Assembly (NCBI GenBank): GCA_022763045.1 | Contig: JALEGI010000002.1 | Span: forward strand, 21,368-85,367 | DNA length: 64,000 nucleotides | Reading direction: 5' to 3' | Source of the DNA: Simkaniaceae bacterium | GTDB taxonomy: Bacteria > Chlamydiota > Chlamydiia > Chlamydiales > JACRBE01 | Shown here: positions 1-64,000 of the stretch, piece after piece | How positions within the stretch are numbered: position 1 is the first letter of the stretch | How the letters are laid out: each line of letters begins with the position of its first letter | Position numbers and translations under genes: made by a program | The notes under the pieces: generated by a model | Seen by the model: only the letters and a program-made list of their open reading frames with translations | Told to the model about the DNA's origin: nothing | Database searches by the model: none

Positions 1-799
1 GATCTGGCGGAAAAACACCATCCATCCCAGTTGTGACCAAAAGATCGCCAACTTTGAGTAAGGAAGAGTCGGTTAACGGGCGACAATCGCCGTTCTCATC
101 GGGAAATTCGTAGTTAAATCCAAGACCTGTGAGCTCACTTTTAAGCGAGTGCCAGAGGGGGCCACTTGCCCCATGCAGCTCTCCTTTTGCAAGGTAGTGA
201 TTTTCATTTTCACCCAAAAGTGTTTGCTTTAACCCCTCAAGTTCATCGGGTAGATAGCTCGCAATTTCTGGGCGAAGCTTCAGTTGTTGTAAGAGCTGCT
301 CAATTGATTCAATAAGTGCACGGTTTTGTAGAGCCCCACGACTCACACGAACGGAGGGAACAAGGCGACTATCGGTAATGAGTCTGACGCGGGAGCGGGT
401 TTTTTCCACCTCTTCCACAACGCCAACAACTCCCCCATTAACAAGAACCGGGCTCTCTTCTTTTATCTGATCGTTTTCACCGCGGTCAATCCATAGCGCT
501 GCACCCCATGAACCTGGTTCACGATGGACAACATTTGCACTCAGTGCATTCCATTTGATGCGCGACTCAAAATCTTTGAGCCTTTCAAGGCTCTCTTCAG
601 CTACTAACCAATTGCGAACGCGCTCCAATTGATTGCGCAAGGCATAATTTTCGCTACGTAATCTGTCCAATTCACCCGCTTTCTGATCAACGGTTCTAGA
701 AACTGTTTTAAAAGCTGTGTGTCGCAAGCTTTTGACCAATCTACTTGGCAAAAAAAGAGTTAGTAAAACAACAATGGCTAGCAATATGTATTGCTTCAT
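1..799 (-). CDS. mreC: Rod shape-determining protein MreC (C-terminus runs off the window edge)
   Basis: Minus-strand frame is open from the ATG at 799 to base 1. It is missing from the ORF track because it has no in-window stop. My translation: MKQYILLAIVVLLTLFLPS (TM), coiled coil LDRLRSENYALRNQLERV, then VVGVVEEVEKTRSRVRLITDS and LVTTGMDGVFPP, which fits MreC. The ATG overlaps the stop of the upstream aminotransferase (ATGA). Confidence 0.7.
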   Translation of the reverse strand, partial: MKQYILLAIVVLLTLFLPSRLVKSLRHTAFKTVSRTVDQKAGELDRLRSENYALRNQLERVRNWLVAEESLERLKDFESRIKWNALSANVVHREPGSWGAALWIDRGENDQIKEESPVLVNGGVVGVVEEVEKTRSRVRLITDSRLVPSVRVSRGALQNRALIESIEQLLQQLKLRPEIASYLPDELEGLKQTLLGENENHYLAKGELHGASGPLWHSLKSELTGLGFNYEFPDENGDCRPLTDSSLLKVGDLLVTTGMDGVFPPD

Positions 800-1998
800 T
801 GCGCACCCTCAACAGCAACCATCGCATCAACAACATACTGCATGTTCGATTCGTTCAGTCCGCACAAGTTGATTCTTCCCTTACCAGTCATGTAGATGCC
901 GTACTCTTCAATTATTTTGTCGACTTCGGGCTTTGACATTCCTGTGAAAAGAAAAAAGCCTGTACCCCCCTCTAAAAAGCTGTAGTCACGTCTTGCGCCA
1001 CTGTGACGCAACCTATCAATAAATGTCTGCCGCAGATCTTCTATCCGGTTGCGGTAAGTTGCCAGCTCATTTGTCCAAAGCTTTTTTAGCTCTGGGGAAA
1101 GCAGTATTTTTTCAACAACAGCAGCTCCATGAAATGGAGGATTTGAATAGGTCGCACGAATAATTGATTTCACAACTTTACCTACAGCAACCTTCTCCTC
1201 TTTATCGTTTGTGAAGATGTAGATAGCACCAACGCGCTCATTGTATAAACTGAAATTTTTTGAATGAGAAACTGCGACCAATATCGGTAAATTTGTCTCT
1301 GTAAAACGGCGAATGCCATAGGTGTCATCATTGACATTGGAAACAAACCCTTGGTATGCGCAATCAAAGAAGGGAATCAAACGCTTTTTTTCCATTAATT
1401 CGGCCAAGCTATCCCACTGTTCTGGCGTCAAATCTCGCCCAGAGGGATTGTGGCAACAGGTGTGCAAAACAACAATATCGTTTTCATTGTAGTTTTTAAT
1501 CTCCCCATACATCTTTTCAAAGTCGAATCGATGCTCGGTCATATCGTAGTAGGGATAAAAAGCGAGTTGAAAACGGGATTTGCGGAAAATACCAATATGA
1601 TTTGGCCAGGTGGGTTCTGATAAAAAGACTCTATCAGAAATTTCTTGTCTGAGAAAATCTGCCCCAATTTTCAATGCCCCCGTGCCACCAAGAGCTTGCG
1701 CGCCAAAGACCCGATCTTGTACACGATTCCAAATCTCTTCGCCAAAAATTAATTTGGCGGTTTCATTGACATACCCACTGTTTCCATCTATGGGAAGATA
1801 GGGACAGGGTTGATCGGGACGACAAATCTCCTGTTCTGCACGAAAGACAGCCTCCATTCGTGGGGTTTTGAGATTTTTATCTTTGTAAACGCCCACACCA
1901 AGGTTCACTTTTTCCTTTCGCTGATCTTCTCGGAAAGCAATCGTCAAATGCAAAATTGGGTCGTCAGGGACCTGGGTAACGCTAGAAAATATGCTCAA
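796..1998 (-). CDS. aspC: Aspartate/aromatic amino acid aminotransferase (class I, PLP-dependent)
   Basis: 400-aa ORF with the PLP-lysine block SHSKNFSLYNERVG and N-terminal GVGVYKD, both typical of AspC/TyrB. Confidence 0.9.
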   Translation of the reverse strand: MSIFSSVTQVPDDPILHLTIAFREDQRKEKVNLGVGVYKDKNLKTPRMEAVFRAEQEICRPDQPCPYLPIDGNSGYVNETAKLIFGEEIWNRVQDRVFGAQALGGTGALKIGADFLRQEISDRVFLSEPTWPNHIGIFRKSRFQLAFYPYYDMTEHRFDFEKMYGEIKNYNENDIVVLHTCCHNPSGRDLTPEQWDSLAELMEKKRLIPFFDCAYQGFVSNVNDDTYGIRRFTETNLPILVAVSHSKNFSLYNERVGAIYIFTNDKEEKVAVGKVVKSIIRATYSNPPFHGAAVVEKILLSPELKKLWTNELATYRNRIEDLRQTFIDRLRHSGARRDYSFLEGGTGFFLFTGMSKPEVDKIIEEYGIYMTGKGRINLCGLNESNMQYVVDAMVAVEGAQ

Positions 1999-2066
1999 TG
2001 GACCGTCCTCAGTTTAAATGTCTTGATTATCATAGCGATTATCGCTAAAATATCCATCACTAATAT

Positions 2067-2139
2067 GGGGCGTTAGCTCAGTTGGTAGAGCGCAACAATG
2101 GCATTGTTGAGGCCAGCGGTTCGACTCCGCTACGCTCCA
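2067..2139 (+). tRNA. tRNA-Ala (anticodon GGC)
   Basis: 73-nt cloverleaf folded by hand. Acceptor GGGGCGT/ACGCTCC with the G3:U70 alanine identity pair; D arm GCTC-AGTTGGTA-GAGC; anticodon loop ATGGCAT; T arm AGCGG-TTCGACT-CCGCT; discriminator A; no encoded CCA. Confidence 0.85.
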
Positions 2140-2147
2140 ATCCCCTA

Positions 2148-3824
2148 CTAGTTCGGAAGTTCGGTCCCTTCAACAGCCTCTAGAAAGGCTTGAAGTTGCT
2201 TTGCACGTGTTGGATGGCGCATTTTTCTCAAAGCCTTCGCCTCAATCTGTCTGACACGCTCACGAGTCACCTTGAATCGCAAACCTACCTCTTCTAAGGT
2301 CTTTGGTTTACCATCTAGGAGCCCAAAACGCTCAATCAAAACAGTGCGTTCGCGATCGGTTAAGGTGTCGAGCACCTCGTTCATCTTATCTTTCAAGATA
2401 GAATATCCCGTTGCATCCGCAGGCGATTCGGTAGTAGTATCTTCTAGGAAGTCACCGAATTGGCTCTCTCCACTATCACCGACTTCTGCTTGAAGGGAGA
2501 TAGGGTGTTGCGCAATTTTATAGATTTCTCGCACCCGCTCAGGTGTGAGGCCAAGTTCTTTGGCAAGCTCTTCTGGAGTTGGCTCTTTGCCTGTCTCCAT
2601 CATGAGCTTTTTCGCACCACGAAGCACTTTATTGATTGTTTCAATCATGTGAACGGGGATACGAATTGTACGCGCCTGATCGGCAATCGCACGTGTAACT
2701 GCCTGACGAATCCACCAGGTAGCGTAGGTTGAAAATTTATATCCTCTGCGATACTCGAACTTTTCAACTGCCTTCATCAGTCCCATATTCCCCTCCTGAA
2801 TCAGGTCGAGAAATGATAGGCCTCGGTTGGTATACTTCTTAGCAATCGAAATCACAAGGCGAAGGTTTGACTCCACCATCTCGCGCTTGGCTTCCTGACT
2901 CTTGTCCATCCACCGTTGAAGCATCCTAACATCTTTTTTGAATTCATCGATTGTTCGACCTGCTGCGAGCTCGCGCTTATAGAGCTTGCGCTTTGCAGCA
3001 AGTAGCTTTGCCTTAGCGAAGCGGTTTTTCTCCGCACGAGGAATTAACTCCTTGATCTCTTTTTCCAAAAGCAAGAAACGATCGTAGGCGGTGAGAATAA
3101 CCTCACCAAAATCTTCTGTCACATTGTAGCGAAAATGCATCCGACGCAGCATTGCCTGCGTACGGATTCGGCATTTTTCGATATCTTCGGAAACTTTGAC
3201 GCGATCAACTTTTGAAAGCTCACCACTTTTGATCTGCTCAAGGCATCCCTCTAAGAAAGTATCCTCTTCCTCGAGACGCACTTTGAGAATCGGAAGCAAA
3301 TTGAAGAATTTTTGCTTGTCCTCAATCTCTTTTTCCGTAGCAATTTTATCGAAACGCTCTTTTTGTGTGATCAAATGGTGGCAAATCGAAATTGTTTCAC
3401 GAGAGCAGTAGCGAAAACGCATAATAATCTTCTCGATTTGCATCTGCGCCTTTTCAATTCGCTTGGAAATCTCTACCTCTTCCTCACGGGTGAGGAGGGG
3501 AACTGAGCCCATCTCTTTCAAGTACATCCGGACAGGATCATCAGAGGCGCCTTCAGAACGCTTCGGCAGAGATTCCATCTCTTTTGCCTCTTTTTTGCGC
3601 TCTTTTTGACGCTCAACCTCGACTTGGTTGAGTATCTGAATGTCCATTCCGCTGAGGAAAATCAGCACTTGGTCAATCTGTTCAGGAGAATCAAATGACA
3701 TCGGAAGGATATCATTTATTTCTTCGTATGTGATATACCCCTGCTCTTTTGCAATAGCAACGAGCTCCTCAATCTTTTGTTGATGCTGGGGATCAAATAG
3801 ATAGTTATCTTTCGACTTGCTCAT
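2148..3824 (-). CDS. rpoD: RNA polymerase primary sigma factor (sigma-70/sigma-66 type)
   Basis: 558 aa. Region 2 ([27 protein letters not shown]) and region 4.2 ([27 protein letters not shown]) are unmistakable. Confidence 0.95.
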
Positions 3825-3899
3825 CAGGTCCTTTGTGCAGAGGGAAAGGCAAGAATATACAGGTTAATCTTTATAAAATAAAGGGTAAATGTCAAGAAA

Positions 3900-4652
3900 A
3901 TGCAACTTCTTGCTCTAAACGGATCAAAAAAAATCTGGCCTTACGAGGCAAATCAGGGTCAAGAATACACCTGCCCTGACTGTGGATATCCGGTAAAATT
4001 GCGTTGGGGAATCGTGCGACGCCCCCATTTTTATCACGTTTATGAATCACCTAAGTGCAAAAAGCTCAGTACCAAGCTCCACCGCTCGATTCAATATTAC
4101 ATCTATCGCCTACTTCATTTTCAAACGGTTGAAATTGAAAAATCGTATCCCGAGATTGACCGCATCGCCGACATCTTTTGGGCCGAAAAAAAAATTATTT
4201 TTGAAGTCCAATGCACGATGATTCCGTTCAAAGAAATGCAAGACAGGGTGCGCGATTACGCCTCACTAGGACTGCAAGTCGTCTGGCTTTTGCACGCAAA
4301 CAACCCCTGGCTCACCTCAGCAACATGGGATGATTTGAAAAAACTTCCCCATTTTTACACTAACCTTGATTTGCGAGATAATGGCGTCTTTTTCGATCAA
4401 ATTTGGCTCGAGGGGCACGGCAAATCCGCGCCCTATGTTGTCGAGCTTGACGCACCGCTACCAATGAGACACTTCCCCATGCCTGTTCCCGACCTTCTCA
4501 TAGAGCGCACCCGCAATCGCAGATACTACTTTCAGGGAGATTATCTCCATTTTTGGACAAAACACCCCTACATGATTCCAAAGCGCGAGCCCCGCAGAAA
4601 AAATTGGTACGTCAAATGGATTGACAACCTCATCAAAAAACACAATTTTTGA
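3900..4652 (+). CDS. CoiA-like competence-family protein (putative PD-(D/E)xK nuclease)
   Basis: 250 aa. The N-terminal YTCPDCGYPVKLRWGIVRRPHFYHVYESPKC matches the CoiA signature (Y-T-C-P-x-C-G ... L-R-x-G ... H-F-x-H ... C). A D...E-x-Q block (IADIFW...IIFEVQC) follows. Confidence 0.6.
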   Translation: MQLLALNGSKKIWPYEANQGQEYTCPDCGYPVKLRWGIVRRPHFYHVYESPKCKKLSTKLHRSIQYYIYRLLHFQTVEIEKSYPEIDRIADIFWAEKKIIFEVQCTMIPFKEMQDRVRDYASLGLQVVWLLHANNPWLTSATWDDLKKLPHFYTNLDLRDNGVFFDQIWLEGHGKSAPYVVELDAPLPMRHFPMPVPDLLIERTRNRRYYFQGDYLHFWTKHPYMIPKREPRRKNWYVKWIDNLIKKHNF

Positions 4653-4659
4653 GTGAAAA

Positions 4660-4711
4660 TTCCTGGCTTTACAGAGAGAAAGCATTAGCTTGTAAAGCGG
4701 CTTTACAAGCT
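4660..4711 (+). repeat. A-B repeat unit: module A TTCCTGGCTTTACAGAGAGAAAG plus perfect palindrome AGCTTGTAAAGC-G-GCTTTACAAGCT
   Basis: Fills the whole 57-nt gap between the convergent CoiA-like gene (stop 4650-4652) and the membrane protein gene (stop 4710-4712). The palindrome has 12-nt arms with one central base. Same unit at 5645, 25751 and 27782, and reversed at 37547 and 55566. Confidence 0.9.
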
Positions 4712-5156
4712 AAATATATCCCATTCGATGAACATATTCGCGAAGCCAACGGAAATAGAAAAAGACCCCTAAAGCAAGAACAAAGTGAATCAAATTCTGA
4801 AAAGGGAAGTTTTTTTGCATCGCATTTGTTTTGGGGCTGAAACCGCTATACCATACAGGCCAAGAGCCCGCTTGCCAATGAGGTAGCATTGCTTCAGCCG
4901 CAATCATATTGGGAAAGGTAGGTCTTTTGAACTTATTTACGCCTCGATATTCCTTGCCATCAACGTTGAAAATATAATTTGCTATGAAAAAATACTGCGA
5001 TTCGTCCTTGCCCTCGATAGTCCAATGCACACGCGTAGGATGAGTCTTTCGGGTTAATTGCAGGTACTTAAAAAGATCAATTGATAGAATTGCTCCCGTC
5101 CAAATCAGCGCTCCAATTGTCAAAGCAGTGATGCCGAGCCAAATATTTTTTAACAT
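4710..5156 (-). CDS. Hypothetical membrane protein (two TM helices flanking a soluble domain)
   Basis: The track ORF is 4710..5210. I prefer the ATG at 5156 (MLKNIWLGITAL...) because GGAG lies 5 nt upstream. Hydrophobic helices at both ends. Confidence 0.5.
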   Translation of the reverse strand: MLKNIWLGITALTIGALIWTGAILSIDLFKYLQLTRKTHPTRVHWTIEGKDESQYFFIANYIFNVDGKEYRGVNKFKRPTFPNMIAAEAMLPHWQAGSWPVWYSGFSPKTNAMQKNFPFQNLIHFVLALGVFFYFRWLREYVHRMGYI

Positions 5157-5242
5157 TTTTACTCCAACTCTATAAAGGGCATTTACAGATTTGATCCAAA
5201 ATGGTATCATTTCTTCAAATTTTTTAAGCCCTACGGAGTATC

Positions 5243-5533
5243 ATGGCTGAAGCAGGAAAAGGTGACAACAAAAAGAAGCGCCCAAAGCGCCCAACTGCCC
5301 TAAAACGCAAGATCCAAGACGATAAAAAGTACTTGAGAAACCGCATCTTCAAGTCTCGTGTGAAGACAGCAATTCGCTCATTCCAGGAGTCTGTGACGGA
5401 AAAGAACGAAGACAAAATCAAAGCTTGTTTAGCAGCAGTTTATTCTCTTATGGATAAGGGAGTGAAGCGCGGCATCTACAAGAAAAACAAAGCTTCTCGT
5501 ACAAAGTCTCGCCTAACAGCTACTTCCAAGTAA
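5243..5533 (+). CDS. rpsT: 30S ribosomal protein S20
   Basis: 96 aa, very basic. ALKRKIQDDKKYLRNRIFKSRVKTAIR and C-terminal KNKASRTKSRL are typical of S20. Confidence 0.9.
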   Translation: MAEAGKGDNKKKRPKRPTALKRKIQDDKKYLRNRIFKSRVKTAIRSFQESVTEKNEDKIKACLAAVYSLMDKGVKRGIYKKNKASRTKSRLTATSK

Positions 5534-5541
5534 TTTCTTAC

Positions 5542-5590
5542 ATGGCCATCCCTCTTTCTAAAGAGATCCAAGATGGCCATCGTATTTTCA
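5542..5590 (+). terminator. Possible terminator hairpin downstream of rpsT
   Basis: ATGGCCATC (5542-5550) pairs with GATGGCCAT (5572-5580). An inner CTCTTT/AAAGAG stem lies between them, and CGTATTTTC follows. The T-run is short. Confidence 0.35.
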
Positions 5591-5644
5591 ATCACACAAA
5601 TTTTATTGCACACTTAAGTTGCAACCACTCCCCTACACCTTTTT

Positions 5645-5695
5645 TTCTGGCTTTACAGAGAGAGAAAGTTAGCTTGTAAAGCGGCTTTACAAGCT
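5645..5695 (+). repeat. A-B repeat unit (TTCTGGCTTTACAGAGAGAGAAAG + AGCTTGTAAAGCGGCTTTACAAGCT)
   Basis: Located between convergent rpsT and recD. The last bases of the palindrome overlap the recD stop codon (TAG, 5694-5696 on the minus strand). Confidence 0.9.
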
Positions 5696-7166
5696 ACGAG
5701 TTAAAGCGAGAAATGAGGTTGCTTTCACGATCGCCATGGGACGTGAGGCACGCTGCGAGGATCTCACGTGTAGAATTAATGGTAAGCGAGTGGCGACAGC
5801 GTGTGACGGCGGTGTAAAGCAGCTCACGACCAAAGCGCTCTGAGCCTTCGGGTAGTATTAGCTCTACTTCGTCAAATTCACTTCCCTGGCTCTTGTGAAC
5901 AGTGAGGGCGTAGGCGTATTCGTAAGCGGGTAGGATAGCCTCAGCGAGAGGCTCGCGCCCTGGGAAGTGCGCTTTTCCATTTAGGAGGGTGCCCATTTCA
6001 CCGTTATAGAGGTTAAGGCTGGGGTCGGAGCGTGTGATGAGGATGGGGATTGCGAAGGTGTCGGCTTGTTTGGCAAAGTAGTTGTAGAGGGTGGAATTGA
6101 TGGCATCTGAGCCTTGCAGGCCACGCTTGAGGCCGCAGAGGATGCGGTAGCGGCTAAAATCGACGTTGGGGCTCTGCGATAGGGGAAATTTTTCTGGCTT
6201 TACAGAGAGAGAATCTAGCGAATGGTAGGTGAAATGGGCACTGCCTGCATTGAGGATTTCGAGGACGTTTTGCGCGTGCCCGAGGCGTATGTTTTCAGCA
6301 AGATTGAGGATGTCCTGTCGATCGGAGCGAAGGCACTCTTCTAGGTGGACGTGGGGTATGGCGGGGATTTGGCACATCTGAGAGAAGAGAGTACCCGCAT
6401 CAACGGGGGGAATTTGATCGGGGTCGCCCATGAGTATTACGCGGGTGCCCTCTTGGATTTGCGAGAAAAGCGCGGCGAAGATGCGGGCGTCAATCATGGA
6501 GCACTCGTCTACGATGAGCAGGTCGGCGGCGATTTTCGGGGGATACTCTTTATGAAGCTGGAGCAGCGCATGGAGTGTGCTGGTGGTGACGTCTCGGTTG
6601 ATGGCTTTTGCCAGGTGCTGAGCCGCTTTTCCGGTGGGGGCGGCAAGGGTGATTTTGGCATTTGCGGGTAGCGCTTCGGCAATGTGTTTGGCAACAAAGG
6701 TTTTTCCGCGGCCAGGGCCTCCTGTGAGGATCATAAAAGGCGATTGCATAGCAAGGTGGAGCGCTTTTTCTTGTAGAGCGTTGAGAGCGGGATCAACTGT
6801 ATAGTTTTTTTCTGGATGTGCTGAGAATGAGAGGAGCCTTTTGAGCCCGCTGAGGGTGCGCGTTTCGTAGATCCAGTTCTTTTGTAGATAGTAGTGAGAG
6901 CCGAACTTACCGATAGGCTTGGCAAAGGTCTCAGTGGTGGCGGTGAGCTCTTGCATACAGCTCGGGTTGAAGATTCCTTGGCTATCGTGATAGCAGAGGT
7001 GTCCATGGCGTGAATGGGCAAAGAGTTTTTCGATCAGTGATCTGAGTGTGGGCTCATCGGTGTGAATTTTTCTGCAGATCATCTCTGCGAATGCTTCTTC
7101 AAGTAACGGCATAAATTGCAGGCTCCCGTAGAAAGACATAATACACACCTGCAAAGATCTGTTCAA
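5694..7166 (-). CDS. recD: Exodeoxyribonuclease V alpha subunit RecD (SF1 helicase)
   Basis: Walker A GGPGRGKT, Walker B LLIVDECSMID, motif VI TVHKSQGSEF. The start is uncertain; ATG at 7112 (MPLLEEAF...) would reduce the overlap with recB to 14 nt. Confidence 0.85.
   Translation of the reverse strand: MNRSLQVCIMSFYGSLQFMPLLEEAFAEMICRKIHTDEPTLRSLIEKLFAHSRHGHLCYHDSQGIFNPSCMQELTATTETFAKPIGKFGSHYYLQKNWIYETRTLSGLKRLLSFSAHPEKNYTVDPALNALQEKALHLAMQSPFMILTGGPGRGKTFVAKHIAEALPANAKITLAAPTGKAAQHLAKAINRDVTTSTLHALLQLHKEYPPKIAADLLIVDECSMIDARIFAALFSQIQEGTRVILMGDPDQIPPVDAGTLFSQMCQIPAIPHVHLEECLRSDRQDILNLAENIRLGHAQNVLEILNAGSAHFTYHSLDSLSVKPEKFPLSQSPNVDFSRYRILCGLKRGLQGSDAINSTLYNYFAKQADTFAIPILITRSDPSLNLYNGEMGTLLNGKAHFPGREPLAEAILPAYEYAYALTVHKSQGSEFDEVELILPEGSERFGRELLYTAVTRCRHSLTINSTREILAACLTSHGDRESNLISRFNS
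6192..6213 (+). repeat. Solo module A inside recD (22 nt identical to the spacer form)
   Basis: TTCTGGCTTTACAGAGAGAGAA. Read antisense by recD as D-S-L-S-V-K-P-E. Confidence 0.9.
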
Positions 7167-24860: not shown

Positions 24861-25711
24861 TGCGTGATCCTTTCGATAAAATTTTTAATTGCCAGGTATT
24901 TTTCTCGGTGAAAGCCAGGAGATTTTAAATTCCAGTTCGACCCCGCTCGATAATGCAAAAAGTGGCGATCTGCCATCCACTCTGAATCCTTCGGTTGAGC
25001 TGCAATGAGTGCATTTTCTTCCTCTGTAAAGCTAGAATTTTGGGGTGTCTGACTGACATACAAAAGATTGAGGTTATTCACAGCAATATCGCGGTGAGAT
25101 GCAAGATAATCGTGAGTGTGTCCACCTGAGTCGACATTGACCTCTTTGATTGTCCCACAGTTGAAGTTAATCGAGCGATGGTTTGGTAGACGTGAAAAAT
25201 CAAGCATTGCAAGACCTATCCACAAATAGTCCACTCTTTCTCCACTAGGACTCGTGCGATATTGCATGACTGAGGCTATCGGATGCTCGGCTAAATATTC
25301 GTGAAAATTGATCGGCTTTACAAGGAACAGGTCTGAATCAAGTAGCACAACAATTCCATTATGATTAAATCCCAAACGATTGAGAGAAAACTGCACGACA
25401 TTGCAATTGCGCACTGAGGGTGCATTGATATCCTCACGAGCAAGCCGATGCAGATAGGGCATCGCGTGAATGGGTTGAGGAATGCGCACACATTTGACAC
25501 CCTCTTTATGGCAAACCGCTTCAATTTCCCTGCGCATTTTTGTATTTACCGCATCATTGAAGACCACAAATTCAAAGTCATCTTCGACAAAATGCTTCAA
25601 TGTCTTGTGCTGCATTTCGATAAATTCGGGACGATTGTAGGCATACGTGTAGATAAGAACTTTCTCAGCAAAAAGCGCAAGAGGTAGAAATAAGATGAGG
25701 AAAAATTTCAT
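24857..25711 (-). CDS. Signal-anchored GT-A-like glycosyltransferase (putative, DxD-type)
   Basis: MKFFLILFLPLALFA, then KVLIYTYAYNRPEF and VVLLDSDLF (DxD-like). Overlaps the downstream gene by 4 nt. Confidence 0.5.
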   Translation of the reverse strand: MKFFLILFLPLALFAEKVLIYTYAYNRPEFIEMQHKTLKHFVEDDFEFVVFNDAVNTKMRREIEAVCHKEGVKCVRIPQPIHAMPYLHRLAREDINAPSVRNCNVVQFSLNRLGFNHNGIVVLLDSDLFLVKPINFHEYLAEHPIASVMQYRTSPSGERVDYLWIGLAMLDFSRLPNHRSINFNCGTIKEVNVDSGGHTHDYLASHRDIAVNNLNLLYVSQTPQNSSFTEEENALIAAQPKDSEWMADRHFLHYRAGSNWNLKSPGFHREKYLAIKNFIERITQ

Positions 25712-25750
25712 GATTCAATCCTTGGTTTTTAAGGAAAAAACTATGCATTT

Positions 25751-25855
25751 TTCTGGCTTTACAGAGAAGAAAAATTAGCTTGTAAAGCCGCTTTACAAGT
25801 GCTTAGATTCCCCAAAAACCACACCCTTAAAAAACGGCTTGCCGCTTTACAAGCT
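25751..25855 (+). repeat. A-B unit plus a second variant palindrome arm
   Basis: TTCTGGCTTTACAGAGAAGAAAAA, then AGCTTGTAAAGCCGCTTTACAAGT, then AAAAACCACACCCTTAAAAAACGGCTTGCCGCTTTACAAGCT. The last arm contains the ung stop codon. Confidence 0.9.
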
Positions 25856-26524
25856 CCAGTTTATCGGGGATTTACCCCATTTCTCCAAAGCTTGATTGAT
25901 TTTAGAGAAGTGCCGGCATCCAAAAAACTTTGTTGCTGAAAAGGGCGATGGATGTGCCGATTCCAGAATAAGGTGGGGATGGTTTGGGGTTGCGAAAATG
26001 CGCTCACATTTTTCGCGAGCTGAGCGGCCCCATAGAACAAATACAACTGGATCACTGCGTTCAAACAGAAGCTGGACCACAGCATCGGTAAACTGCTCCC
26101 ATCCCCTGCCGTAATGCGACTTGGGCTCGCCACGACGTACTGTGAGTGTTGCGTTGAGCATGAGCACCCCCTGTCCAGCCCAGCTTTCCAGGTTGCCATG
26201 TGTGGGAATCTCCATGCCAATATCGCTGCGCAGCTCCTTGTAGATATTGACAAGCGATGGTGGGGGCTTAATTCCTGGCTTTACAGAGAAGCAAAGTCCG
26301 TGCGCTTGGCCCGGTCCGTGGTAGGGATCTTGGCCAACAATCACGACTTTCACCGCATCAAAAGGAGTCAAACGCAAGGCGTTGAAGACCTCATCTTCTG
26401 GTGGGTAGATCGTCGCTCCAGAGCGCTTTTCTGAATCAAGGAAACTTTTTAGATCTGAGATGTAGGGCTTAGAGAGCTCTGTTTTGAGGGCCTCGTGCCA
26501 CGTCTTTTCTAGGGTGAGTGTCAT
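25847..26524 (-). CDS. ung: Uracil-DNA glycosylase (family 1)
   Basis: GQDPYHGPGQAHGLCFSV and HPSPFSA motifs. ATG at 26524 (MTLTLEKTWHE...) is preferred over the track start at 26569. Confidence 0.9.
   Translation of the reverse strand: MTLTLEKTWHEALKTELSKPYISDLKSFLDSEKRSGATIYPPEDEVFNALRLTPFDAVKVVIVGQDPYHGPGQAHGLCFSVKPGIKPPPSLVNIYKELRSDIGMEIPTHGNLESWAGQGVLMLNATLTVRRGEPKSHYGRGWEQFTDAVVQLLFERSDPVVFVLWGRSAREKCERIFATPNHPHLILESAHPSPFSATKFFGCRHFSKINQALEKWGKSPINWSL
26274..26292 (+). repeat. Module A copy inside ung, coinciding with the conserved FSV(K/R)PG motif
   Basis: CCTGGCTTTACAGAGAAGC, read antisense as C-F-S-V-K-P-G. Confidence 0.8.
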
Positions 26525-26598
26525 ATTGGGACAGGAGAATAGCACAATGCTTTTTTTCTTTAAAAACATTTGAATTGTGTATATACTCTATGGCTCAT

Positions 26599-26673
26599 CT
26601 GGGTGTGGCGCAGCTTGGCTAGCGCACTAGCATGGGGTGCTAGGGGTCGGAGGTTCGAATCCTCTCACCCAGA
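26599..26673 (+). tRNA. tRNA-Pro (anticodon GGG)
   Basis: 75-nt cloverleaf folded by hand. Acceptor CTGGGTG/CACCCAG; D arm GCGC-AGCTTGGCTA-GCGC; anticodon stem CTAGC/GCTAG with loop ATGGGGT; T arm GGAGG-TTCGAAT-CCTCT; discriminator A. Confidence 0.85.
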
Positions 26674-26690
26674 TTTCTTTTGGAGCGCTT

Positions 26691-26864
26691 ATGCAATCTG
26701 ATCCACAATATTATGCTTGGTTAGGTTGGGCGATCTCTTGGATCGTTTTACCCCTTGTTTCTGCGCAATCTTTGATTCGATACAGAGGAAAAAAGAAGCG
26801 TATTGACCTTTTTATTTCTATTTTTTGTTTAGTTCTTTTCATTTGGAAAACAATGAAAATTTAA
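26691..26864 (+). CDS. Possible small membrane protein (57 aa)
   Basis: ATG at 26691 with GGAG 5 nt upstream; two hydrophobic helices. The longer track ORF (26637) would overlap tRNA-Pro. Confidence 0.3.
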   Translation: MQSDPQYYAWLGWAISWIVLPLVSAQSLIRYRGKKKRIDLFISIFCLVLFIWKTMKI

Positions 26865-26869
26865 CTTGT

Positions 26870-27184
26870 TCAAGATTCTGTATCTTCATGAAAAAAATCC
26901 CTAGCAAATCTCGGTGGCGGACTGGGCGGACCGTGAATTTTTTGTATTTCTTTATTTTTTTTATCGACTTCTAGCAAGCTTTTTCCTATGTCGTTTCCAC
27001 CACTAATTACAAGACCGGTACCCATAGCATAAGTAACAGGAGTAGGTATTATACAACATAATGCACCTGTTAAAATTTTTATCCCTCCAATAATCATTTC
27101 AGCTGGAATATCTTGGTTCTTTCTTTTTCTCTTACCATTATTAGTTAAAATAATTGGCCTTTTTTTTAATTGCACTATAGTCAC
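26870..27184 (-). CDS. Hypothetical small protein (glycine-zipper TM segment, basic N-terminus) in the AT-rich islet
   Basis: 104-aa ORF containing GGIKILTGALCCIIPTPVTYAMGTGLVISGG. No family recognised. Confidence 0.35.
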   Translation of the reverse strand: MTIVQLKKRPIILTNNGKRKRKNQDIPAEMIIGGIKILTGALCCIIPTPVTYAMGTGLVISGGNDIGKSLLEVDKKNKEIQKIHGPPSPPPRFARDFFHEDTES

Positions 27185-27560
27185 ATCGATTTAACAAAGC
27201 GCGTTCCCTTTTGAAAATTTTTTCACAAATTAATTCTCTTACTTCAAAAGGAATCTTTGTCCCATTTTCTGATATTACCTGATACACATACTGACTTAGA
27301 TAAGAGAGGTCAGGCATGTAATAGCCTTTACCTAAAAAGTAACACCTTACTTCATATAAAAAATCAACTAACTCATCAACTGTTACCGAATCGTCAATGT
27401 TTTCAAAATAACTGTCTATCCAACCGATTTCTTCGACTTTTATAGGTTCAAAATTTACATCTGAAACAGGATCCGCATTCAAAAATAGACAACCCATTAA
27501 GAATACAATCTTGAAATACTTGCTAAGGCAACAGCAACCATCGTTAAATATATAAAACAT
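27141..27560 (-). CDS. Hypothetical acidic protein in the AT-rich islet
   Basis: 139-aa ORF with a possible lipobox-like FLMGC near the N-terminus. No family recognised. Confidence 0.35.
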   Translation of the reverse strand: MFYIFNDGCCCLSKYFKIVFLMGCLFLNADPVSDVNFEPIKVEEIGWIDSYFENIDDSVTVDELVDFLYEVRCYFLGKGYYMPDLSYLSQYVYQVISENGTKIPFEVRELICEKIFKRERALLNRCDYSAIKKKANYFN

Positions 27561-27688
27561 AAAAACTTTTTTCCCTGAGAAAAGCTTTTCGGCAAATTAA
27601 ACAATACAATAGTAAATATTAATCCCGAACCAAGTATGGTTAGTAAGTAGATGCATGTTTCGACTAAAAAAATTGAAAAATCACTCAT
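27497..27688 (-). CDS. Hypothetical small membrane protein in the AT-rich islet
   Basis: 63-aa ORF with two hydrophobic segments. Confidence 0.3.
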   Translation of the reverse strand: MSDFSIFLVETCIYLLTILGSGLIFTIVLFNLPKSFSQGKKFLCFIYLTMVAVALASISRLYS

Positions 27689-27781
27689 CTCTATTATTCC
27701 TTTTTTTCATCCTATTGATATAGGAGTATTAATATTTTATGACAAATAAATTAACACCCTAGCAAAATTTTCTATGAAAAT

Positions 27782-27831
27782 TTCTGGCTTTACATAGAGA
27801 AAATACAGCTTGTAAAGCGGCTTTACAAGCT
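27782..27831 (+). repeat. A-B repeat unit (module A has one mismatch: GGCTTTACATAGAGA)
   Basis: TTCTGGCTTTACATAGAGAAAAT, then the perfect AGCTTGTAAAGCGGCTTTACAAGCT (27807-27831). The palindrome arm supplies the last two codons and the TAA stop of the ankyrin gene. Confidence 0.9.
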
Positions 27832-29046
27832 CAACTTAGGTTTAAGTTTCCAGTTGTCAAGATTATCGGGATTCGCCCCATTCTCAAGCAGCAATTCGAT
27901 CATTTGAGAGCTTTTTGCCAAGTAAAGCGGCGTTTGCTGATTGCAATCGATCGCATTAATTTCTGCTCCATATGAGAGCAGTAGCTTCACCACCTCAATA
28001 CTGTCCAATTCAACTGCCCTTGCTAGTGCGCGAATCCCTGTTCTATCTGGGAGATTGACTTCGATTCCCGAATTGAGAAGGCTTTGAATGCGCTCTATAT
28101 CTAAGCTTTTAATAGCCTCTGTTAAGATGAGCTGATCGGGGTGCTCCCTCACAGCATACCAAGCAGCCCCTAAAAGCCCCGCCCTTCTTGGGCCTGTGTA
28201 GACTGGAACACCTATTTGAAGTTGCTTCAAAGCCCTTTCTAAGCGTCTGCCGTGCCTTTCGGTATGCCCTCCGGTAAACACAATGGAACTGGGTGTATCC
28301 CATGGTGGTGGCAATTTTTTTAGCTTTGGAAAAAGATAGTGATCGAAATATTTTTTCCACCTTGATGCAAATGTTAAAAATATGGTGTCATCGATAACCC
28401 CATTGTTTTGTGCAACAAGTTGATCAAATCCATTCCGACTACTACAGCAGAAATAAGAAAAAATGTGTTGGTCGACAACCGTTGTCTTCCAAATTTCTAG
28501 TCCAAAAATGCAGTTTAGGTCGGAAATGCGCTTGATACTCCCCTTTTGTTCGGCATACCCTATTCCAACTCCAGTTCCGATCGAGAAATTAAAAATAGGC
28601 CCTTTGGGCAAATCTAACTCCTCCATTGAGGCAACTAAGTGGGCAGCTCCATCATCAATGCAGCGCATTTGCGAGGGAGGGATGGCAAAAAGTGATGCGA
28701 TGTTTGGGTTCGTGCGCTCTCTTGCACATAGCTTATTTAGACCTGCCAATGAAAAAGCAAAGTGATAGCCAGCTGCTATCTCTTCATCGATATCAACTTC
28801 CATTGTATTGAGGAGTCTTTCGCGTATCCATTGCGAAACATGCATGTTATCGGGACACTTGCCAAGAGATGAGGGCTCTTGGACCCACTCCATGCGATGC
28901 GCGCCCTCTTCATAAGCTAGTAGAGCCGTTTTTAAACCACCTCCCCCTAGATCAAAGGCCCGTATATATTGTGGCTCTGTAAAAGCTACCAATGGAACTA
29001 ACAGGAATAAATAGATGTATCTCATAAGCGATGTCGATAATAACAA
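27823..29046 (-). CDS. Signal-peptide protein: ROK/ASKHA sugar-kinase-like domain fused to C-terminal ankyrin repeats
   Basis: N-terminal MRYIYLFLLVPLVAF. Kinase-like blocks FDLGGGGLKTA, DDGAAH, IGTGVGIG and AGLLGAAW. C-terminal ankyrin consensus (TGIRALARAVELDSIEVVKLLLSYGAEINAID..QTPLYLA...IELLLENGANPD). Confidence 0.7.
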   Translation of the reverse strand: MLLSTSLMRYIYLFLLVPLVAFTEPQYIRAFDLGGGGLKTALLAYEEGAHRMEWVQEPSSLGKCPDNMHVSQWIRERLLNTMEVDIDEEIAAGYHFAFSLAGLNKLCARERTNPNIASLFAIPPSQMRCIDDGAAHLVASMEELDLPKGPIFNFSIGTGVGIGYAEQKGSIKRISDLNCIFGLEIWKTTVVDQHIFSYFCCSSRNGFDQLVAQNNGVIDDTIFLTFASRWKKYFDHYLFPKLKKLPPPWDTPSSIVFTGGHTERHGRRLERALKQLQIGVPVYTGPRRAGLLGAAWYAVREHPDQLILTEAIKSLDIERIQSLLNSGIEVNLPDRTGIRALARAVELDSIEVVKLLLSYGAEINAIDCNQQTPLYLAKSSQMIELLLENGANPDNLDNWKLKPKLSL

Positions 29047-29197
29047 GTGAAAAGTTATTTGTGAACGATTGGGTTGTGGGAAACTCTGTCAGTAAGCTGT
29101 TTAAGAAGTGTCCAGAATCTTGTTCAAACTTTTTTCTGTTTAAAAAAGGCTGTTTTTTGACACACTTTGCACAAGTTATCAACAGGCTATTTTTTCT

Positions 29198-29887
29198 ATG
29201 AACAATTCCGAGTTTATAAACACTTCCACAACACCTAAAGAAGAAGAAAAACATATAAATATCTCTCTTATATCTTATACCAGCTTCTTTGATCTTAACA
29301 GCTTTGAACACATTGAACTCTTCCACAATGATCCTGTTTGGTCTGCTCTCAAAACTTTGAAGGAATATGTCGATAAGCTAGATTTTTCTATTGAAGTGGA
29401 GACTGAAAGTGCCTATTTGGTGAACCGTGAGAAGATTTCTATTGGAAAAGGCTCTGTGATTGAACCAGGCGCTTATATTGAAGGCCCTTGTGTCATTGGA
29501 AAAAATTGTGTTGTTCGACATGGCGCTTATGTGAGACCGTATACGTTGACTGGTGATGGATGCACAATTGGCCACTCTTCAGAGGTCAAGCATTCGATTC
29601 TACTCAATGGCTGTGCTCTGCCGCATTTTAATTATGTTGGAGACTCAATCATCGGCTCGAACGTGAATTTAGGCGCAGGCTTGATTTGCGCCAATCTTCG
29701 ACTTGACAAAGGCGAGGTCTTTGTTCATGTTAGTGGGCAAAAAATTCCAACAGGCCTTTCAAAGATGGGGGCCATTGTCGGCGATGGTTCGAGTTTGGGC
29801 TGTAATTGTGTTACCAATCCAGGGGCACTTTTCAAAAAAGGCTCTCTCGCCTCCCCTTGTCGCAGCTTACCGGGAAAAATAAAGTGA
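29198..29887 (+). CDS. Hexapeptide-repeat (left-handed beta-helix) transferase, GlmU C-terminal-domain-like
   Basis: Repeated [LIV]-G-x-x-x-x hexads (IGKGSVIEPGAYIEGPCVIGKNCVVRHGAYV...IGSNVNLGAG). Confidence 0.7.
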   Translation: MNNSEFINTSTTPKEEEKHINISLISYTSFFDLNSFEHIELFHNDPVWSALKTLKEYVDKLDFSIEVETESAYLVNREKISIGKGSVIEPGAYIEGPCVIGKNCVVRHGAYVRPYTLTGDGCTIGHSSEVKHSILLNGCALPHFNYVGDSIIGSNVNLGAGLICANLRLDKGEVFVHVSGQKIPTGLSKMGAIVGDGSSLGCNCVTNPGALFKKGSLASPCRSLPGKIK

Positions 29888-30750
29888 TATTGCATTCGTA
29901 TTTTAGAAAGTTTGAAAAGGGATTGAAAAAATCGATTCCAGAATTGTGCGAAAGTGGCAATTTGCGCGATGCGTGCGAATATGCCCTTTTTAGCGGCGGT
30001 AAGCGATTAAGGCCAATAATTGTCCTTGGAGTCGCCGATTGCTTAAATAGCGTCTCTGACGTGATGCAAGCGGCCATTGCGGTCGAGTTTTTTCATACGG
30101 CATCTTTGATTGCAGACGATCTGCCATGCATGGATGATGATGATGAGCGGCGCGGAAGTCCATCGCTGCATAAAGCGTATGGCGAGACGACTGCCCTTTT
30201 GGCAAGCTATGGGTTGATTTCTGAGGCCTTTCAAAAAATCCATGGAGCAACAGTTGATTATTGCGGCCCTAATTCTGAGCTTGTTGCCAGACATGCTCTT
30301 GATGTTGCGGCGCGCGGCTCAGGCTTTCAAGGCGCCACTGGTGGGCAGTTTATGGATATGTTTCCCCCTGGAAAGGATTTGGAAACGGTTCAGGTTGTCA
30401 TTGAGAAAAAGACTGTGCGCCTTTTCGAGGTTGCGTTTCTTTTGGGCTGGCTCTACGGCGGTGGTGATTTAAATTTGATGGGCGAGGTTGAGAAGCTTTC
30501 GTACGATTTTGGTATGGCCTTTCAAATTGCCGATGATCTCTCTGATTATGAAAAGGATGCGCGCGATGGGGAGCTAATGAATTTGGCTCTACTGCATGGC
30601 AAAGAGTTTGCGGTTGAGTTGATGAATGAGCACCTGAGCTCGTTTTCAAAGAGATTGAAAGAGCTCAGGCTAGATGGCAAATTATTTGATGCCATTATTG
30701 GGAAGGTTCACGCTCATGCGGGCGCTGCTGCTGCTTTAGCGGGCTCTTGA
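29884..30750 (+). CDS. ispA: Polyprenyl (farnesyl/geranylgeranyl) diphosphate synthase
   Basis: First aspartate-rich motif [17 protein letters not shown] and second motif FQIADDLSD, plus GGKRLRP. I prefer the GTG at 29884 (GTGA overlap with the upstream stop) over the track start at 29806. Confidence 0.85.
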
Positions 30751-31751
30751 GGAGCTGGCTCTCCGCGCATTTTTGTGACAATCGCTTTTTCTAGCTCTTG
30801 CGCTAGCTTCACATTGCTTTTGAGCTCTTGACGTGTCGCCTCTTTTCCTTGGAAGCGCTGGCCATTGAAGCTGAGCCATGTTCCCTTCTTCTCGATAACG
30901 CCCTTCTCAACGCCAATATCGATAAGCGAGCCTGCATGTGAAATTCCTTCGTTGAAGAGAATATCAAACTCAGCGATGCGGAATGGAGGCGCCATTTTGT
31001 TTTTCGCGACCTTGACCTTCACGCGGTTGCCGACATCTTCGTTATTGGGGCCTTTGATTGAGCCAATGCGACGGATGTCAAGGCGGATCGAGGAGTAAAA
31101 CTTGAGCGCGCGTCCCCCTGTTGTCGTTTCGGGGTTTCCGAACATGACACCAATTTTTTCGCGAATTTGGTTAATGAAAATCGCGCAAGTATTCGAGCGA
31201 GAGAGCGTTGCTGTGAGCTTTCTTAGAGCCTGCGACATCATGCGGGCTTGAAGGCCTACGTGAGAATCACCAATCTCCCCTTCTAGTTCATTTTTCGGCA
31301 CGAGTGCAGCAACCGAGTCAACAATAATGAGGTCAACTGCATTCGAGCGCGCGAGCATTTCTGCGATGTTAAGCGCATCTTCTCCACAGTCGGGCTGTGA
31401 GATGAGAAGGTCGTCTAAATTAACGCCAATTTTTTTTGCATAACCTGGGTCGAGAGCGTGCTCTGCATCAATATAGGCCGCTACTCCCCCTTGTTTTTGA
31501 CAGTTTGCTACGATGTGCGTTGCAAGTGTCGATTTACCCGAGGATTCTGGGCCGTAAACTTCAACAATACGACCACGCGGTACTCCGCCAATTCCCAAAG
31601 CGAGGTCGAGTGAGATCGCTCCGGTTGGAATTGAGTCGATGGTTTTTTGACTGCGTTTTCCAAGGCTCATGATAGAACCTTCGCCAAATTGTTTTTCAAT
31701 GTGAGAAATCGCTAGACTCAGCGCTTTTTGTTTTCCTTGATCTTGTGACAT
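30714..31751 (-). CDS. recA: Recombinase RecA
   Basis: [35 protein letters not shown]. The 3' end overlaps the ispA 3' end by 37 nt. Confidence 0.97.
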
Positions 31752-31841
31752 ACACCTATCTCCGTTTGATCTTCTAAACAGCTAGACTAACATAAAATTA
31801 CTGGGGTGTGCTAGGGTTATTTTTTTCAAAAAGTTTAGGAG

Positions 31842-32825
31842 TTGTTTGTGTTTTTAGCAGGAGATATTGGTGGAACCAAAACGCACCTTGCCTATTTCGA
31901 AGAAGAGAATGGCAAAATGAAGCGCATACGGAGCGAAAAATTTCCGAGCAAAGGGCCCGAGTCGCTTGAAGCCATTATTTCCACCTTTATTAAGCCAGAT
32001 GATCCGAAAGTAAAGAAGATGTGCTTTGGGATTGCCGGTCCTGTGAAAAACGGTGTTGCGCGTACAACGAATTTACCATGGGTAGTTGATGCAGATCATA
32101 TTGAAAAAGAGTTTGGTGTAGACAATGTCTATCTGCTCAACGATCTTGAGGCCAATGCATGGGGGCTCAAAGTTCTAGAAGAGAGTGATTTGTGTACGCT
32201 GAACAGGGGAGAGCCGGTTGAAGAGGCCAACGCTGCTCTGGTTTCTGCTGGCACCGGCCTTGGCGAGGCGGGGATCTTTTATGATGGAAAGATGCATATC
32301 CCTTTTGCTTGTGAAGGAGGACACGCCGATTTTGCCGTGCGCGATGAGCGCGATGTTGAGCTCTTTCTCTATTTAAAGAAAAAGTATGGGGGGCATGTCT
32401 CATATGAGCGCATCTTGTGTGGCCGCGGAATTTACGACATCTACCTATATATGGTGGAGTCGGGAAAAGAGCCACGTTGCGATCAGGTCGAAAATTTGGA
32501 AGAGGGGAAGGATCCAGCAGTTTTAGTTTCTGAGCTCGGTTTAGAAAAAAAAGATCCAACTTGTGAAAAGGCACTTGAATGGTTTGTTTCTATTTATGGA
32601 TCAGAGGCGGGTAATTGCGCTTTAAAATTTATGGCGCTCTCTGCAGTTTATATCGGTGGGGGAATTGCGCCGAAGATTTTAGATGCCATGAAAAGCGAAA
32701 CTTTTATGAATGCTTTTAGAGATAAAGGTAGATTTAATAAACTATTAGATAAAATTCCCGTTCATGTTGTTTTAAATGATTCAACTGCTCTATTAGGAGC
32801 TGCCTATTATTGTCATACTCACTAA
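31842..32825 (+). CDS. glk: Glucokinase
   Basis: LAGDIGGTKTHLA, LNDLEANAWG, GTGLGEAG, and a C-terminal LLGAAYY. TTG start in the track. Confidence 0.85.
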   Translation: MFVFLAGDIGGTKTHLAYFEEENGKMKRIRSEKFPSKGPESLEAIISTFIKPDDPKVKKMCFGIAGPVKNGVARTTNLPWVVDADHIEKEFGVDNVYLLNDLEANAWGLKVLEESDLCTLNRGEPVEEANAALVSAGTGLGEAGIFYDGKMHIPFACEGGHADFAVRDERDVELFLYLKKKYGGHVSYERILCGRGIYDIYLYMVESGKEPRCDQVENLEEGKDPAVLVSELGLEKKDPTCEKALEWFVSIYGSEAGNCALKFMALSAVYIGGGIAPKILDAMKSETFMNAFRDKGRFNKLLDKIPVHVVLNDSTALLGAAYYCHTH

Positions 32826-33005
32826 GTAGTTGCGCATTTGTTAGTTAGGGAAGTGAGTCTATTTTTGCAGCTTCCCTATTTCACCCTCCGTAAAACACGC
32901 TCCGTAAAAAATTTAAAAAAAAAGTTTGCAAAAAAATTCCCCCTCTCGTTTATACGGAAATTAGAAATCATTATATGAAATGAATCTAAACCCATGAGGT
33001 AAGAA

Positions 33006-34121
33006 ATGACTGTAAATCTTTGGAAAAAAGTTCCAATAGCAGTTGCAGGTTTGGCTTTTGCCAGTGCTACAGCCGCTATGGACATTGATACTCGAGTTAC
33101 CCAACTTGAGCATCAAATGAAACAAGTTCGTACTGAAACAAGTATGGATACCTATGGAGCAGAAACTGCTTCAGCTCTACCAAACACAACTGGTGGAGAT
33201 TGGTTCATCAACCTAGGCGTTCTTCTAATGGAAGCAAGCCCAGAAGGAACTGAGTATTGCTACACTGATCAGGATAATACTGCAAGTACATATCCTCTAA
33301 AAGGTCAGGTTAAAGAGAACAAACTAGATTGGGACTGGGGTCTTACTGTAGGAGTTGGTGCTGGTCTTCAACACGATGGTTGGGATCTTCAACTTAACTA
33401 CACATACTTCAGAAACGCTCACTCATCTAGCGCAGCAGGTGGTCGTCAAGGTTCTGTCGTGGCAACACGTGGTACTCCAAGACTTAATGCTAACAACGCT
33501 GGTGTTCAGCTAATCAATGTTAACGAAGCTAGATCAAGCCTAAAGTTCACTTACAGTGACCTTACTCTTGAACTAGGAAGAGACTACTTTGTTAGCGGAA
33601 GACTACAAGTACGTACTTTCTACTCATTAGAAGCTCAGTGGTTGAAACTTAACCAAGACATTCAGTATATCGGTGGTGATCTACTCGGCGTGAACTCAAC
33701 ATTCGTTGAAGATCGTTGCAAATTCTGGGGACTTGGACCTCGTACAGGTATCAACACTAAGTGGCATCTTGGTTACGACTTCAGCATCTTTGGTGATGTA
33801 GATGTATCTTTACTCTACGCTCACTTCGATGTTTCTCACAAAGAGAATGCAGGTGCTGATCCAATCAACAACGCAATTCGTCTAAGCGGCGACACAAACA
33901 GATTCGTACCAGAAGTTCACTACGAACTCGGTCTATCTTACGATCGCTACTTTGATGACAACAGACACCACATCGGCGTGAAGCTTGGCTACACTGCTGA
34001 TTACATGTGGGGAGTTAACCAGTACATCTACAACTTCGATAACTCAACAAATCGTTATGGTAGAATGACTGAAAACCTCGGCATGCAAGGTGCTAAGTTG
34101 ACAGTTCGTTGGGACTTCTAA
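33006..34121 (+). CDS. MOMP-like outer-membrane porin (Legionella/Simkania-type major outer membrane protein family)
   Basis: Signal peptide, N-terminal coiled segment TRVTQLEHQMKQVRTET, beta-strand periodicity, and an ending ...LTVRWDF. Few cysteines. Paralogue of the next gene. Confidence 0.65.
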   Translation: MTVNLWKKVPIAVAGLAFASATAAMDIDTRVTQLEHQMKQVRTETSMDTYGAETASALPNTTGGDWFINLGVLLMEASPEGTEYCYTDQDNTASTYPLKGQVKENKLDWDWGLTVGVGAGLQHDGWDLQLNYTYFRNAHSSSAAGGRQGSVVATRGTPRLNANNAGVQLINVNEARSSLKFTYSDLTLELGRDYFVSGRLQVRTFYSLEAQWLKLNQDIQYIGGDLLGVNSTFVEDRCKFWGLGPRTGINTKWHLGYDFSIFGDVDVSLLYAHFDVSHKENAGADPINNAIRLSGDTNRFVPEVHYELGLSYDRYFDDNRHHIGVKLGYTADYMWGVNQYIYNFDNSTNRYGRMTENLGMQGAKLTVRWDF

Positions 34122-34146
34122 GAAGCCCTTGAGGGAACTCAAAAAG

Positions 34147-34176
34147 GCCGGGACAATTTGTCCCGGCTTTTTTTTT
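34147..34176 (+). terminator. Rho-independent terminator after the first MOMP-like gene
   Basis: GCCGGGACA-ATT-TGTCCCGGC (9-bp stem, 3-nt loop) followed by nine Ts. An A-run upstream makes it potentially bidirectional. Confidence 0.8.
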
Positions 34177-34223
34177 GTCTAGATTGCTTGCTAAATATAT
34201 AAAAAAAATTAGAATAAAATCGT

Positions 34224-35279
34224 ATGGGACAATTGAAGCAACTCGGTAAATTTGCATTTCTATTTTCCCTCCTAACTTCCAGTACGTTATGCGATGAACC
34301 AACCTTAAAACAGTTCGTCGTACCCAATGCAATGGATACCCTAGGAGTGGTCACAGCTCCCGCACGTCCAGAAATTGAGGGTGATCAGTACTATATTGAC
34401 TTAGAGCCTCTACTTTGGCACGCGCGAGTTGGGGGCACAGCATTTGCTTTCACAAACAACCGCGCAACAGTCGGTCTACCAACAAAAGGGGAGACCAAAG
34501 CCATCAGTATGGGGTGGGACTTTGGCTTTCGCGTAGGACTTGGCTACTGTCTTCCCTACGATGGGTGGGACCTAGACGCCCACTACCTCTACTATCGCAC
34601 AACAGATAGCAACAACACCAATACAACGCGATTAAGCACGCTCACGCCGCTTAAAGGCACACTACTCATCAATCGTAACGTTGATGAAGCGCGCTCGAAT
34701 TTAAAATTAACACTCAGCTCCATCGATCTCATGCTCGGTCGTGAGTTTTTTGTGAGTCCTTTTCTCTCTGTAAAGCCAGCGATTGGATTGCAAACTTCCT
34801 GGCTGAATCTCAATCAGCACACGGCCTATTCTGGAGGCCCTTTTCTCGACGTGAACTCCTATTACGTTGACGATGAAAGTAAGTTTTGGGGCATAGGACC
34901 CAAGCTAAGCGGCAGCTCTCAGTGGTTTATTGGAAACGGCTTTTCGCTCTTCGGTTCACTCGGCTTTGCCATGCAATATGGTAAGTACGACATCTACTAC
35001 CAAGAAGATCTCAGCAACACAATTACAGATTCGCTATTCATTCATGAGCAGCGCCACCAATTCGATCCCGAAATCGATTTCGGACTTGGACTTGGCTACG
35101 GCACATATGTGAACGAACACAAAGCCTTCTTTGAAGTGAGCCTTTGGTATGAAGGGGAGTTTTGGATTAGCCAAAACCAAATGATCCAAGTCTTTCAAAC
35201 AAATGCCTCACGTTTCAATAATGTCTCTGAAGATGTGAGCATGCACGGTGCCACGCTCAAAGTACGCGTTAACTTCTAA
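34224..35279 (+). CDS. MOMP-like outer-membrane porin, paralogue
   Basis: Signal peptide. Shares blocks with 33006..34121 (GWDL..Y.Y.R, LELGR/LMLGREFFVS, KFWG.GP). Ends ...LKVRVNF. Confidence 0.65.
   Translation: MGQLKQLGKFAFLFSLLTSSTLCDEPTLKQFVVPNAMDTLGVVTAPARPEIEGDQYYIDLEPLLWHARVGGTAFAFTNNRATVGLPTKGETKAISMGWDFGFRVGLGYCLPYDGWDLDAHYLYYRTTDSNNTNTTRLSTLTPLKGTLLINRNVDEARSNLKLTLSSIDLMLGREFFVSPFLSVKPAIGLQTSWLNLNQHTAYSGGPFLDVNSYYVDDESKFWGIGPKLSGSSQWFIGNGFSLFGSLGFAMQYGKYDIYYQEDLSNTITDSLFIHEQRHQFDPEIDFGLGLGYGTYVNEHKAFFEVSLWYEGEFWISQNQMIQVFQTNASRFNNVSEDVSMHGATLKVRVNF
34763..34782 (-). repeat. Solo module A inside the second MOMP-like gene (antisense)
   Basis: TTCTCTCTGTAAAGCCAGCG, read as F-L-S-V-K-P-A. 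Confidence 0.85.
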
Positions 35280-35338
35280 GCCATTTACTAAAGCTCATGA
35301 GTATGGTAGCCTACCTTCAGTTAAAAAAAGGCAATACA

Positions 35339-35650
35339 ATGGATTTAGAAGCAATTTTAGAGCAGGCTAGAAGAGTAGTTGAAGAGGTTGAAACAATCGG
35401 TGACGAAGTTTTGATTGATGTACGCGAAGAGAATGAATGGGAAAAGGGGCATATCGAAGGTGCGATTCACATTCCTCGCGGACTTTTAGAGTTTCAAATT
35501 GAAAAGCACGTCAAAGACAAATCGCAGCCCATCTTACTGTACTGTGCAGGTGGTGCACGCTCTTTGGTAGCAGCCCTTACCCTCAAAAATCTTGGCTTTA
35601 CAGAGGTGAAGTCTTTGAAACATGGCATCAAAAACCAAAAATTAGTCTAG
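35339..35650 (+). CDS. Single-domain rhodanese (sulfurtransferase)
   Basis: Active-site loop CAGGARS and LIDVREENEW. ATG at 35339 is preferred (the track start is 35297). A one-mismatch module A copy at 35591-35608 encodes L-G-F-T-E-V. Confidence 0.8.
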   Translation: MDLEAILEQARRVVEEVETIGDEVLIDVREENEWEKGHIEGAIHIPRGLLEFQIEKHVKDKSQPILLYCAGGARSLVAALTLKNLGFTEVKSLKHGIKNQKLV

Positions 35651-35930
35651 CTTGTAAAGCGGCAAGCCGTTTTGCATAATTCAAAACACGACAAACTAAT
35701 TATGATGAATTTTAATATTAATTTGAAAATACATTGTATAAGAACCTGATTTAATCAGGTCGAAGAGCGCCGTCAGGGCGCTCAGGGGGCCCCAGATTTG
35801 CGCTATCGCGACGAACCAAGCGTATAGATAAATACGTGTGAGGAGCGATAGGGTGAAGATGGGGTGCCATGATGCGGCCAAAAGGCAGTGTTGCATAATT
35901 GCAACATTGCCAAGCGGCTTTACAAGCTAG
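35648..35930. repeat. Split palindrome: the two arms of the family palindrome separated by about 253 nt of structured sequence
   Basis: Left arm AGCTTGTAAAGCGG (35649-35662), right arm GGCTTTACAAGCT (35916-35928). A 10-nt direct repeat TTGCATAATT (35672-35681 and 35891-35900) brackets a 209-nt core. The core has perfect hairpins at 35744-35760 and 35765-35783. Confidence 0.75.
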
Positions 35931-35931
35931 T

Positions 35932-36630
35932 TTAAGATTTGGGTAAGGACTTGGGTATCTTCTCTAAATCGGTTGGATTTAGCGTCATTGCCAATCTGTT
36001 GTAAAATTGCTCATATCCCGAGTTGCATGCTTGAGAGATCGTATGAGAGTCATTAAATCCGCTTCCATTCCACGAAACGCTCTCTTTTAATGCGGTATTC
36101 ACTGCGTAGATCACACTCCATTCATACTGGGTGTTTGATGGGGTGATTTTTTCATGGTTTTTCAAGTAATTTGATAAGGGTGTTGAAATCAGCCCGGTCA
36201 TCTGTTTAAAGGAGTCTTGAAGCTCTGGTAAGACATTTTCTGCGCAGTCAAATTTCTCCGGTGCTTGGAAAAGGTGCCACATTTGCTCTCCAAAAGTGAG
36301 TGTAAATTCAAACGGAGTTTGGAGGGCCTTGGGGTTTTGTGTTATTGTGGCAAGCAGTGTGCTAGCTAAACCTTTTAAAATAACATCCCCGGGGTAGCTA
36401 CCATCAAGAGGAGGGGAAGTTTGTGGCTTTAGGAGACTAAAGATTCCAGAAACTGTAGGTTCTAATGGGCCTGCTGCAGAAATAATTCTTTGAGCCACTT
36501 GTTCTAGGGATTCTGTCTTTGTTGCAGCTGGCCAACTGATGTAATCACTCAGCGCGTTTTCCATATTCTCCAGGTTTTGTGAGGAGAAAGAGTGCTCAAA
36601 ACTGTTAGGAGCGTTTGGGTTTACTTCCAT
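35932..36630 (-). CDS. Hypothetical protein, member 2 of a tandem paralogue pair
   Basis: Start chosen at MEVNPNAP (36630) by alignment with the upstream paralogue. Shared blocks ALSDY(V/I)xW, LPEL, TIS(D/Q)ACN(K/S)GY. Confidence 0.5.
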   Translation of the reverse strand: MEVNPNAPNSFEHSFSSQNLENMENALSDYISWPAATKTESLEQVAQRIISAAGPLEPTVSGIFSLLKPQTSPPLDGSYPGDVILKGLASTLLATITQNPKALQTPFEFTLTFGEQMWHLFQAPEKFDCAENVLPELQDSFKQMTGLISTPLSNYLKNHEKITPSNTQYEWSVIYAVNTALKESVSWNGSGFNDSHTISQACNSGYEQFYNRLAMTLNPTDLEKIPKSLPKS

Positions 36631-36640
36631 AAGTTCACTT

Positions 36641-37351
36641 TTAACCCAATGAAGAGGGAATGTGCGGAGAATTTGGAATCCAACGACTTGGAATTTTATC
36701 GACCATATTCTCATAAAAGCTACTATAGCCCTTATTACATGCATCGCTAATTGTTCCTGCATCTGCAAATGCATTTGCTCCCGCTTGTAATCCACTTAGA
36801 AGGGCGTATGCAGGCCCATAATTGGTATCTCCACCTGGATACCAGATTTCATTTTGATTTTTAATATTACTAGTTAGGTTTTCTAATGAAGAGAAGACAT
36901 TAGCATAACTAGATTTTAGCTCTGGCAATTCTGACGGGGCACAATGGTTTTGAAGGGGAGCATTAAAAAGGTTGTGCATGGAAATTTGAAGAGTTACCAG
37001 TATATTTTCACTGTCTGATTCAGTACTCCCTGTTATTCTACTAGGATCGCTACTTGAAAGTTTTACAACTTCTGATAGGGTTTGACCTAACCCTTTATAA
37101 GCTATGAAATTGGGGTAATCTTTTTGCAGAGATTTTTCGTCTGGCATAAGGAGTTTGGCATAATCGGCAAATATAGGGTTGCATTTGTCGGCACAATTAA
37201 TGACTTGGTTTGCTGCATATCCAAAAGACTCATTTGAAGTAACTGGTGACCAGTTCACATAATCGCTTAAAGCCTCAGTAAGATTCTGGAGATTAGATGG
37301 TGTTGAATCGGGTTGTTGTATTCCACCCACATTATTCGAATTAATTTCCAT
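36641..37351 (-). CDS. Hypothetical protein, member 1 of a tandem paralogue pair
   Basis: 236-aa ORF (MEINSNNVGG...). No signal peptide. Extremely AT-rich upstream region (37352-37440). Confidence 0.5.
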   Translation of the reverse strand: MEINSNNVGGIQQPDSTPSNLQNLTEALSDYVNWSPVTSNESFGYAANQVINCADKCNPIFADYAKLLMPDEKSLQKDYPNFIAYKGLGQTLSEVVKLSSSDPSRITGSTESDSENILVTLQISMHNLFNAPLQNHCAPSELPELKSSYANVFSSLENLTSNIKNQNEIWYPGGDTNYGPAYALLSGLQAGANAFADAGTISDACNKGYSSFYENMVDKIPSRWIPNSPHIPSSLG

Positions 37352-37465
37352 TTTTTAATCCTTTTATTTTTAAAATAACATTTAATTAAATTAATTAAAA
37401 TAAATTTTATTTTTTATAAAACTATCAACATGAGTGATATACGCTAGACATTAGATTCATGCTTC

Positions 37466-37597
37466 TAGCGAACAAAGTGGCAAGCTGTTTTGCAAGTGTG
37501 TGGTTTCAGCAAATTTAGTCAGAGTGGTTAATTTGCAAAAGCAAAACGCTTGTAAAGCCGCTTTACAAGCTAGCGACTTGTCTCTGTAAAGCCAGGG
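37466..37597. repeat. Mosaic repeat cluster: variant arm, module D (reversed), palindrome B, reversed module A
   Basis: GTGGCAAGCTGTTTTGCAAGTG; TGGTTTCAGCAAATTTAGTCAGAGTGGTTAA (37501-37531 region); CGCTTGTAAAGCCGCTTTACAAGCTA (37547-37572); TTGTCTCTGTAAAGCCAGGG (37578-37597), which ends 4 nt from the acyP stop. Confidence 0.85.
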
Positions 37598-37600
37598 ATT

Positions 37601-37873
37601 TTAGACGATTTTGAAGTGATTTAGGGGCTCTTTTACTGCTCTCTTGGAGTGAGTTATTGAGTCGATGGAATGGGGATTATTGCTTGCTTTGAGCGCGGCA
37701 AGGAGCTCGTTTGCTTGGGTTTGCGTGCCGTGAACGATAATTTCAACGGTTCCGTCGGGGAGGTTTTGTACAGTGCCACTAATTCCTAGCTTTGTTGCTA
37801 GGTCTTTGGTGGTGGCGCGAAAGCAAACGCCTTGGACTCTTCCAGTTACGATGATGTGGTGGCATTCTGCCAT
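37601..37873 (-). CDS. acyP: Acylphosphatase
   Basis: 90 aa with the VTGRVQGVCFR signature. Confidence 0.85.
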   Translation of the reverse strand: MAECHHIIVTGRVQGVCFRATTKDLATKLGISGTVQNLPDGTVEIIVHGTQTQANELLAALKASNNPHSIDSITHSKRAVKEPLNHFKIV

Positions 37874-38832
37874 GGGTAGCTCCTGATTAACTCCTCTATT
37901 TCACCTAAATCTTTCGATTTATTCAACTTCTCTCGAAAGGTTTTCATTTTAGATTCGTTTTTCAGGTACCAGCAGCCAATGCGGCGCATGTCGGTGACGG
38001 CGCGGCGGCCAGTTTGGTAGTTTTTGACGCGGTTAAAGTGCGCCTCTAGGGTGGCGGGTAGGTCGGTTGCAGGCGGTGGGTCACCGTTGAGGTGGGCGAC
38101 GATTTCGTCGTAAATCCACGGTTTGCCTAGGGTGCCGCGGGAGATGAGCACGCCGTCGCAGTTGGTTTGGTCGAAAATAGCCTTTGCGGCAGGGCCAGAA
38201 AAGATGTCGCCATTTCCAATCACGTGGATCGATTTTGCCTTTGCTTTGCACAGAGCGATGGGGTTCCAGTCAGCATCGCCTTTGTAGCCCTGTTTGCGTG
38301 TGCGTCCATGGATTGTGATGGCAGTTGCGCCTGCTTGTTCGGCGATTTCTGTGATCTCTTCTGCGATGATGCTCTCCTCATCCCAGCCGATACGAATTTT
38401 GACGGTAACGGGGATATCAACGGCGTTGACCATGTTCGTGAGGATGTCGCCGATGCGCTGGGGGTCTTTGAGTAGGCCTGAGCCGCTGAGGTCTTTTGTC
38501 ACTTTGTCGACGGGACAGCCGCAATTGAGGTCGACGACGTCAAAGCCGAGATCTTCGATGATTTTGGCACATGGTCCTGCGAGGTGGGGCTTCGAGCCAA
38601 CAATTTGCGCGCCAATGGGGTGCATGTCGTGGGTGTAGTCAAGTAGGCGAAAGGTGCCGGGGTCGTTGCGCATGAGCGCATCCATTTTAACCATTTCACA
38701 GAACATGAGCCCTGGGCGATAGAGTGTCGACATTTGGCGAAAGGGCAGATCGGAGCATCCTGCAAGGGGTGCGTACCACACGTTGGAGGGCAGTTCGAGG
38801 TTTTTGAGTTTGAGCTTTCTAAGATAGGACAT
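37846..38832 (-). CDS. dusB: tRNA-dihydrouridine synthase (DusB/NifR3 family)
   Basis: APLAGCSDLPFR, DLNCGCP (catalytic Cys), ITIHGRTR. Confidence 0.9.
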   Translation of the reverse strand: MSYLRKLKLKNLELPSNVWYAPLAGCSDLPFRQMSTLYRPGLMFCEMVKMDALMRNDPGTFRLLDYTHDMHPIGAQIVGSKPHLAGPCAKIIEDLGFDVVDLNCGCPVDKVTKDLSGSGLLKDPQRIGDILTNMVNAVDIPVTVKIRIGWDEESIIAEEITEIAEQAGATAITIHGRTRKQGYKGDADWNPIALCKAKAKSIHVIGNGDIFSGPAAKAIFDQTNCDGVLISRGTLGKPWIYDEIVAHLNGDPPPATDLPATLEAHFNRVKNYQTGRRAVTDMRRIGCWYLKNESKMKTFREKLNKSKDLGEIEELIRSYPWQNATTSS

Positions 38833-39130
38833 AGAAGATAAACGCCTCGAGTAGTCTGAGTGCTAGCAGCGCAAGAAGGGGGCTGATGTCGAGCACTCCA
38901 CCGATAGGGGGAATGATTCTTCGAAAAAGGTTGAGGTAGGGGTCTGTCACGGTTGCCAAGTAGTGCATCCACGCTTGATGTTGGAGGGTTGGAAACCATG
39001 ATGCGATGATGCGCACGATAATTAAAATCGTGTACACCAAGAAAATGTTATGGATAATTGCTAGGATCATACTAAAATAATACCCAAACGAAAGATTTTT
39101 TGCACTCGTGAGGTTGCTAAATGCATGCAC
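38819..39130 (-). CDS. YggT-family membrane protein
   Basis: 103 aa. The pattern IVRIIASWFP...LNLFRRIIPPIGGVLDISPLLALLAL is typical of YggT. Confidence 0.7.
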   Translation of the reverse strand: MHAFSNLTSAKNLSFGYYFSMILAIIHNIFLVYTILIIVRIIASWFPTLQHQAWMHYLATVTDPYLNLFRRIIPPIGGVLDISPLLALLALRLLEAFIFYVLS

Positions 39131-40524
39131 TTGCCATTCGCAAGGATGGAAATACGGTTAGATTTTCTTTGATTACCTCATCAAAGAGAAAATTCAAAAT
39201 TGAATTTATTCAATCTGTTGATGAGGGAGATGTCAAAGAGGCAATTTTAAAATATGTCAATTTGAGTCACGGCAATAAGCATGTCGAGTGTGTGATTGGG
39301 ATGCCCTCGGATCAAATTTTTATTCGTCAGTTGAGTTTTCCAATCAAAAATCGACGCGCGTTGATGAAGACGTTGCCTTTTCAGCTCGAATCGGTTGTTC
39401 CCTTTTATGATAGTCCAGATGCTCGGGTGGTGACACTTGTGAAAAAGAGTGATGAAGGCTTTCAAGTAACTCCTTTTGCTTTCATGCGCGCGCACTTGCT
39501 AGAGCAGATTGAGACCTATAAGGAGATTGGTTTTGATGCTGAGTGGGTGAGCTGCATTCCGCAGGCACTTTTACGCTTTGCCCGCTACGTCTGTCCCCAT
39601 GCTGAGTCGGGTTTGGTGATTTTTGTTGGGCGCTGTGAGACGCACATTTTATCCTACATTGATGGGAAGATTGACGTTGCTCTTAACTTGCACAAGGGGG
39701 CAGCAGAGCTTGCTAATGAGCGCTTTCAACAAGAGCTGATTCGCTCAGTGAAGTATTGTTTATCGCGCGACACGCGCGGTAAGGTGGAGGGGCTTTTGCA
39801 GCTGGGTGCAGCAAAATTCCAGTCGATCGATTTGGGTGTTGAGCAGATGGCGATTTCCAATGGAACAATTTTCAGCAATGAGGAGCTCAAAGAGTTTGCT
39901 GTTGAGGTGGGATTAGGCATCGATGTGGTTGCCAAAGATAGCGAGACGCTTCAGCTTAGAGGTGTGCCTGATGTTGCCCCGCAACATATGAAAAAAGTCA
40001 AAAATTATGTGAAGGTCGCGCTCTGTTTGTCTGTCGCCTGTAGCGCTCTTTTAGGTGTGATGGGTTATGGTCAAATTCGCCGCGTGCAGCACAATTTGGT
40101 GAAGCGGTTGGAGGTTGCGACGGGTAAGAAAGTGGAGGCCTCAGCGCAGGCAGATGAGTGGATTTCTCTCATCGATCGCGAGCGGCGAAATCTCAAGAGA
40201 CGCGGCCCCTCGGTGCATTTCCACAAGGCGCCCGTGCCTGTTACCGAACTTCTAAACTGGATTAGCACACACCCAGATTTACAAGAGGGCTTTGAGGTCG
40301 ATCGTCTTTCCTACTCGCTAGAGAGCTATCCGAACCTTGCCCACCCACTGCACCCATTCAAGGTGAAAGTCGATTTGACTTTTCGCGCAAACTCCCCTCT
40401 GCTTGCAAGGGATTTTCATCAATCACTCATGAGTGAAGAGAAAATAGTAGATGTTAAAGAAACAATTCACTGGGAAAGAGGCGAAAAGGGCTATCACTGC
40501 TCTTTTTACCTCAAAAATTCCTGA
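39121..40524 (+). CDS. PilM/GspL-like assembly protein (type II secretion or type IV pilus-like)
   Basis: The N-terminal pattern (GMPSDQIFIRQLSFPIKNRRALMKTLPFQLESVVPF) resembles PilM/GspL. One TM helix near residue 300. Confidence 0.45.
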   Translation: MHALAIRKDGNTVRFSLITSSKRKFKIEFIQSVDEGDVKEAILKYVNLSHGNKHVECVIGMPSDQIFIRQLSFPIKNRRALMKTLPFQLESVVPFYDSPDARVVTLVKKSDEGFQVTPFAFMRAHLLEQIETYKEIGFDAEWVSCIPQALLRFARYVCPHAESGLVIFVGRCETHILSYIDGKIDVALNLHKGAAELANERFQQELIRSVKYCLSRDTRGKVEGLLQLGAAKFQSIDLGVEQMAISNGTIFSNEELKEFAVEVGLGIDVVAKDSETLQLRGVPDVAPQHMKKVKNYVKVALCLSVACSALLGVMGYGQIRRVQHNLVKRLEVATGKKVEASAQADEWISLIDRERRNLKRRGPSVHFHKAPVPVTELLNWISTHPDLQEGFEVDRLSYSLESYPNLAHPLHPFKVKVDLTFRANSPLLARDFHQSLMSEEKIVDVKETIHWERGEKGYHCSFYLKNS

Positions 40525-41149
40525 ACTTTGGAGAAAGAAAGGGGGCTGGCAATTTGTCCTCTTTCATCCTGGATTTTATGTGGCACTTTTTATCCTGTGC
40601 ATGGCAGGGCCAGTTGGCGTGTGGTGTATTTATTCTGCACGCGCTTGCGATTTGGAGTTTTTGTCTGAAGAGCTTGTGAGCTTGGAGACACTTGCTTCAA
40701 AGATGGTGAGCGAAAATGAGCGCCGCGCCTATTTTCGAGAGAAATTTGGCAGTGCAGATCCAAATTATTTGACTCATCAGGTAGAGAGTTTGACGCCACT
40801 CAAAGCTGAGGTCGATTTGCTTACGCGTATTGGTAAGATGCCCTCGTTTCAAGGTTTTGAGCCGATCACAAAGCGGCTCCAATTTCTCACCCTTGGTAAA
40901 AATCAGCCTCTTTTTGAAGAGATCGACCGTCGCAAGAGTGAGGGGTTTGTCGAGGTTGAGAGTCGATTTATTCATCCAGTCACAGTTGATTTGAACGATC
41001 TGAGCGCCTTTTTGACGCGCGTTGAGGGCTCTCATCGCTACCGTCCTCAGATGTTTTTCAAGAAATTTGAGATCAAACGTGATACAATTGCAAAAGATCG
41101 TGAATCGTATCAACTCAATATGGAAGTGTTAACAAGGGAAATTCGATGA
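40451..41149 (+). CDS. Hypothetical bitopic membrane protein (GspM/PilO-like position)
   Basis: A single TM helix (FVLFHPGFYVALFILCMAGPVGVWCIY) followed by a soluble domain. The call is from context only and the start is uncertain. Confidence 0.35.
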   Translation: MLKKQFTGKEAKRAITALFTSKIPELWRKKGGWQFVLFHPGFYVALFILCMAGPVGVWCIYSARACDLEFLSEELVSLETLASKMVSENERRAYFREKFGSADPNYLTHQVESLTPLKAEVDLLTRIGKMPSFQGFEPITKRLQFLTLGKNQPLFEEIDRRKSEGFVEVESRFIHPVTVDLNDLSAFLTRVEGSHRYRPQMFFKKFEIKRDTIAKDRESYQLNMEVLTREIR

Positions 41150-42417
41150 GAAAATTAGCCATTGTCTGTTTAGCAGCCCTTTTATTTGGGTGTGCAACTA
41201 AAGTTGCTAAGCAAGAAAAATTGGCGAGCATTCAACTCTACGATCGCAACGGTTTTCAAGAGACAATCAGTAGCGAGGAGCGCCTCGAACGCTACCAAAA
41301 GAGCGATTTTTCCTCACCTCAGCCCTACACGAAGGTTGTGCGCGTCTTCAAACGAGATGATAAGGGGCGCTCTCCTGGAAAGGTGACGACCTACCACGCA
41401 AATGGGCAGCTCTGGCAGTCGCTCGATGTGGTCAATGGGCGCGCCAATGGATGGTTTGTTGAGTATCACGATAACGGCAAAAAAAAGATGCAAGCTCGTG
41501 TTATTGAGGGCAAGGGGGAGCTCGATGAAGAGGCAATGCTTGGCTGGGTCTTTGATGGAGAGGGTTTTATTTGGGACAATTGTGGAAATTTAACTGTTGA
41601 GGCGATGTACGAGAACGGCAAGCTTGAGGGAAAGCTTATCTACTACTATCCAAGTGGTAAAGTGCAGATGGTGCACCCCTATGTGCACAATGAGTTACAT
41701 GGGACTCAACTTACCTACGATAAAAAGGGCAATGTCCTCACTCGCTGCAACTTTTCAAAGGGGTTGCAAGATGGGACAACAGAGCATGAGGGCGATGAAA
41801 ACTGGCCTCATTATTGGGAGAGCTACAAAGAGGGTAAACTCCTTGAGGGGACCTATTACAGCAAGGACGAGGAAATTCTCTCCCGCGTAGAAAATGGAAA
41901 GGGAATTCGCCTTCTATTCAAAAATGGTGATATCTACCGTCGCGAGACGATTAAAAATGGGATTGTTGAGGGGGAAGTTTGGCTCTACAATTCAAATATT
42001 TTGGAAAACTACTTCACGCTCAAGGACGGGAAAAAGCATGGACAGGAGTGGGTCTACTATCCGCCACTTGGCGAGCAGTTTATTGAGCTCGATCCTAAAA
42101 TGATGATTGAGTGGTACGAAGGAGAGATGCACGGGACGGTAAAGACGTGGTATCGTGGAAGAAAGCTTGAGTCGCAACGCGATATGGTGCGCAATTGTAA
42201 GCATGGTTTATCGACGTGTTGGTATCCCAACAGAGATATCATGCTTGTTGAGGAGTACGATGAGGGAAAACTTTTAAAAGGAAAATATCTCAAAAAAAAT
42301 GACAAGGTGCCTGTTTCTGAGGTCAAGGGTGGTAATGGGATTGCTACAATATACGACTCAGATGGCTACTTTGTTAGGAAGATCAAGTATGCTCAAGGAA
42401 AAATCATTACAAAATGA
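41146..42417 (+). CDS. MORN-variant (YwqK-like) repeat lipoprotein
   Basis: Lipobox LLFGC. Many repeats of the type G.x.E.Y..NG.(K/L)... Confidence 0.7.
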   Translation: MRKLAIVCLAALLFGCATKVAKQEKLASIQLYDRNGFQETISSEERLERYQKSDFSSPQPYTKVVRVFKRDDKGRSPGKVTTYHANGQLWQSLDVVNGRANGWFVEYHDNGKKKMQARVIEGKGELDEEAMLGWVFDGEGFIWDNCGNLTVEAMYENGKLEGKLIYYYPSGKVQMVHPYVHNELHGTQLTYDKKGNVLTRCNFSKGLQDGTTEHEGDENWPHYWESYKEGKLLEGTYYSKDEEILSRVENGKGIRLLFKNGDIYRRETIKNGIVEGEVWLYNSNILENYFTLKDGKKHGQEWVYYPPLGEQFIELDPKMMIEWYEGEMHGTVKTWYRGRKLESQRDMVRNCKHGLSTCWYPNRDIMLVEEYDEGKLLKGKYLKKNDKVPVSEVKGGNGIATIYDSDGYFVRKIKYAQGKIITK

Positions 42418-42955
42418 GGATGTCCACTTTCAAAAGTGGGAAAAGCGTCTTGCCTTTTTAGAAATGCGCGATAACCTTCCTCAGTCGCGGAGAAAAGAGG
42501 CAATTCTTCAATTAAACGAAGAGCTTTACAAGCTGATTCATGGCGCTGAATGTGTGCTCTCTTTTTGCTCGATGGGATCGGAAATCGATCTTACAGAATT
42601 TAACGAAAAACTCGCTTTTGAAGGGCGCCTTGCTCTGCCACGCGTTGAAGGAGAAGAGTTGATTCCCTTCCGCGTTAACTCATTGAGAGAGAGTTTAGAA
42701 ATCACACGCTGGAAAATTCTCGAGCCCATCCCAGAAAAATGCCTTAGAATTGGCTGTGCGGCGATTGATGTCGTTTTGGTGCCTGGTGTTGCTTTTGATA
42801 GCGATGGCTTTCGCTTAGGCTACGGAAAGGGCTTCTACGACCGTTTCTTGAATGGCATCCAATCGATTGGTGTTGGTTTCAAAGAGCAGCTCAATGAGGG
42901 CCCACTTCCACGCTTTGACCACGATGTAGCAGTTAGCAAGTTAGCGCTTTACTAG
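42389..42955 (+). CDS. 5-formyltetrahydrofolate cyclo-ligase
   Basis: LVPGVAFDSDGFRLGYGKGFYDRFL is the family signature. ATG at 42389 is preferred over the track start at 42299. Confidence 0.75.
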   Translation: MLKEKSLQNEDVHFQKWEKRLAFLEMRDNLPQSRRKEAILQLNEELYKLIHGAECVLSFCSMGSEIDLTEFNEKLAFEGRLALPRVEGEELIPFRVNSLRESLEITRWKILEPIPEKCLRIGCAAIDVVLVPGVAFDSDGFRLGYGKGFYDRFLNGIQSIGVGFKEQLNEGPLPRFDHDVAVSKLALY

Positions 42956-43871
42956 CCCACTGCTTCATTGCGGCAATTTTTTCTAGTTGCGTTTCATGAA
43001 AGGTTCCGAGCGCTTCGTGATCTTCTATCCAAAAATAAAGCCTTAGGCTAGCAAAATCGATGAATTTTGGGATCCAAGAGATCTCTATATCAGAAATCTC
43101 CCTTTCAGTTCGGTAGCCCTTAATAAGAGGGGTGAGCCACTGCTTTATTTCGGGTGCATCGCCAATAAGTTGGAAGCGATTTTTCATGGAATAGACGACA
43201 ATAGCAAGGTCAAAGGCGTACCAGTGGTGGCACGAATCGTCAAAATCAATCACGGAAATTGTCTCATCGCTTGTTACAAAGAGATTCATTGCTCCGAGGT
43301 CAGCATGGACCAGGCCGTAGTAGCGTGGGCTTTTATCAAGCGTTTCTATCCAGGAAATCAAGGTGTGAAATTTTTTAGCGAGGGGTGAGGCGCTTTTGGC
43401 AGCGGCTTTCAGTGCGTGGCGCATTCCTCTTTCGCGATTCCACTCCTCCCGCTGGATCTTGTGCTCCTTGTTTTCACGGTGCATGATCGCAATGAGGCGA
43501 CCAAGTGCGTATAAAAACTTCGGGCTTGTTGCATCCTCTTCAGAGGGGTGTGAGCCTTCAACAGCTTGAAAGAGGGCAGCTTCGTACTTTTGCTCTCCGT
43601 CGTGAAGGGTGGCAAGCTTTTTCCCTTCGCGATTTAAAATGGGATTGGGAACATTGAGCCCGCAGGTGGCTAGGTGATCTATCCAGTCAAGCTCGGCTTG
43701 AATTTCAGCTTTTGTTCTGCGAAGGGGAGTTGTTAGTCTGAGAAAAACGCTCTCGTTTTCACGTTTGGCAGAAAACACGATGTTTTCCATTTTTCTGACG
43801 AAGGTGATGTCGCGGAGCTTCCAAAGCTGGGCGCATTTTTCGAGTAGGCTGCTAGTGGGGAAAGTTTCCAT
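42933..43871 (-). CDS. Aminoglycoside phosphotransferase / choline-kinase-fold kinase
   Basis: Catalytic loop LVHADLGAMNLFV and metal-binding VIDFDDS. Confidence 0.7.
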   Translation of the reverse strand: METFPTSSLLEKCAQLWKLRDITFVRKMENIVFSAKRENESVFLRLTTPLRRTKAEIQAELDWIDHLATCGLNVPNPILNREGKKLATLHDGEQKYEAALFQAVEGSHPSEEDATSPKFLYALGRLIAIMHRENKEHKIQREEWNRERGMRHALKAAAKSASPLAKKFHTLISWIETLDKSPRYYGLVHADLGAMNLFVTSDETISVIDFDDSCHHWYAFDLAIVVYSMKNRFQLIGDAPEIKQWLTPLIKGYRTEREISDIEISWIPKFIDFASLRLYFWIEDHEALGTFHETQLEKIAAMKQWASKALTC

Positions 43872-43902
43872 GAGAGGATTATGCGCTCATGGGAGATTGC
43901 AG

Positions 43903-44289
43903 TCAATCGCCCTCTTCACTTTGGTCGGCAGGATTGGGCTTGTAGGTGGGCGCACTTCTGTCGATGCGGCAGATTTTTTTCCCTTCTGCAGTTGAGGCGG
44001 GGACCCATTCATTTTGTCCCACGTAGGTACTTGTGCCATAATCGCGGCCATCTTCGCAGCGCCAGATGACGGTGTAGGGGGTAAGTGCGGGCGTGTTGCC
44101 TCGATTAGGTTGGGGTTGGAAATTCCACTGATAGTGCTCCATCTGCAGAATGCGTCTGTCTACCATCACATCGCCGGTAGCTGCCATGACAATACAATCG
44201 AGGACAAAGGGACTGTCGTTAATCAGCCGCAGCGAGTCGGCAGTCCCCATCGAAAAGAGTAAAAGTGAGCATACTGTGAGATATTTCAC
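43903..44289 (-). CDS. Hypothetical secreted protein (128 aa)
   Basis: Signal peptide MKYLTVCSLLLFSMGTADS. No family recognised. Confidence 0.45.
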   Translation of the reverse strand: MKYLTVCSLLLFSMGTADSLRLINDSPFVLDCIVMAATGDVMVDRRILQMEHYQWNFQPQPNRGNTPALTPYTVIWRCEDGRDYGTSTYVGQNEWVPASTAEGKKICRIDRSAPTYKPNPADQSEEGD

Positions 44290-45911
44290 TACTCAACTCC
44301 AATGTAGGCGTGTTTGAAGTCGATGTGCCCTTCACGAGAGATCGAAATATTGTGTACATGACGGTTCTTTACATAGGTCCATGCACCATGGGTAATGGGG
44401 ATTACAGGACACTCTTCTGCGATGATGTGCTCTGCCTCTTTCAAATGGGCAATACGCTCTTCATTTGTGTTCACATGAAAAGAATCGGCAATCGCTTTTG
44501 CATAATTGAGACTCTCCCAACCTGTATTGTTTGTGCCCATTGTCTTGTTTTTGAAAACTTCAAGAAAATTCACCGGATCATCGAAATCAGCAAACCAATC
44601 TCCAAAAGCGAGTTGGTAGTTTTTCTTTGAAACGTTATCAAAGAAGACTTTGTGTTCGATTGCTTCAAGCCCAATCATAAATCCAAAGGCCTCATACCAC
44701 TGCTGCTGGAGCACTTGAGCGAGACGGTGACACCCCTCTGTAGCTTTGTAGGTGAGTGTAAGTGAATCGAGGTTGCTAGCCTCTATTCCAAGCTCGTTCA
44801 TCGCCTCTTCAAACAAGATGCGCGCGTTTTCGACATCGCCATCATTAAAGAAGGGCGTTTCTGTTAATCCCATTGAAGAGGGCACAATCCCTGTTGCTGG
44901 AATGGCTTGTTCTAAATAGAGGTTTTGGCAGATCTCTTCGCGGTTAATTGCGCGAGCGAGTGCTTGTCTTAGTTTCATGTTTTGAAGGGGCTCAACAGTC
45001 GTATTGACGCGAATCCAAAACGTTTTTGATCCGGGCGCTTTTTGCAAAATACCGCGCTCAGTCAGATTCTCAAGAGCATCTCCAGGAATTACGGTGAAGG
45101 GCGAGCCCTCCCAATCGAGTTCCTGATTTTCAAAGAGTTTCAGGCCTGTTTCATCGGTGACCATGCTCATTTCAATCCGCTTGAGCTTAACAGCCTCTTT
45201 GTCCCAGTAGAATTTGTTTTTCACAGCAACCATCTTGTCGCTGTGCATCCATTTTGCCATTGCGAAAGGGCCATTGCCAACAAAAGTAGAGGCATTTTGC
45301 ATCCAGTTTGGGGAGTGCTTATCTACAGCTGCATTGACGGGGAAATATGTGGGTAGAGCGAGGAGTTTGGTGAAGTAGGGCGTTGGTCTTTCAAGCTGAA
45401 TTACCAATAGATCATCTGCTGGAGCTTCAACGCCGAGTAGAGCGATGGGCAGCTTGCCTGTTTTCACTTTTTCAGCGTTTTTAATCACATAAAGCAGGTG
45501 GGCATTATCTGAGGGAAAGAGAGGTGAGAGCGTTTTTTTCCACGCATAGAGAAAGTCGTGTGCTGTAAGCTCATCTCCATTCGACCAGAAAGTTTTTTTG
45601 AGTTTTATCGTATAGACAAGCCCATCAGAAGAGACGTTTATTTCTTTTGCAATCGCAGGTGTCGCGTTGTATTCTTGGTCTATTCGAGTCAATCCCTCCA
45701 TAAACATTTTTATGATGTTTACGTCCATTAGACAGCGAGCTTTTCGAGGGTCGGTTGTTTGCGGTTCGACGCCGATATTGATGCGCATGACTTGCTCTTG
45801 TGCAGCATTAGGGGTGCATGAGTCACACGATTCACGAGAGGAGCTGCAACCTGTAAGTGCAATGAGCGCGGTGAGTATCACACCCTTGACGAGATGAGAG
45901 AGCTTGTTCAT
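44289..45911 (-). CDS. oppA: Oligopeptide ABC transporter substrate-binding lipoprotein (family 5 SBP)
   Basis: Lipobox LTGCSS. 540 aa with SBP_bac_5-like blocks (WSNGDELTAHDF, GNGPF). Confidence 0.8.
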   Translation of the reverse strand: MNKLSHLVKGVILTALIALTGCSSSRESCDSCTPNAAQEQVMRINIGVEPQTTDPRKARCLMDVNIIKMFMEGLTRIDQEYNATPAIAKEINVSSDGLVYTIKLKKTFWSNGDELTAHDFLYAWKKTLSPLFPSDNAHLLYVIKNAEKVKTGKLPIALLGVEAPADDLLVIQLERPTPYFTKLLALPTYFPVNAAVDKHSPNWMQNASTFVGNGPFAMAKWMHSDKMVAVKNKFYWDKEAVKLKRIEMSMVTDETGLKLFENQELDWEGSPFTVIPGDALENLTERGILQKAPGSKTFWIRVNTTVEPLQNMKLRQALARAINREEICQNLYLEQAIPATGIVPSSMGLTETPFFNDGDVENARILFEEAMNELGIEASNLDSLTLTYKATEGCHRLAQVLQQQWYEAFGFMIGLEAIEHKVFFDNVSKKNYQLAFGDWFADFDDPVNFLEVFKNKTMGTNNTGWESLNYAKAIADSFHVNTNEERIAHLKEAEHIIAEECPVIPITHGAWTYVKNRHVHNISISREGHIDFKHAYIGVE

Positions 45912-45939
45912 AGTAGACCTCGAAATAAAATTTTATTTT

Positions 45940-46659
45940 ATGCCTGACAATAGACTTAAAAACCTTTTTATTCAAGCGAAAGAGCCAACGCCTATTTACA
46001 ACTGTTGTGATTTAGCGCGCATCTATGGTGGAGAAGATGGACATCTACTTTTTGATCAGCAGGGGCTCTTCCGTCCACTTGAAATGATCGCGTTTGAGGG
46101 GACCCCTTTTCAAATCATTGCAAAGAATGGCGAGGTTTTTGAGGTAACTACCCCTTGTTATCCAAGTTGCAAGCCACTTTTTATCCACGCATCTTTTCTG
46201 CAAGAAACTCCTGAGCCAAAGATGGACAAAAAACATCCCGAAAAAGAGGAAGTTATTGAAAAGATGCTCTCGCAAATTGGAGTTCCCTACTTGTGGGGAG
46301 GAAATTATCCAGAGGGGATTTCAAAATTGCTCACCCTTTTTCATCCACCTATTGAACTGGGTGAATATGAGAAAAATGCATGGCAATTGAAGGGGCTCGA
46401 TTGTTCGGGGCTTTTGTACTGGGCAACTTCTGGCTTTACAGAGAGAAATTGTTCGCAATTACTCAATTTTGGAGAGCAAGTTTTGCGCGAAAATTGGAGG
46501 CCACGCGCACTTGATTTGGTTGTTTGGAAAGACCATGTGGTCATACTGATTAACTCTCATCAGGTAATTCAGGCAAAAGAGAAGTTTGGGGTCTATATCA
46601 GTCCGCTTGAGGCAAATTTAAAAGGTGAATTTGTCATCAGACGGTGGTTTTTCCTTTAA
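45940..46659 (+). CDS. NlpC/P60-family cysteine peptidase
   Basis: Catalytic-Cys context GLDCSGLLYWA, with a later H in WKDHVVIL. ATG at 45940 is preferred. Confidence 0.65.
   Translation: MPDNRLKNLFIQAKEPTPIYNCCDLARIYGGEDGHLLFDQQGLFRPLEMIAFEGTPFQIIAKNGEVFEVTTPCYPSCKPLFIHASFLQETPEPKMDKKHPEKEEVIEKMLSQIGVPYLWGGNYPEGISKLLTLFHPPIELGEYEKNAWQLKGLDCSGLLYWATSGFTERNCSQLLNFGEQVLRENWRPRALDLVVWKDHVVILINSHQVIQAKEKFGVYISPLEANLKGEFVIRRWFFL
46428..46450 (+). repeat. Solo module A inside the NlpC/P60 gene (sense)
   Basis: TTCTGGCTTTACAGAGAGAAATT, read as S-G-F-T-E-R-N. Confidence 0.9.
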
Positions 46660-47118
46660 TCGTTTCTCGAAAATCTCTTCTAACTGAGAAATTCTTTGGG
46701 GCGATTCTTGATAGTCGCGCTTTTCACTTTTTGGAGATGTTTTTTCAATCATTTTCATAAAACTCTCCACTTCCATTGTTTTTGCCCCATATTCTTTGGC
46801 GCGCATTGCAAGGCCACGATCAGATGTAACGAGTGTGATGCTCTTAGGGTTTTTGTGAATTTGAATCAGCTCGATAATGTAGCAATCTGCGCTTTTTTCT
46901 TCTGGAGCATAGATGATTTCAATCGGTGGTTTATCGTAACGGGTGGGATTGATATTTGCCAGTTCGTGATTACTGTCGAACACAATAGCCGATTTGAAAT
47001 TACGCGTTGAGAGCTTATTTATGAGGTAGGCAATGAGCTCACGTCGAGACTCGCTTAGGGATTGCGATCTTTCTGGGCGACGGAAGAGCAAATTGTAGCC
47101 ATCAATGAGAAACTGCAT
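46618..47118 (-). CDS. NYN-domain (YacP-like) predicted RNase
   Basis: MQFLIDGYNLLF..., with ...VVFDS and LVTSD blocks. ATG at 47118 is preferred (the track start is 47157). Confidence 0.6.
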   Translation of the reverse strand: MQFLIDGYNLLFRRPERSQSLSESRRELIAYLINKLSTRNFKSAIVFDSNHELANINPTRYDKPPIEIIYAPEEKSADCYIIELIQIHKNPKSITLVTSDRGLAMRAKEYGAKTMEVESFMKMIEKTSPKSEKRDYQESPQRISQLEEIFEKRLKEKPPSDDKFTF

Positions 47119-47713
47119 CCACCTCGAGTTGTTGGAGGAAATGCAACAATTTGTCAAGGGCCTTACTGCGGTGGGAAATGCGGTTTTTCACGCGCTCTTC
47201 TAGCTCTGCAAGCGTTTTGTTGTAGTCGTATTTGACAAAGAGAGGGTCGTAACCAAAGCCATTGGCACCACGCTCTTCGTGCATAATAGTCCCTTCCAGG
47301 TAGCCTTTAACGCATTTCATCAGTCCATCTGGATTCGCAACAGCAATCGCACATTCAAAATAGGCAACGCGTTGATGCTCTTTGAGGTTTTTCATCTCAG
47401 AGAGCAGCTTGATCCGATTTTCACCGTCAGTTGCATTTTCCCCGGCATAGCGTGCGCTAAAAATTCCAGGAGCCCCATCTAGTGCAGGGACCACAAGACC
47501 GGAGTCATCAGCGATCACCAGAGAATCGAGCTCTTTTGCCGCGTGAATCGCCTTTGTTTTTGCAATCTCTTCAAAACTCTCCCCTTCCTCGGGAAGTGGA
47601 GTGTAGTCGGGGAAATCTCTTAGGGAGTAGATGTCAAAATGCTCAAATTCTTTGAGCATGGTTTTGAACTCTCTAACCTTATGCAAATTCTGGCTTGCGA
47701 TTACTAAGCGCAT
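47102..47713 (-). CDS. rdgB: dITP/XTP pyrophosphatase (RdgB/HAM1 family)
   Basis: MRLVIASQNLHKVREF, DDSGL, FGYDPLF. Confidence 0.9.
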   Translation of the reverse strand: MRLVIASQNLHKVREFKTMLKEFEHFDIYSLRDFPDYTPLPEEGESFEEIAKTKAIHAAKELDSLVIADDSGLVVPALDGAPGIFSARYAGENATDGENRIKLLSEMKNLKEHQRVAYFECAIAVANPDGLMKCVKGYLEGTIMHEERGANGFGYDPLFVKYDYNKTLAELEERVKNRISHRSKALDKLLHFLQQLEVDAVSH

Positions 47714-47720
47714 CTTTTTT

Positions 47721-49889
47721 CTAGCTCACTTTATCAAAATAGTTCGAAATCGATTTGATTTCCCAATCCTTCTGGTCGAAGTGGCAAGACTCACCAAGGC
47801 GCTTGCCTTCCAAAGATTTTGCAAGTTTTGACTGAAAAGACAAGATATTTTTCTCTAAATCTGCATCCCAAGGGCCAAGAAGAGTAAATTTTTTCTCTTC
47901 GCCTGATCCATTTTTCAGCTCAACAATACTGCCGACGCCAACAACATCAGTGTTGACATCCTCTGCAGTCAAAATGCGCATTGAACCGAGTAGATCCGAG
48001 AGGCGTTTGAGCTCAGCTTGCAGCTGTGCTCTCTTTTCTAGTGCATATTTGTATTCGCTATTTTCTTTGAGGTCTCCATGAGAGCGGGCGACTTCAATTT
48101 CACGCGCATTTTCAACCGTTTCAACGGTCCCAATTTCATGGATCCGTTGTTGCAGCTTTTTGTAACCCTCATCAGTTGTCCAAACAACATCTTCTTGGTC
48201 TTCATCTGAGTAGTGTGTGTTTAGACGAGAGAGTGATGGATGAACAACTTCAGCAAGCGAATGCAAAATTTTAATGTCGTGTTCGCTCAAAGAGCTACAT
48301 TTTGTTGCTAAAAGCAAAAATTCTTGAACCGATTTCTTATCTGCATCTTGGAAAATCTGTCTTACCCATGCAAAACGTCCATTTGTGAGCATGGTATACA
48401 TCTTTTTGACCATGTCTCTGCCACGCTCTGACTGCTCCATAAAGTGGAAGAGTGCAAAAAAGGCCTCCAAGAAGCGGTTTTTTCCCTCTTGATTGGAAAA
48501 AGGGATATTCGTTTCGTGCATAATCTTGTGGAAATACCAAAGGAGTGTGTGTGGGGAACTCCAGGGCTCAATGAGCATCTTGTCGACTTCTTGTGAGAAA
48601 GAGACTTGCTCTTTTGCTTTCATCAGTTGGTCGAACATGTAGTCTTTGAGGGGAATTTGAGATAGTTTGAAAATTAGAGAGCCAAAAATTGCTACCCAGT
48701 CATCTCTGTGTGCCTTAACTTCAGAAAGAGCACGTTTTTTATGGGCAATGATCTCGATTCTCTCAAGAACATCTTCGATGTTATGGAAGCGTTTGACCAG
48801 TTCAACAACCGGAGTGTGAGTTTTATTTGGAAGTAGTGTTTCCAAAAAGAAGTGAATTTCAAGCTCTTGTGAATCGGTCAATTCTTCGTGTTGCAACACC
48901 TCTTGGAGGTGAGTAGCGAGCGATTGACGAAAGTCTTCATTTTTTAATGTGGAGGCGAAGTCACGGAGGAACGAATAGACGAGTTCAATCAGTTGTTTGA
49001 CGCCAGGTTTTTTCTTGAGAGCATCTTGCAGACGCTCCTCATGAGAGAGTTCTGACTCGCGCAGTTTGAATGGTTGGCGAATCGATGAGGGAATCTCAAT
49101 AAGCGTATCTTTTTTCAATTTTGAGCGGGCTGTTTGCCACCATTTTGACCACTCTTCTTCGGGAATAACAAGATCAGCGAGCTCATCTTTGATTTCACCT
49201 GCGGTTTTGGGACCAAGATCGCGCAGTAGTGTGCGAATCACCTCAACAGGGTTGACGCGCGCTTTGTCCTCAAGAGCATCGGGGTTGCCAAAACGCTGAG
49301 ATAGGAAGTGATCTTTCGGAAGAGGAATTAGCGTTTTAAAGGCATTTGTGAAAGAGAGATCTTTTTGACCAGCAACGAAATCGAATTCACAAGAAATTTG
49401 TTCGCGTACAGCAGAGACATCCATAATCTCACCGACACCCCAACCAGCAGTGTGGTAAACAAAATTGCCTACTTCCATATGTGTTAAAAGCTCAAAGCGG
49501 CTCACCGCATAGCGGAAAGTATCGGGATTGTTTAGGCCTGAGAGCTTGATTTTCCAATCAAATCGGGCATTTTCTCCATACCACTCTTTTAACTTGTCAA
49601 AGACTTTCTGCCGAAGCGCGTGTTCTTTTGAGTTGGTCATGTCAATGATTAGCCGGAAAATTTCGCGAGATTTTTTCGTGTCTGGGAGAGTTTCCCAAAG
49701 GGGCAGGAATTGATCGACACATGAGCTAAAAGCTTCGCCAATGTGTGAGGCTTGAATGGAATTTAAAATTTTTATTACTTCGTCGAGCTCAACTTCATCA
49801 GATAGGCAATACTCTTCCCATAGAGAAGCGATTGATTGTAAGTCGTTGCGGTCAATATGTTTGGAAAATTGCTTGAAGTACTCCATCAT
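47721..49889 (-). CDS. greA: Long-form transcription elongation factor GreA (chlamydial type, large N-terminal extension)
   Basis: 722 aa. The C-terminal roughly 150 aa carry the GreA signature ARSHGDLKENSEYKYALEKRAQLQAEL. Confidence 0.8.
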   Translation of the reverse strand: MMEYFKQFSKHIDRNDLQSIASLWEEYCLSDEVELDEVIKILNSIQASHIGEAFSSCVDQFLPLWETLPDTKKSREIFRLIIDMTNSKEHALRQKVFDKLKEWYGENARFDWKIKLSGLNNPDTFRYAVSRFELLTHMEVGNFVYHTAGWGVGEIMDVSAVREQISCEFDFVAGQKDLSFTNAFKTLIPLPKDHFLSQRFGNPDALEDKARVNPVEVIRTLLRDLGPKTAGEIKDELADLVIPEEEWSKWWQTARSKLKKDTLIEIPSSIRQPFKLRESELSHEERLQDALKKKPGVKQLIELVYSFLRDFASTLKNEDFRQSLATHLQEVLQHEELTDSQELEIHFFLETLLPNKTHTPVVELVKRFHNIEDVLERIEIIAHKKRALSEVKAHRDDWVAIFGSLIFKLSQIPLKDYMFDQLMKAKEQVSFSQEVDKMLIEPWSSPHTLLWYFHKIMHETNIPFSNQEGKNRFLEAFFALFHFMEQSERGRDMVKKMYTMLTNGRFAWVRQIFQDADKKSVQEFLLLATKCSSLSEHDIKILHSLAEVVHPSLSRLNTHYSDEDQEDVVWTTDEGYKKLQQRIHEIGTVETVENAREIEVARSHGDLKENSEYKYALEKRAQLQAELKRLSDLLGSMRILTAEDVNTDVVGVGSIVELKNGSGEEKKFTLLGPWDADLEKNILSFQSKLAKSLEGKRLGESCHFDQKDWEIKSISNYFDKVS

Positions 49890-49974
49890 CTCCTTTAAAA
49901 ATTCAAAATGGCTATCGGTGATTCAAGGGAAGTATAAGTTGATTCTCATTAATCATCAATAAAGAAGGTTGGGT

Positions 49975-50092
49975 GCTTGTAAAACGGAAAAAATTCCTGG
50001 CTTTACAGAGAGAAAAGAGTAGCTTGTAAAGCGGCTTTACAGACATTTAAGAAATGATTAAGAAAAAGGTTTTGTCTCTGTAAAGCCAAGAA
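49975..50092. repeat. Long-form mosaic repeat bounded by inverted module A copies (MITE-like)
   Basis: Module A forward at 49994-50016. Palindrome variant at 50021-50043. CATTTAAGAAATGATTAAGA follows. Module A reversed at 50072-50092. It lies in the divergent greA/nqrA spacer. Confidence 0.9.
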
Positions 50093-50143
50093 AACACCGC
50101 GCAATTTGACTTTTTTTTCATCTTGGCGCTAACATCGATCCCT

Positions 50144-51451
50144 ATGCACATTAGAGTTAAAAAAGGGCTTGATATTCCAATTCTCGGGAAGCCCGGACAT
50201 GAGTTACGAGAATCTCGCACGGTGAATCGCGTTGCCTTGGATTTAACGCCCTTCCCCTCAACCCGTTTTTCCCTTCTTGCTCATGAAGGCGATCGAGTGA
50301 AAATTGGTCAGCCCCTTGCGTGTGACAAATCGAATACTAACCGATTTTTTGTCTCTCCAGCAGGTGGAAAGCTTGTTGAAGTGCAAAGAGGAGAAAAAAG
50401 ACGTCTTTTAAAAATCGTCATTGAAATTGATGGCCCTGAAGAGGCTCTCAACTGGCCTGCATTGACGGCAAATGCCTCGCAAGATGAGGTAGTTGAGCGT
50501 ATGCTCGAAACGGGAATTTTTGCCCGCATTTTAAAGCGGCCGTGCAACATCCTTGCCAATCCGGGTCAGCTACCAAACGCGGTTTTTATTAATGGAGCTC
50601 CCTCGGCACCTTTCAGTCCCCCGCCACAAGTCGAAGGAAGTGATTTCATCCATGGATTGGAAGCTCTAAAGAAGCTCTGTGATACGGTTCATCTTATTCA
50701 TCCGAAAAGCACAACGCTTCCCCAGGTAGATGGCATCCAAGTACATACAGTTGAAGGGGCCCACCCAGCTGGTAACAGTAGTCTGCACATTTTTCATATA
50801 GCTCCAATCAAGGATCTGCGCCAGATTTACTGGACGCTTTCTTTGCACGATGTCGAGTGTTTAGGCCGTGCCATTTCTGGAGAAATTAAGACTGACCGTC
50901 TGGTGAGTGTGGCAGGTGAGGGCTTTGATGAGAGCGTGCGTGGTCTCTACCGGGTGAGAGAGGGGACATCAATTTTGCAGCTTTTTTCTCAGCTGCCCGA
51001 AAACTCTCGTATACTTTCAGGGAATCCATTGATGGGAGCGAGTGCGGAGTACCTTGGCCTTTTTGACGATGTGATTTGTGCGATCAAGCGCAGTGAAGGG
51101 CGAGATCTTCTCCATTTTTGCGGGCTTGGTTTTAACCGCTACACTGCAAGTAAGACCTACCTATCGAGTCTTTTTCGAAAAAAAGAGTTTTCCTTCACCA
51201 CAAATCAACATGGTGAGCAGCGCGCTTTTGTCGACAGTGGTTACTATGACCGCTTTTTGCCAATGAAGATTCCAGTGAGCTCTCTTATCAAAGCGATTCT
51301 CGCAGAAGATTATGAGCTTGCAATGAATTTGGGGCTTTTAGAGGTGGCGCCTGAAGATTTTGCACTCCCCACGTTTGCAGATCCTTCGAATATTGACATG
51401 GTAGAGATCGTCAGAAAGGGTCTGAGCGATCTCTCTGAGCAGTATGTCTAA
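50144..51451 (+). CDS. nqrA: Na+-translocating NADH:quinone oxidoreductase subunit A
   Basis: The N-terminal MHIRVKKGLDIPILGKP is the typical NqrA start. About 435 aa. ATG at 50144 is preferred over the TTG at 50123. Confidence 0.85.
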   Translation: MHIRVKKGLDIPILGKPGHELRESRTVNRVALDLTPFPSTRFSLLAHEGDRVKIGQPLACDKSNTNRFFVSPAGGKLVEVQRGEKRRLLKIVIEIDGPEEALNWPALTANASQDEVVERMLETGIFARILKRPCNILANPGQLPNAVFINGAPSAPFSPPPQVEGSDFIHGLEALKKLCDTVHLIHPKSTTLPQVDGIQVHTVEGAHPAGNSSLHIFHIAPIKDLRQIYWTLSLHDVECLGRAISGEIKTDRLVSVAGEGFDESVRGLYRVREGTSILQLFSQLPENSRILSGNPLMGASAEYLGLFDDVICAIKRSEGRDLLHFCGLGFNRYTASKTYLSSLFRKKEFSFTTNQHGEQRAFVDSGYYDRFLPMKIPVSSLIKAILAEDYELAMNLGLLEVAPEDFALPTFADPSNIDMVEIVRKGLSDLSEQYV

Positions 51452-53534
51452 ATATCTCCTCTTTTTTCTTCCGCTAATTCTTTTTGCACACGATGCAGAG
51501 CAGTTGATGCGCGATCTCAACCTTCTAGATGAGATCAATGAAGAAATTCATGCCGATCTGCCTTTTATTTATAGCAACATTTTGATGGGGGGATATGTCA
51601 ATATGCCCTCAGCAAGAATGCAAAAGAGCGGAAATGTCGCTCTTGGTCTATCCTACACTCCCCCCTACATTATCTACGGACTCAACTTTCAAGCATTCAA
51701 TGAGGTAGAACTTTCGGGAAATTATCGTGTTTTTCGCGACCGCAAGGAGGTCAATTTTGGGCACATGGGTTTTGGCGATGATGCGGATCGTACAGCAAAT
51801 GTGAAATTTTCGGTCGACTACCCTTTCGAGTTTCAGTGGTTACCCAAAGTTGCTGTTGGATTCGAGGACTTTTTTGGCTCCCAGCGCTTTTATTCTGCCT
51901 ACATTGTTGCGACACAGAAACTGATTCCTTGGGGAATTGAAGCCTCACTTGGTTGGGGAAAGGGACGAATCAAAGGGCCGTTTGGCGCCCTCGCTTGGTC
52001 ACCGACAAATTGGTTAACGTTTTTAGCTGAATACGATGCGATTGACTATGAAAATCATCACGATGAGCACGAAAAGGGGCGCACAGTCAAATCGCGGGTG
52101 AATGCGGGTGCTGTGGTCAATGTGTTTGACGCCGCCCAACTCAAGCTGACAACTCTACGTGGCAATCAAGTCTCTGCGATGTTTTCACTCTATTACAACT
52201 TTGGTGAGACAGATGGGCTCTTCCCTAAGTTTAAAGACCCCAAGCTCTACACAGCCCCTTGCGATTTAGAGCCGATTGGGCTTTTGCGCACAGAAAAGGC
52301 GCTTGCTCATGAGCTCTCTTTTGCGTTTGAAAAGCAGGGGCTGAGTTTGACCGAAGTGCGTCTTTACTATGATGAAGAAAATGAGATGAATCTCTACATT
52401 CGTCTCATCAATTTGCGCTACTGGCGTAATCGTGATCTCAAAGAGCGCCTGGTGTACTTACTTGCCCATCTGATGCCGGAAAATATTTCTGCAACACGGG
52501 TGGTGATCGAAGAGGGAGGTCTTGAGGTCGAGTCGTACACCTTTCGTACAGAAGATCTCACAGAGTTTCGTGAGGGGAAAATGGGTGATGAAGAGCTTGC
52601 GGTGGTCGCTCCTGCCCAGGAGGTGCCCTCATTTGATGAGTACAATTCGACGCGCCTCTACTACAAGCGAAAAAGTCCCTGGGTCTTTGATATGAGCCCG
52701 GAATTTATTACTTTTTTTGGTAGTACACGCGGTAAGGTGAAAGGAAGTATCGGAATTGTTGGAGCTCTCAATGGCTATATTCGAGACGATGTTTTTTATT
52801 CGATCGCCGTGAACTATCACCTCATATCCTCACTATCAGATGTTGGAAGCAAGGACCAGTACAACCCCTCTCAGCTACTCAATGTGCGATCAGATCTGGT
52901 GAATTACTATAAAACACAAACTGTTTCACTCATCCAAGCCTACCTTCAGAAGGGATGGAATGTGGGGGATGGGTGGTTTTGTCGCTTAGCCGGTGGGTAT
53001 TTTGAAATCGCCTATGGGGGCATTGGTGCCGAAGCCCTCTATTATCCTATCGGATCACCCTTTGCAATTGGTATTGAGGGTGCCGCGCTTCTCAAACGCG
53101 ACTACAAGGGCCTTGGATTTACAACAAAGGTGCGCAAACTCAACGGTTTTACACCAGAGTATGTCGATTATGTCGGTGCACAGGGATTTATCAATCTCTA
53201 TTACGATTTCAAACCCCTCAACCTAGATTTTCATATCAAGGCGGGCTATTTTCTAGCTCGTGATGTGGGGGCCCGCTTTGAAGTGTCGCGCTACTATCCA
53301 AGCGGTCTGCGCGTTGGTGTCTGGCTGACTGCAACCAATGGGGGGGACGTGGTCAACGGCAAGCACTACAATGATAAAGGGGTCTCATTCACCATTCCAT
53401 TTGATGTATTTCTACCAAAGAGTGCGCGTGCGCAAGTTGGTTATGGGATTTCTGCATGGCTTCGCGATGTGGGAGCCTTTTCAGCGACTGGAAATGAGCT
53501 CTATCCAATGATACATCGCAGTCGGATCTACTAA
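51444..53534 (+). CDS. YjbH-family outer-membrane protein (exopolysaccharide-associated, DUF940)
   Basis: Signal peptide. Blocks that align with E. coli YjbH as I remember it: NMPSARM, WLPKVAVGFEDF, LGWGKG, YGGIGAEALYYP, GVWLTATN, GVSFTIPFDVF. Confidence 0.8.
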   Translation: MSKYLLFFLPLILFAHDAEQLMRDLNLLDEINEEIHADLPFIYSNILMGGYVNMPSARMQKSGNVALGLSYTPPYIIYGLNFQAFNEVELSGNYRVFRDRKEVNFGHMGFGDDADRTANVKFSVDYPFEFQWLPKVAVGFEDFFGSQRFYSAYIVATQKLIPWGIEASLGWGKGRIKGPFGALAWSPTNWLTFLAEYDAIDYENHHDEHEKGRTVKSRVNAGAVVNVFDAAQLKLTTLRGNQVSAMFSLYYNFGETDGLFPKFKDPKLYTAPCDLEPIGLLRTEKALAHELSFAFEKQGLSLTEVRLYYDEENEMNLYIRLINLRYWRNRDLKERLVYLLAHLMPENISATRVVIEEGGLEVESYTFRTEDLTEFREGKMGDEELAVVAPAQEVPSFDEYNSTRLYYKRKSPWVFDMSPEFITFFGSTRGKVKGSIGIVGALNGYIRDDVFYSIAVNYHLISSLSDVGSKDQYNPSQLLNVRSDLVNYYKTQTVSLIQAYLQKGWNVGDGWFCRLAGGYFEIAYGGIGAEALYYPIGSPFAIGIEGAALLKRDYKGLGFTTKVRKLNGFTPEYVDYVGAQGFINLYYDFKPLNLDFHIKAGYFLARDVGARFEVSRYYPSGLRVGVWLTATNGGDVVNGKHYNDKGVSFTIPFDVFLPKSARAQVGYGISAWLRDVGAFSATGNELYPMIHRSRIY

Positions 53535-54505
53535 CGAGAGCGAAAGTTTTGTAGATTTTTCGCATGGATGTGCAGGTTGTTGATGCGAATCTTTTCGCCG
53601 CGGTAGTGCAAGTAGGGGATTTTTCGCCCCTCCTCATCGTGCTCCCAGGTATATTGACCGTTTGATGCGATAAAGATAGAGGTTTCATTGATAAAGCCCG
53701 TCCCCTTGCTTCCATTTCGTGGATCTTCTCCGCCAAGATAGTGGCCAAGAGCACAGGCATCAAAGATGGAGCCAAATTCATGGAAGTGTTGGTGGTAGGG
53801 GGCCGTTGATCTCGGTTTGCGCCCTTTTGGACTGCGCACATCTTCATTTCTGGCATAACTAGTTGGAAAAATTGGTAGCATTTTGATGCGGGCTTTACCA
53901 GTCCCAAAGCGATATTTTGCAATCGAGCGCATATCGTGCATGCCGCGGAGAGCATTGTTAAGCATTTCGCTTCGAAGATGTTCTGCAGCCTCCGCGTTTT
54001 TAAAGTATACAACGCTTGGAACGCAGCGAAGATCGTCGTCAAAAGTTGCGCCGATGTGTGGGTAGTTTTTCTCAAATACAGGTAGCAGTTTTGAAAAATC
54101 GACATAGATCATGTTGTCACTTTCAACCTGAAAGACATTTTCAAGCTGTTTTGCGCGCATTAAATCTGCTAGGACAAAAAAACGTTGGGTGGCGTAGAGC
54201 CAAAATCCTCCACGAAAGCGGCGATTGAGCTTTGCCCGTTTCACGAAATTTCTGTGCTCAGTTGCAAATTGGAGCTTTTCCATAGCAACTAGAGTGACGT
54301 TTTCTGCTTGAGGTCGCCGCTGCATCATCAAGACAGGTTTGGAATTTCCAACGAAATAAATGGGACAGGCTTTATTGAAAAGTGCTGCTTGATCAATTGC
54401 TGTTTGTACATAAGAGGGAATTTCTCTTCCCAAATGTACAAATACAATTGCATGTTTGGAAAAAAGCGTTGTAAATGCAATCAGAAACAGAAAAACCTTT
54501 TTCAT
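53531..54505 (-). CDS. Signal-anchored glycosyltransferase-like protein (DxD-like ESDNM)
   Basis: MKKVFLFLIAFTTLF, then AIVFVHLG (beta1) and QVESDNMIYVDF. Convergent with the YjbH-like gene, with a 4-nt overlap. Confidence 0.45.
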   Translation of the reverse strand: MKKVFLFLIAFTTLFSKHAIVFVHLGREIPSYVQTAIDQAALFNKACPIYFVGNSKPVLMMQRRPQAENVTLVAMEKLQFATEHRNFVKRAKLNRRFRGGFWLYATQRFFVLADLMRAKQLENVFQVESDNMIYVDFSKLLPVFEKNYPHIGATFDDDLRCVPSVVYFKNAEAAEHLRSEMLNNALRGMHDMRSIAKYRFGTGKARIKMLPIFPTSYARNEDVRSPKGRKPRSTAPYHQHFHEFGSIFDACALGHYLGGEDPRNGSKGTGFINETSIFIASNGQYTWEHDEEGRKIPYLHYRGEKIRINNLHIHAKNLQNFRSR

Positions 54506-54557
54506 AGAACCTCAATTTGGTACAAAGATACTAGTCAAAAAAAGGGTAAAAAATCAA

Positions 54558-55559
54558 ATGCTGCAAACAGAACAAATCTTTCTTACACACCGTCCACGGC
54601 GCAATCGTAAAATGCCTGCAATCCGAGAGCTCATTGCAGAATCACATCTTAAACCAAGTGATTTGGTCGTTCCTTTTTTCCTAATTGAAGGCGATAATCA
54701 ACAAGAAGAAATTCCCGAACTTCCTGGTGTCTATCGTTACACAGTTGATCTAGTTATTGAAGAAGCAGCAGCTTTGCATCGCGATGGTATTCAAGCAATT
54801 GCACTTTTTCCTGTACTCGATGCAGAAGTGCGCGACGAGGAGGCAAGCGCCTCACGCGATCCAGAGGGGCTGATCCCCTGGGCTGTGCGCTTGCTGAAAA
54901 AAGAGCTTCCAACACTCACCATCATTGCCGATGTCGCTCTCGATCCCTACACATCTCATGGCCACGACGGTATTGTTGATGATCAGATGCGCATTGATAA
55001 CGACCGTACCCTCGCCGCTCTTGGAGAGCAGGCTCTTGTGCAGGCGGAAGCAGGCGTCGATATTATTGCCCCAAGCGATATGATGGATGGACGCGTGAAA
55101 TACTTGCGTGAAATCCTCGACGACGCTGGCTTTACAGAGACAACAATTTTATCCTACTGCGCAAAATACGCCTCATCGCTTTACAACCCCTTCCGCAGCG
55201 CAATCAACACAGAGCTCTCTTTTGGGGACAAACGCACCTACCAAATGGATCCGGCAAATGTAAAAGAGGCGCTTTTAGAAGCAAAGTTTGATGAGGCTGA
55301 AGGAGCGGATATGCTCCTTGTAAAGCCAGCGAGTTTGTATCTCGATGTTGTGGCCAAAATGGCTGAGAGCACCTCGCTTCCAGTAGGAGCCTATCATGTG
55401 AGTGGAGAGTATGCCATGGTGATGGCGGCAGATAGAGCGGGCCTACTTGATGCGTCTGCAGTCTTTTATGAAACGCTACTTTCAATCAAAAGAGCAGGAG
55501 CGCGTTTTATTTTCACCTACGCTGCAAACCACGTATTGCCAATCTTAACAAACTCTTAA
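54558..55559 (+). CDS. hemB: Porphobilinogen synthase (delta-aminolevulinate dehydratase), aspartate-rich (non-zinc) type
   Basis: RPRRNR, DVALDPYTSHGHDG (no Cys triad), Schiff-base lysine in LLVKPA, YHVSGEYAM. ATG at 54558 is preferred. Confidence 0.92.
   Translation: MLQTEQIFLTHRPRRNRKMPAIRELIAESHLKPSDLVVPFFLIEGDNQQEEIPELPGVYRYTVDLVIEEAAALHRDGIQAIALFPVLDAEVRDEEASASRDPEGLIPWAVRLLKKELPTLTIIADVALDPYTSHGHDGIVDDQMRIDNDRTLAALGEQALVQAEAGVDIIAPSDMMDGRVKYLREILDDAGFTETTILSYCAKYASSLYNPFRSAINTELSFGDKRTYQMDPANVKEALLEAKFDEAEGADMLLVKPASLYLDVVAKMAESTSLPVGAYHVSGEYAMVMAADRAGLLDASAVFYETLLSIKRAGARFIFTYAANHVLPILTNS
55126..55143 (+). repeat. Solo module A inside hemB (sense)
   Basis: GCTGGCTTTACAGAGACA, read as A-G-F-T-E-T. 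Confidence 0.8.
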
Positions 55560-55630
55560 ATGTCTGTAAAGCCGCTTTACAAGCTAACTTTTTGTCTCTG
55601 TAAAGCCAGAAATTTTTCCGCTTTACAGGG
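55541..55630 (-). repeat. Long-form mosaic repeat, reversed copy, overlapping the last codons and stop of hemB
   Basis: The reverse complement reads CCCTGTAAAGCGGAAAAATTTCTGGCTTTACAGAGACAAAAAGTTAGCTTGTAAAGCGGCTTTACAGACATTTAAGAGTTTGTTAAGA. It is colinear with 15459-15547 and 49975-50067. Confidence 0.85.
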
Positions 55631-55705
55631 CATTTTTTGCCCAAGCGGTTTCCAATAAATACAATTCGCGTTAAACTAGGTGATACTCAAAATAGAAGGC
55701 GCAAC

Positions 55706-57328
55706 ATGATTGATAATTATGAAGAATTTTCCGAGCAACAAGTAAAATTATTAGAAAAATTTGTTACCAGTACAACGGGTAGCATTTTTGTTTTGCGTAA
55801 CTTGCCCGAAGTCATTAAGGGGGCGCTCTTTTCACGCTACTCCCGCTCAAGTTTAGGGCTTCGCTCACTCCTTCTGAAAGAGTTTATTCTCAATGATGAG
55901 ACCGCTTTCCAGTCAATTGTTGGCGGAACGGATGAAAACGGAGAACAATTTGTAGCGATCAAAAAGGCGCAAAACTTCTATGACCGTATTCTAGATGGCT
56001 ATGGTGATGACTCGATTGGTGAATTGGGTGGCGCCCACTTGGCCGTTGAAAATGTCTCCATGCTTGCTGCAAAGGAGATCGAAGACTGTCGCATCGGTGG
56101 ATCCCCACTGGAAAAGTCGACACGTTACGTCTATTTTGATCAGAAGGTAAATGGCGAATATCTCTTTTACAGAGAGCCAATTTTGATGACATCAGCCTTC
56201 CGTGACGCCTATGTCGATGTGTGTAATTTGCTCTTTGATACCTATGGAAAAATTATTCCACCTCTAACTGAATACATGGAAAAGAAATTTCCGAAAGAAG
56301 AGGGCGTATCGAAGGGAGCCTACACGGCAGCTATCCGCGCCAAAGTACTCGATTGTTTGAGAGGCCTACTCCCCGCTGCGACGATGACAAATATGGGCGT
56401 GTATGGAAATGGGCGCTTTTACGAGACGTTAATTCAAAAACTCAACTGTCACAACCTCTCTGAGCTCCAAGAAATTGGAAAAAAATCGTACGAAGAGCTC
56501 TCAAAAGTGATCCCCTCTTTCATCCGCCGCTCCGAGAGCAATCACAAGTATCAAAATACCTTCACAAAATTCAAAGAGGCAATGAAAGAGCGCACCAAAA
56601 CGCTTGTTTCTGCTCTTCCAGAGATGCCAGCTGTGAATGGGCCGATGGTTCAGATGGTCAATCACGACCCAGAGGGACCGGTAAAGCTCGCAGCAGCTCT
56701 GCTTTTTGCAAGCTCGAACCAATCGCTTGAAGATCTACAGGCCTACTGCAAGCAGCTTCCTGTTGAGGAGCTGCATGAGATTCTAGATGCGGCAGCGGTT
56801 GAGCGCGACAATCGCCGTCACAAGTCGCCGCGTGCTCTTGAGCACGTCTCATTTACATTCAGCATTGTTTCTGACTTTGGATGCTACCGCGATCTACATC
56901 GCCACCGTACGCTCACTCAAGAGAGGCAGTTACTTACTTGTGACGCAGACTATTTTGTTCCAGAAGAGATTGTTGGCACGCCAATGGAAAAGCTCTACCG
57001 TCACGCAATGGATGAGGCGAAAAAGGTCTACGATTCTGTAGCTGAAGAGCTTCCTGAAGAGGCGCAGTACGTTGTGCCGATGGGATACAATGTACACTGG
57101 TATTTCCACATCAATCTGCGTGCGCTGCAATGGCTCACTGAGCTACGCTCGCAGGCCGCTGGTCACCCCACCTACCGCTATATCGCTCAAGAGATGGCAA
57201 GTCAGGTGATCAAAGCCTACCCTGAATACAAACGTTACCTCGAATTTGTCGACTTTGATGGCTACGATCTCGGCCGCCTTGGTCAAGAGATTCGTACAGA
57301 AGAAAAACTCAAAGCGCGGATGTCATGA
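55706..57328 (+). CDS. thyX: Flavin-dependent thymidylate synthase, long chlamydial form (ThyX family)
   Basis: About 540 aa with the ThyX-type RHR motif (YRDLHRHRTLTQ). It sits next to hemB, as I recall for C. trachomatis. ATG at 55706 is preferred. Confidence 0.65.
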   Translation: MIDNYEEFSEQQVKLLEKFVTSTTGSIFVLRNLPEVIKGALFSRYSRSSLGLRSLLLKEFILNDETAFQSIVGGTDENGEQFVAIKKAQNFYDRILDGYGDDSIGELGGAHLAVENVSMLAAKEIEDCRIGGSPLEKSTRYVYFDQKVNGEYLFYREPILMTSAFRDAYVDVCNLLFDTYGKIIPPLTEYMEKKFPKEEGVSKGAYTAAIRAKVLDCLRGLLPAATMTNMGVYGNGRFYETLIQKLNCHNLSELQEIGKKSYEELSKVIPSFIRRSESNHKYQNTFTKFKEAMKERTKTLVSALPEMPAVNGPMVQMVNHDPEGPVKLAAALLFASSNQSLEDLQAYCKQLPVEELHEILDAAAVERDNRRHKSPRALEHVSFTFSIVSDFGCYRDLHRHRTLTQERQLLTCDADYFVPEEIVGTPMEKLYRHAMDEAKKVYDSVAEELPEEAQYVVPMGYNVHWYFHINLRALQWLTELRSQAAGHPTYRYIAQEMASQVIKAYPEYKRYLEFVDFDGYDLGRLGQEIRTEEKLKARMS

Positions 57329-58533
57329 AGCAGGGAAGTGTTATTGGCGGTAGCCTTTTAATTGGTGGAAGTTGTATTGGAGCCGGGATGCTCGGCTTGC
57401 CAGTGATCACTGGGATTGCCGGATTTGTTCCCTCACTTGTGATGTTCTTTTTTGCGTGGGCATTTATGACCACAACCGGTCTTTTGTTGGTCGAGGTTAA
57501 CCAATGGTTTGACAGCGACATCAATTTAGGGACGATGGTTGATAAGACGTTGGGGCCGGTATTCAAAGGGCTCACTCAAATTCTCTACTTATTTTTGTTC
57601 TACGCTCTGCTTGTCGCCTACATTGCTGGAAGTGGACAACACCTATCCGATCTATTTAAAAAGATGATTCCCGCCTATATTGGGAGTTTTTTCTTTGTAT
57701 TGCTATTCGGAAATTTTGTCTACATGGGAACGCGATCGGTAGATTTATTTAACCGTCTTTTGATGGTTTTAAAAATTGGTGCCTTTCTTATCGTTGTTTT
57801 TCTCGGCTTGAGCTACATCCAAGCGCATCTTTTGGTGCACATGGAATGGACATACGCTTTTTTTCCTATCCCGATTCTAATCATTTCGTTCGGTTTTCAT
57901 AACATGATTCCGACCCTGAACCACTATTTAGGTGGGGATACCAAGCGTGTTAGGTGGGCAATCATCGGCGGATCGAGCTTTGCATTGTGTATTTATATCA
58001 TCTGGGAGTTTGTTTGTTTGGGAATTATTCCAAGCGAAGGAACAGATGGACTGCTAGCTGCCTATAACAGGGGTGCTGATGCAACCCAAGTCATTAAAAG
58101 TTTTGTTCAGAATGCGAAAGCAATTAGCTACTCTTCCTTGGGACTGGCGCTTTTTGCGATCCTTACCTCATTTTTGGCTCAATCACTAAGTTTAGTGCAC
58201 TTCATAAGCGATATGCTTGAAAATCGTGGAGAAAATCGCGAAAGCATGGGTGTTTTGTGCATCACATTGATTCCTCCTCTTGTGATGGCAATGATCTACC
58301 CCGGAATCTTCTTTGAGGCGCTTTGCTTTGCAGGGGGAATTTGTGCTGTTATCTTATTTGGCGTCTTTCCCGCGCTGATGGTTTGGAAAGGGCGCTATCG
58401 TCAAGGCATGGAGTCTCCCTATCAAACCTATGGTGGGAAGGGTTTGCTAATAGCTGTGATTGTCATTTCATTGGTTATTTTCATTCAGCAGTTGAGCGAT
58501 CTGATTCACTTTCCACTATTCCCAGTCCCTTAA
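57325..58533 (+). CDS. tyrP: Aromatic amino acid (tyrosine/tryptophan) permease, Mtr/TnaB/TyrP family
   Basis: 402 aa, 11-12 TM helices, N-terminal GGSLLIGGSCIGAGMLGLP. ATGA overlap with thyX. Confidence 0.8.
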   Translation: MKQGSVIGGSLLIGGSCIGAGMLGLPVITGIAGFVPSLVMFFFAWAFMTTTGLLLVEVNQWFDSDINLGTMVDKTLGPVFKGLTQILYLFLFYALLVAYIAGSGQHLSDLFKKMIPAYIGSFFFVLLFGNFVYMGTRSVDLFNRLLMVLKIGAFLIVVFLGLSYIQAHLLVHMEWTYAFFPIPILIISFGFHNMIPTLNHYLGGDTKRVRWAIIGGSSFALCIYIIWEFVCLGIIPSEGTDGLLAAYNRGADATQVIKSFVQNAKAISYSSLGLALFAILTSFLAQSLSLVHFISDMLENRGENRESMGVLCITLIPPLVMAMIYPGIFFEALCFAGGICAVILFGVFPALMVWKGRYRQGMESPYQTYGGKGLLIAVIVISLVIFIQQLSDLIHFPLFPVP

Positions 58534-58543
58534 GGAGTAATTC

Positions 58544-59740
58544 ATGCGACTCAATCACTACCTTGGGGGAATCTTACTTGTTTCGGGAACCACGATTGGC
58601 GCGGCGATGCTTGCCGTTCCAATTGGCACAGGTTTTATGGGGTTTTTTCCCTCTCTAGCACTCTTTTTCGCCTGTTGGCTCTTCTTTTTGATCACAGCGA
58701 TTTTTTTCATCGATATCAATGATTCGATTGGTGGAGAGCCCAACCTCATCTCTATGGCTGGAAAGACGATTGGGGTTTTTGGGCAGATTGTGACCTGGAT
58801 TCTCTATCTACTTTTGCTCTACTCGCTAGTTGCTGCCTACATTGCAGGCAGTGCGCCTCTCTTTAGCAAGGCGCTACACATCCCTCTGTGGCTCGGCTGC
58901 TTTGCGCTTCCTGTAGTCTTTGGCTTTTTCATCTATTTGGGGACGGCGGGCGTCGATGTGATCAATCGCATCTTCATGGCTTTTTTGATCTTTACCTACA
59001 TTATTTTGATCGCTTTTGTGCCCGAGCATGTGAGTGGAAATCTCTTGCTGCATATCGATTGGAAGGTCGGTTTTGTGGGGGTTCCTATTGTTGTTACCTC
59101 ATTTGGCTACCACATTATTCTACCAACGCTTGCGACCTACCTTAATCACGATCGCAAGCACCTCATTATGACCGCTGTGATTGGCAGTTTAGTCACGATT
59201 GTCGTGTATGGCATTTGGCAGGCAATGGTACTCGGAGTTGTTCCCTTAACTGGGCCGATTTCGCTCACAAAGGGATGGATAGAGGGCCAGTCGGCCGCTG
59301 CACCCCTATCAATGCTTTTGCAAAATCGCTGGGTGGCCCTCTCAGCTCAATTTTTTGCTTTTTTCGCGATTGTCACCTCGTTTCTTGGTGTCAGTTTGAG
59401 CTTAGCGGATTTTTTGACTGATGGATTGAGTTTAAAAAAGAGTTGGGAGGGAAGGTTAATTGCGATTTTCCTAACATTTGTTCCTCCACTCATCTTTGTT
59501 TTTACCTATCAGCGGGGATTTTATCTCGCCCTTCAACATGGCGGTGCTTTTGTCATTTTGCTCCTCGGATTTTTGCCGAGTTGGATGGCGTGGAAGCTCT
59601 ACCGCTCAATTTCAATGCGTCTTTTACTGATTTTGATGATGCTCATCTCCATTGGAGTCGTGATCATCGACTGCATGGGTCAGTGGGGGCTTTTTCAACA
59701 CCTTATGATGCCCTATGTTCAAGCTCAAAACGCCCTTTGA
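58544..59740 (+). CDS. tyrP: Aromatic amino acid permease, second tandem copy
   Basis: 398 aa with [20 protein letters not shown]. Paralogue of the preceding gene. Confidence 0.8.
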
Positions 59741-61703
59741 ACCGAAAGGGGATCAGCCCCAAGCAATTGAAAAACTTGTAGCGGGTGTCGAAAATGGGCA
59801 GAACGCGCAAGTACTCCTTGGAATTACTGGGTCGGGAAAGACCTTCACGATGGCAAATGTTATCGAGCGGACCGGGCGTCCAACGCTGATACTGGCGCAC
59901 AACAAAACGCTCGCAGCACAGCTCTACCAAGAGTTCAAGAGCTTCTTTCCTGAAAATGCTGTTGAGTATTTCGTCTCCTACTACGATTACTATCAACCTG
60001 AGGCCTATATTGCGCGAACAGACACCTACATCGAGAAGGATTTAGCGATCAACGATCGCATCGAGAGAATGCGCCTCTCGGCAACGTGCGCGGTCTTAGA
60101 GAGACGCGATGTCATCGTCGTTTCCTCCGTTTCATGCATTTACGGCTTGGGTGATCCCGAGTCGTTTGCGAGCATGCGTTTGCCGCTCAAGGTGGGGCAA
60201 GAGGTGGGCCGCGATGATGTGCTCTACAAACTCGTCGATATTCATTATGAGCGCAATGATATTGAGCTGGTGCGTGGAAAATTCCGTGTGCGCGGCGATA
60301 TTTTGGAAATTGTGCCTGCCTACGAAGAAGAGATTGCCTATCGCGTCGAATTTTTTGGCGATGAGATTGAGCGCATCAGCGAGATCGACCCACTGACAGG
60401 GAAAGTTCATCAGCGGATCGAGCATCTGATGATCTACCCCGCCTCGCACTATGTCAGTCCTCCTGAAGTGCGCGAAAAAGCAATTGAAACGATTCGCAGC
60501 GAGCTCAAGCATCAAAAAGATCACTTTGAAAAAGCGCAGAAGCTCGTTGAAAAGCAACGCATTGATCAGCGCACCCGCTACGATATGGAAATGATCAAAG
60601 AGATTGGCTATTGCAAGGGAGTCGAGAACTATTCGCGCCATTTTGAAGGGCGCCTTCCTGGGACGCCACCCTCGACACTCATTGACTATTTTCCCAATGA
60701 TTTTCTCTTTTTCATCGACGAATCGCACCAAACAGTACCGCAGGTGCGCGCCATGTACAATGGCGATCGCTCGCGCAAACAATCGCTTGTTGAGTTTGGC
60801 TTTCGTCTCCCCTCGGCCTTTGACAATCGTCCCCTGAAGTTCGAAGAGTTCGAGAAAAAATTGAGACAGGTTGTCTACGTTTCGGCAACACCAGGTCCAT
60901 GGGAGCTTGAGCAGTCTGGGGGAGAGTTGATTGAGCAAATTATTCGCCCAACGGGGCTACTTGATCCTAAGATTGAGGTGCGCAGCGCAGGGAATCAGGT
61001 CGATGACTGCATGGACGAGATCCAAAAAGTGAAAGCCCGTGGGGGGCGTGTTTTAGTAACAACTTTGACAAAGCGCCTCTCAGAAGATTTGAGTAAATAT
61101 CTCGTCGAGCTTGGAGTGAAAGCGAAGTATTTGCATTCAGATATTGATACGCTAGAGCGTGTGCAAATTATCAAAGAATTGCGTCAAGGGAACTTTGATG
61201 TGTTAGTGGGTATCAACCTTTTGAGGGAGGGGCTTGATATTCCCGAAGTTGAGCTTGTGTGTATTCTCGATGCCGACAAAGAGGGCTTTTTGCGTAGTGA
61301 AACGGCACTCGTTCAAACTTGTGGTCGGGCAGCGCGCAATGAGCATGGCCGCGTTATTTTGTATGCTGATAAAGAGACGACAGCAATCAAAAACACAATT
61401 GCGATTACCGAAAACCGGCGACAGGTTCAAGAAGAGCACAATAAAAAGCATGGAATTACGCCTCATACGGTGAAACGCGAGGTGGTTGAAACCTTAAGCG
61501 AGACCTTCCTGGGTTATGAACCCACAGAAAAGAAAAAAGAGCCGCTCATTATTTCTCCTGAAGAGATCAAAAAGCGGATCAAATCCCTTGAAAAAGAGAT
61601 GCGCGCAGCTGCAAAAGAGATGCGCTTTGAAGAGGCGGCAAACTTGCGTGATCAGCTTCATTACTACCAAAACCTCGAGATGCTCGAGGACAATCCTCTA
61701 TGA
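59715..61703 (+). CDS. uvrB: Excinuclease ABC subunit B
   Basis: [20 protein letters not shown], and a C-terminal UVR domain ([13 protein letters not shown]). Confidence 0.97.
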
Positions 61704-62584
61704 AAAAGCTCCTACTCTCCAATCTTGCGCATATTGGAGATGTGATTATTGCAACGAGCGTATTGCCGAGTTTGCGCGAAAAATTTCCCAAGACTGAAAT
61801 CGGTTTTTTATGCGGTTCATGGGCAAAGGATCTGCTTGACGTAGACCATATCCATGTGCTTGATCACTACAAGCACGATCGCAAGCATCCCTCTTTATTT
61901 CGCTATCTTGCGCAGAAAAGGGGCATTGTTGAGGAGATTTCAGACTACGATGCGGCAATTGATTTGTACCCCTTTTTTTGGAATGCCGCCCATGTTTTTT
62001 ACAAAGCAAAAATCCCCATTCGCGTTGGATTTACAGAGAGAGTTTTTGGAAAATGCTACACACATCGACACCCCTTTTGCCCGCAAGAAAGGCTGCTTTG
62101 TGAGTCCTATCGCCCCTTGCTTGCTGAGTTTGGAGTTGAGGGGCCACTTAAAAGTGACGTTTTGTTTGAAGAGATGGAGCAATATCGCAATTTGACCCTC
62201 CTACATGTCGGCGGCGGAGCTGTGCGAAAGAGGTGGCAATTAGAGCGGTGGATTGCGGTTGCAAAAGAGCTGGAAAAGCAGGGGCATATTCTTGGCTTTA
62301 CAGGGAGAGAAGAGCAAAAATTGATCGCGCCTATTTTAGAGCATTTGGAGCGTCCTGTGAACTTGTGTGATCGGCTTACTTTGAGGCAATTTGCCGGCGT
62401 TGTGCGCCAATCAAGACTTGTGATCGGAATGGATTCTGCGATTATTCATTTGGCCCGCGCTTTTGATGTCCCATCGATTTCGATTCATGCGCCGATTGAC
62501 AATCCCAAAATTTGGGGAGGCAATATTGCACTCTATCAAAGCGCCACATCTAACGATGTGATTAATTCTTTACATTTGCTATAA
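61700..62584 (+). CDS. Glycosyltransferase family 9 (heptosyltransferase-like)
   Basis: [44 protein letters not shown]. Contains two near-copies of module A (62025-62042 V-G-F-T-E-R and 62291-62312 L-G-F-T-G-R). Confidence 0.75.
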
Positions 62585-62593
62585 CTGTCTCCT

Positions 62594-63370
62594 ATGAAAG
62601 TGGTGATTTTAGCAGGTGGACTTGGCCTGCGTCTCTCTGAACATACCGATCGCTGTCCGAAACCGATGGTTCCCATTGGTGAGCACCCCATGCTCTGGCA
62701 CATCATGCAGGTCTATGCTGCCCATGAAATTGAAGAGTTTGTCATCGCTCTTGGGTATAAACAAGAGGTGATCAAAGACTATTTCACAAAGTTCACACAG
62801 CGTGGAAGTGACCTCTCTATTGATTTGGCCACCGGGGAGTGTGAGGTGCATGCGAGTCGAACGCCCGATTGGAAGGTGCATCTTGTTGATACTGGAGAGC
62901 GCACCATGACAGGAGGGCGCCTCAAGCGGCTACGCAAATGGATTGGCAACGAAACATTTATGATGACCTATGGTGATGGCCTTGCTGATATCGACATTTA
63001 CGAGCTGCTCACTTTTCATCGTCGCCATGGGAAACTCGCAACCATGACAGCAGTGCGTCCGCCCGCTCGCTTTGGTTGTCTACACCTAGATGGACAAAGT
63101 GTTGTTCGCTTTGATGAGAAACCGCAAGCTGATGAGGGGTGGATCAATGGAGGCTTTTTTGTCCTTGAGCCTGAAGTGCTCGAATATATTTCAGGTGATG
63201 AAGTGATGTGGGAGAGGGTGCCACTCGAAAAGCTCGCGGCAGATGGAGAGCTAATGGCCTACCAACATGGAGGTTTTTGGCAGCCGATGGATACTTTGCG
63301 AGAACAGAGAAAACTCGAAGCCATGTGGAAAAAAGGAGAAGCGCCATGGATGATGGTGAAGCAGTATTAG
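62594..63370 (+). CDS. rfbF: Glucose-1-phosphate cytidylyltransferase
   Basis: MKVVILAGGLGLRLSEHTDRCPKPMVPIGEHPMLWHIMQ matches the RfbF N-terminus almost residue for residue. Also has MTYGDGLADID. Confidence 0.85.
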   Translation: MKVVILAGGLGLRLSEHTDRCPKPMVPIGEHPMLWHIMQVYAAHEIEEFVIALGYKQEVIKDYFTKFTQRGSDLSIDLATGECEVHASRTPDWKVHLVDTGERTMTGGRLKRLRKWIGNETFMMTYGDGLADIDIYELLTFHRRHGKLATMTAVRPPARFGCLHLDGQSVVRFDEKPQADEGWINGGFFVLEPEVLEYISGDEVMWERVPLEKLAADGELMAYQHGGFWQPMDTLREQRKLEAMWKKGEAPWMMVKQY

Positions 63371-64000
63371 TCACTGGGGCAACAGGACTTGTTGGCTATC
63401 ACCTTGTGAAGGCGCTTAAAAATAAGCGTGTGATCGCACTCGTTCGCGATCAAGACCCGCAAAGCTTACTCCTTCAGTCTGATCTCGATATTGCCATTGT
63501 CAATGGATCTCTTGAAGATGAGAGTGTGATTGAACGCACACTTTGCGAGTATGAAATTGGGCAAGTCTACCATCTTGGTGCCCAAACAATTGTGGGCTGT
63601 GGCGAGCGCATGCCTGTTGCTACCTTTGAATCAAACATTCGCGGCACCTATCTTCTTTTAGAGGCGTGTCGTCGCCAGCGCGATCTGGTAAAGCACATTG
63701 TGATTGCCTCGAGCGACAAGGCCTACGGCACCTCGCTTGAGCTCCCCTATCGCGAAGAGATGCCACTGCATGGGAAGCACCCCTACGACGTTTCCAAGTC
63801 GTGTTGTGATCTCATTGCCCAGAGCTATGCACACACCTATGACATGCCCATTGCAATTAGCCGCTGCGGCAATATTTTTGGAGAGGGAGATCAAAACTAT
63901 TCACGCCTGATTCCTGGGACGATTCGCAGCTTACTGCGCGATGAAGTGCCCATCATTCGCAGCGATGGCACCTTTTTGCGTGACTATATTTATGTGGAAG
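63346..64000 (+). CDS. rfbG: CDP-glucose 4,6-dehydratase (3' end beyond the window)
   Basis: Frame open from the ATG at 63346 to the window end (not in the ORF track). MDDGEAVLVTGATGLVGYHL (Rossmann GxxGxxG) and the catalytic PYDVSKSCCD (YxxxK). Confidence 0.8.
   Translation, partial: MDDGEAVLVTGATGLVGYHLVKALKNKRVIALVRDQDPQSLLLQSDLDIAIVNGSLEDESVIERTLCEYEIGQVYHLGAQTIVGCGERMPVATFESNIRGTYLLLEACRRQRDLVKHIVIASSDKAYGTSLELPYREEMPLHGKHPYDVSKSCCDLIAQSYAHTYDMPIAISRCGNIFGEGDQNYSRLIPGTIRSLLRDEVPIIRSDGTFLRDYIYVE

Follow-up and report, generated by a model that had tools for sequence, protein, structure and literature searches.

A 13-nt word, GGCTTTACAGAGA, is found in genes and spacers of a Simkaniaceae MAG, of which a window of 64 kb (the whole stretch of DNA that was analysed) was studied. 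The word forms the sharply conserved module A in a family of short repeats, specific to the lineage, whose 8-nt core is GCTTTACA. Its genic copies are the product of synonymous and non-synonymous changes by which native sequence with a partial match became the exact word, and its intergenic part has the look of a REP/BIME-type element. The force that pushes the genome towards the word acts on the DNA level and not on the peptide. An uptake-signal-like molecular drive is the best fit to these observations; it is unproven, and we consider its chances to be somewhat short of even.

The window contains 18 exact copies of GGCTTTACAGAGA, 12 on the plus strand and 6 on the minus strand, compared to 0.00 expected from dinucleotide-preserving shuffles. 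Allowing one mismatch raises the count to 28 (18 exact and 10 one-mismatch copies) against 0.12 in the same kind of shuffle. The recount returned every exact copy listed in the initial annotation at its given place, except that the minus-strand copy in the porin gene, which does exist, starts at 34765 and not at 34766. The five near-copies reported earlier (15726, 27786, 35594, 62027 and 62294) were all recovered, and further one-mismatch copies were found at 14857, 15517, 24525, 50033 and 55561. All of the top 10- to 16-mers of the window belong to the family of the word. Because a T precedes every exact copy, the true core is YTGGCTTTACAGAGA, the flanks of which are weak, A/T-rich on the 5' side and GA/A-rich on the 3' side. 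The word is 13-15 nt long, has an information content of ~26 bits and occurs as one exact copy per 3.6 kb. Both orientations are used (12:6, p = 0.24), and the non-coding copies are as exact as the genic ones.

Nine exact copies lie within ORFs and, as had been claimed, are read solely as GFTE in the sense direction (15895 on the minus strand, 22010, 46432 and 55128) or as SVKP in the antisense direction (6196, 8762, 10731, 26277 and 34765). Codon-preserving shuffles gave 0.22 such copies on average and at most 2 in 300 shuffles; at one mismatch or fewer, 15 genic copies were observed compared to 1.6 in synonymous-codon shuffles. The peptides themselves are enriched about 25-fold, GFTE being present 6 times (0.23 expected) and SVKP 5 times (0.21 expected). 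Neither peptide was found in reverse order, the control, nor did GFTE or SVKP occur in 33,236 residues of relatives' proteins. SVKP is encoded by TCTGTAAAGCCA in every case, and the two strands of one word encode two unrelated peptides with always identical codons. Of the 5 open frames, the 9 exact genic copies occupy just 2 (p about 0.003). Module A is solo inside genes and stands in either orientation, with a genic strand ratio of 13:2 that keeps its direction across the putative origin.

Chance, compositional bias, an assembly artefact or selection for the GFTE and SVKP peptides might be invoked, and the only points in their favor are that the source is a MAG and that 64 kb were covered. 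These explanations are refuted, with a residual probability close to nil, by the absence of copies in the shuffles, by in-frame copies in conserved full-length genes, by the unrelated peptides that opposite strands encode with the same codons, by the equal exactness of non-coding copies and by the recurrence of the family in independent assemblies of sister lineages.

The host genes had been named correctly as recD, recB, recC, purB, ung, an NlpC/P60-like gene and hemB, but the 'MOMP-like porin' belongs to the Pfam family Legionella_OMP. Alignment of the host proteins showed that RecB, RecC, RecD, Ung, HemB and PurB have no added length at the word. Ung, HemB and PurB were compared with solved structures, RecB, RecC and RecD with three or four relatives, and HemB additionally with 17 chlamydial homologues, again without an indel. 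These gap-free alignments indicate that the genic copies arose via substitution and not via insertion. The genes recB, recC and recD carry one copy each, all on the plus strand and read antisense. The recD copy (6196..6208) encodes (S)LSVKPE, with no gain in length relative to four relatives, and the recB copy (8762..8774) encodes LSVKPG where relatives of the same length have DYFPIKAK, DYQTVEAR and similar sequences. The recC copy (10731..10743) encodes SLSVKPE. In ung (26277..26289, plus strand, antisense) the word encodes the family-conserved FSVKPG block; it aligns without gaps to the FSVKPG/FSVRPG of solved UNGs, which bears out the earlier reading of this site. The copy in the Legionella_OMP-family porin gene (34765..34777, minus strand) is antisense and encodes LSVKPA.

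The sense copies are ILGFTET in purB (22010..22022, plus strand), which lines up with ...AGFKRA... of human ADSL without a gap, SGFTER in the NlpC/P60-like ORF (46432..46444, plus strand), AGFTET in hemB (55128..55140, plus strand) and LGFTER in an ORF for a hypothetical protein of 810 residues (15895..15907, minus strand). That ORF also has a one-mismatch copy, antisense FSVNP, at 15726..15738 on the plus strand. GFTET in HemB is found in the source alone among the 17 chlamydial homologues. The nearest relatives have AGYTDV, encoded by GGATATACAGACG compared to GGCTTTACAGAGA in the source. The two closest hemB relatives have the core of the family with different 3' ends ('dialects'). The other genic one-mismatch copies are all on the plus strand. 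Two are antisense, GGCTTTACCGAGA in ORF 14557-15438 (14857..14869, SLGKA frame) and the copy in ORF 24009-24860 (24525..24537, ALCKA frame), and three are sense: LGFTEV in a rhodanese-like ORF (35594..35606), and VGFTER (62027..62039) and LGFTGR (62294..62306) in one heptosyltransferase-like ORF.

Hyper-abundance in both genes and spacers is also a property of the cyanobacterial HIP1 (GCGATCGC). HIP1 is said to spread through nucleotide substitution, and its function is unresolved. Unlike HIP1, an 8-nt palindrome linked to methyltransferases, the word lacks symmetry and has nearly double the length. Rickettsia palindromic elements, a repeat family from a bacterium with an obligate intracellular life, likewise lie in-frame within housekeeping genes. 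However, they are insertions of 100-150 nt that add tens of residues, whereas the word leaves the length of the protein unchanged and spans 4-9 codons.

The intergenic unit consists of module A, exactly 9 nt and module B, a 25-nt palindrome (CTTGTAAAGC-S-GCTTTACAAG) made of two inverted cores. The A+B units are positioned almost only beside gene 3' ends. The B hairpin with its T/C-rich tail is called terminator-like and is stable when folded, and half of the copies lie within such hairpin modules. The arms of the hairpin carry a variant, …ACAAGCT, and not the …ACAGAGA of the word itself. The 'inverted pairs' of the word described for spacers came down to one true pair (49999/50075); the other hairpins are a distinct palindrome that has only GGCTTTACA in common with the word.

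Complete A+B units on the plus strand are found between the convergent CoiA-like gene and ORF 4710-5210 (4657..4712; word 4665-4677, 9-nt spacer, palindrome AGCTTGTAAAGCGGCTTTACAAGCT at 4687-4711), directly after the recD stop (5641..5696; word 5649-5661, palindrome 5671-5695, with a terminator call and a fold) and downstream of ung (25747..25802; word 25755-25767, palindrome 25777-25801). The first of these has a terminator-like call on the minus strand at 4713-4685 and a hairpin MFE of -21.1 kcal/mol (z = -3.0). The unit at 27778..27832 (plus strand) contains a one-mismatch word (27786-27798) and a palindrome (27807-27831) that overlaps the stop of ORF 27823-29046. On the minus strand, a composite downstream of the acylphosphatase gene (37547..37601) has its word at 37581-37593 and its palindrome at 37547-37571, and that at 23560..23612 combines a word (23592-23604) with a degenerate, expanded hairpin, CACTTGTAATGCGGCAAGCCGCTTTGGAAGTG. 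Module B also occurs, with no strand assigned, as a solo palindrome, AGCTTGTAAAGCCGCTTTACAAGTG (23397..23421), and as two degenerate hairpins (35648-35680 and 35905-35931) at convergent gene 3' ends with a strongly structured spacer between them.

A long version of ~90 nt is present at three loci. The composite at 15458..15547 (plus strand) comprises four alternating cores: an extra left arm (15459-15469), the word (15483-15495), B-left (15505-15516) and module C, GGCTTTACAGACATTTAAGAAATTATTAAGA (15517-15547). It folds with z = -3.6 and shares 91% identity with 49974-50063 across 90 nt. The latter is part of a composite in a divergent promoter region (49974..50090, plus strand; word 49999-50011, B-left 50021-50032, module C 50033-50063), in which an inverted exact word at 50075-50087 pairs with the first as a 14-bp stem (-37.1 kcal/mol, z = -3.5). 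The third, at 55530..55625 on the minus strand, overlaps the last hemB codons. It has a word at 55595-55607, a B/C hybrid hairpin at 55561-55585, the 55561-55573 arm of which is a C-type one-mismatch word, a C tail that reaches about 55530 and, at about 55617-55627, an additional arm.

This architecture suggests another possibility, which we regard as rather unlikely, namely that a small non-autonomous element of a REP/BIME- or MITE-like family has A, B and C as its modules. The transposase that mobilizes it, such as an HUH/RAYT-type enzyme acting on hairpins, would be encoded at another place in the genome, and the solo genic A would be secondary, with short patches copied from hundreds of elements (template switching or ectopic conversion) overwriting partial matches. 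The units are oriented and modular, and the fixed 9-nt A-B spacing, together with 91% identity between ~90-nt copies at unrelated loci, points to a duplicative mobile element and away from the drive. One 89-nt unit is bordered by perfect inverted words, the cores alternate in orientation as in BIMEs, and the units lie at gene 3' ends, some overlapping stop codons. The composites are '+' in 5/6 cases to the left of the skew minimum and '-' in 2/3 to the right, and homologous elements in two sister lineages have different genomic contexts. The copies in recC and recD have runs in common with the spacer copy at 5649. The run in recD is 25 nt long; that in recC had been given as 10727-10750 = 5645-5668, where the identity was right but the length too short, since 27 nt are identical (5643-5669). 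Such runs suggest patch conversion and resemble templated patches more than stepwise point mutation, which also counts against the drive. Like the present family, REP/BIMEs and REPINs are short palindromes at gene 3' ends in alternating clusters with fixed-length linkers, have a possible terminator or mRNA-end function and species-specific variants, and are on record inside genes, occasionally in recBCD and repair genes (PMC3733652).

Unlike REP/BIME elements with their RAYTs, however, the elements have no GTAG or CGTC tag, and their commonest module is a non-palindromic solo word. No RAYT or other transposase was seen among about 60 window ORFs scanned, and no target-site duplication was visible at the elements. 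The spacers separating the conserved blocks are variable, unlike in recent MITE copies. The genic copies add no residues, and those in ung, hemB and purB have conserved surroundings without gaps, unlike described REP and RPE insertions. To our knowledge, there is no mechanism by which REPs spread via substitution or enrich peptides 25-fold.

An improbable third reading is that the word is bound by an abundant DNA-binding protein with sequence specificity, each copy being kept by selection. Such a protein might serve in chromosome organization, in the marking of self-DNA or as a Chi-like regulator of the very divergent RecBCD, and its half-site GCTTTACA would stand singly, extended by GAGA, in genes and form palindromic pairs between them. 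The core is conserved across modules, loci and lineages while the flanks vary, and the outer stem changes symmetrically among lineages (CTTG/CAAG versus CATG/CATG). The fixed A-B spacing, the use of both strands irrespective of transcription and the presence of recBCD, recA, uvrB and ung in the neighborhood are consistent with this reading, and the 13:2 genic bias suggests chromosome-level polarity. The word also resembles Chi and KOPS, over-represented polar oligomers inside genes that act on DNA-processing machines, and RecBCD is encoded in the window. However, a ~26-bit site at one per 2-4 kb, even in conserved enzyme motifs, would need strong selection at each of hundreds of sites, and known organizer sites (parS, matS, NBS) occur 10-100 times less often. 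Chi and KOPS, both 8-mers, are modestly over-represented and have a skew that reverses at the origin, whereas the bias of the word does not reverse at the putative one.

The uptake-signal-like drive proposed in the initial annotation is favored for the abundance of the word, its genic and peptide excess, its frame bias, the gap-free alignments, the use of both orientations, the terminator-like hairpins and the placement at gene 3' ends. About 134 kb of sequence from eight more distant relatives lacks the family, and the two closest hemB relatives have dialects of it. These properties match those published for uptake sequences, which include enriched peptides, frame bias and placement at poorly conserved positions (PMC2817400), a terminator location for about half of the copies, and over-representation in RecBCD genes (bioRxiv 10.1101/2025.10.24.684340). 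A ComEC homologue mediates DNA uptake in Chlamydia (PMC6686042), and the window contains recA and a CoiA-like gene. Machinery for DNA import or recombination would favor fragments bearing the word, and alleles that gain or improve a copy would be transferred and fixed more often. Copies would build up where the protein tolerates them, in variable loops or motifs near GFTE or SVKP; the terminator hairpins would be built out of the same core, and sister lineages would retain that core with differing 3' ends.

Like the DUS of Neisseriaceae and the USS of Pasteurellaceae, the word is short, non-palindromic, vastly over-represented and used in both orientations, with about half of its copies genic and half in terminator-like hairpins. 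The genic copies arose via substitution in few frames and mostly at poorly conserved positions, with peptides enriched; recBCD and repair genes carry copies, the extended flanks are weaker, and lineage dialects surround a conserved core. Unlike DUS and USS, the word belongs to another phylum and to what is probably an obligate intracellular symbiont, its core is longer (13-15 nt) and its density about 3-fold lower than in Neisseria and Haemophilus. Its hairpins have variant arms, set at a fixed distance from a solo copy, the genic copies have a strand bias that stays the same across the putative origin, and composites of ~90 nt are dispersed. The probable obligate intracellular life, the lower density, the variant arms and the strand bias count against the drive, as does the CoiA-like gene of relatives that lack the word. 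A DNA-level signal, as initially proposed, is supported by the shuffles, peptide controls, frames and alignments, but the separate palindromic module and the dispersed ~90-nt composites are REP/BIME- or MITE-like and superfluous to an uptake model. The behavior of the word, which belongs to a hairpin repeat between genes and is written into unrelated genes through changed codons and amino acids, has so far been known mainly from the uptake signals of Neisseria and Haemophilus.

The word GGCTTTACAGAGA occurs in 18 exact copies in the window (12 on the plus strand and 6 on the minus strand) and in 28 copies if one mismatch is allowed, compared to 0.00 and 0.12 copies, respectively, expected from dinucleotide-preserving shuffles. 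This over-representation is statistically overwhelming and confirms the abundance that the initial annotation had reported. The exact positions listed there were recovered except for the one at 34766, which should read 34765, whereas the accompanying list of near-copies was incomplete, having missed those at 14857, 15517, 24525, 50033 and 55561. The most frequent 10-16-mers of the window are all members of the same word family. The density is one exact copy per 3.6 kb, or one per 2.3 kb at up to one mismatch, and exact copies are present at 2.0 per kb in non-coding DNA compared to 0.15 per kb in coding DNA. A T directly precedes every exact copy, with C or T one position further 5′. The core defined by information content is YTGGCTTTACAGAGA (about 26 bits), flanked weakly by aaaWTT on the 5′ side and GAGAAA on the 3′ side, and these flanks are seen in the genic copies too.

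By direct reading, GGCTTTACAGAGA has no self-complementarity, which sets it apart from HIP1-type words, which are palindromes. A consensus scan for sigma-70 promoters gave 18 promoter-like sites compared to 14.3 in shuffled sequence, which is no excess. Nor, on visual inspection, does the word resemble the promoters of sigma-54 or sigma-28, the DnaA box, parS or LacI-type operators.

The window carries housekeeping genes that are typical of chlamydiae (rpoD, mreC, S20, recBCD, thrS, purB, dapA, ung, recA, glk and hemB), accompanied by a thyX-like gene, uvrB and porins of the Legionella_OMP family. RpoD is 100% identical to MCI5051639.1. The porin initially described as MOMP-like belongs instead to Pfam Legionella_OMP (PF05150), two members of which lie in tandem at 33006-35279 on the plus strand; three or four tandem copies are found near rpoD in the related genomes L117 and L127. 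RecC (9965-12721, minus strand) is extremely divergent, with at most 33% identity to any relative. A protein search for recC homologs returned nothing above 27% identity and did not return the RecC of the source genome itself, whereas its RpoD and HemB were returned; possibly, this RecC was not called as a gene in the deposited assembly or is annotated there as a pseudogene. The recBCD block is a compositional anomaly: the GC skew at 6001-8000 (recD and the end of recB) is +0.23, compared to about -0.05 to -0.15 in the surrounding left arm. At 19878-21360 on the plus strand, a chromosomal ParA-like ATPase is followed by a UPF0137 protein (PF03677, 261.6 bits), a pair that we take to resemble pGP5-D and pGP6-D of the chlamydial plasmid. 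The cumulative GC skew has its minimum at about 26-28 kb; the lowest GC content (0.40) and a divergence of gene orientation are found at about 24000-29500, and 7 of 16 DnaA-box-like 9-mers (one mismatch) lie between 25074 and 29368. The region 24000-29500 is a possible replication origin.

Fifteen copies of the word are internal to open reading frames, nine of them exact and six with one mismatch. Codon-preserving shuffles, as suggested in the initial annotation, were run on the window by shuffling synonymous codons within each gene with the protein sequences kept. In 300 such shuffles, 0.22 exact copies were expected (2 at most) versus the nine observed, and 1.6 versus 15 at up to one mismatch. 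The exact genic copies are read only as GFTE in the sense direction or SVKP in the antisense direction, i.e. in two of the five stop-free frames (p ~0.003). GFTE occurs six times and SVKP five times in the window, where composition predicts 0.23 and 0.21. Their reversed forms are absent from the window, and neither peptide is present among 33,236 residues from relatives. SVKP is encoded by TCTGTAAAGCCA in all five cases and GFTE by GGCTTTACAGAG in five of six. The signal therefore sits in the DNA, and both codon choice and protein sequence have been altered. Selection on the peptides was rejected because the two strands give different peptides while the codons are identical.

Alignment of the host proteins indicates how the word arose within genes. 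In ung, LCFSVKPGIKPPPSL aligns without gaps with the FSVKPG and FSVRPG of UNGs of solved structure, and in purB the segment EILGFTETF aligns without gaps to EKAGFKRAF of the human enzyme. The hemB copy, DDAGFTETTILSY, is likewise gap-free against solved structures and 17 chlamydial homologs. GFTET is unique to the source in this comparison, its two closest relatives having GYTDV. At the DNA level GCTGGCTTTACAGAGACA of the source corresponds to GCAGGATATACAGACGTC of a relative, and over the 14-mer there are two synonymous and two non-synonymous changes, all towards the word. In recB, recC and recD, which carry one copy each, the word is located in variable loops with no gain in length relative to three or four relatives. 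Thus no residues have been added at the word in the alignments of these six proteins, and the possibility, raised initially, that all genic copies are insertions is not borne out. A DNA-level force turns genic sequence into the exact A word (the A module of the intergenic copies) without insertions or deletions. The recC and recD copies, both of which encode SLSVKPE, belong to runs of 27 and 25 nt, respectively, that are identical to the spacer copy at 5649. Such runs look more like a templated patch than the product of stepwise point mutation. Four of nine copies lie in genome-maintenance genes, which make up about 19% of the coding DNA, but this enrichment is not significant (p ~0.07, hand calculation). 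A putative protein-binding site maintained by selection would be another explanation of the word, and we regard it as rather improbable.

At up to one mismatch, the genic copies favor the plus strand by 13:2, whatever the orientation of the gene (binomial p = 0.007, Fisher p = 0.01). The ratio is 8:1 to the left of the GC-skew minimum at about 27 kb and 5:1 to its right, so that the bias does not reverse there. This also argues against a polar motif of the Chi or KOPS type; those are octamers whose skew reverses at the origin, whereas the word is 13-15 nt long.

The intergenic copies have a more elaborate organization, which was defined by aligning nine loci. Module A, the word, has the conserved block CTGGCTTTACAGAGA. 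Module B, AGCTTGTAAAGC-S-GCTTTACAAGCT, is a perfect 25-nt palindrome composed of two inverted cores. The spacer between A and B is variable in sequence and fixed in length at 9 nt (8 nt in one copy). The arms of the hairpin and the word have only GGCTTTACA in common. Half-sites of the B type (…ACAAGC) are almost confined to intergenic DNA, whereas the A-type (…ACAGAGA) is found in genes and spacers. Three long composites, at 15458-15547, 49974-50090 and 55530-55625, have an extra upstream arm and a third module, C (GGCTTTACAGACATTTAAGAAAT.ATTAAGA). The identity between two of these composites is 91% across 90 nt, and the orientation of the core alternates along these long copies. The exact words at 49999 and 50075 pair as a 14-bp stem, so the 'inverted pairs' of the initial annotation hold for this locus; the other hairpins belong to the separate palindromic module. 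Composites adjoin the 3′ ends of genes in 10 of 11 cases. Together with the reverse complement of A, a pyrimidine-rich stretch that follows it, the B hairpin was scored as terminator-like, and the hairpins fold with -19 to -23 kcal/mol (z -2.6 to -4.0 in most copies). Module C overlaps the terminus of hemB (55545-55573, …ILTNS*), namely its final five codons and stop codon, and its relatives end in …LIN or …LLN, so the repeat seems to be the source of a new C-terminus and stop codon.

What looked like a palindrome split by 255 nt of inserted sequence (35650/35917) was rejected as such; the site holds two degenerate hairpins that are separate from each other and lie at the ends of convergent genes. 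Within this spacer (35651-35931), the segment 35744-35868 on the plus strand has a minimum free energy of -67.1 kcal/mol versus -39.0 for shuffled sequence (z = -7.7), and no Rfam match was found for it, even at E <= 1. Lying between convergent genes and flanked by the two degenerate B hairpins, it is a candidate structured non-coding RNA, as judged from the predicted fold.

The composites form a modular, hairpin-bearing family of dispersed repeats at gene ends that behaves like REP/BIME or MITE elements. REP/BIME elements are extragenic palindromes of 20-40 nt that cluster downstream of genes in alternating orientation, and the 25-nt B palindrome and the alternating cores of the long copies fit this description. 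A REP-like element, combined with conversion of short templated patches, would account both for the modular hairpin family and for the recC and recD runs identical to a spacer copy. Such an element is possible, albeit unlikely. REP/BIME palindromes carry a tetranucleotide, GTAG or CGTC, at one of their ends (PMC3733652), whereas the aligned window copies begin with ...tTAGCTTG or ...atAGCTTG and the family lacks either tag. Furthermore, the documented intragenic REPs, which do occur in recBCD and repair genes, are insertions (PMC3733652) and, like RPEs, add residues, unlike the genic copies in the window. No transposase of the RAYT/IS200-IS605 type, and no other transposase, was found among the ~60 window ORFs scanned. 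MITEs are 70-300 bp long, with terminal inverted repeats and a target-site duplication; perfect inverted words delimit the stretch 49999-50087, most copies measure only about 55 nt, and no target-site duplication is evident at the aligned composites.

The word is absent, at up to one mismatch, from about 134 kb of eight more distant relatives anchored on rpoD (RpoD 85-87% identical, recC 23-33%), which includes the syntenic recC-recB-recD-S20-CoiA-rpoD block; no other hyper-abundant 12-mer was found there. Two sister lineages, L121 and L122-L124, which are the two closest relatives by hemB (66-70% identity; 70% and 66% for the two), are represented by independent assemblies with contigs of 1.5-2.7 kb (about 5 kb in total) and a similar GC content (45-47%). 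Sequence data of the sister lineages have the accessions ERZ27252103, ERZ23491157 (GCA_022599615.1) and SRR15145662. Each carries four core 8-mers per ~2.6 kb in intergenic DNA, with other 3′ ends. Their palindrome is CCATGTAAAGC-S-GCTTTACATG and their A-like units are gaaaatcctGGCTTTACAGGTC, …ACAGGGG or …ACAAGCC. Between source and sisters, the outer stem of B changes symmetrically from CTTG/CAAG to CATG/CATG. A small clade thus shares the core together with the 5′ flank of module A, and what is specific to each lineage is the 3′ end, which in the source is GAGA. Among the matches listed for the 16-mer TGGCTTTACAGAGAGA in genome contigs, only single chance matches in unrelated taxa were seen. 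The 20-mer palindrome core gave nine singletons in metagenome contigs, none of which contains the word (chance or unrelated), and the same scan gave no true match to the source-type palindrome. The scan of viral contigs gave one chance match, and the long composite matched no plasmid or phage. No comparable word in Chlamydiota was found in the literature searched.

Uptake sequences (DUS/USS) are short non-palindromic words present in hundreds to thousands of copies, at about one per kb genome-wide. They share peptide enrichment, a reading-frame bias and a preference for poorly conserved positions (Findlay and Redfield, PMC2817400); the genic copies in the window, made by substitution, have the same peptide enrichment and frame bias, and the sister lineages, in ~5 kb, carry a dialect of the motif, as do related taxa in DUS/USS systems. 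About half of all uptake sequences in a survey of 177 genomes are in terminators, and those of Pasteurellaceae are enriched in RecBCD genes (bioRxiv 10.1101/2025.10.24.684340). Intergenic inverted repeats serve as terminators in those systems; the hairpins described here are terminator-like, but their arms are only partly made of the word. Genic words made by substitution without indels are the hallmark of uptake sequences, and uptake-signal-like molecular drive, each mechanistic step of which we infer, is therefore tentatively ranked first. The initial interpretation is supported in part: the USS-like signature of the genic copies is borne out by shuffles and alignments, the spacer structures are a separate palindromic module, and a function in uptake is putative. 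Counted against such drive are the REP/BIME- or MITE-like features of the dispersed repeat, the extended identity of the recC and recD copies to a spacer copy, a density roughly threefold lower than that of DUS/USS, and the strand bias that does not reverse at the GC-skew minimum.

The import-related genes of the window are recA and a gene for a CoiA-like competence-family protein (3900-4652, plus strand; PF06054 47.5 bits, PF25164 33.3 bits); ComEC, ComEA, DprA and pilus genes were not found among the ~60 ORFs scanned. The CoiA-like gene is divergent from rpoD and has the same position in L115, L117, L119, L120 and L127, i.e. it adjoins rpoD also in relatives that lack the word. DNA import via a ComEC homolog is established in Chlamydia trachomatis (PMC6686042). 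A true DNA-uptake (self-recognition) system in a clade of Simkaniaceae-related chlamydiae, in which a putative receptor would feed the chlamydial ComEC pathway and the spread of the word would have remodeled terminators and protein sequences, is conceivable, albeit unlikely.

To our knowledge, sequence-specific DNA uptake is known from two proteobacterial families only, and the debate on whether drive or selection accumulates uptake sequences rests on those two. Chlamydiota exchange DNA inside host cells by a poorly understood ComEC-dependent route. If the word is an uptake signal, it would be the first outside Neisseriaceae and Pasteurellaceae, and in an intracellular bacterium. A third such case, independent of these and in Chlamydiota, would allow the drive model to be tested by comparison, and would provide a handle for the chlamydial DNA receptor and for better transformation of chlamydia-like organisms. 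If the element is REP-like, it would be the first clear case of such a module that has entered conserved genes through substitutions and not as an insertion, and would point to an unrecognized process of templated conversion. Whether uptake signal or REP-like element, a force acting at the DNA level is measurably rewriting protein sequences.

Follow-up and report, generated by a model that had tools for sequence, protein, structure and literature searches.

Short palindromic DNA words repeated many times along bacterial chromosomes and plasmids belong to several described systems. REP/BIME elements of enterobacteria and pseudomonads are extragenic palindromes of 25–35 nt, present in about 100 copies, combined with other short motifs into mosaics and often located at the 3′ ends of genes; they are accompanied by RAYT transposases. 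ParB-family proteins read a different kind of array: chromosomal parS sites bound by ParB, NBS sites bound by Noc in Bacillus subtilis, and the OB operators of the IncP-1 plasmid RK2, bound by KorB, whose ParA partner is IncC. The RacA-ram array is a further origin-centered example. DNA-uptake signals (Neisseria DUS and Pasteurellaceae USS) are words of 10–13 nt that occur in genes in preferred frames, form hairpins downstream of genes when paired in inverted orientation, and vary in their flanks between lineages like dialects.

Here we describe a repeated unit in a Simkaniaceae genome of 1.8 Mb (GCA_022763045.1), examined first in a 64,000-nt stretch of contig JALEGI010000002.1 (the window). 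The unit joins module A, carrying a single half-site (CTG-GCTTTACA-GAGAGA), and a palindrome P, carrying two inverted half-sites (TGTAAAGC-S-GCTTTACA). A full-text literature search for the words and for chlamydial REP or parS found nothing relevant, and we found no paper describing the palindrome.

Architecture of the repeated unit

An earlier note, made from the sequence alone, reported a 52-nt unit in two convergent gene gaps of the window and at further positions in both orientations. This observation is confirmed, and all of its coordinates hold. P (AGCTTGTAAAGC-N-GCTTTACAAGCT, up to 3 mismatches) gives 9 hits in the window against 0 in 100 shuffles, and module A (up to 3 mismatches) gives 23 hits against 0.01 expected. 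The note had named genome-wide occurrence as a test of the family; P was found about 91–101 times and module A about 92–98 times in the genome, and 41 copies form a stereotyped A+P cassette, with cores more conserved than spacers.

The first cassette (4661–4711, plus strand; A at 4661–4679, P at 4687–4711) lies between a CoiA-like gene (3900–4652) and a small membrane-like minus-strand ORF (4710–5210), whose stop codon overlaps the P flank. The second (5645–5695, plus; A at 5645–5663, P at 5671–5695) lies between rpsT (5243–5533) and recD (5694–7166), the recD stop codon abutting P. A third (15479–15549, plus) consists of A at 15479–15497, a P variant at 15505–15529 ending in GACATTTAAGA, and a D tail. 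The cassette at 25751–25855 (plus; A at 25751–25769, P at 25777–25801) is followed by a truncated stump of a longer element, and that at 27782–27831 (plus; P at 27807–27831) overlaps the 3′ end of an ankyrin-repeat ORF (27823–29046), beside an AT-rich spacer at the GC-skew switch. Reversed cassettes are found at 37470–37597 (minus; P at 37547–37571, A at 37579–37597), with a partial long-element body to the left, and at 55561–55611 (minus; P/D at 55561–55585, A at 55593–55611), with a D tail, between hemB and thyX-like genes. An A-P-D-a unit occupies 49995–50091 (plus), with A at 49995–50013, P/D at 50021–50045 and a reversed A at 50073–50091.

A long rod-type variant of roughly 190 nt is represented at 23397–23612 (minus), where module A (23590–23608, minus) is followed by an inner hairpin, a body of about 130 nt and P at 23397–23421. 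At 35650–35935 (plus) the palindrome is split, its left arm (AGCTTGTAAAGCGGC) and right arm (GCGGCTTTACAAGCT) being separated by about 270 nt of another structured repeat. The arrangements observed in the genome include AP, APD, PAP, A-Q-body-P and A-P-body-Q, a mosaic organization resembling that of BIMEs. A search of the window against Rfam at gathering thresholds returned only two tRNAs.

The note read the unit as REP/BIME-like, and this interpretation is only partly supported. In favor of a selfish extragenic palindrome, recognized as single-stranded DNA by a RAYT-like (IS200/IS605 Y1) transposase or spread by another mobile mechanism, with A as a functionless accessory module, are the mosaic structure, the stable hairpin, the uniform cassettes, the longer derivative and the mostly intergenic location (86 of about 101 P copies by our own ORF-based gene calls). 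In addition, the exact cassette was found only in this genome when 40 relatives and two public collections, of genome and of metagenome contigs, were searched. This first suggested a private family, until a k-mer scan of syntenic contigs of a related genome (G004) revealed the shorter core. However, the note's remark that no RAYT gene is visible in the window extends to the whole 95.5%-complete genome, in which a profile search with PF01797 gives no match, whereas control genomes do. Conservation fades gradually on both flanks of the 41 cassettes, with no sharp boundary and no flanking direct repeats that would indicate target-site duplication, so the features of a MITE are not seen either, although relatives are too distant to provide empty sites. 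Together with the in-gene copies, the origin-centered placement of A here and in other genera and the cross-family conservation described below, this makes the selfish reading unlikely in our view.

A transcript-level role was considered next, in which the P hairpin is a bidirectional terminator or 3′-end stabilizer replacing ordinary terminators, with A as an upstream A/U-tract or anti-terminator partner. The hairpin folds at about −13 to −18 kcal/mol with an 11–13 bp stem and a 3-nt loop. The note's statement that no T-run follows it is true only for the plus strand; on the strand reading P and then reverse-complement A the tail is T/C-rich (ACTTTCTCTC), and a terminator scan scores 4713–4685 and 5696–5670 as terminator-like. 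P is 2–3 times more frequent per gap in convergent gaps (26 of 125) than in other gaps, several stop codons overlap P flanks, and in the relative G001 the rpsT-recD gap holds an ordinary small hairpin plus T-run instead of the cassette. Nevertheless, the cassettes show no orientation preference (12 face the upstream gene in the terminator sense and 12 in the other, both sides facing 3′ ends equally), and 14 P copies lie in divergent gaps. The note's emphasis on convergent gaps also does not hold for the cassette, as 9 of 40 cassettes lie in such gaps, which make up 21% of intergenic length by our crude gene calls. Finally, the same words lie inside genes here and almost exclusively inside genes in other genomes, where termination would be harmful. 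We therefore regard this explanation as improbable. The note further proposed that the 9-mer shared by A and the right arm of P lets A compete for pairing with the left arm; the predicted fold is always the P hairpin, and the shared 9-mer is better explained as a shared protein half-site.

Copies inside genes and around the GC-skew switch

The note missed that module A also lies inside genes. About 35–40 A copies and at least 5 P copies in the genome do so, including copies in recBCD, ung, hemB and purB. In the window, A is antisense in recD (6192–6210, plus; encoding LSVKPEKF), recB (8758–8776, plus; LSVKPG), recC (10727–10745, plus; LSLSVKPE) and an outer-membrane-protein gene (34763–34781, minus; FLSVKPA), and antisense in the uracil-DNA glycosylase gene (26273–26291, plus), where it is written over the conserved HGLCFSVKPG motif. 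It runs in the sense direction in the adenylosuccinate-lyase gene (22006–22024, plus; ILGFTET), an NlpC/P60 gene (46428–46446, plus; SGFTER), hemB (55124–55142, plus; AGFTET) and the 810-aa ORF 15551–17983 (15893–15911, minus; ILGFTER). All 8 sense copies are in phase 0 (GFTE) and 7 of 8 antisense copies in phase 1 (SVKP). On two contigs of this genome, C20 and C18, GFTE is encoded by the exact motif in 8 of 10 cases (4% expected) and SVKP in 10 of 12 (0.3% expected). There is no indel relative to orthologues in HemB (where orthologues have GFSDV, GYENT or GFINT), PurB, UDG, RecD or RecC, indicating that these copies arose in place. P lies in genes as VK(R/P)LY.

The probable replication origin region is marked by a GC-skew switch at 25000–29400 of the window, where cumulative skew reaches its minimum, GC content is lowest and 7 of the window's 16 near-DnaA-box matches lie. 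The genome holds 91 exact P cores, 92 TGGCTTTACA words and 59 exact 13-mers. C20 plus C18, 15.4% of the genome, hold 71% of the TGGCTTTACA 10-mers (binomial p = 3e-32) and 45% of the P cores (p = 2e-11). Density peaks at 6–7 per 10 kb beside the skew switch on C20, against about 0.1 per 10 kb of the 10-mer on most contigs. However, P is only 2.9-fold enriched in C20/C18 and occurs on most contigs, and, with contig order unknown, the origin-centered distribution rests on one contig plus synteny. A chimeric bin or foreign origin of C20/C18 is not supported, as GC, GC3 and tetranucleotide distances are ordinary and contamination is 0.07%. No other region-specific words were found on other contigs, and there is no strand flip at the skew switch, as replichore polarity (KOPS- or Chi-like) would require.

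Syntenic regions of a related genus show the same concentration. In G004 the motif-rich contigs are syntenic to C20, C18 and C1 of this genome, and the motif-poor contigs to C10 and C17. Half-site arrays cluster around GC-skew minima, inside long ORFs, in three other genomes (G031, G112 and G199), while in G090 most copies cluster on one contig, a result based on contig counts alone. In-gene copies are seen in G004, G031 and G199. A high 10-mer count in G092 is an artefact of 75-nt tandem coding repeats. The exact P core GTAAAGC-S-GCTTTAC (15 bp) occurs in 67 of 201 Chlamydiales genomes, with reversed-pattern controls at 0, and is thus not lineage-private.

A DNA-uptake signal, favored by a competence receptor and accumulating through biased uptake and recombination, with inverted pairs doubling as terminators, would fit the copies in genes and spacers in fixed frames, as singles and inverted pairs, the dialect-like flanks, and the CoiA-like competence gene and recBCD genes adjacent to copies. 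However, overall density is only about 1 per 20 kb, and the distribution is strongly regional rather than even in five genomes, being centered on the skew switch or minimum at least here and in G031, G112 and G199. The recurrent position of the palindrome described in the next section points instead to an operator or centromere, and we consider the uptake reading very unlikely.

A ParA-associated protein as candidate reader

A parA-like gene (19878–20639, plus), 6 kb from the skew switch, overlaps a gene of the UPF0137/CT583 family (20632–21360, plus), which encodes the candidate reader of the motif. A paralogue of this gene lies on contig C17 (189507–190199). In at least 8 other genomes (G031, G017, G009, G049, G088, G117, G111 and G024) the P core lies 13–40 nt upstream of the UPF0137 gene, although no palindrome lies at the parA-UPF0137 junction in this genome. 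A canonical ParB is lacking: ParB_N is absent from this genome and from its 4 family relatives. An AlphaFold2 model of UPF0137 (pLDDT 81) has Noc (PDB 7nfu_B) as its only meaningful PDB hit, with probability 1.00 and TM 0.39–0.44, but the fold match is weak (E = 0.15). Sequence profiles find no ParB, and sequence searches against the PDB return only noise (S100, histone H4).

We hypothesize, with moderate confidence, that the word is a DNA-level signal conserved across the order Chlamydiales and read as double-stranded DNA by a protein, most likely the chlamydia-specific UPF0137/CT583 protein, with arrays marking the origin-proximal part of the chromosome. The system would then work like parS/ParB, NBS/Noc or OB/KorB, with dimers on P and weaker or monomeric binding on A, giving a centromere-like or origin-domain complex. 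In this view, the genome has multiplied the sites about tenfold, to about 90 of each form, in two ways: by substitution in place inside genes, where the motif now dictates the peptides GFTE, SVKP and VK(R/P)LY, and by REP/BIME-like copying, through an unidentified mechanism, of the A+P cassette and of the rod-shaped derivative, whose basal stem is P, into intergenic spacers. Hairpin formation in transcripts, with possible 3′-end stabilization or termination, may be a side effect in spacers. Our analysis demonstrates the motif statistics, the in-place origin of the in-gene copies, the origin-centered distribution, the conservation across families and the position next to the UPF0137 gene in other genomes, whereas protein binding, the identity of the reader, a role in partition or chromosome organization and the copy-and-paste spread are inferred.

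Several points weigh against this view. UPF0137 is nearly universal (194 of 200 genomes, 0 of 14 controls), while the motif is abundant in only a minority of genomes; two same-family relatives (G001 and G002) have no exact P core and a third (G003) has only two copies, so presence of the protein does not predict the array. Absence of ParB shows no clean complementarity with motif abundance either, as G112 and G068 have both ParB and the motif. Moreover, about 90 near-perfect copies with a conserved spacer look more like recent repeat spread than like an old site array.

Many chlamydial families, including this one, lack a canonical ParB, and for the question of how they organize and segregate the chromosome a conserved, origin-centered word, placed in other genomes next to the UPF0137 gene, offers a concrete cis element and a concrete candidate protein. 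The in-gene copies show a DNA signal overriding protein sequence: residues in HemB and PurB were changed, and the motif is written over the conserved catalytic motif of UDG. If the interpretation is correct, this genome also illustrates how a cellular binding site can be captured and multiplied like a REP element, which matters for annotating REP-like repeats in other genomes. We speculate further, and only tentatively, that environmental chlamydiae mark an origin macrodomain of about 200–350 kb with arrays of GCTTTACA half-sites and palindromes read by CT583/UPF0137 as a cryptic ParB/Noc analogue, and that in this one lineage the site has become self-propagating, a centromere site behaving as a mobile repeat that can redistribute partition or organization sites over the chromosome.

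Comparison with described systems

The unit shares with REP/BIME elements the palindrome size, the copy number, the mosaic organization and the frequent location at 3′ ends of genes. It differs from them in the lack of a RAYT, the conservation of the core across families rather than within a species, the copies inside genes without insertion and the origin-centered distribution. As in the DUS and USS systems, a short word occurs in genes in preferred frames, inverted pairs form hairpins downstream of genes and flanks vary between lineages; overall density is, however, roughly 20 times lower and the distribution regional rather than genome-wide.

Compared with the KorB–OB system, the sites described here are chromosomal, number tens to about 90 and are accompanied by half-sites, and the putative reader, for which binding is only inferred, has no detectable ParB_N domain. 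Nevertheless, both sites are odd-length palindromes with a central S and the shared center AGC-S-GCT (OB is TTTAGCSGCTAAA; here GTAAAGCSGCTTTAC), both have about a dozen or more dispersed copies and a ParA partner, and in other chlamydiae a site lies at the operon of the candidate reader. In contrast to Noc-NBS and chromosomal parS/ParB arrays, the asymmetric half-site form (module A, 15–17 nt) is as abundant as the palindrome, the sites have in addition been amplified as a spacer cassette, and no canonical ParB is present. With these arrays the unit has in common that short palindromes are written into tolerant stretches of genes, that there are tens of sites whose position depends on the chromosome domain, and that sites turn over while density is conserved.

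Composition of the repeat family

The genome possesses a dispersed repeat family built from two elements, a palindrome (P; AGCTTGTAAAGC-N-GCTTTACAAGCT) and a shorter module A (TTCTGGCTTTACAGAGAGA). The assembly of this uncultured chlamydia (designated G000) comprises 21 unordered contigs with a total length of 1.80 Mb and 45.9% GC; the window occupies positions 21368–85367 of the contig designated C20. P occurs nine times in the window against none in shuffled sequences, and module A occurs 23 times against 0.01 expected. The observation made in the earlier note is thus confirmed: all coordinates it gave are correct, as is the gene context it described (a CoiA-like gene, a small ORF, rpsT and recD). 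Genome-wide, we counted 101 copies of P at up to 3 mismatches, with 91 exact 15-bp cores, and 98 copies of A at up to 2 mismatches; the exact 13-mer of A occurs 59 times and the 10-mer TGGCTTTACA 92 times.

A total of 41 copies form a stereotyped cassette consisting of A, an A-rich spacer of 8–11 nt, then TAGC and P. After P, the cassette continues in one of three ways: a symmetric AGCTA, a "D" tail (GACATTTAAGA...TGTAAAG, which is a third inverted half-site), or the body of a longer element. The latter is a repeat of roughly 190 nt (window 23397–23612), of which 13 full copies are present genome-wide (e.g., C1:63.6 kb, C18:32.1 kb, C20:3.2 kb and 14.1 kb). It folds as a long rod with an inner hairpin CCAATAGC-N4-GCTATTGG and a basal stem made of the P arms, and its copies fall into two sequence variants differing in the distal stem. 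The short P is therefore the same stem without the insert. Predicted as RNA, P folds into a hairpin with an 11–13 bp stem and a 3-nt loop; the alternative pairing of A with the left arm, proposed in the earlier note, is never the predicted fold.

Other modules accompany the family. At window position 35650–35935, a P palindrome is split by about 270 nt containing another repeat family (AACCTGATTTAATCAGGT ... GAAGAGCGCC ... CCCAGATTTGCGC), which also abuts P on contigs C9, C12, C18 and C20. Upstream of many module A copies (e.g., C1:63.8 kb, C18:32.2 kb, C20:3.3 kb), a further recurrent module, GTCAAAAAA-N-GGC-N-AAAAATT (reverse complement AATTTTTGGCNGTTTTTTGAC), links A to a second P in P-a-P arrangements.

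Copies in spacers and inside genes

The earlier note compared the unit to REP/BIME elements, and this interpretation is only partly supported. The 95.5%-complete genome contains no Y1/RAYT transposase, and the cassettes have neither sharp ends nor flanking duplications, although the relatives are too distant to provide empty sites. Cassettes face neighboring genes in either orientation equally: the A side faces the 3′ end of a gene 21 times and the P side 21 times, while in tandem gene contexts 12 cassettes are in the "terminator" orientation and 12 in the other. According to our crude ORF-based gene calls, P is more frequent per gap in convergent gaps (26 of 125); however, 9 of 40 cassettes lie in convergent gaps, matching the 21% share of intergenic length in those gaps. 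The statement of the earlier note that no T-run follows the palindrome holds for one strand only, as on the strand reading P and then reverse-complement A the tail is T/C-rich and is scored as terminator-like.

About 39 solo copies of A lie inside ORFs called in the same approximate way; in the window these include recD, recB, recC, purB, ung, an OMP gene, an NlpC/P60 gene and hemB. Their reading frame is fixed: all 8 sense copies read GGC TTT ACA GAG, encoding (L)GFTE, and 7 of 8 antisense copies read (L)SVKP. On contigs C20 and C18, the peptide GFTE is encoded by the exact motif in 8 of 10 cases (4% expected from codon usage) and SVKP in 10 of 12 cases (0.3% expected); these peptides are themselves enriched on those contigs. 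Alignments with orthologues from five related genomes show no indel at the motif in HemB, PurB, UDG, RecD or RecC, and in UDG the motif is written over the conserved HGLCFSV(K)PG segment. The P core, given as GCTTTACA(T) on other chlamydial genomes, also lies in genes; tested for VK(R/Q)LY coding, it was found here to encode VK(R/P)LY, for example in a PurA-like and a GspE-like ORF (both named by inspection of the peptides). These in-gene copies were made by substitution under a DNA-level force, not by insertion.

Regional distribution and occurrence across the order

Contigs C20 and C18 make up 15.4% of the genome but hold 71% of the 10-mers (p = 3e-32), 78% of the 13-mers and 45% of the P cores (p = 2e-11), while their composition is ordinary. 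C20 shows a cumulative GC-skew minimum at about 50 kb, corresponding to window position 27–28 kb, where gene orientation flips. The surrounding region (window 25000–29400) is the probable replication origin: it has the lowest GC content (40.6%), a tRNA at 26599–26673, a 220-nt AT-rich spacer at 27560–27780, and a mild cluster of near-DnaA-box matches (7 of the 16 in the window). The density of A is 6–7 per 10 kb next to the skew minimum, 1–3 per 10 kb on the rest of C20 and on C18, and about 0.1 per 10 kb on most other contigs. There is no strand flip at the switch, so the signal is not polar like KOPS or Chi.

The exact cassette is absent from 40 relatives and from two public collections, but the shorter core is not. 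A k-mer scan of contigs syntenic to the window revealed TGGCTTTACA 22 times in a 43-kb contig of G004, a genome of a different genus with 35–60% protein identity. G004 also has palindromes of the form ATGTAAAGC-S-GCTTTACAT, and most of both forms lie inside long ORFs. Its motif-rich contigs map onto C20, C18 and C1 of the genome studied here, and its motif-poor contigs onto C10 and C17. The individual sites are not orthologous; density is conserved while the sites turn over.

Across 201 genomes of the order, the exact 15-bp core occurs in 67, with reversed-pattern controls all at 0. The present genome is the maximum at 91, others include the genomes G199 (45), G173 (35), G185 (21), G004 (17) and G031 (13), and most carriers have 1–5. 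The 10-mer is also enriched in several families and forms clusters of 150–250 kb in G031, G112, G090 and G199; in the three of these examined for skew and ORFs (G031, G112 and G199), the cluster surrounds a GC-skew minimum and the copies lie inside long ORFs. The high count in G092, another genome of the comparison, is unrelated to the dispersed arrays: there TGGCTTTACA recurs at exact 75-nt spacing in several loci of contig C1 (e.g., 939314–940370), representing tandem 25-codon repeats.

Candidate reader and interpretation

The window encodes a ParA-type ATPase (19878–20639), whose gene overlaps a UPF0137/CT583-family gene (20632–21360) about 6 kb from the skew switch. Canonical ParB_N is absent from this genome and from all four relatives in its family, being present in about half of the order, whereas UPF0137 is present in 194 of 200 genomes of the order and in none of 14 control genomes. 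A comparison of coordinates placed the palindrome 13–40 nt upstream of the UPF0137 gene in at least eight genomes (G031, G017, G009, G049, G088, G117, G111 and G024), representing seven families; this is the position expected for an operator or centromere of a ParB-like partner. However, the genome studied here has no palindrome at that position. A second, divergent UPF0137/CT583 paralogue (166 bits) lies outside the window (C17:189507–190199), with no adjacent ParA and no nearby motif copies; all four relatives in the family also have 2–3 matches.

An AlphaFold2 model of the UPF0137 protein from the window (pLDDT 81) is all-helical. Its only meaningful PDB match is the ParB-family protein Noc (7nfu_B; probability 1.00, E = 0.15, TM 0.39–0.44 over 135 columns), all other hits having a probability of 0.15 or lower; this is weak support. 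Sequence searches against the PDB gave only noise, and the family profile weakly matches histone H4 over residues 141–214 (E = 0.004–0.05). The latter match is probably compositional, but the family is otherwise without any sequence relatives in the PDB. On the side of the site, the KorB operator TTTAGCSGCTAAA shares with P the odd-length design and the center AGC-S-GCT.

The evidence fits best a double-stranded-DNA binding-site system with a palindromic full site P and a half-site A, which would mark the origin-proximal domain and is probably read by UPF0137 together with ParA. The motif counts, the in-place origin of the in-gene copies, the regional distribution of the motif, its occurrence in other families and its position next to the UPF0137 gene in other genomes are established from sequence, while binding itself, the identity of the reader, the role of the sites and the way in which the cassette spread are inferred. 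In this view, the genome has expanded both forms about tenfold, partly by substitution inside genes and partly by multiplication of the A+P cassette and its rod derivative through spacers in a REP/BIME-like way. The asymmetric half-site array, with its conserved, syntenic and origin-centered density in several families, and the tenfold amplification as a spacer cassette are new in this analysis; literature searches revealed no paper describing any of this.

Other readings agree less well with these data. Hairpin or terminator effects in spacers remain possible but are unlikely to be the conserved function, because in the other genomes the words sit mostly inside genes. A DNA-uptake signal is unlikely because of the regional distribution and the position at the UPF0137 operon.
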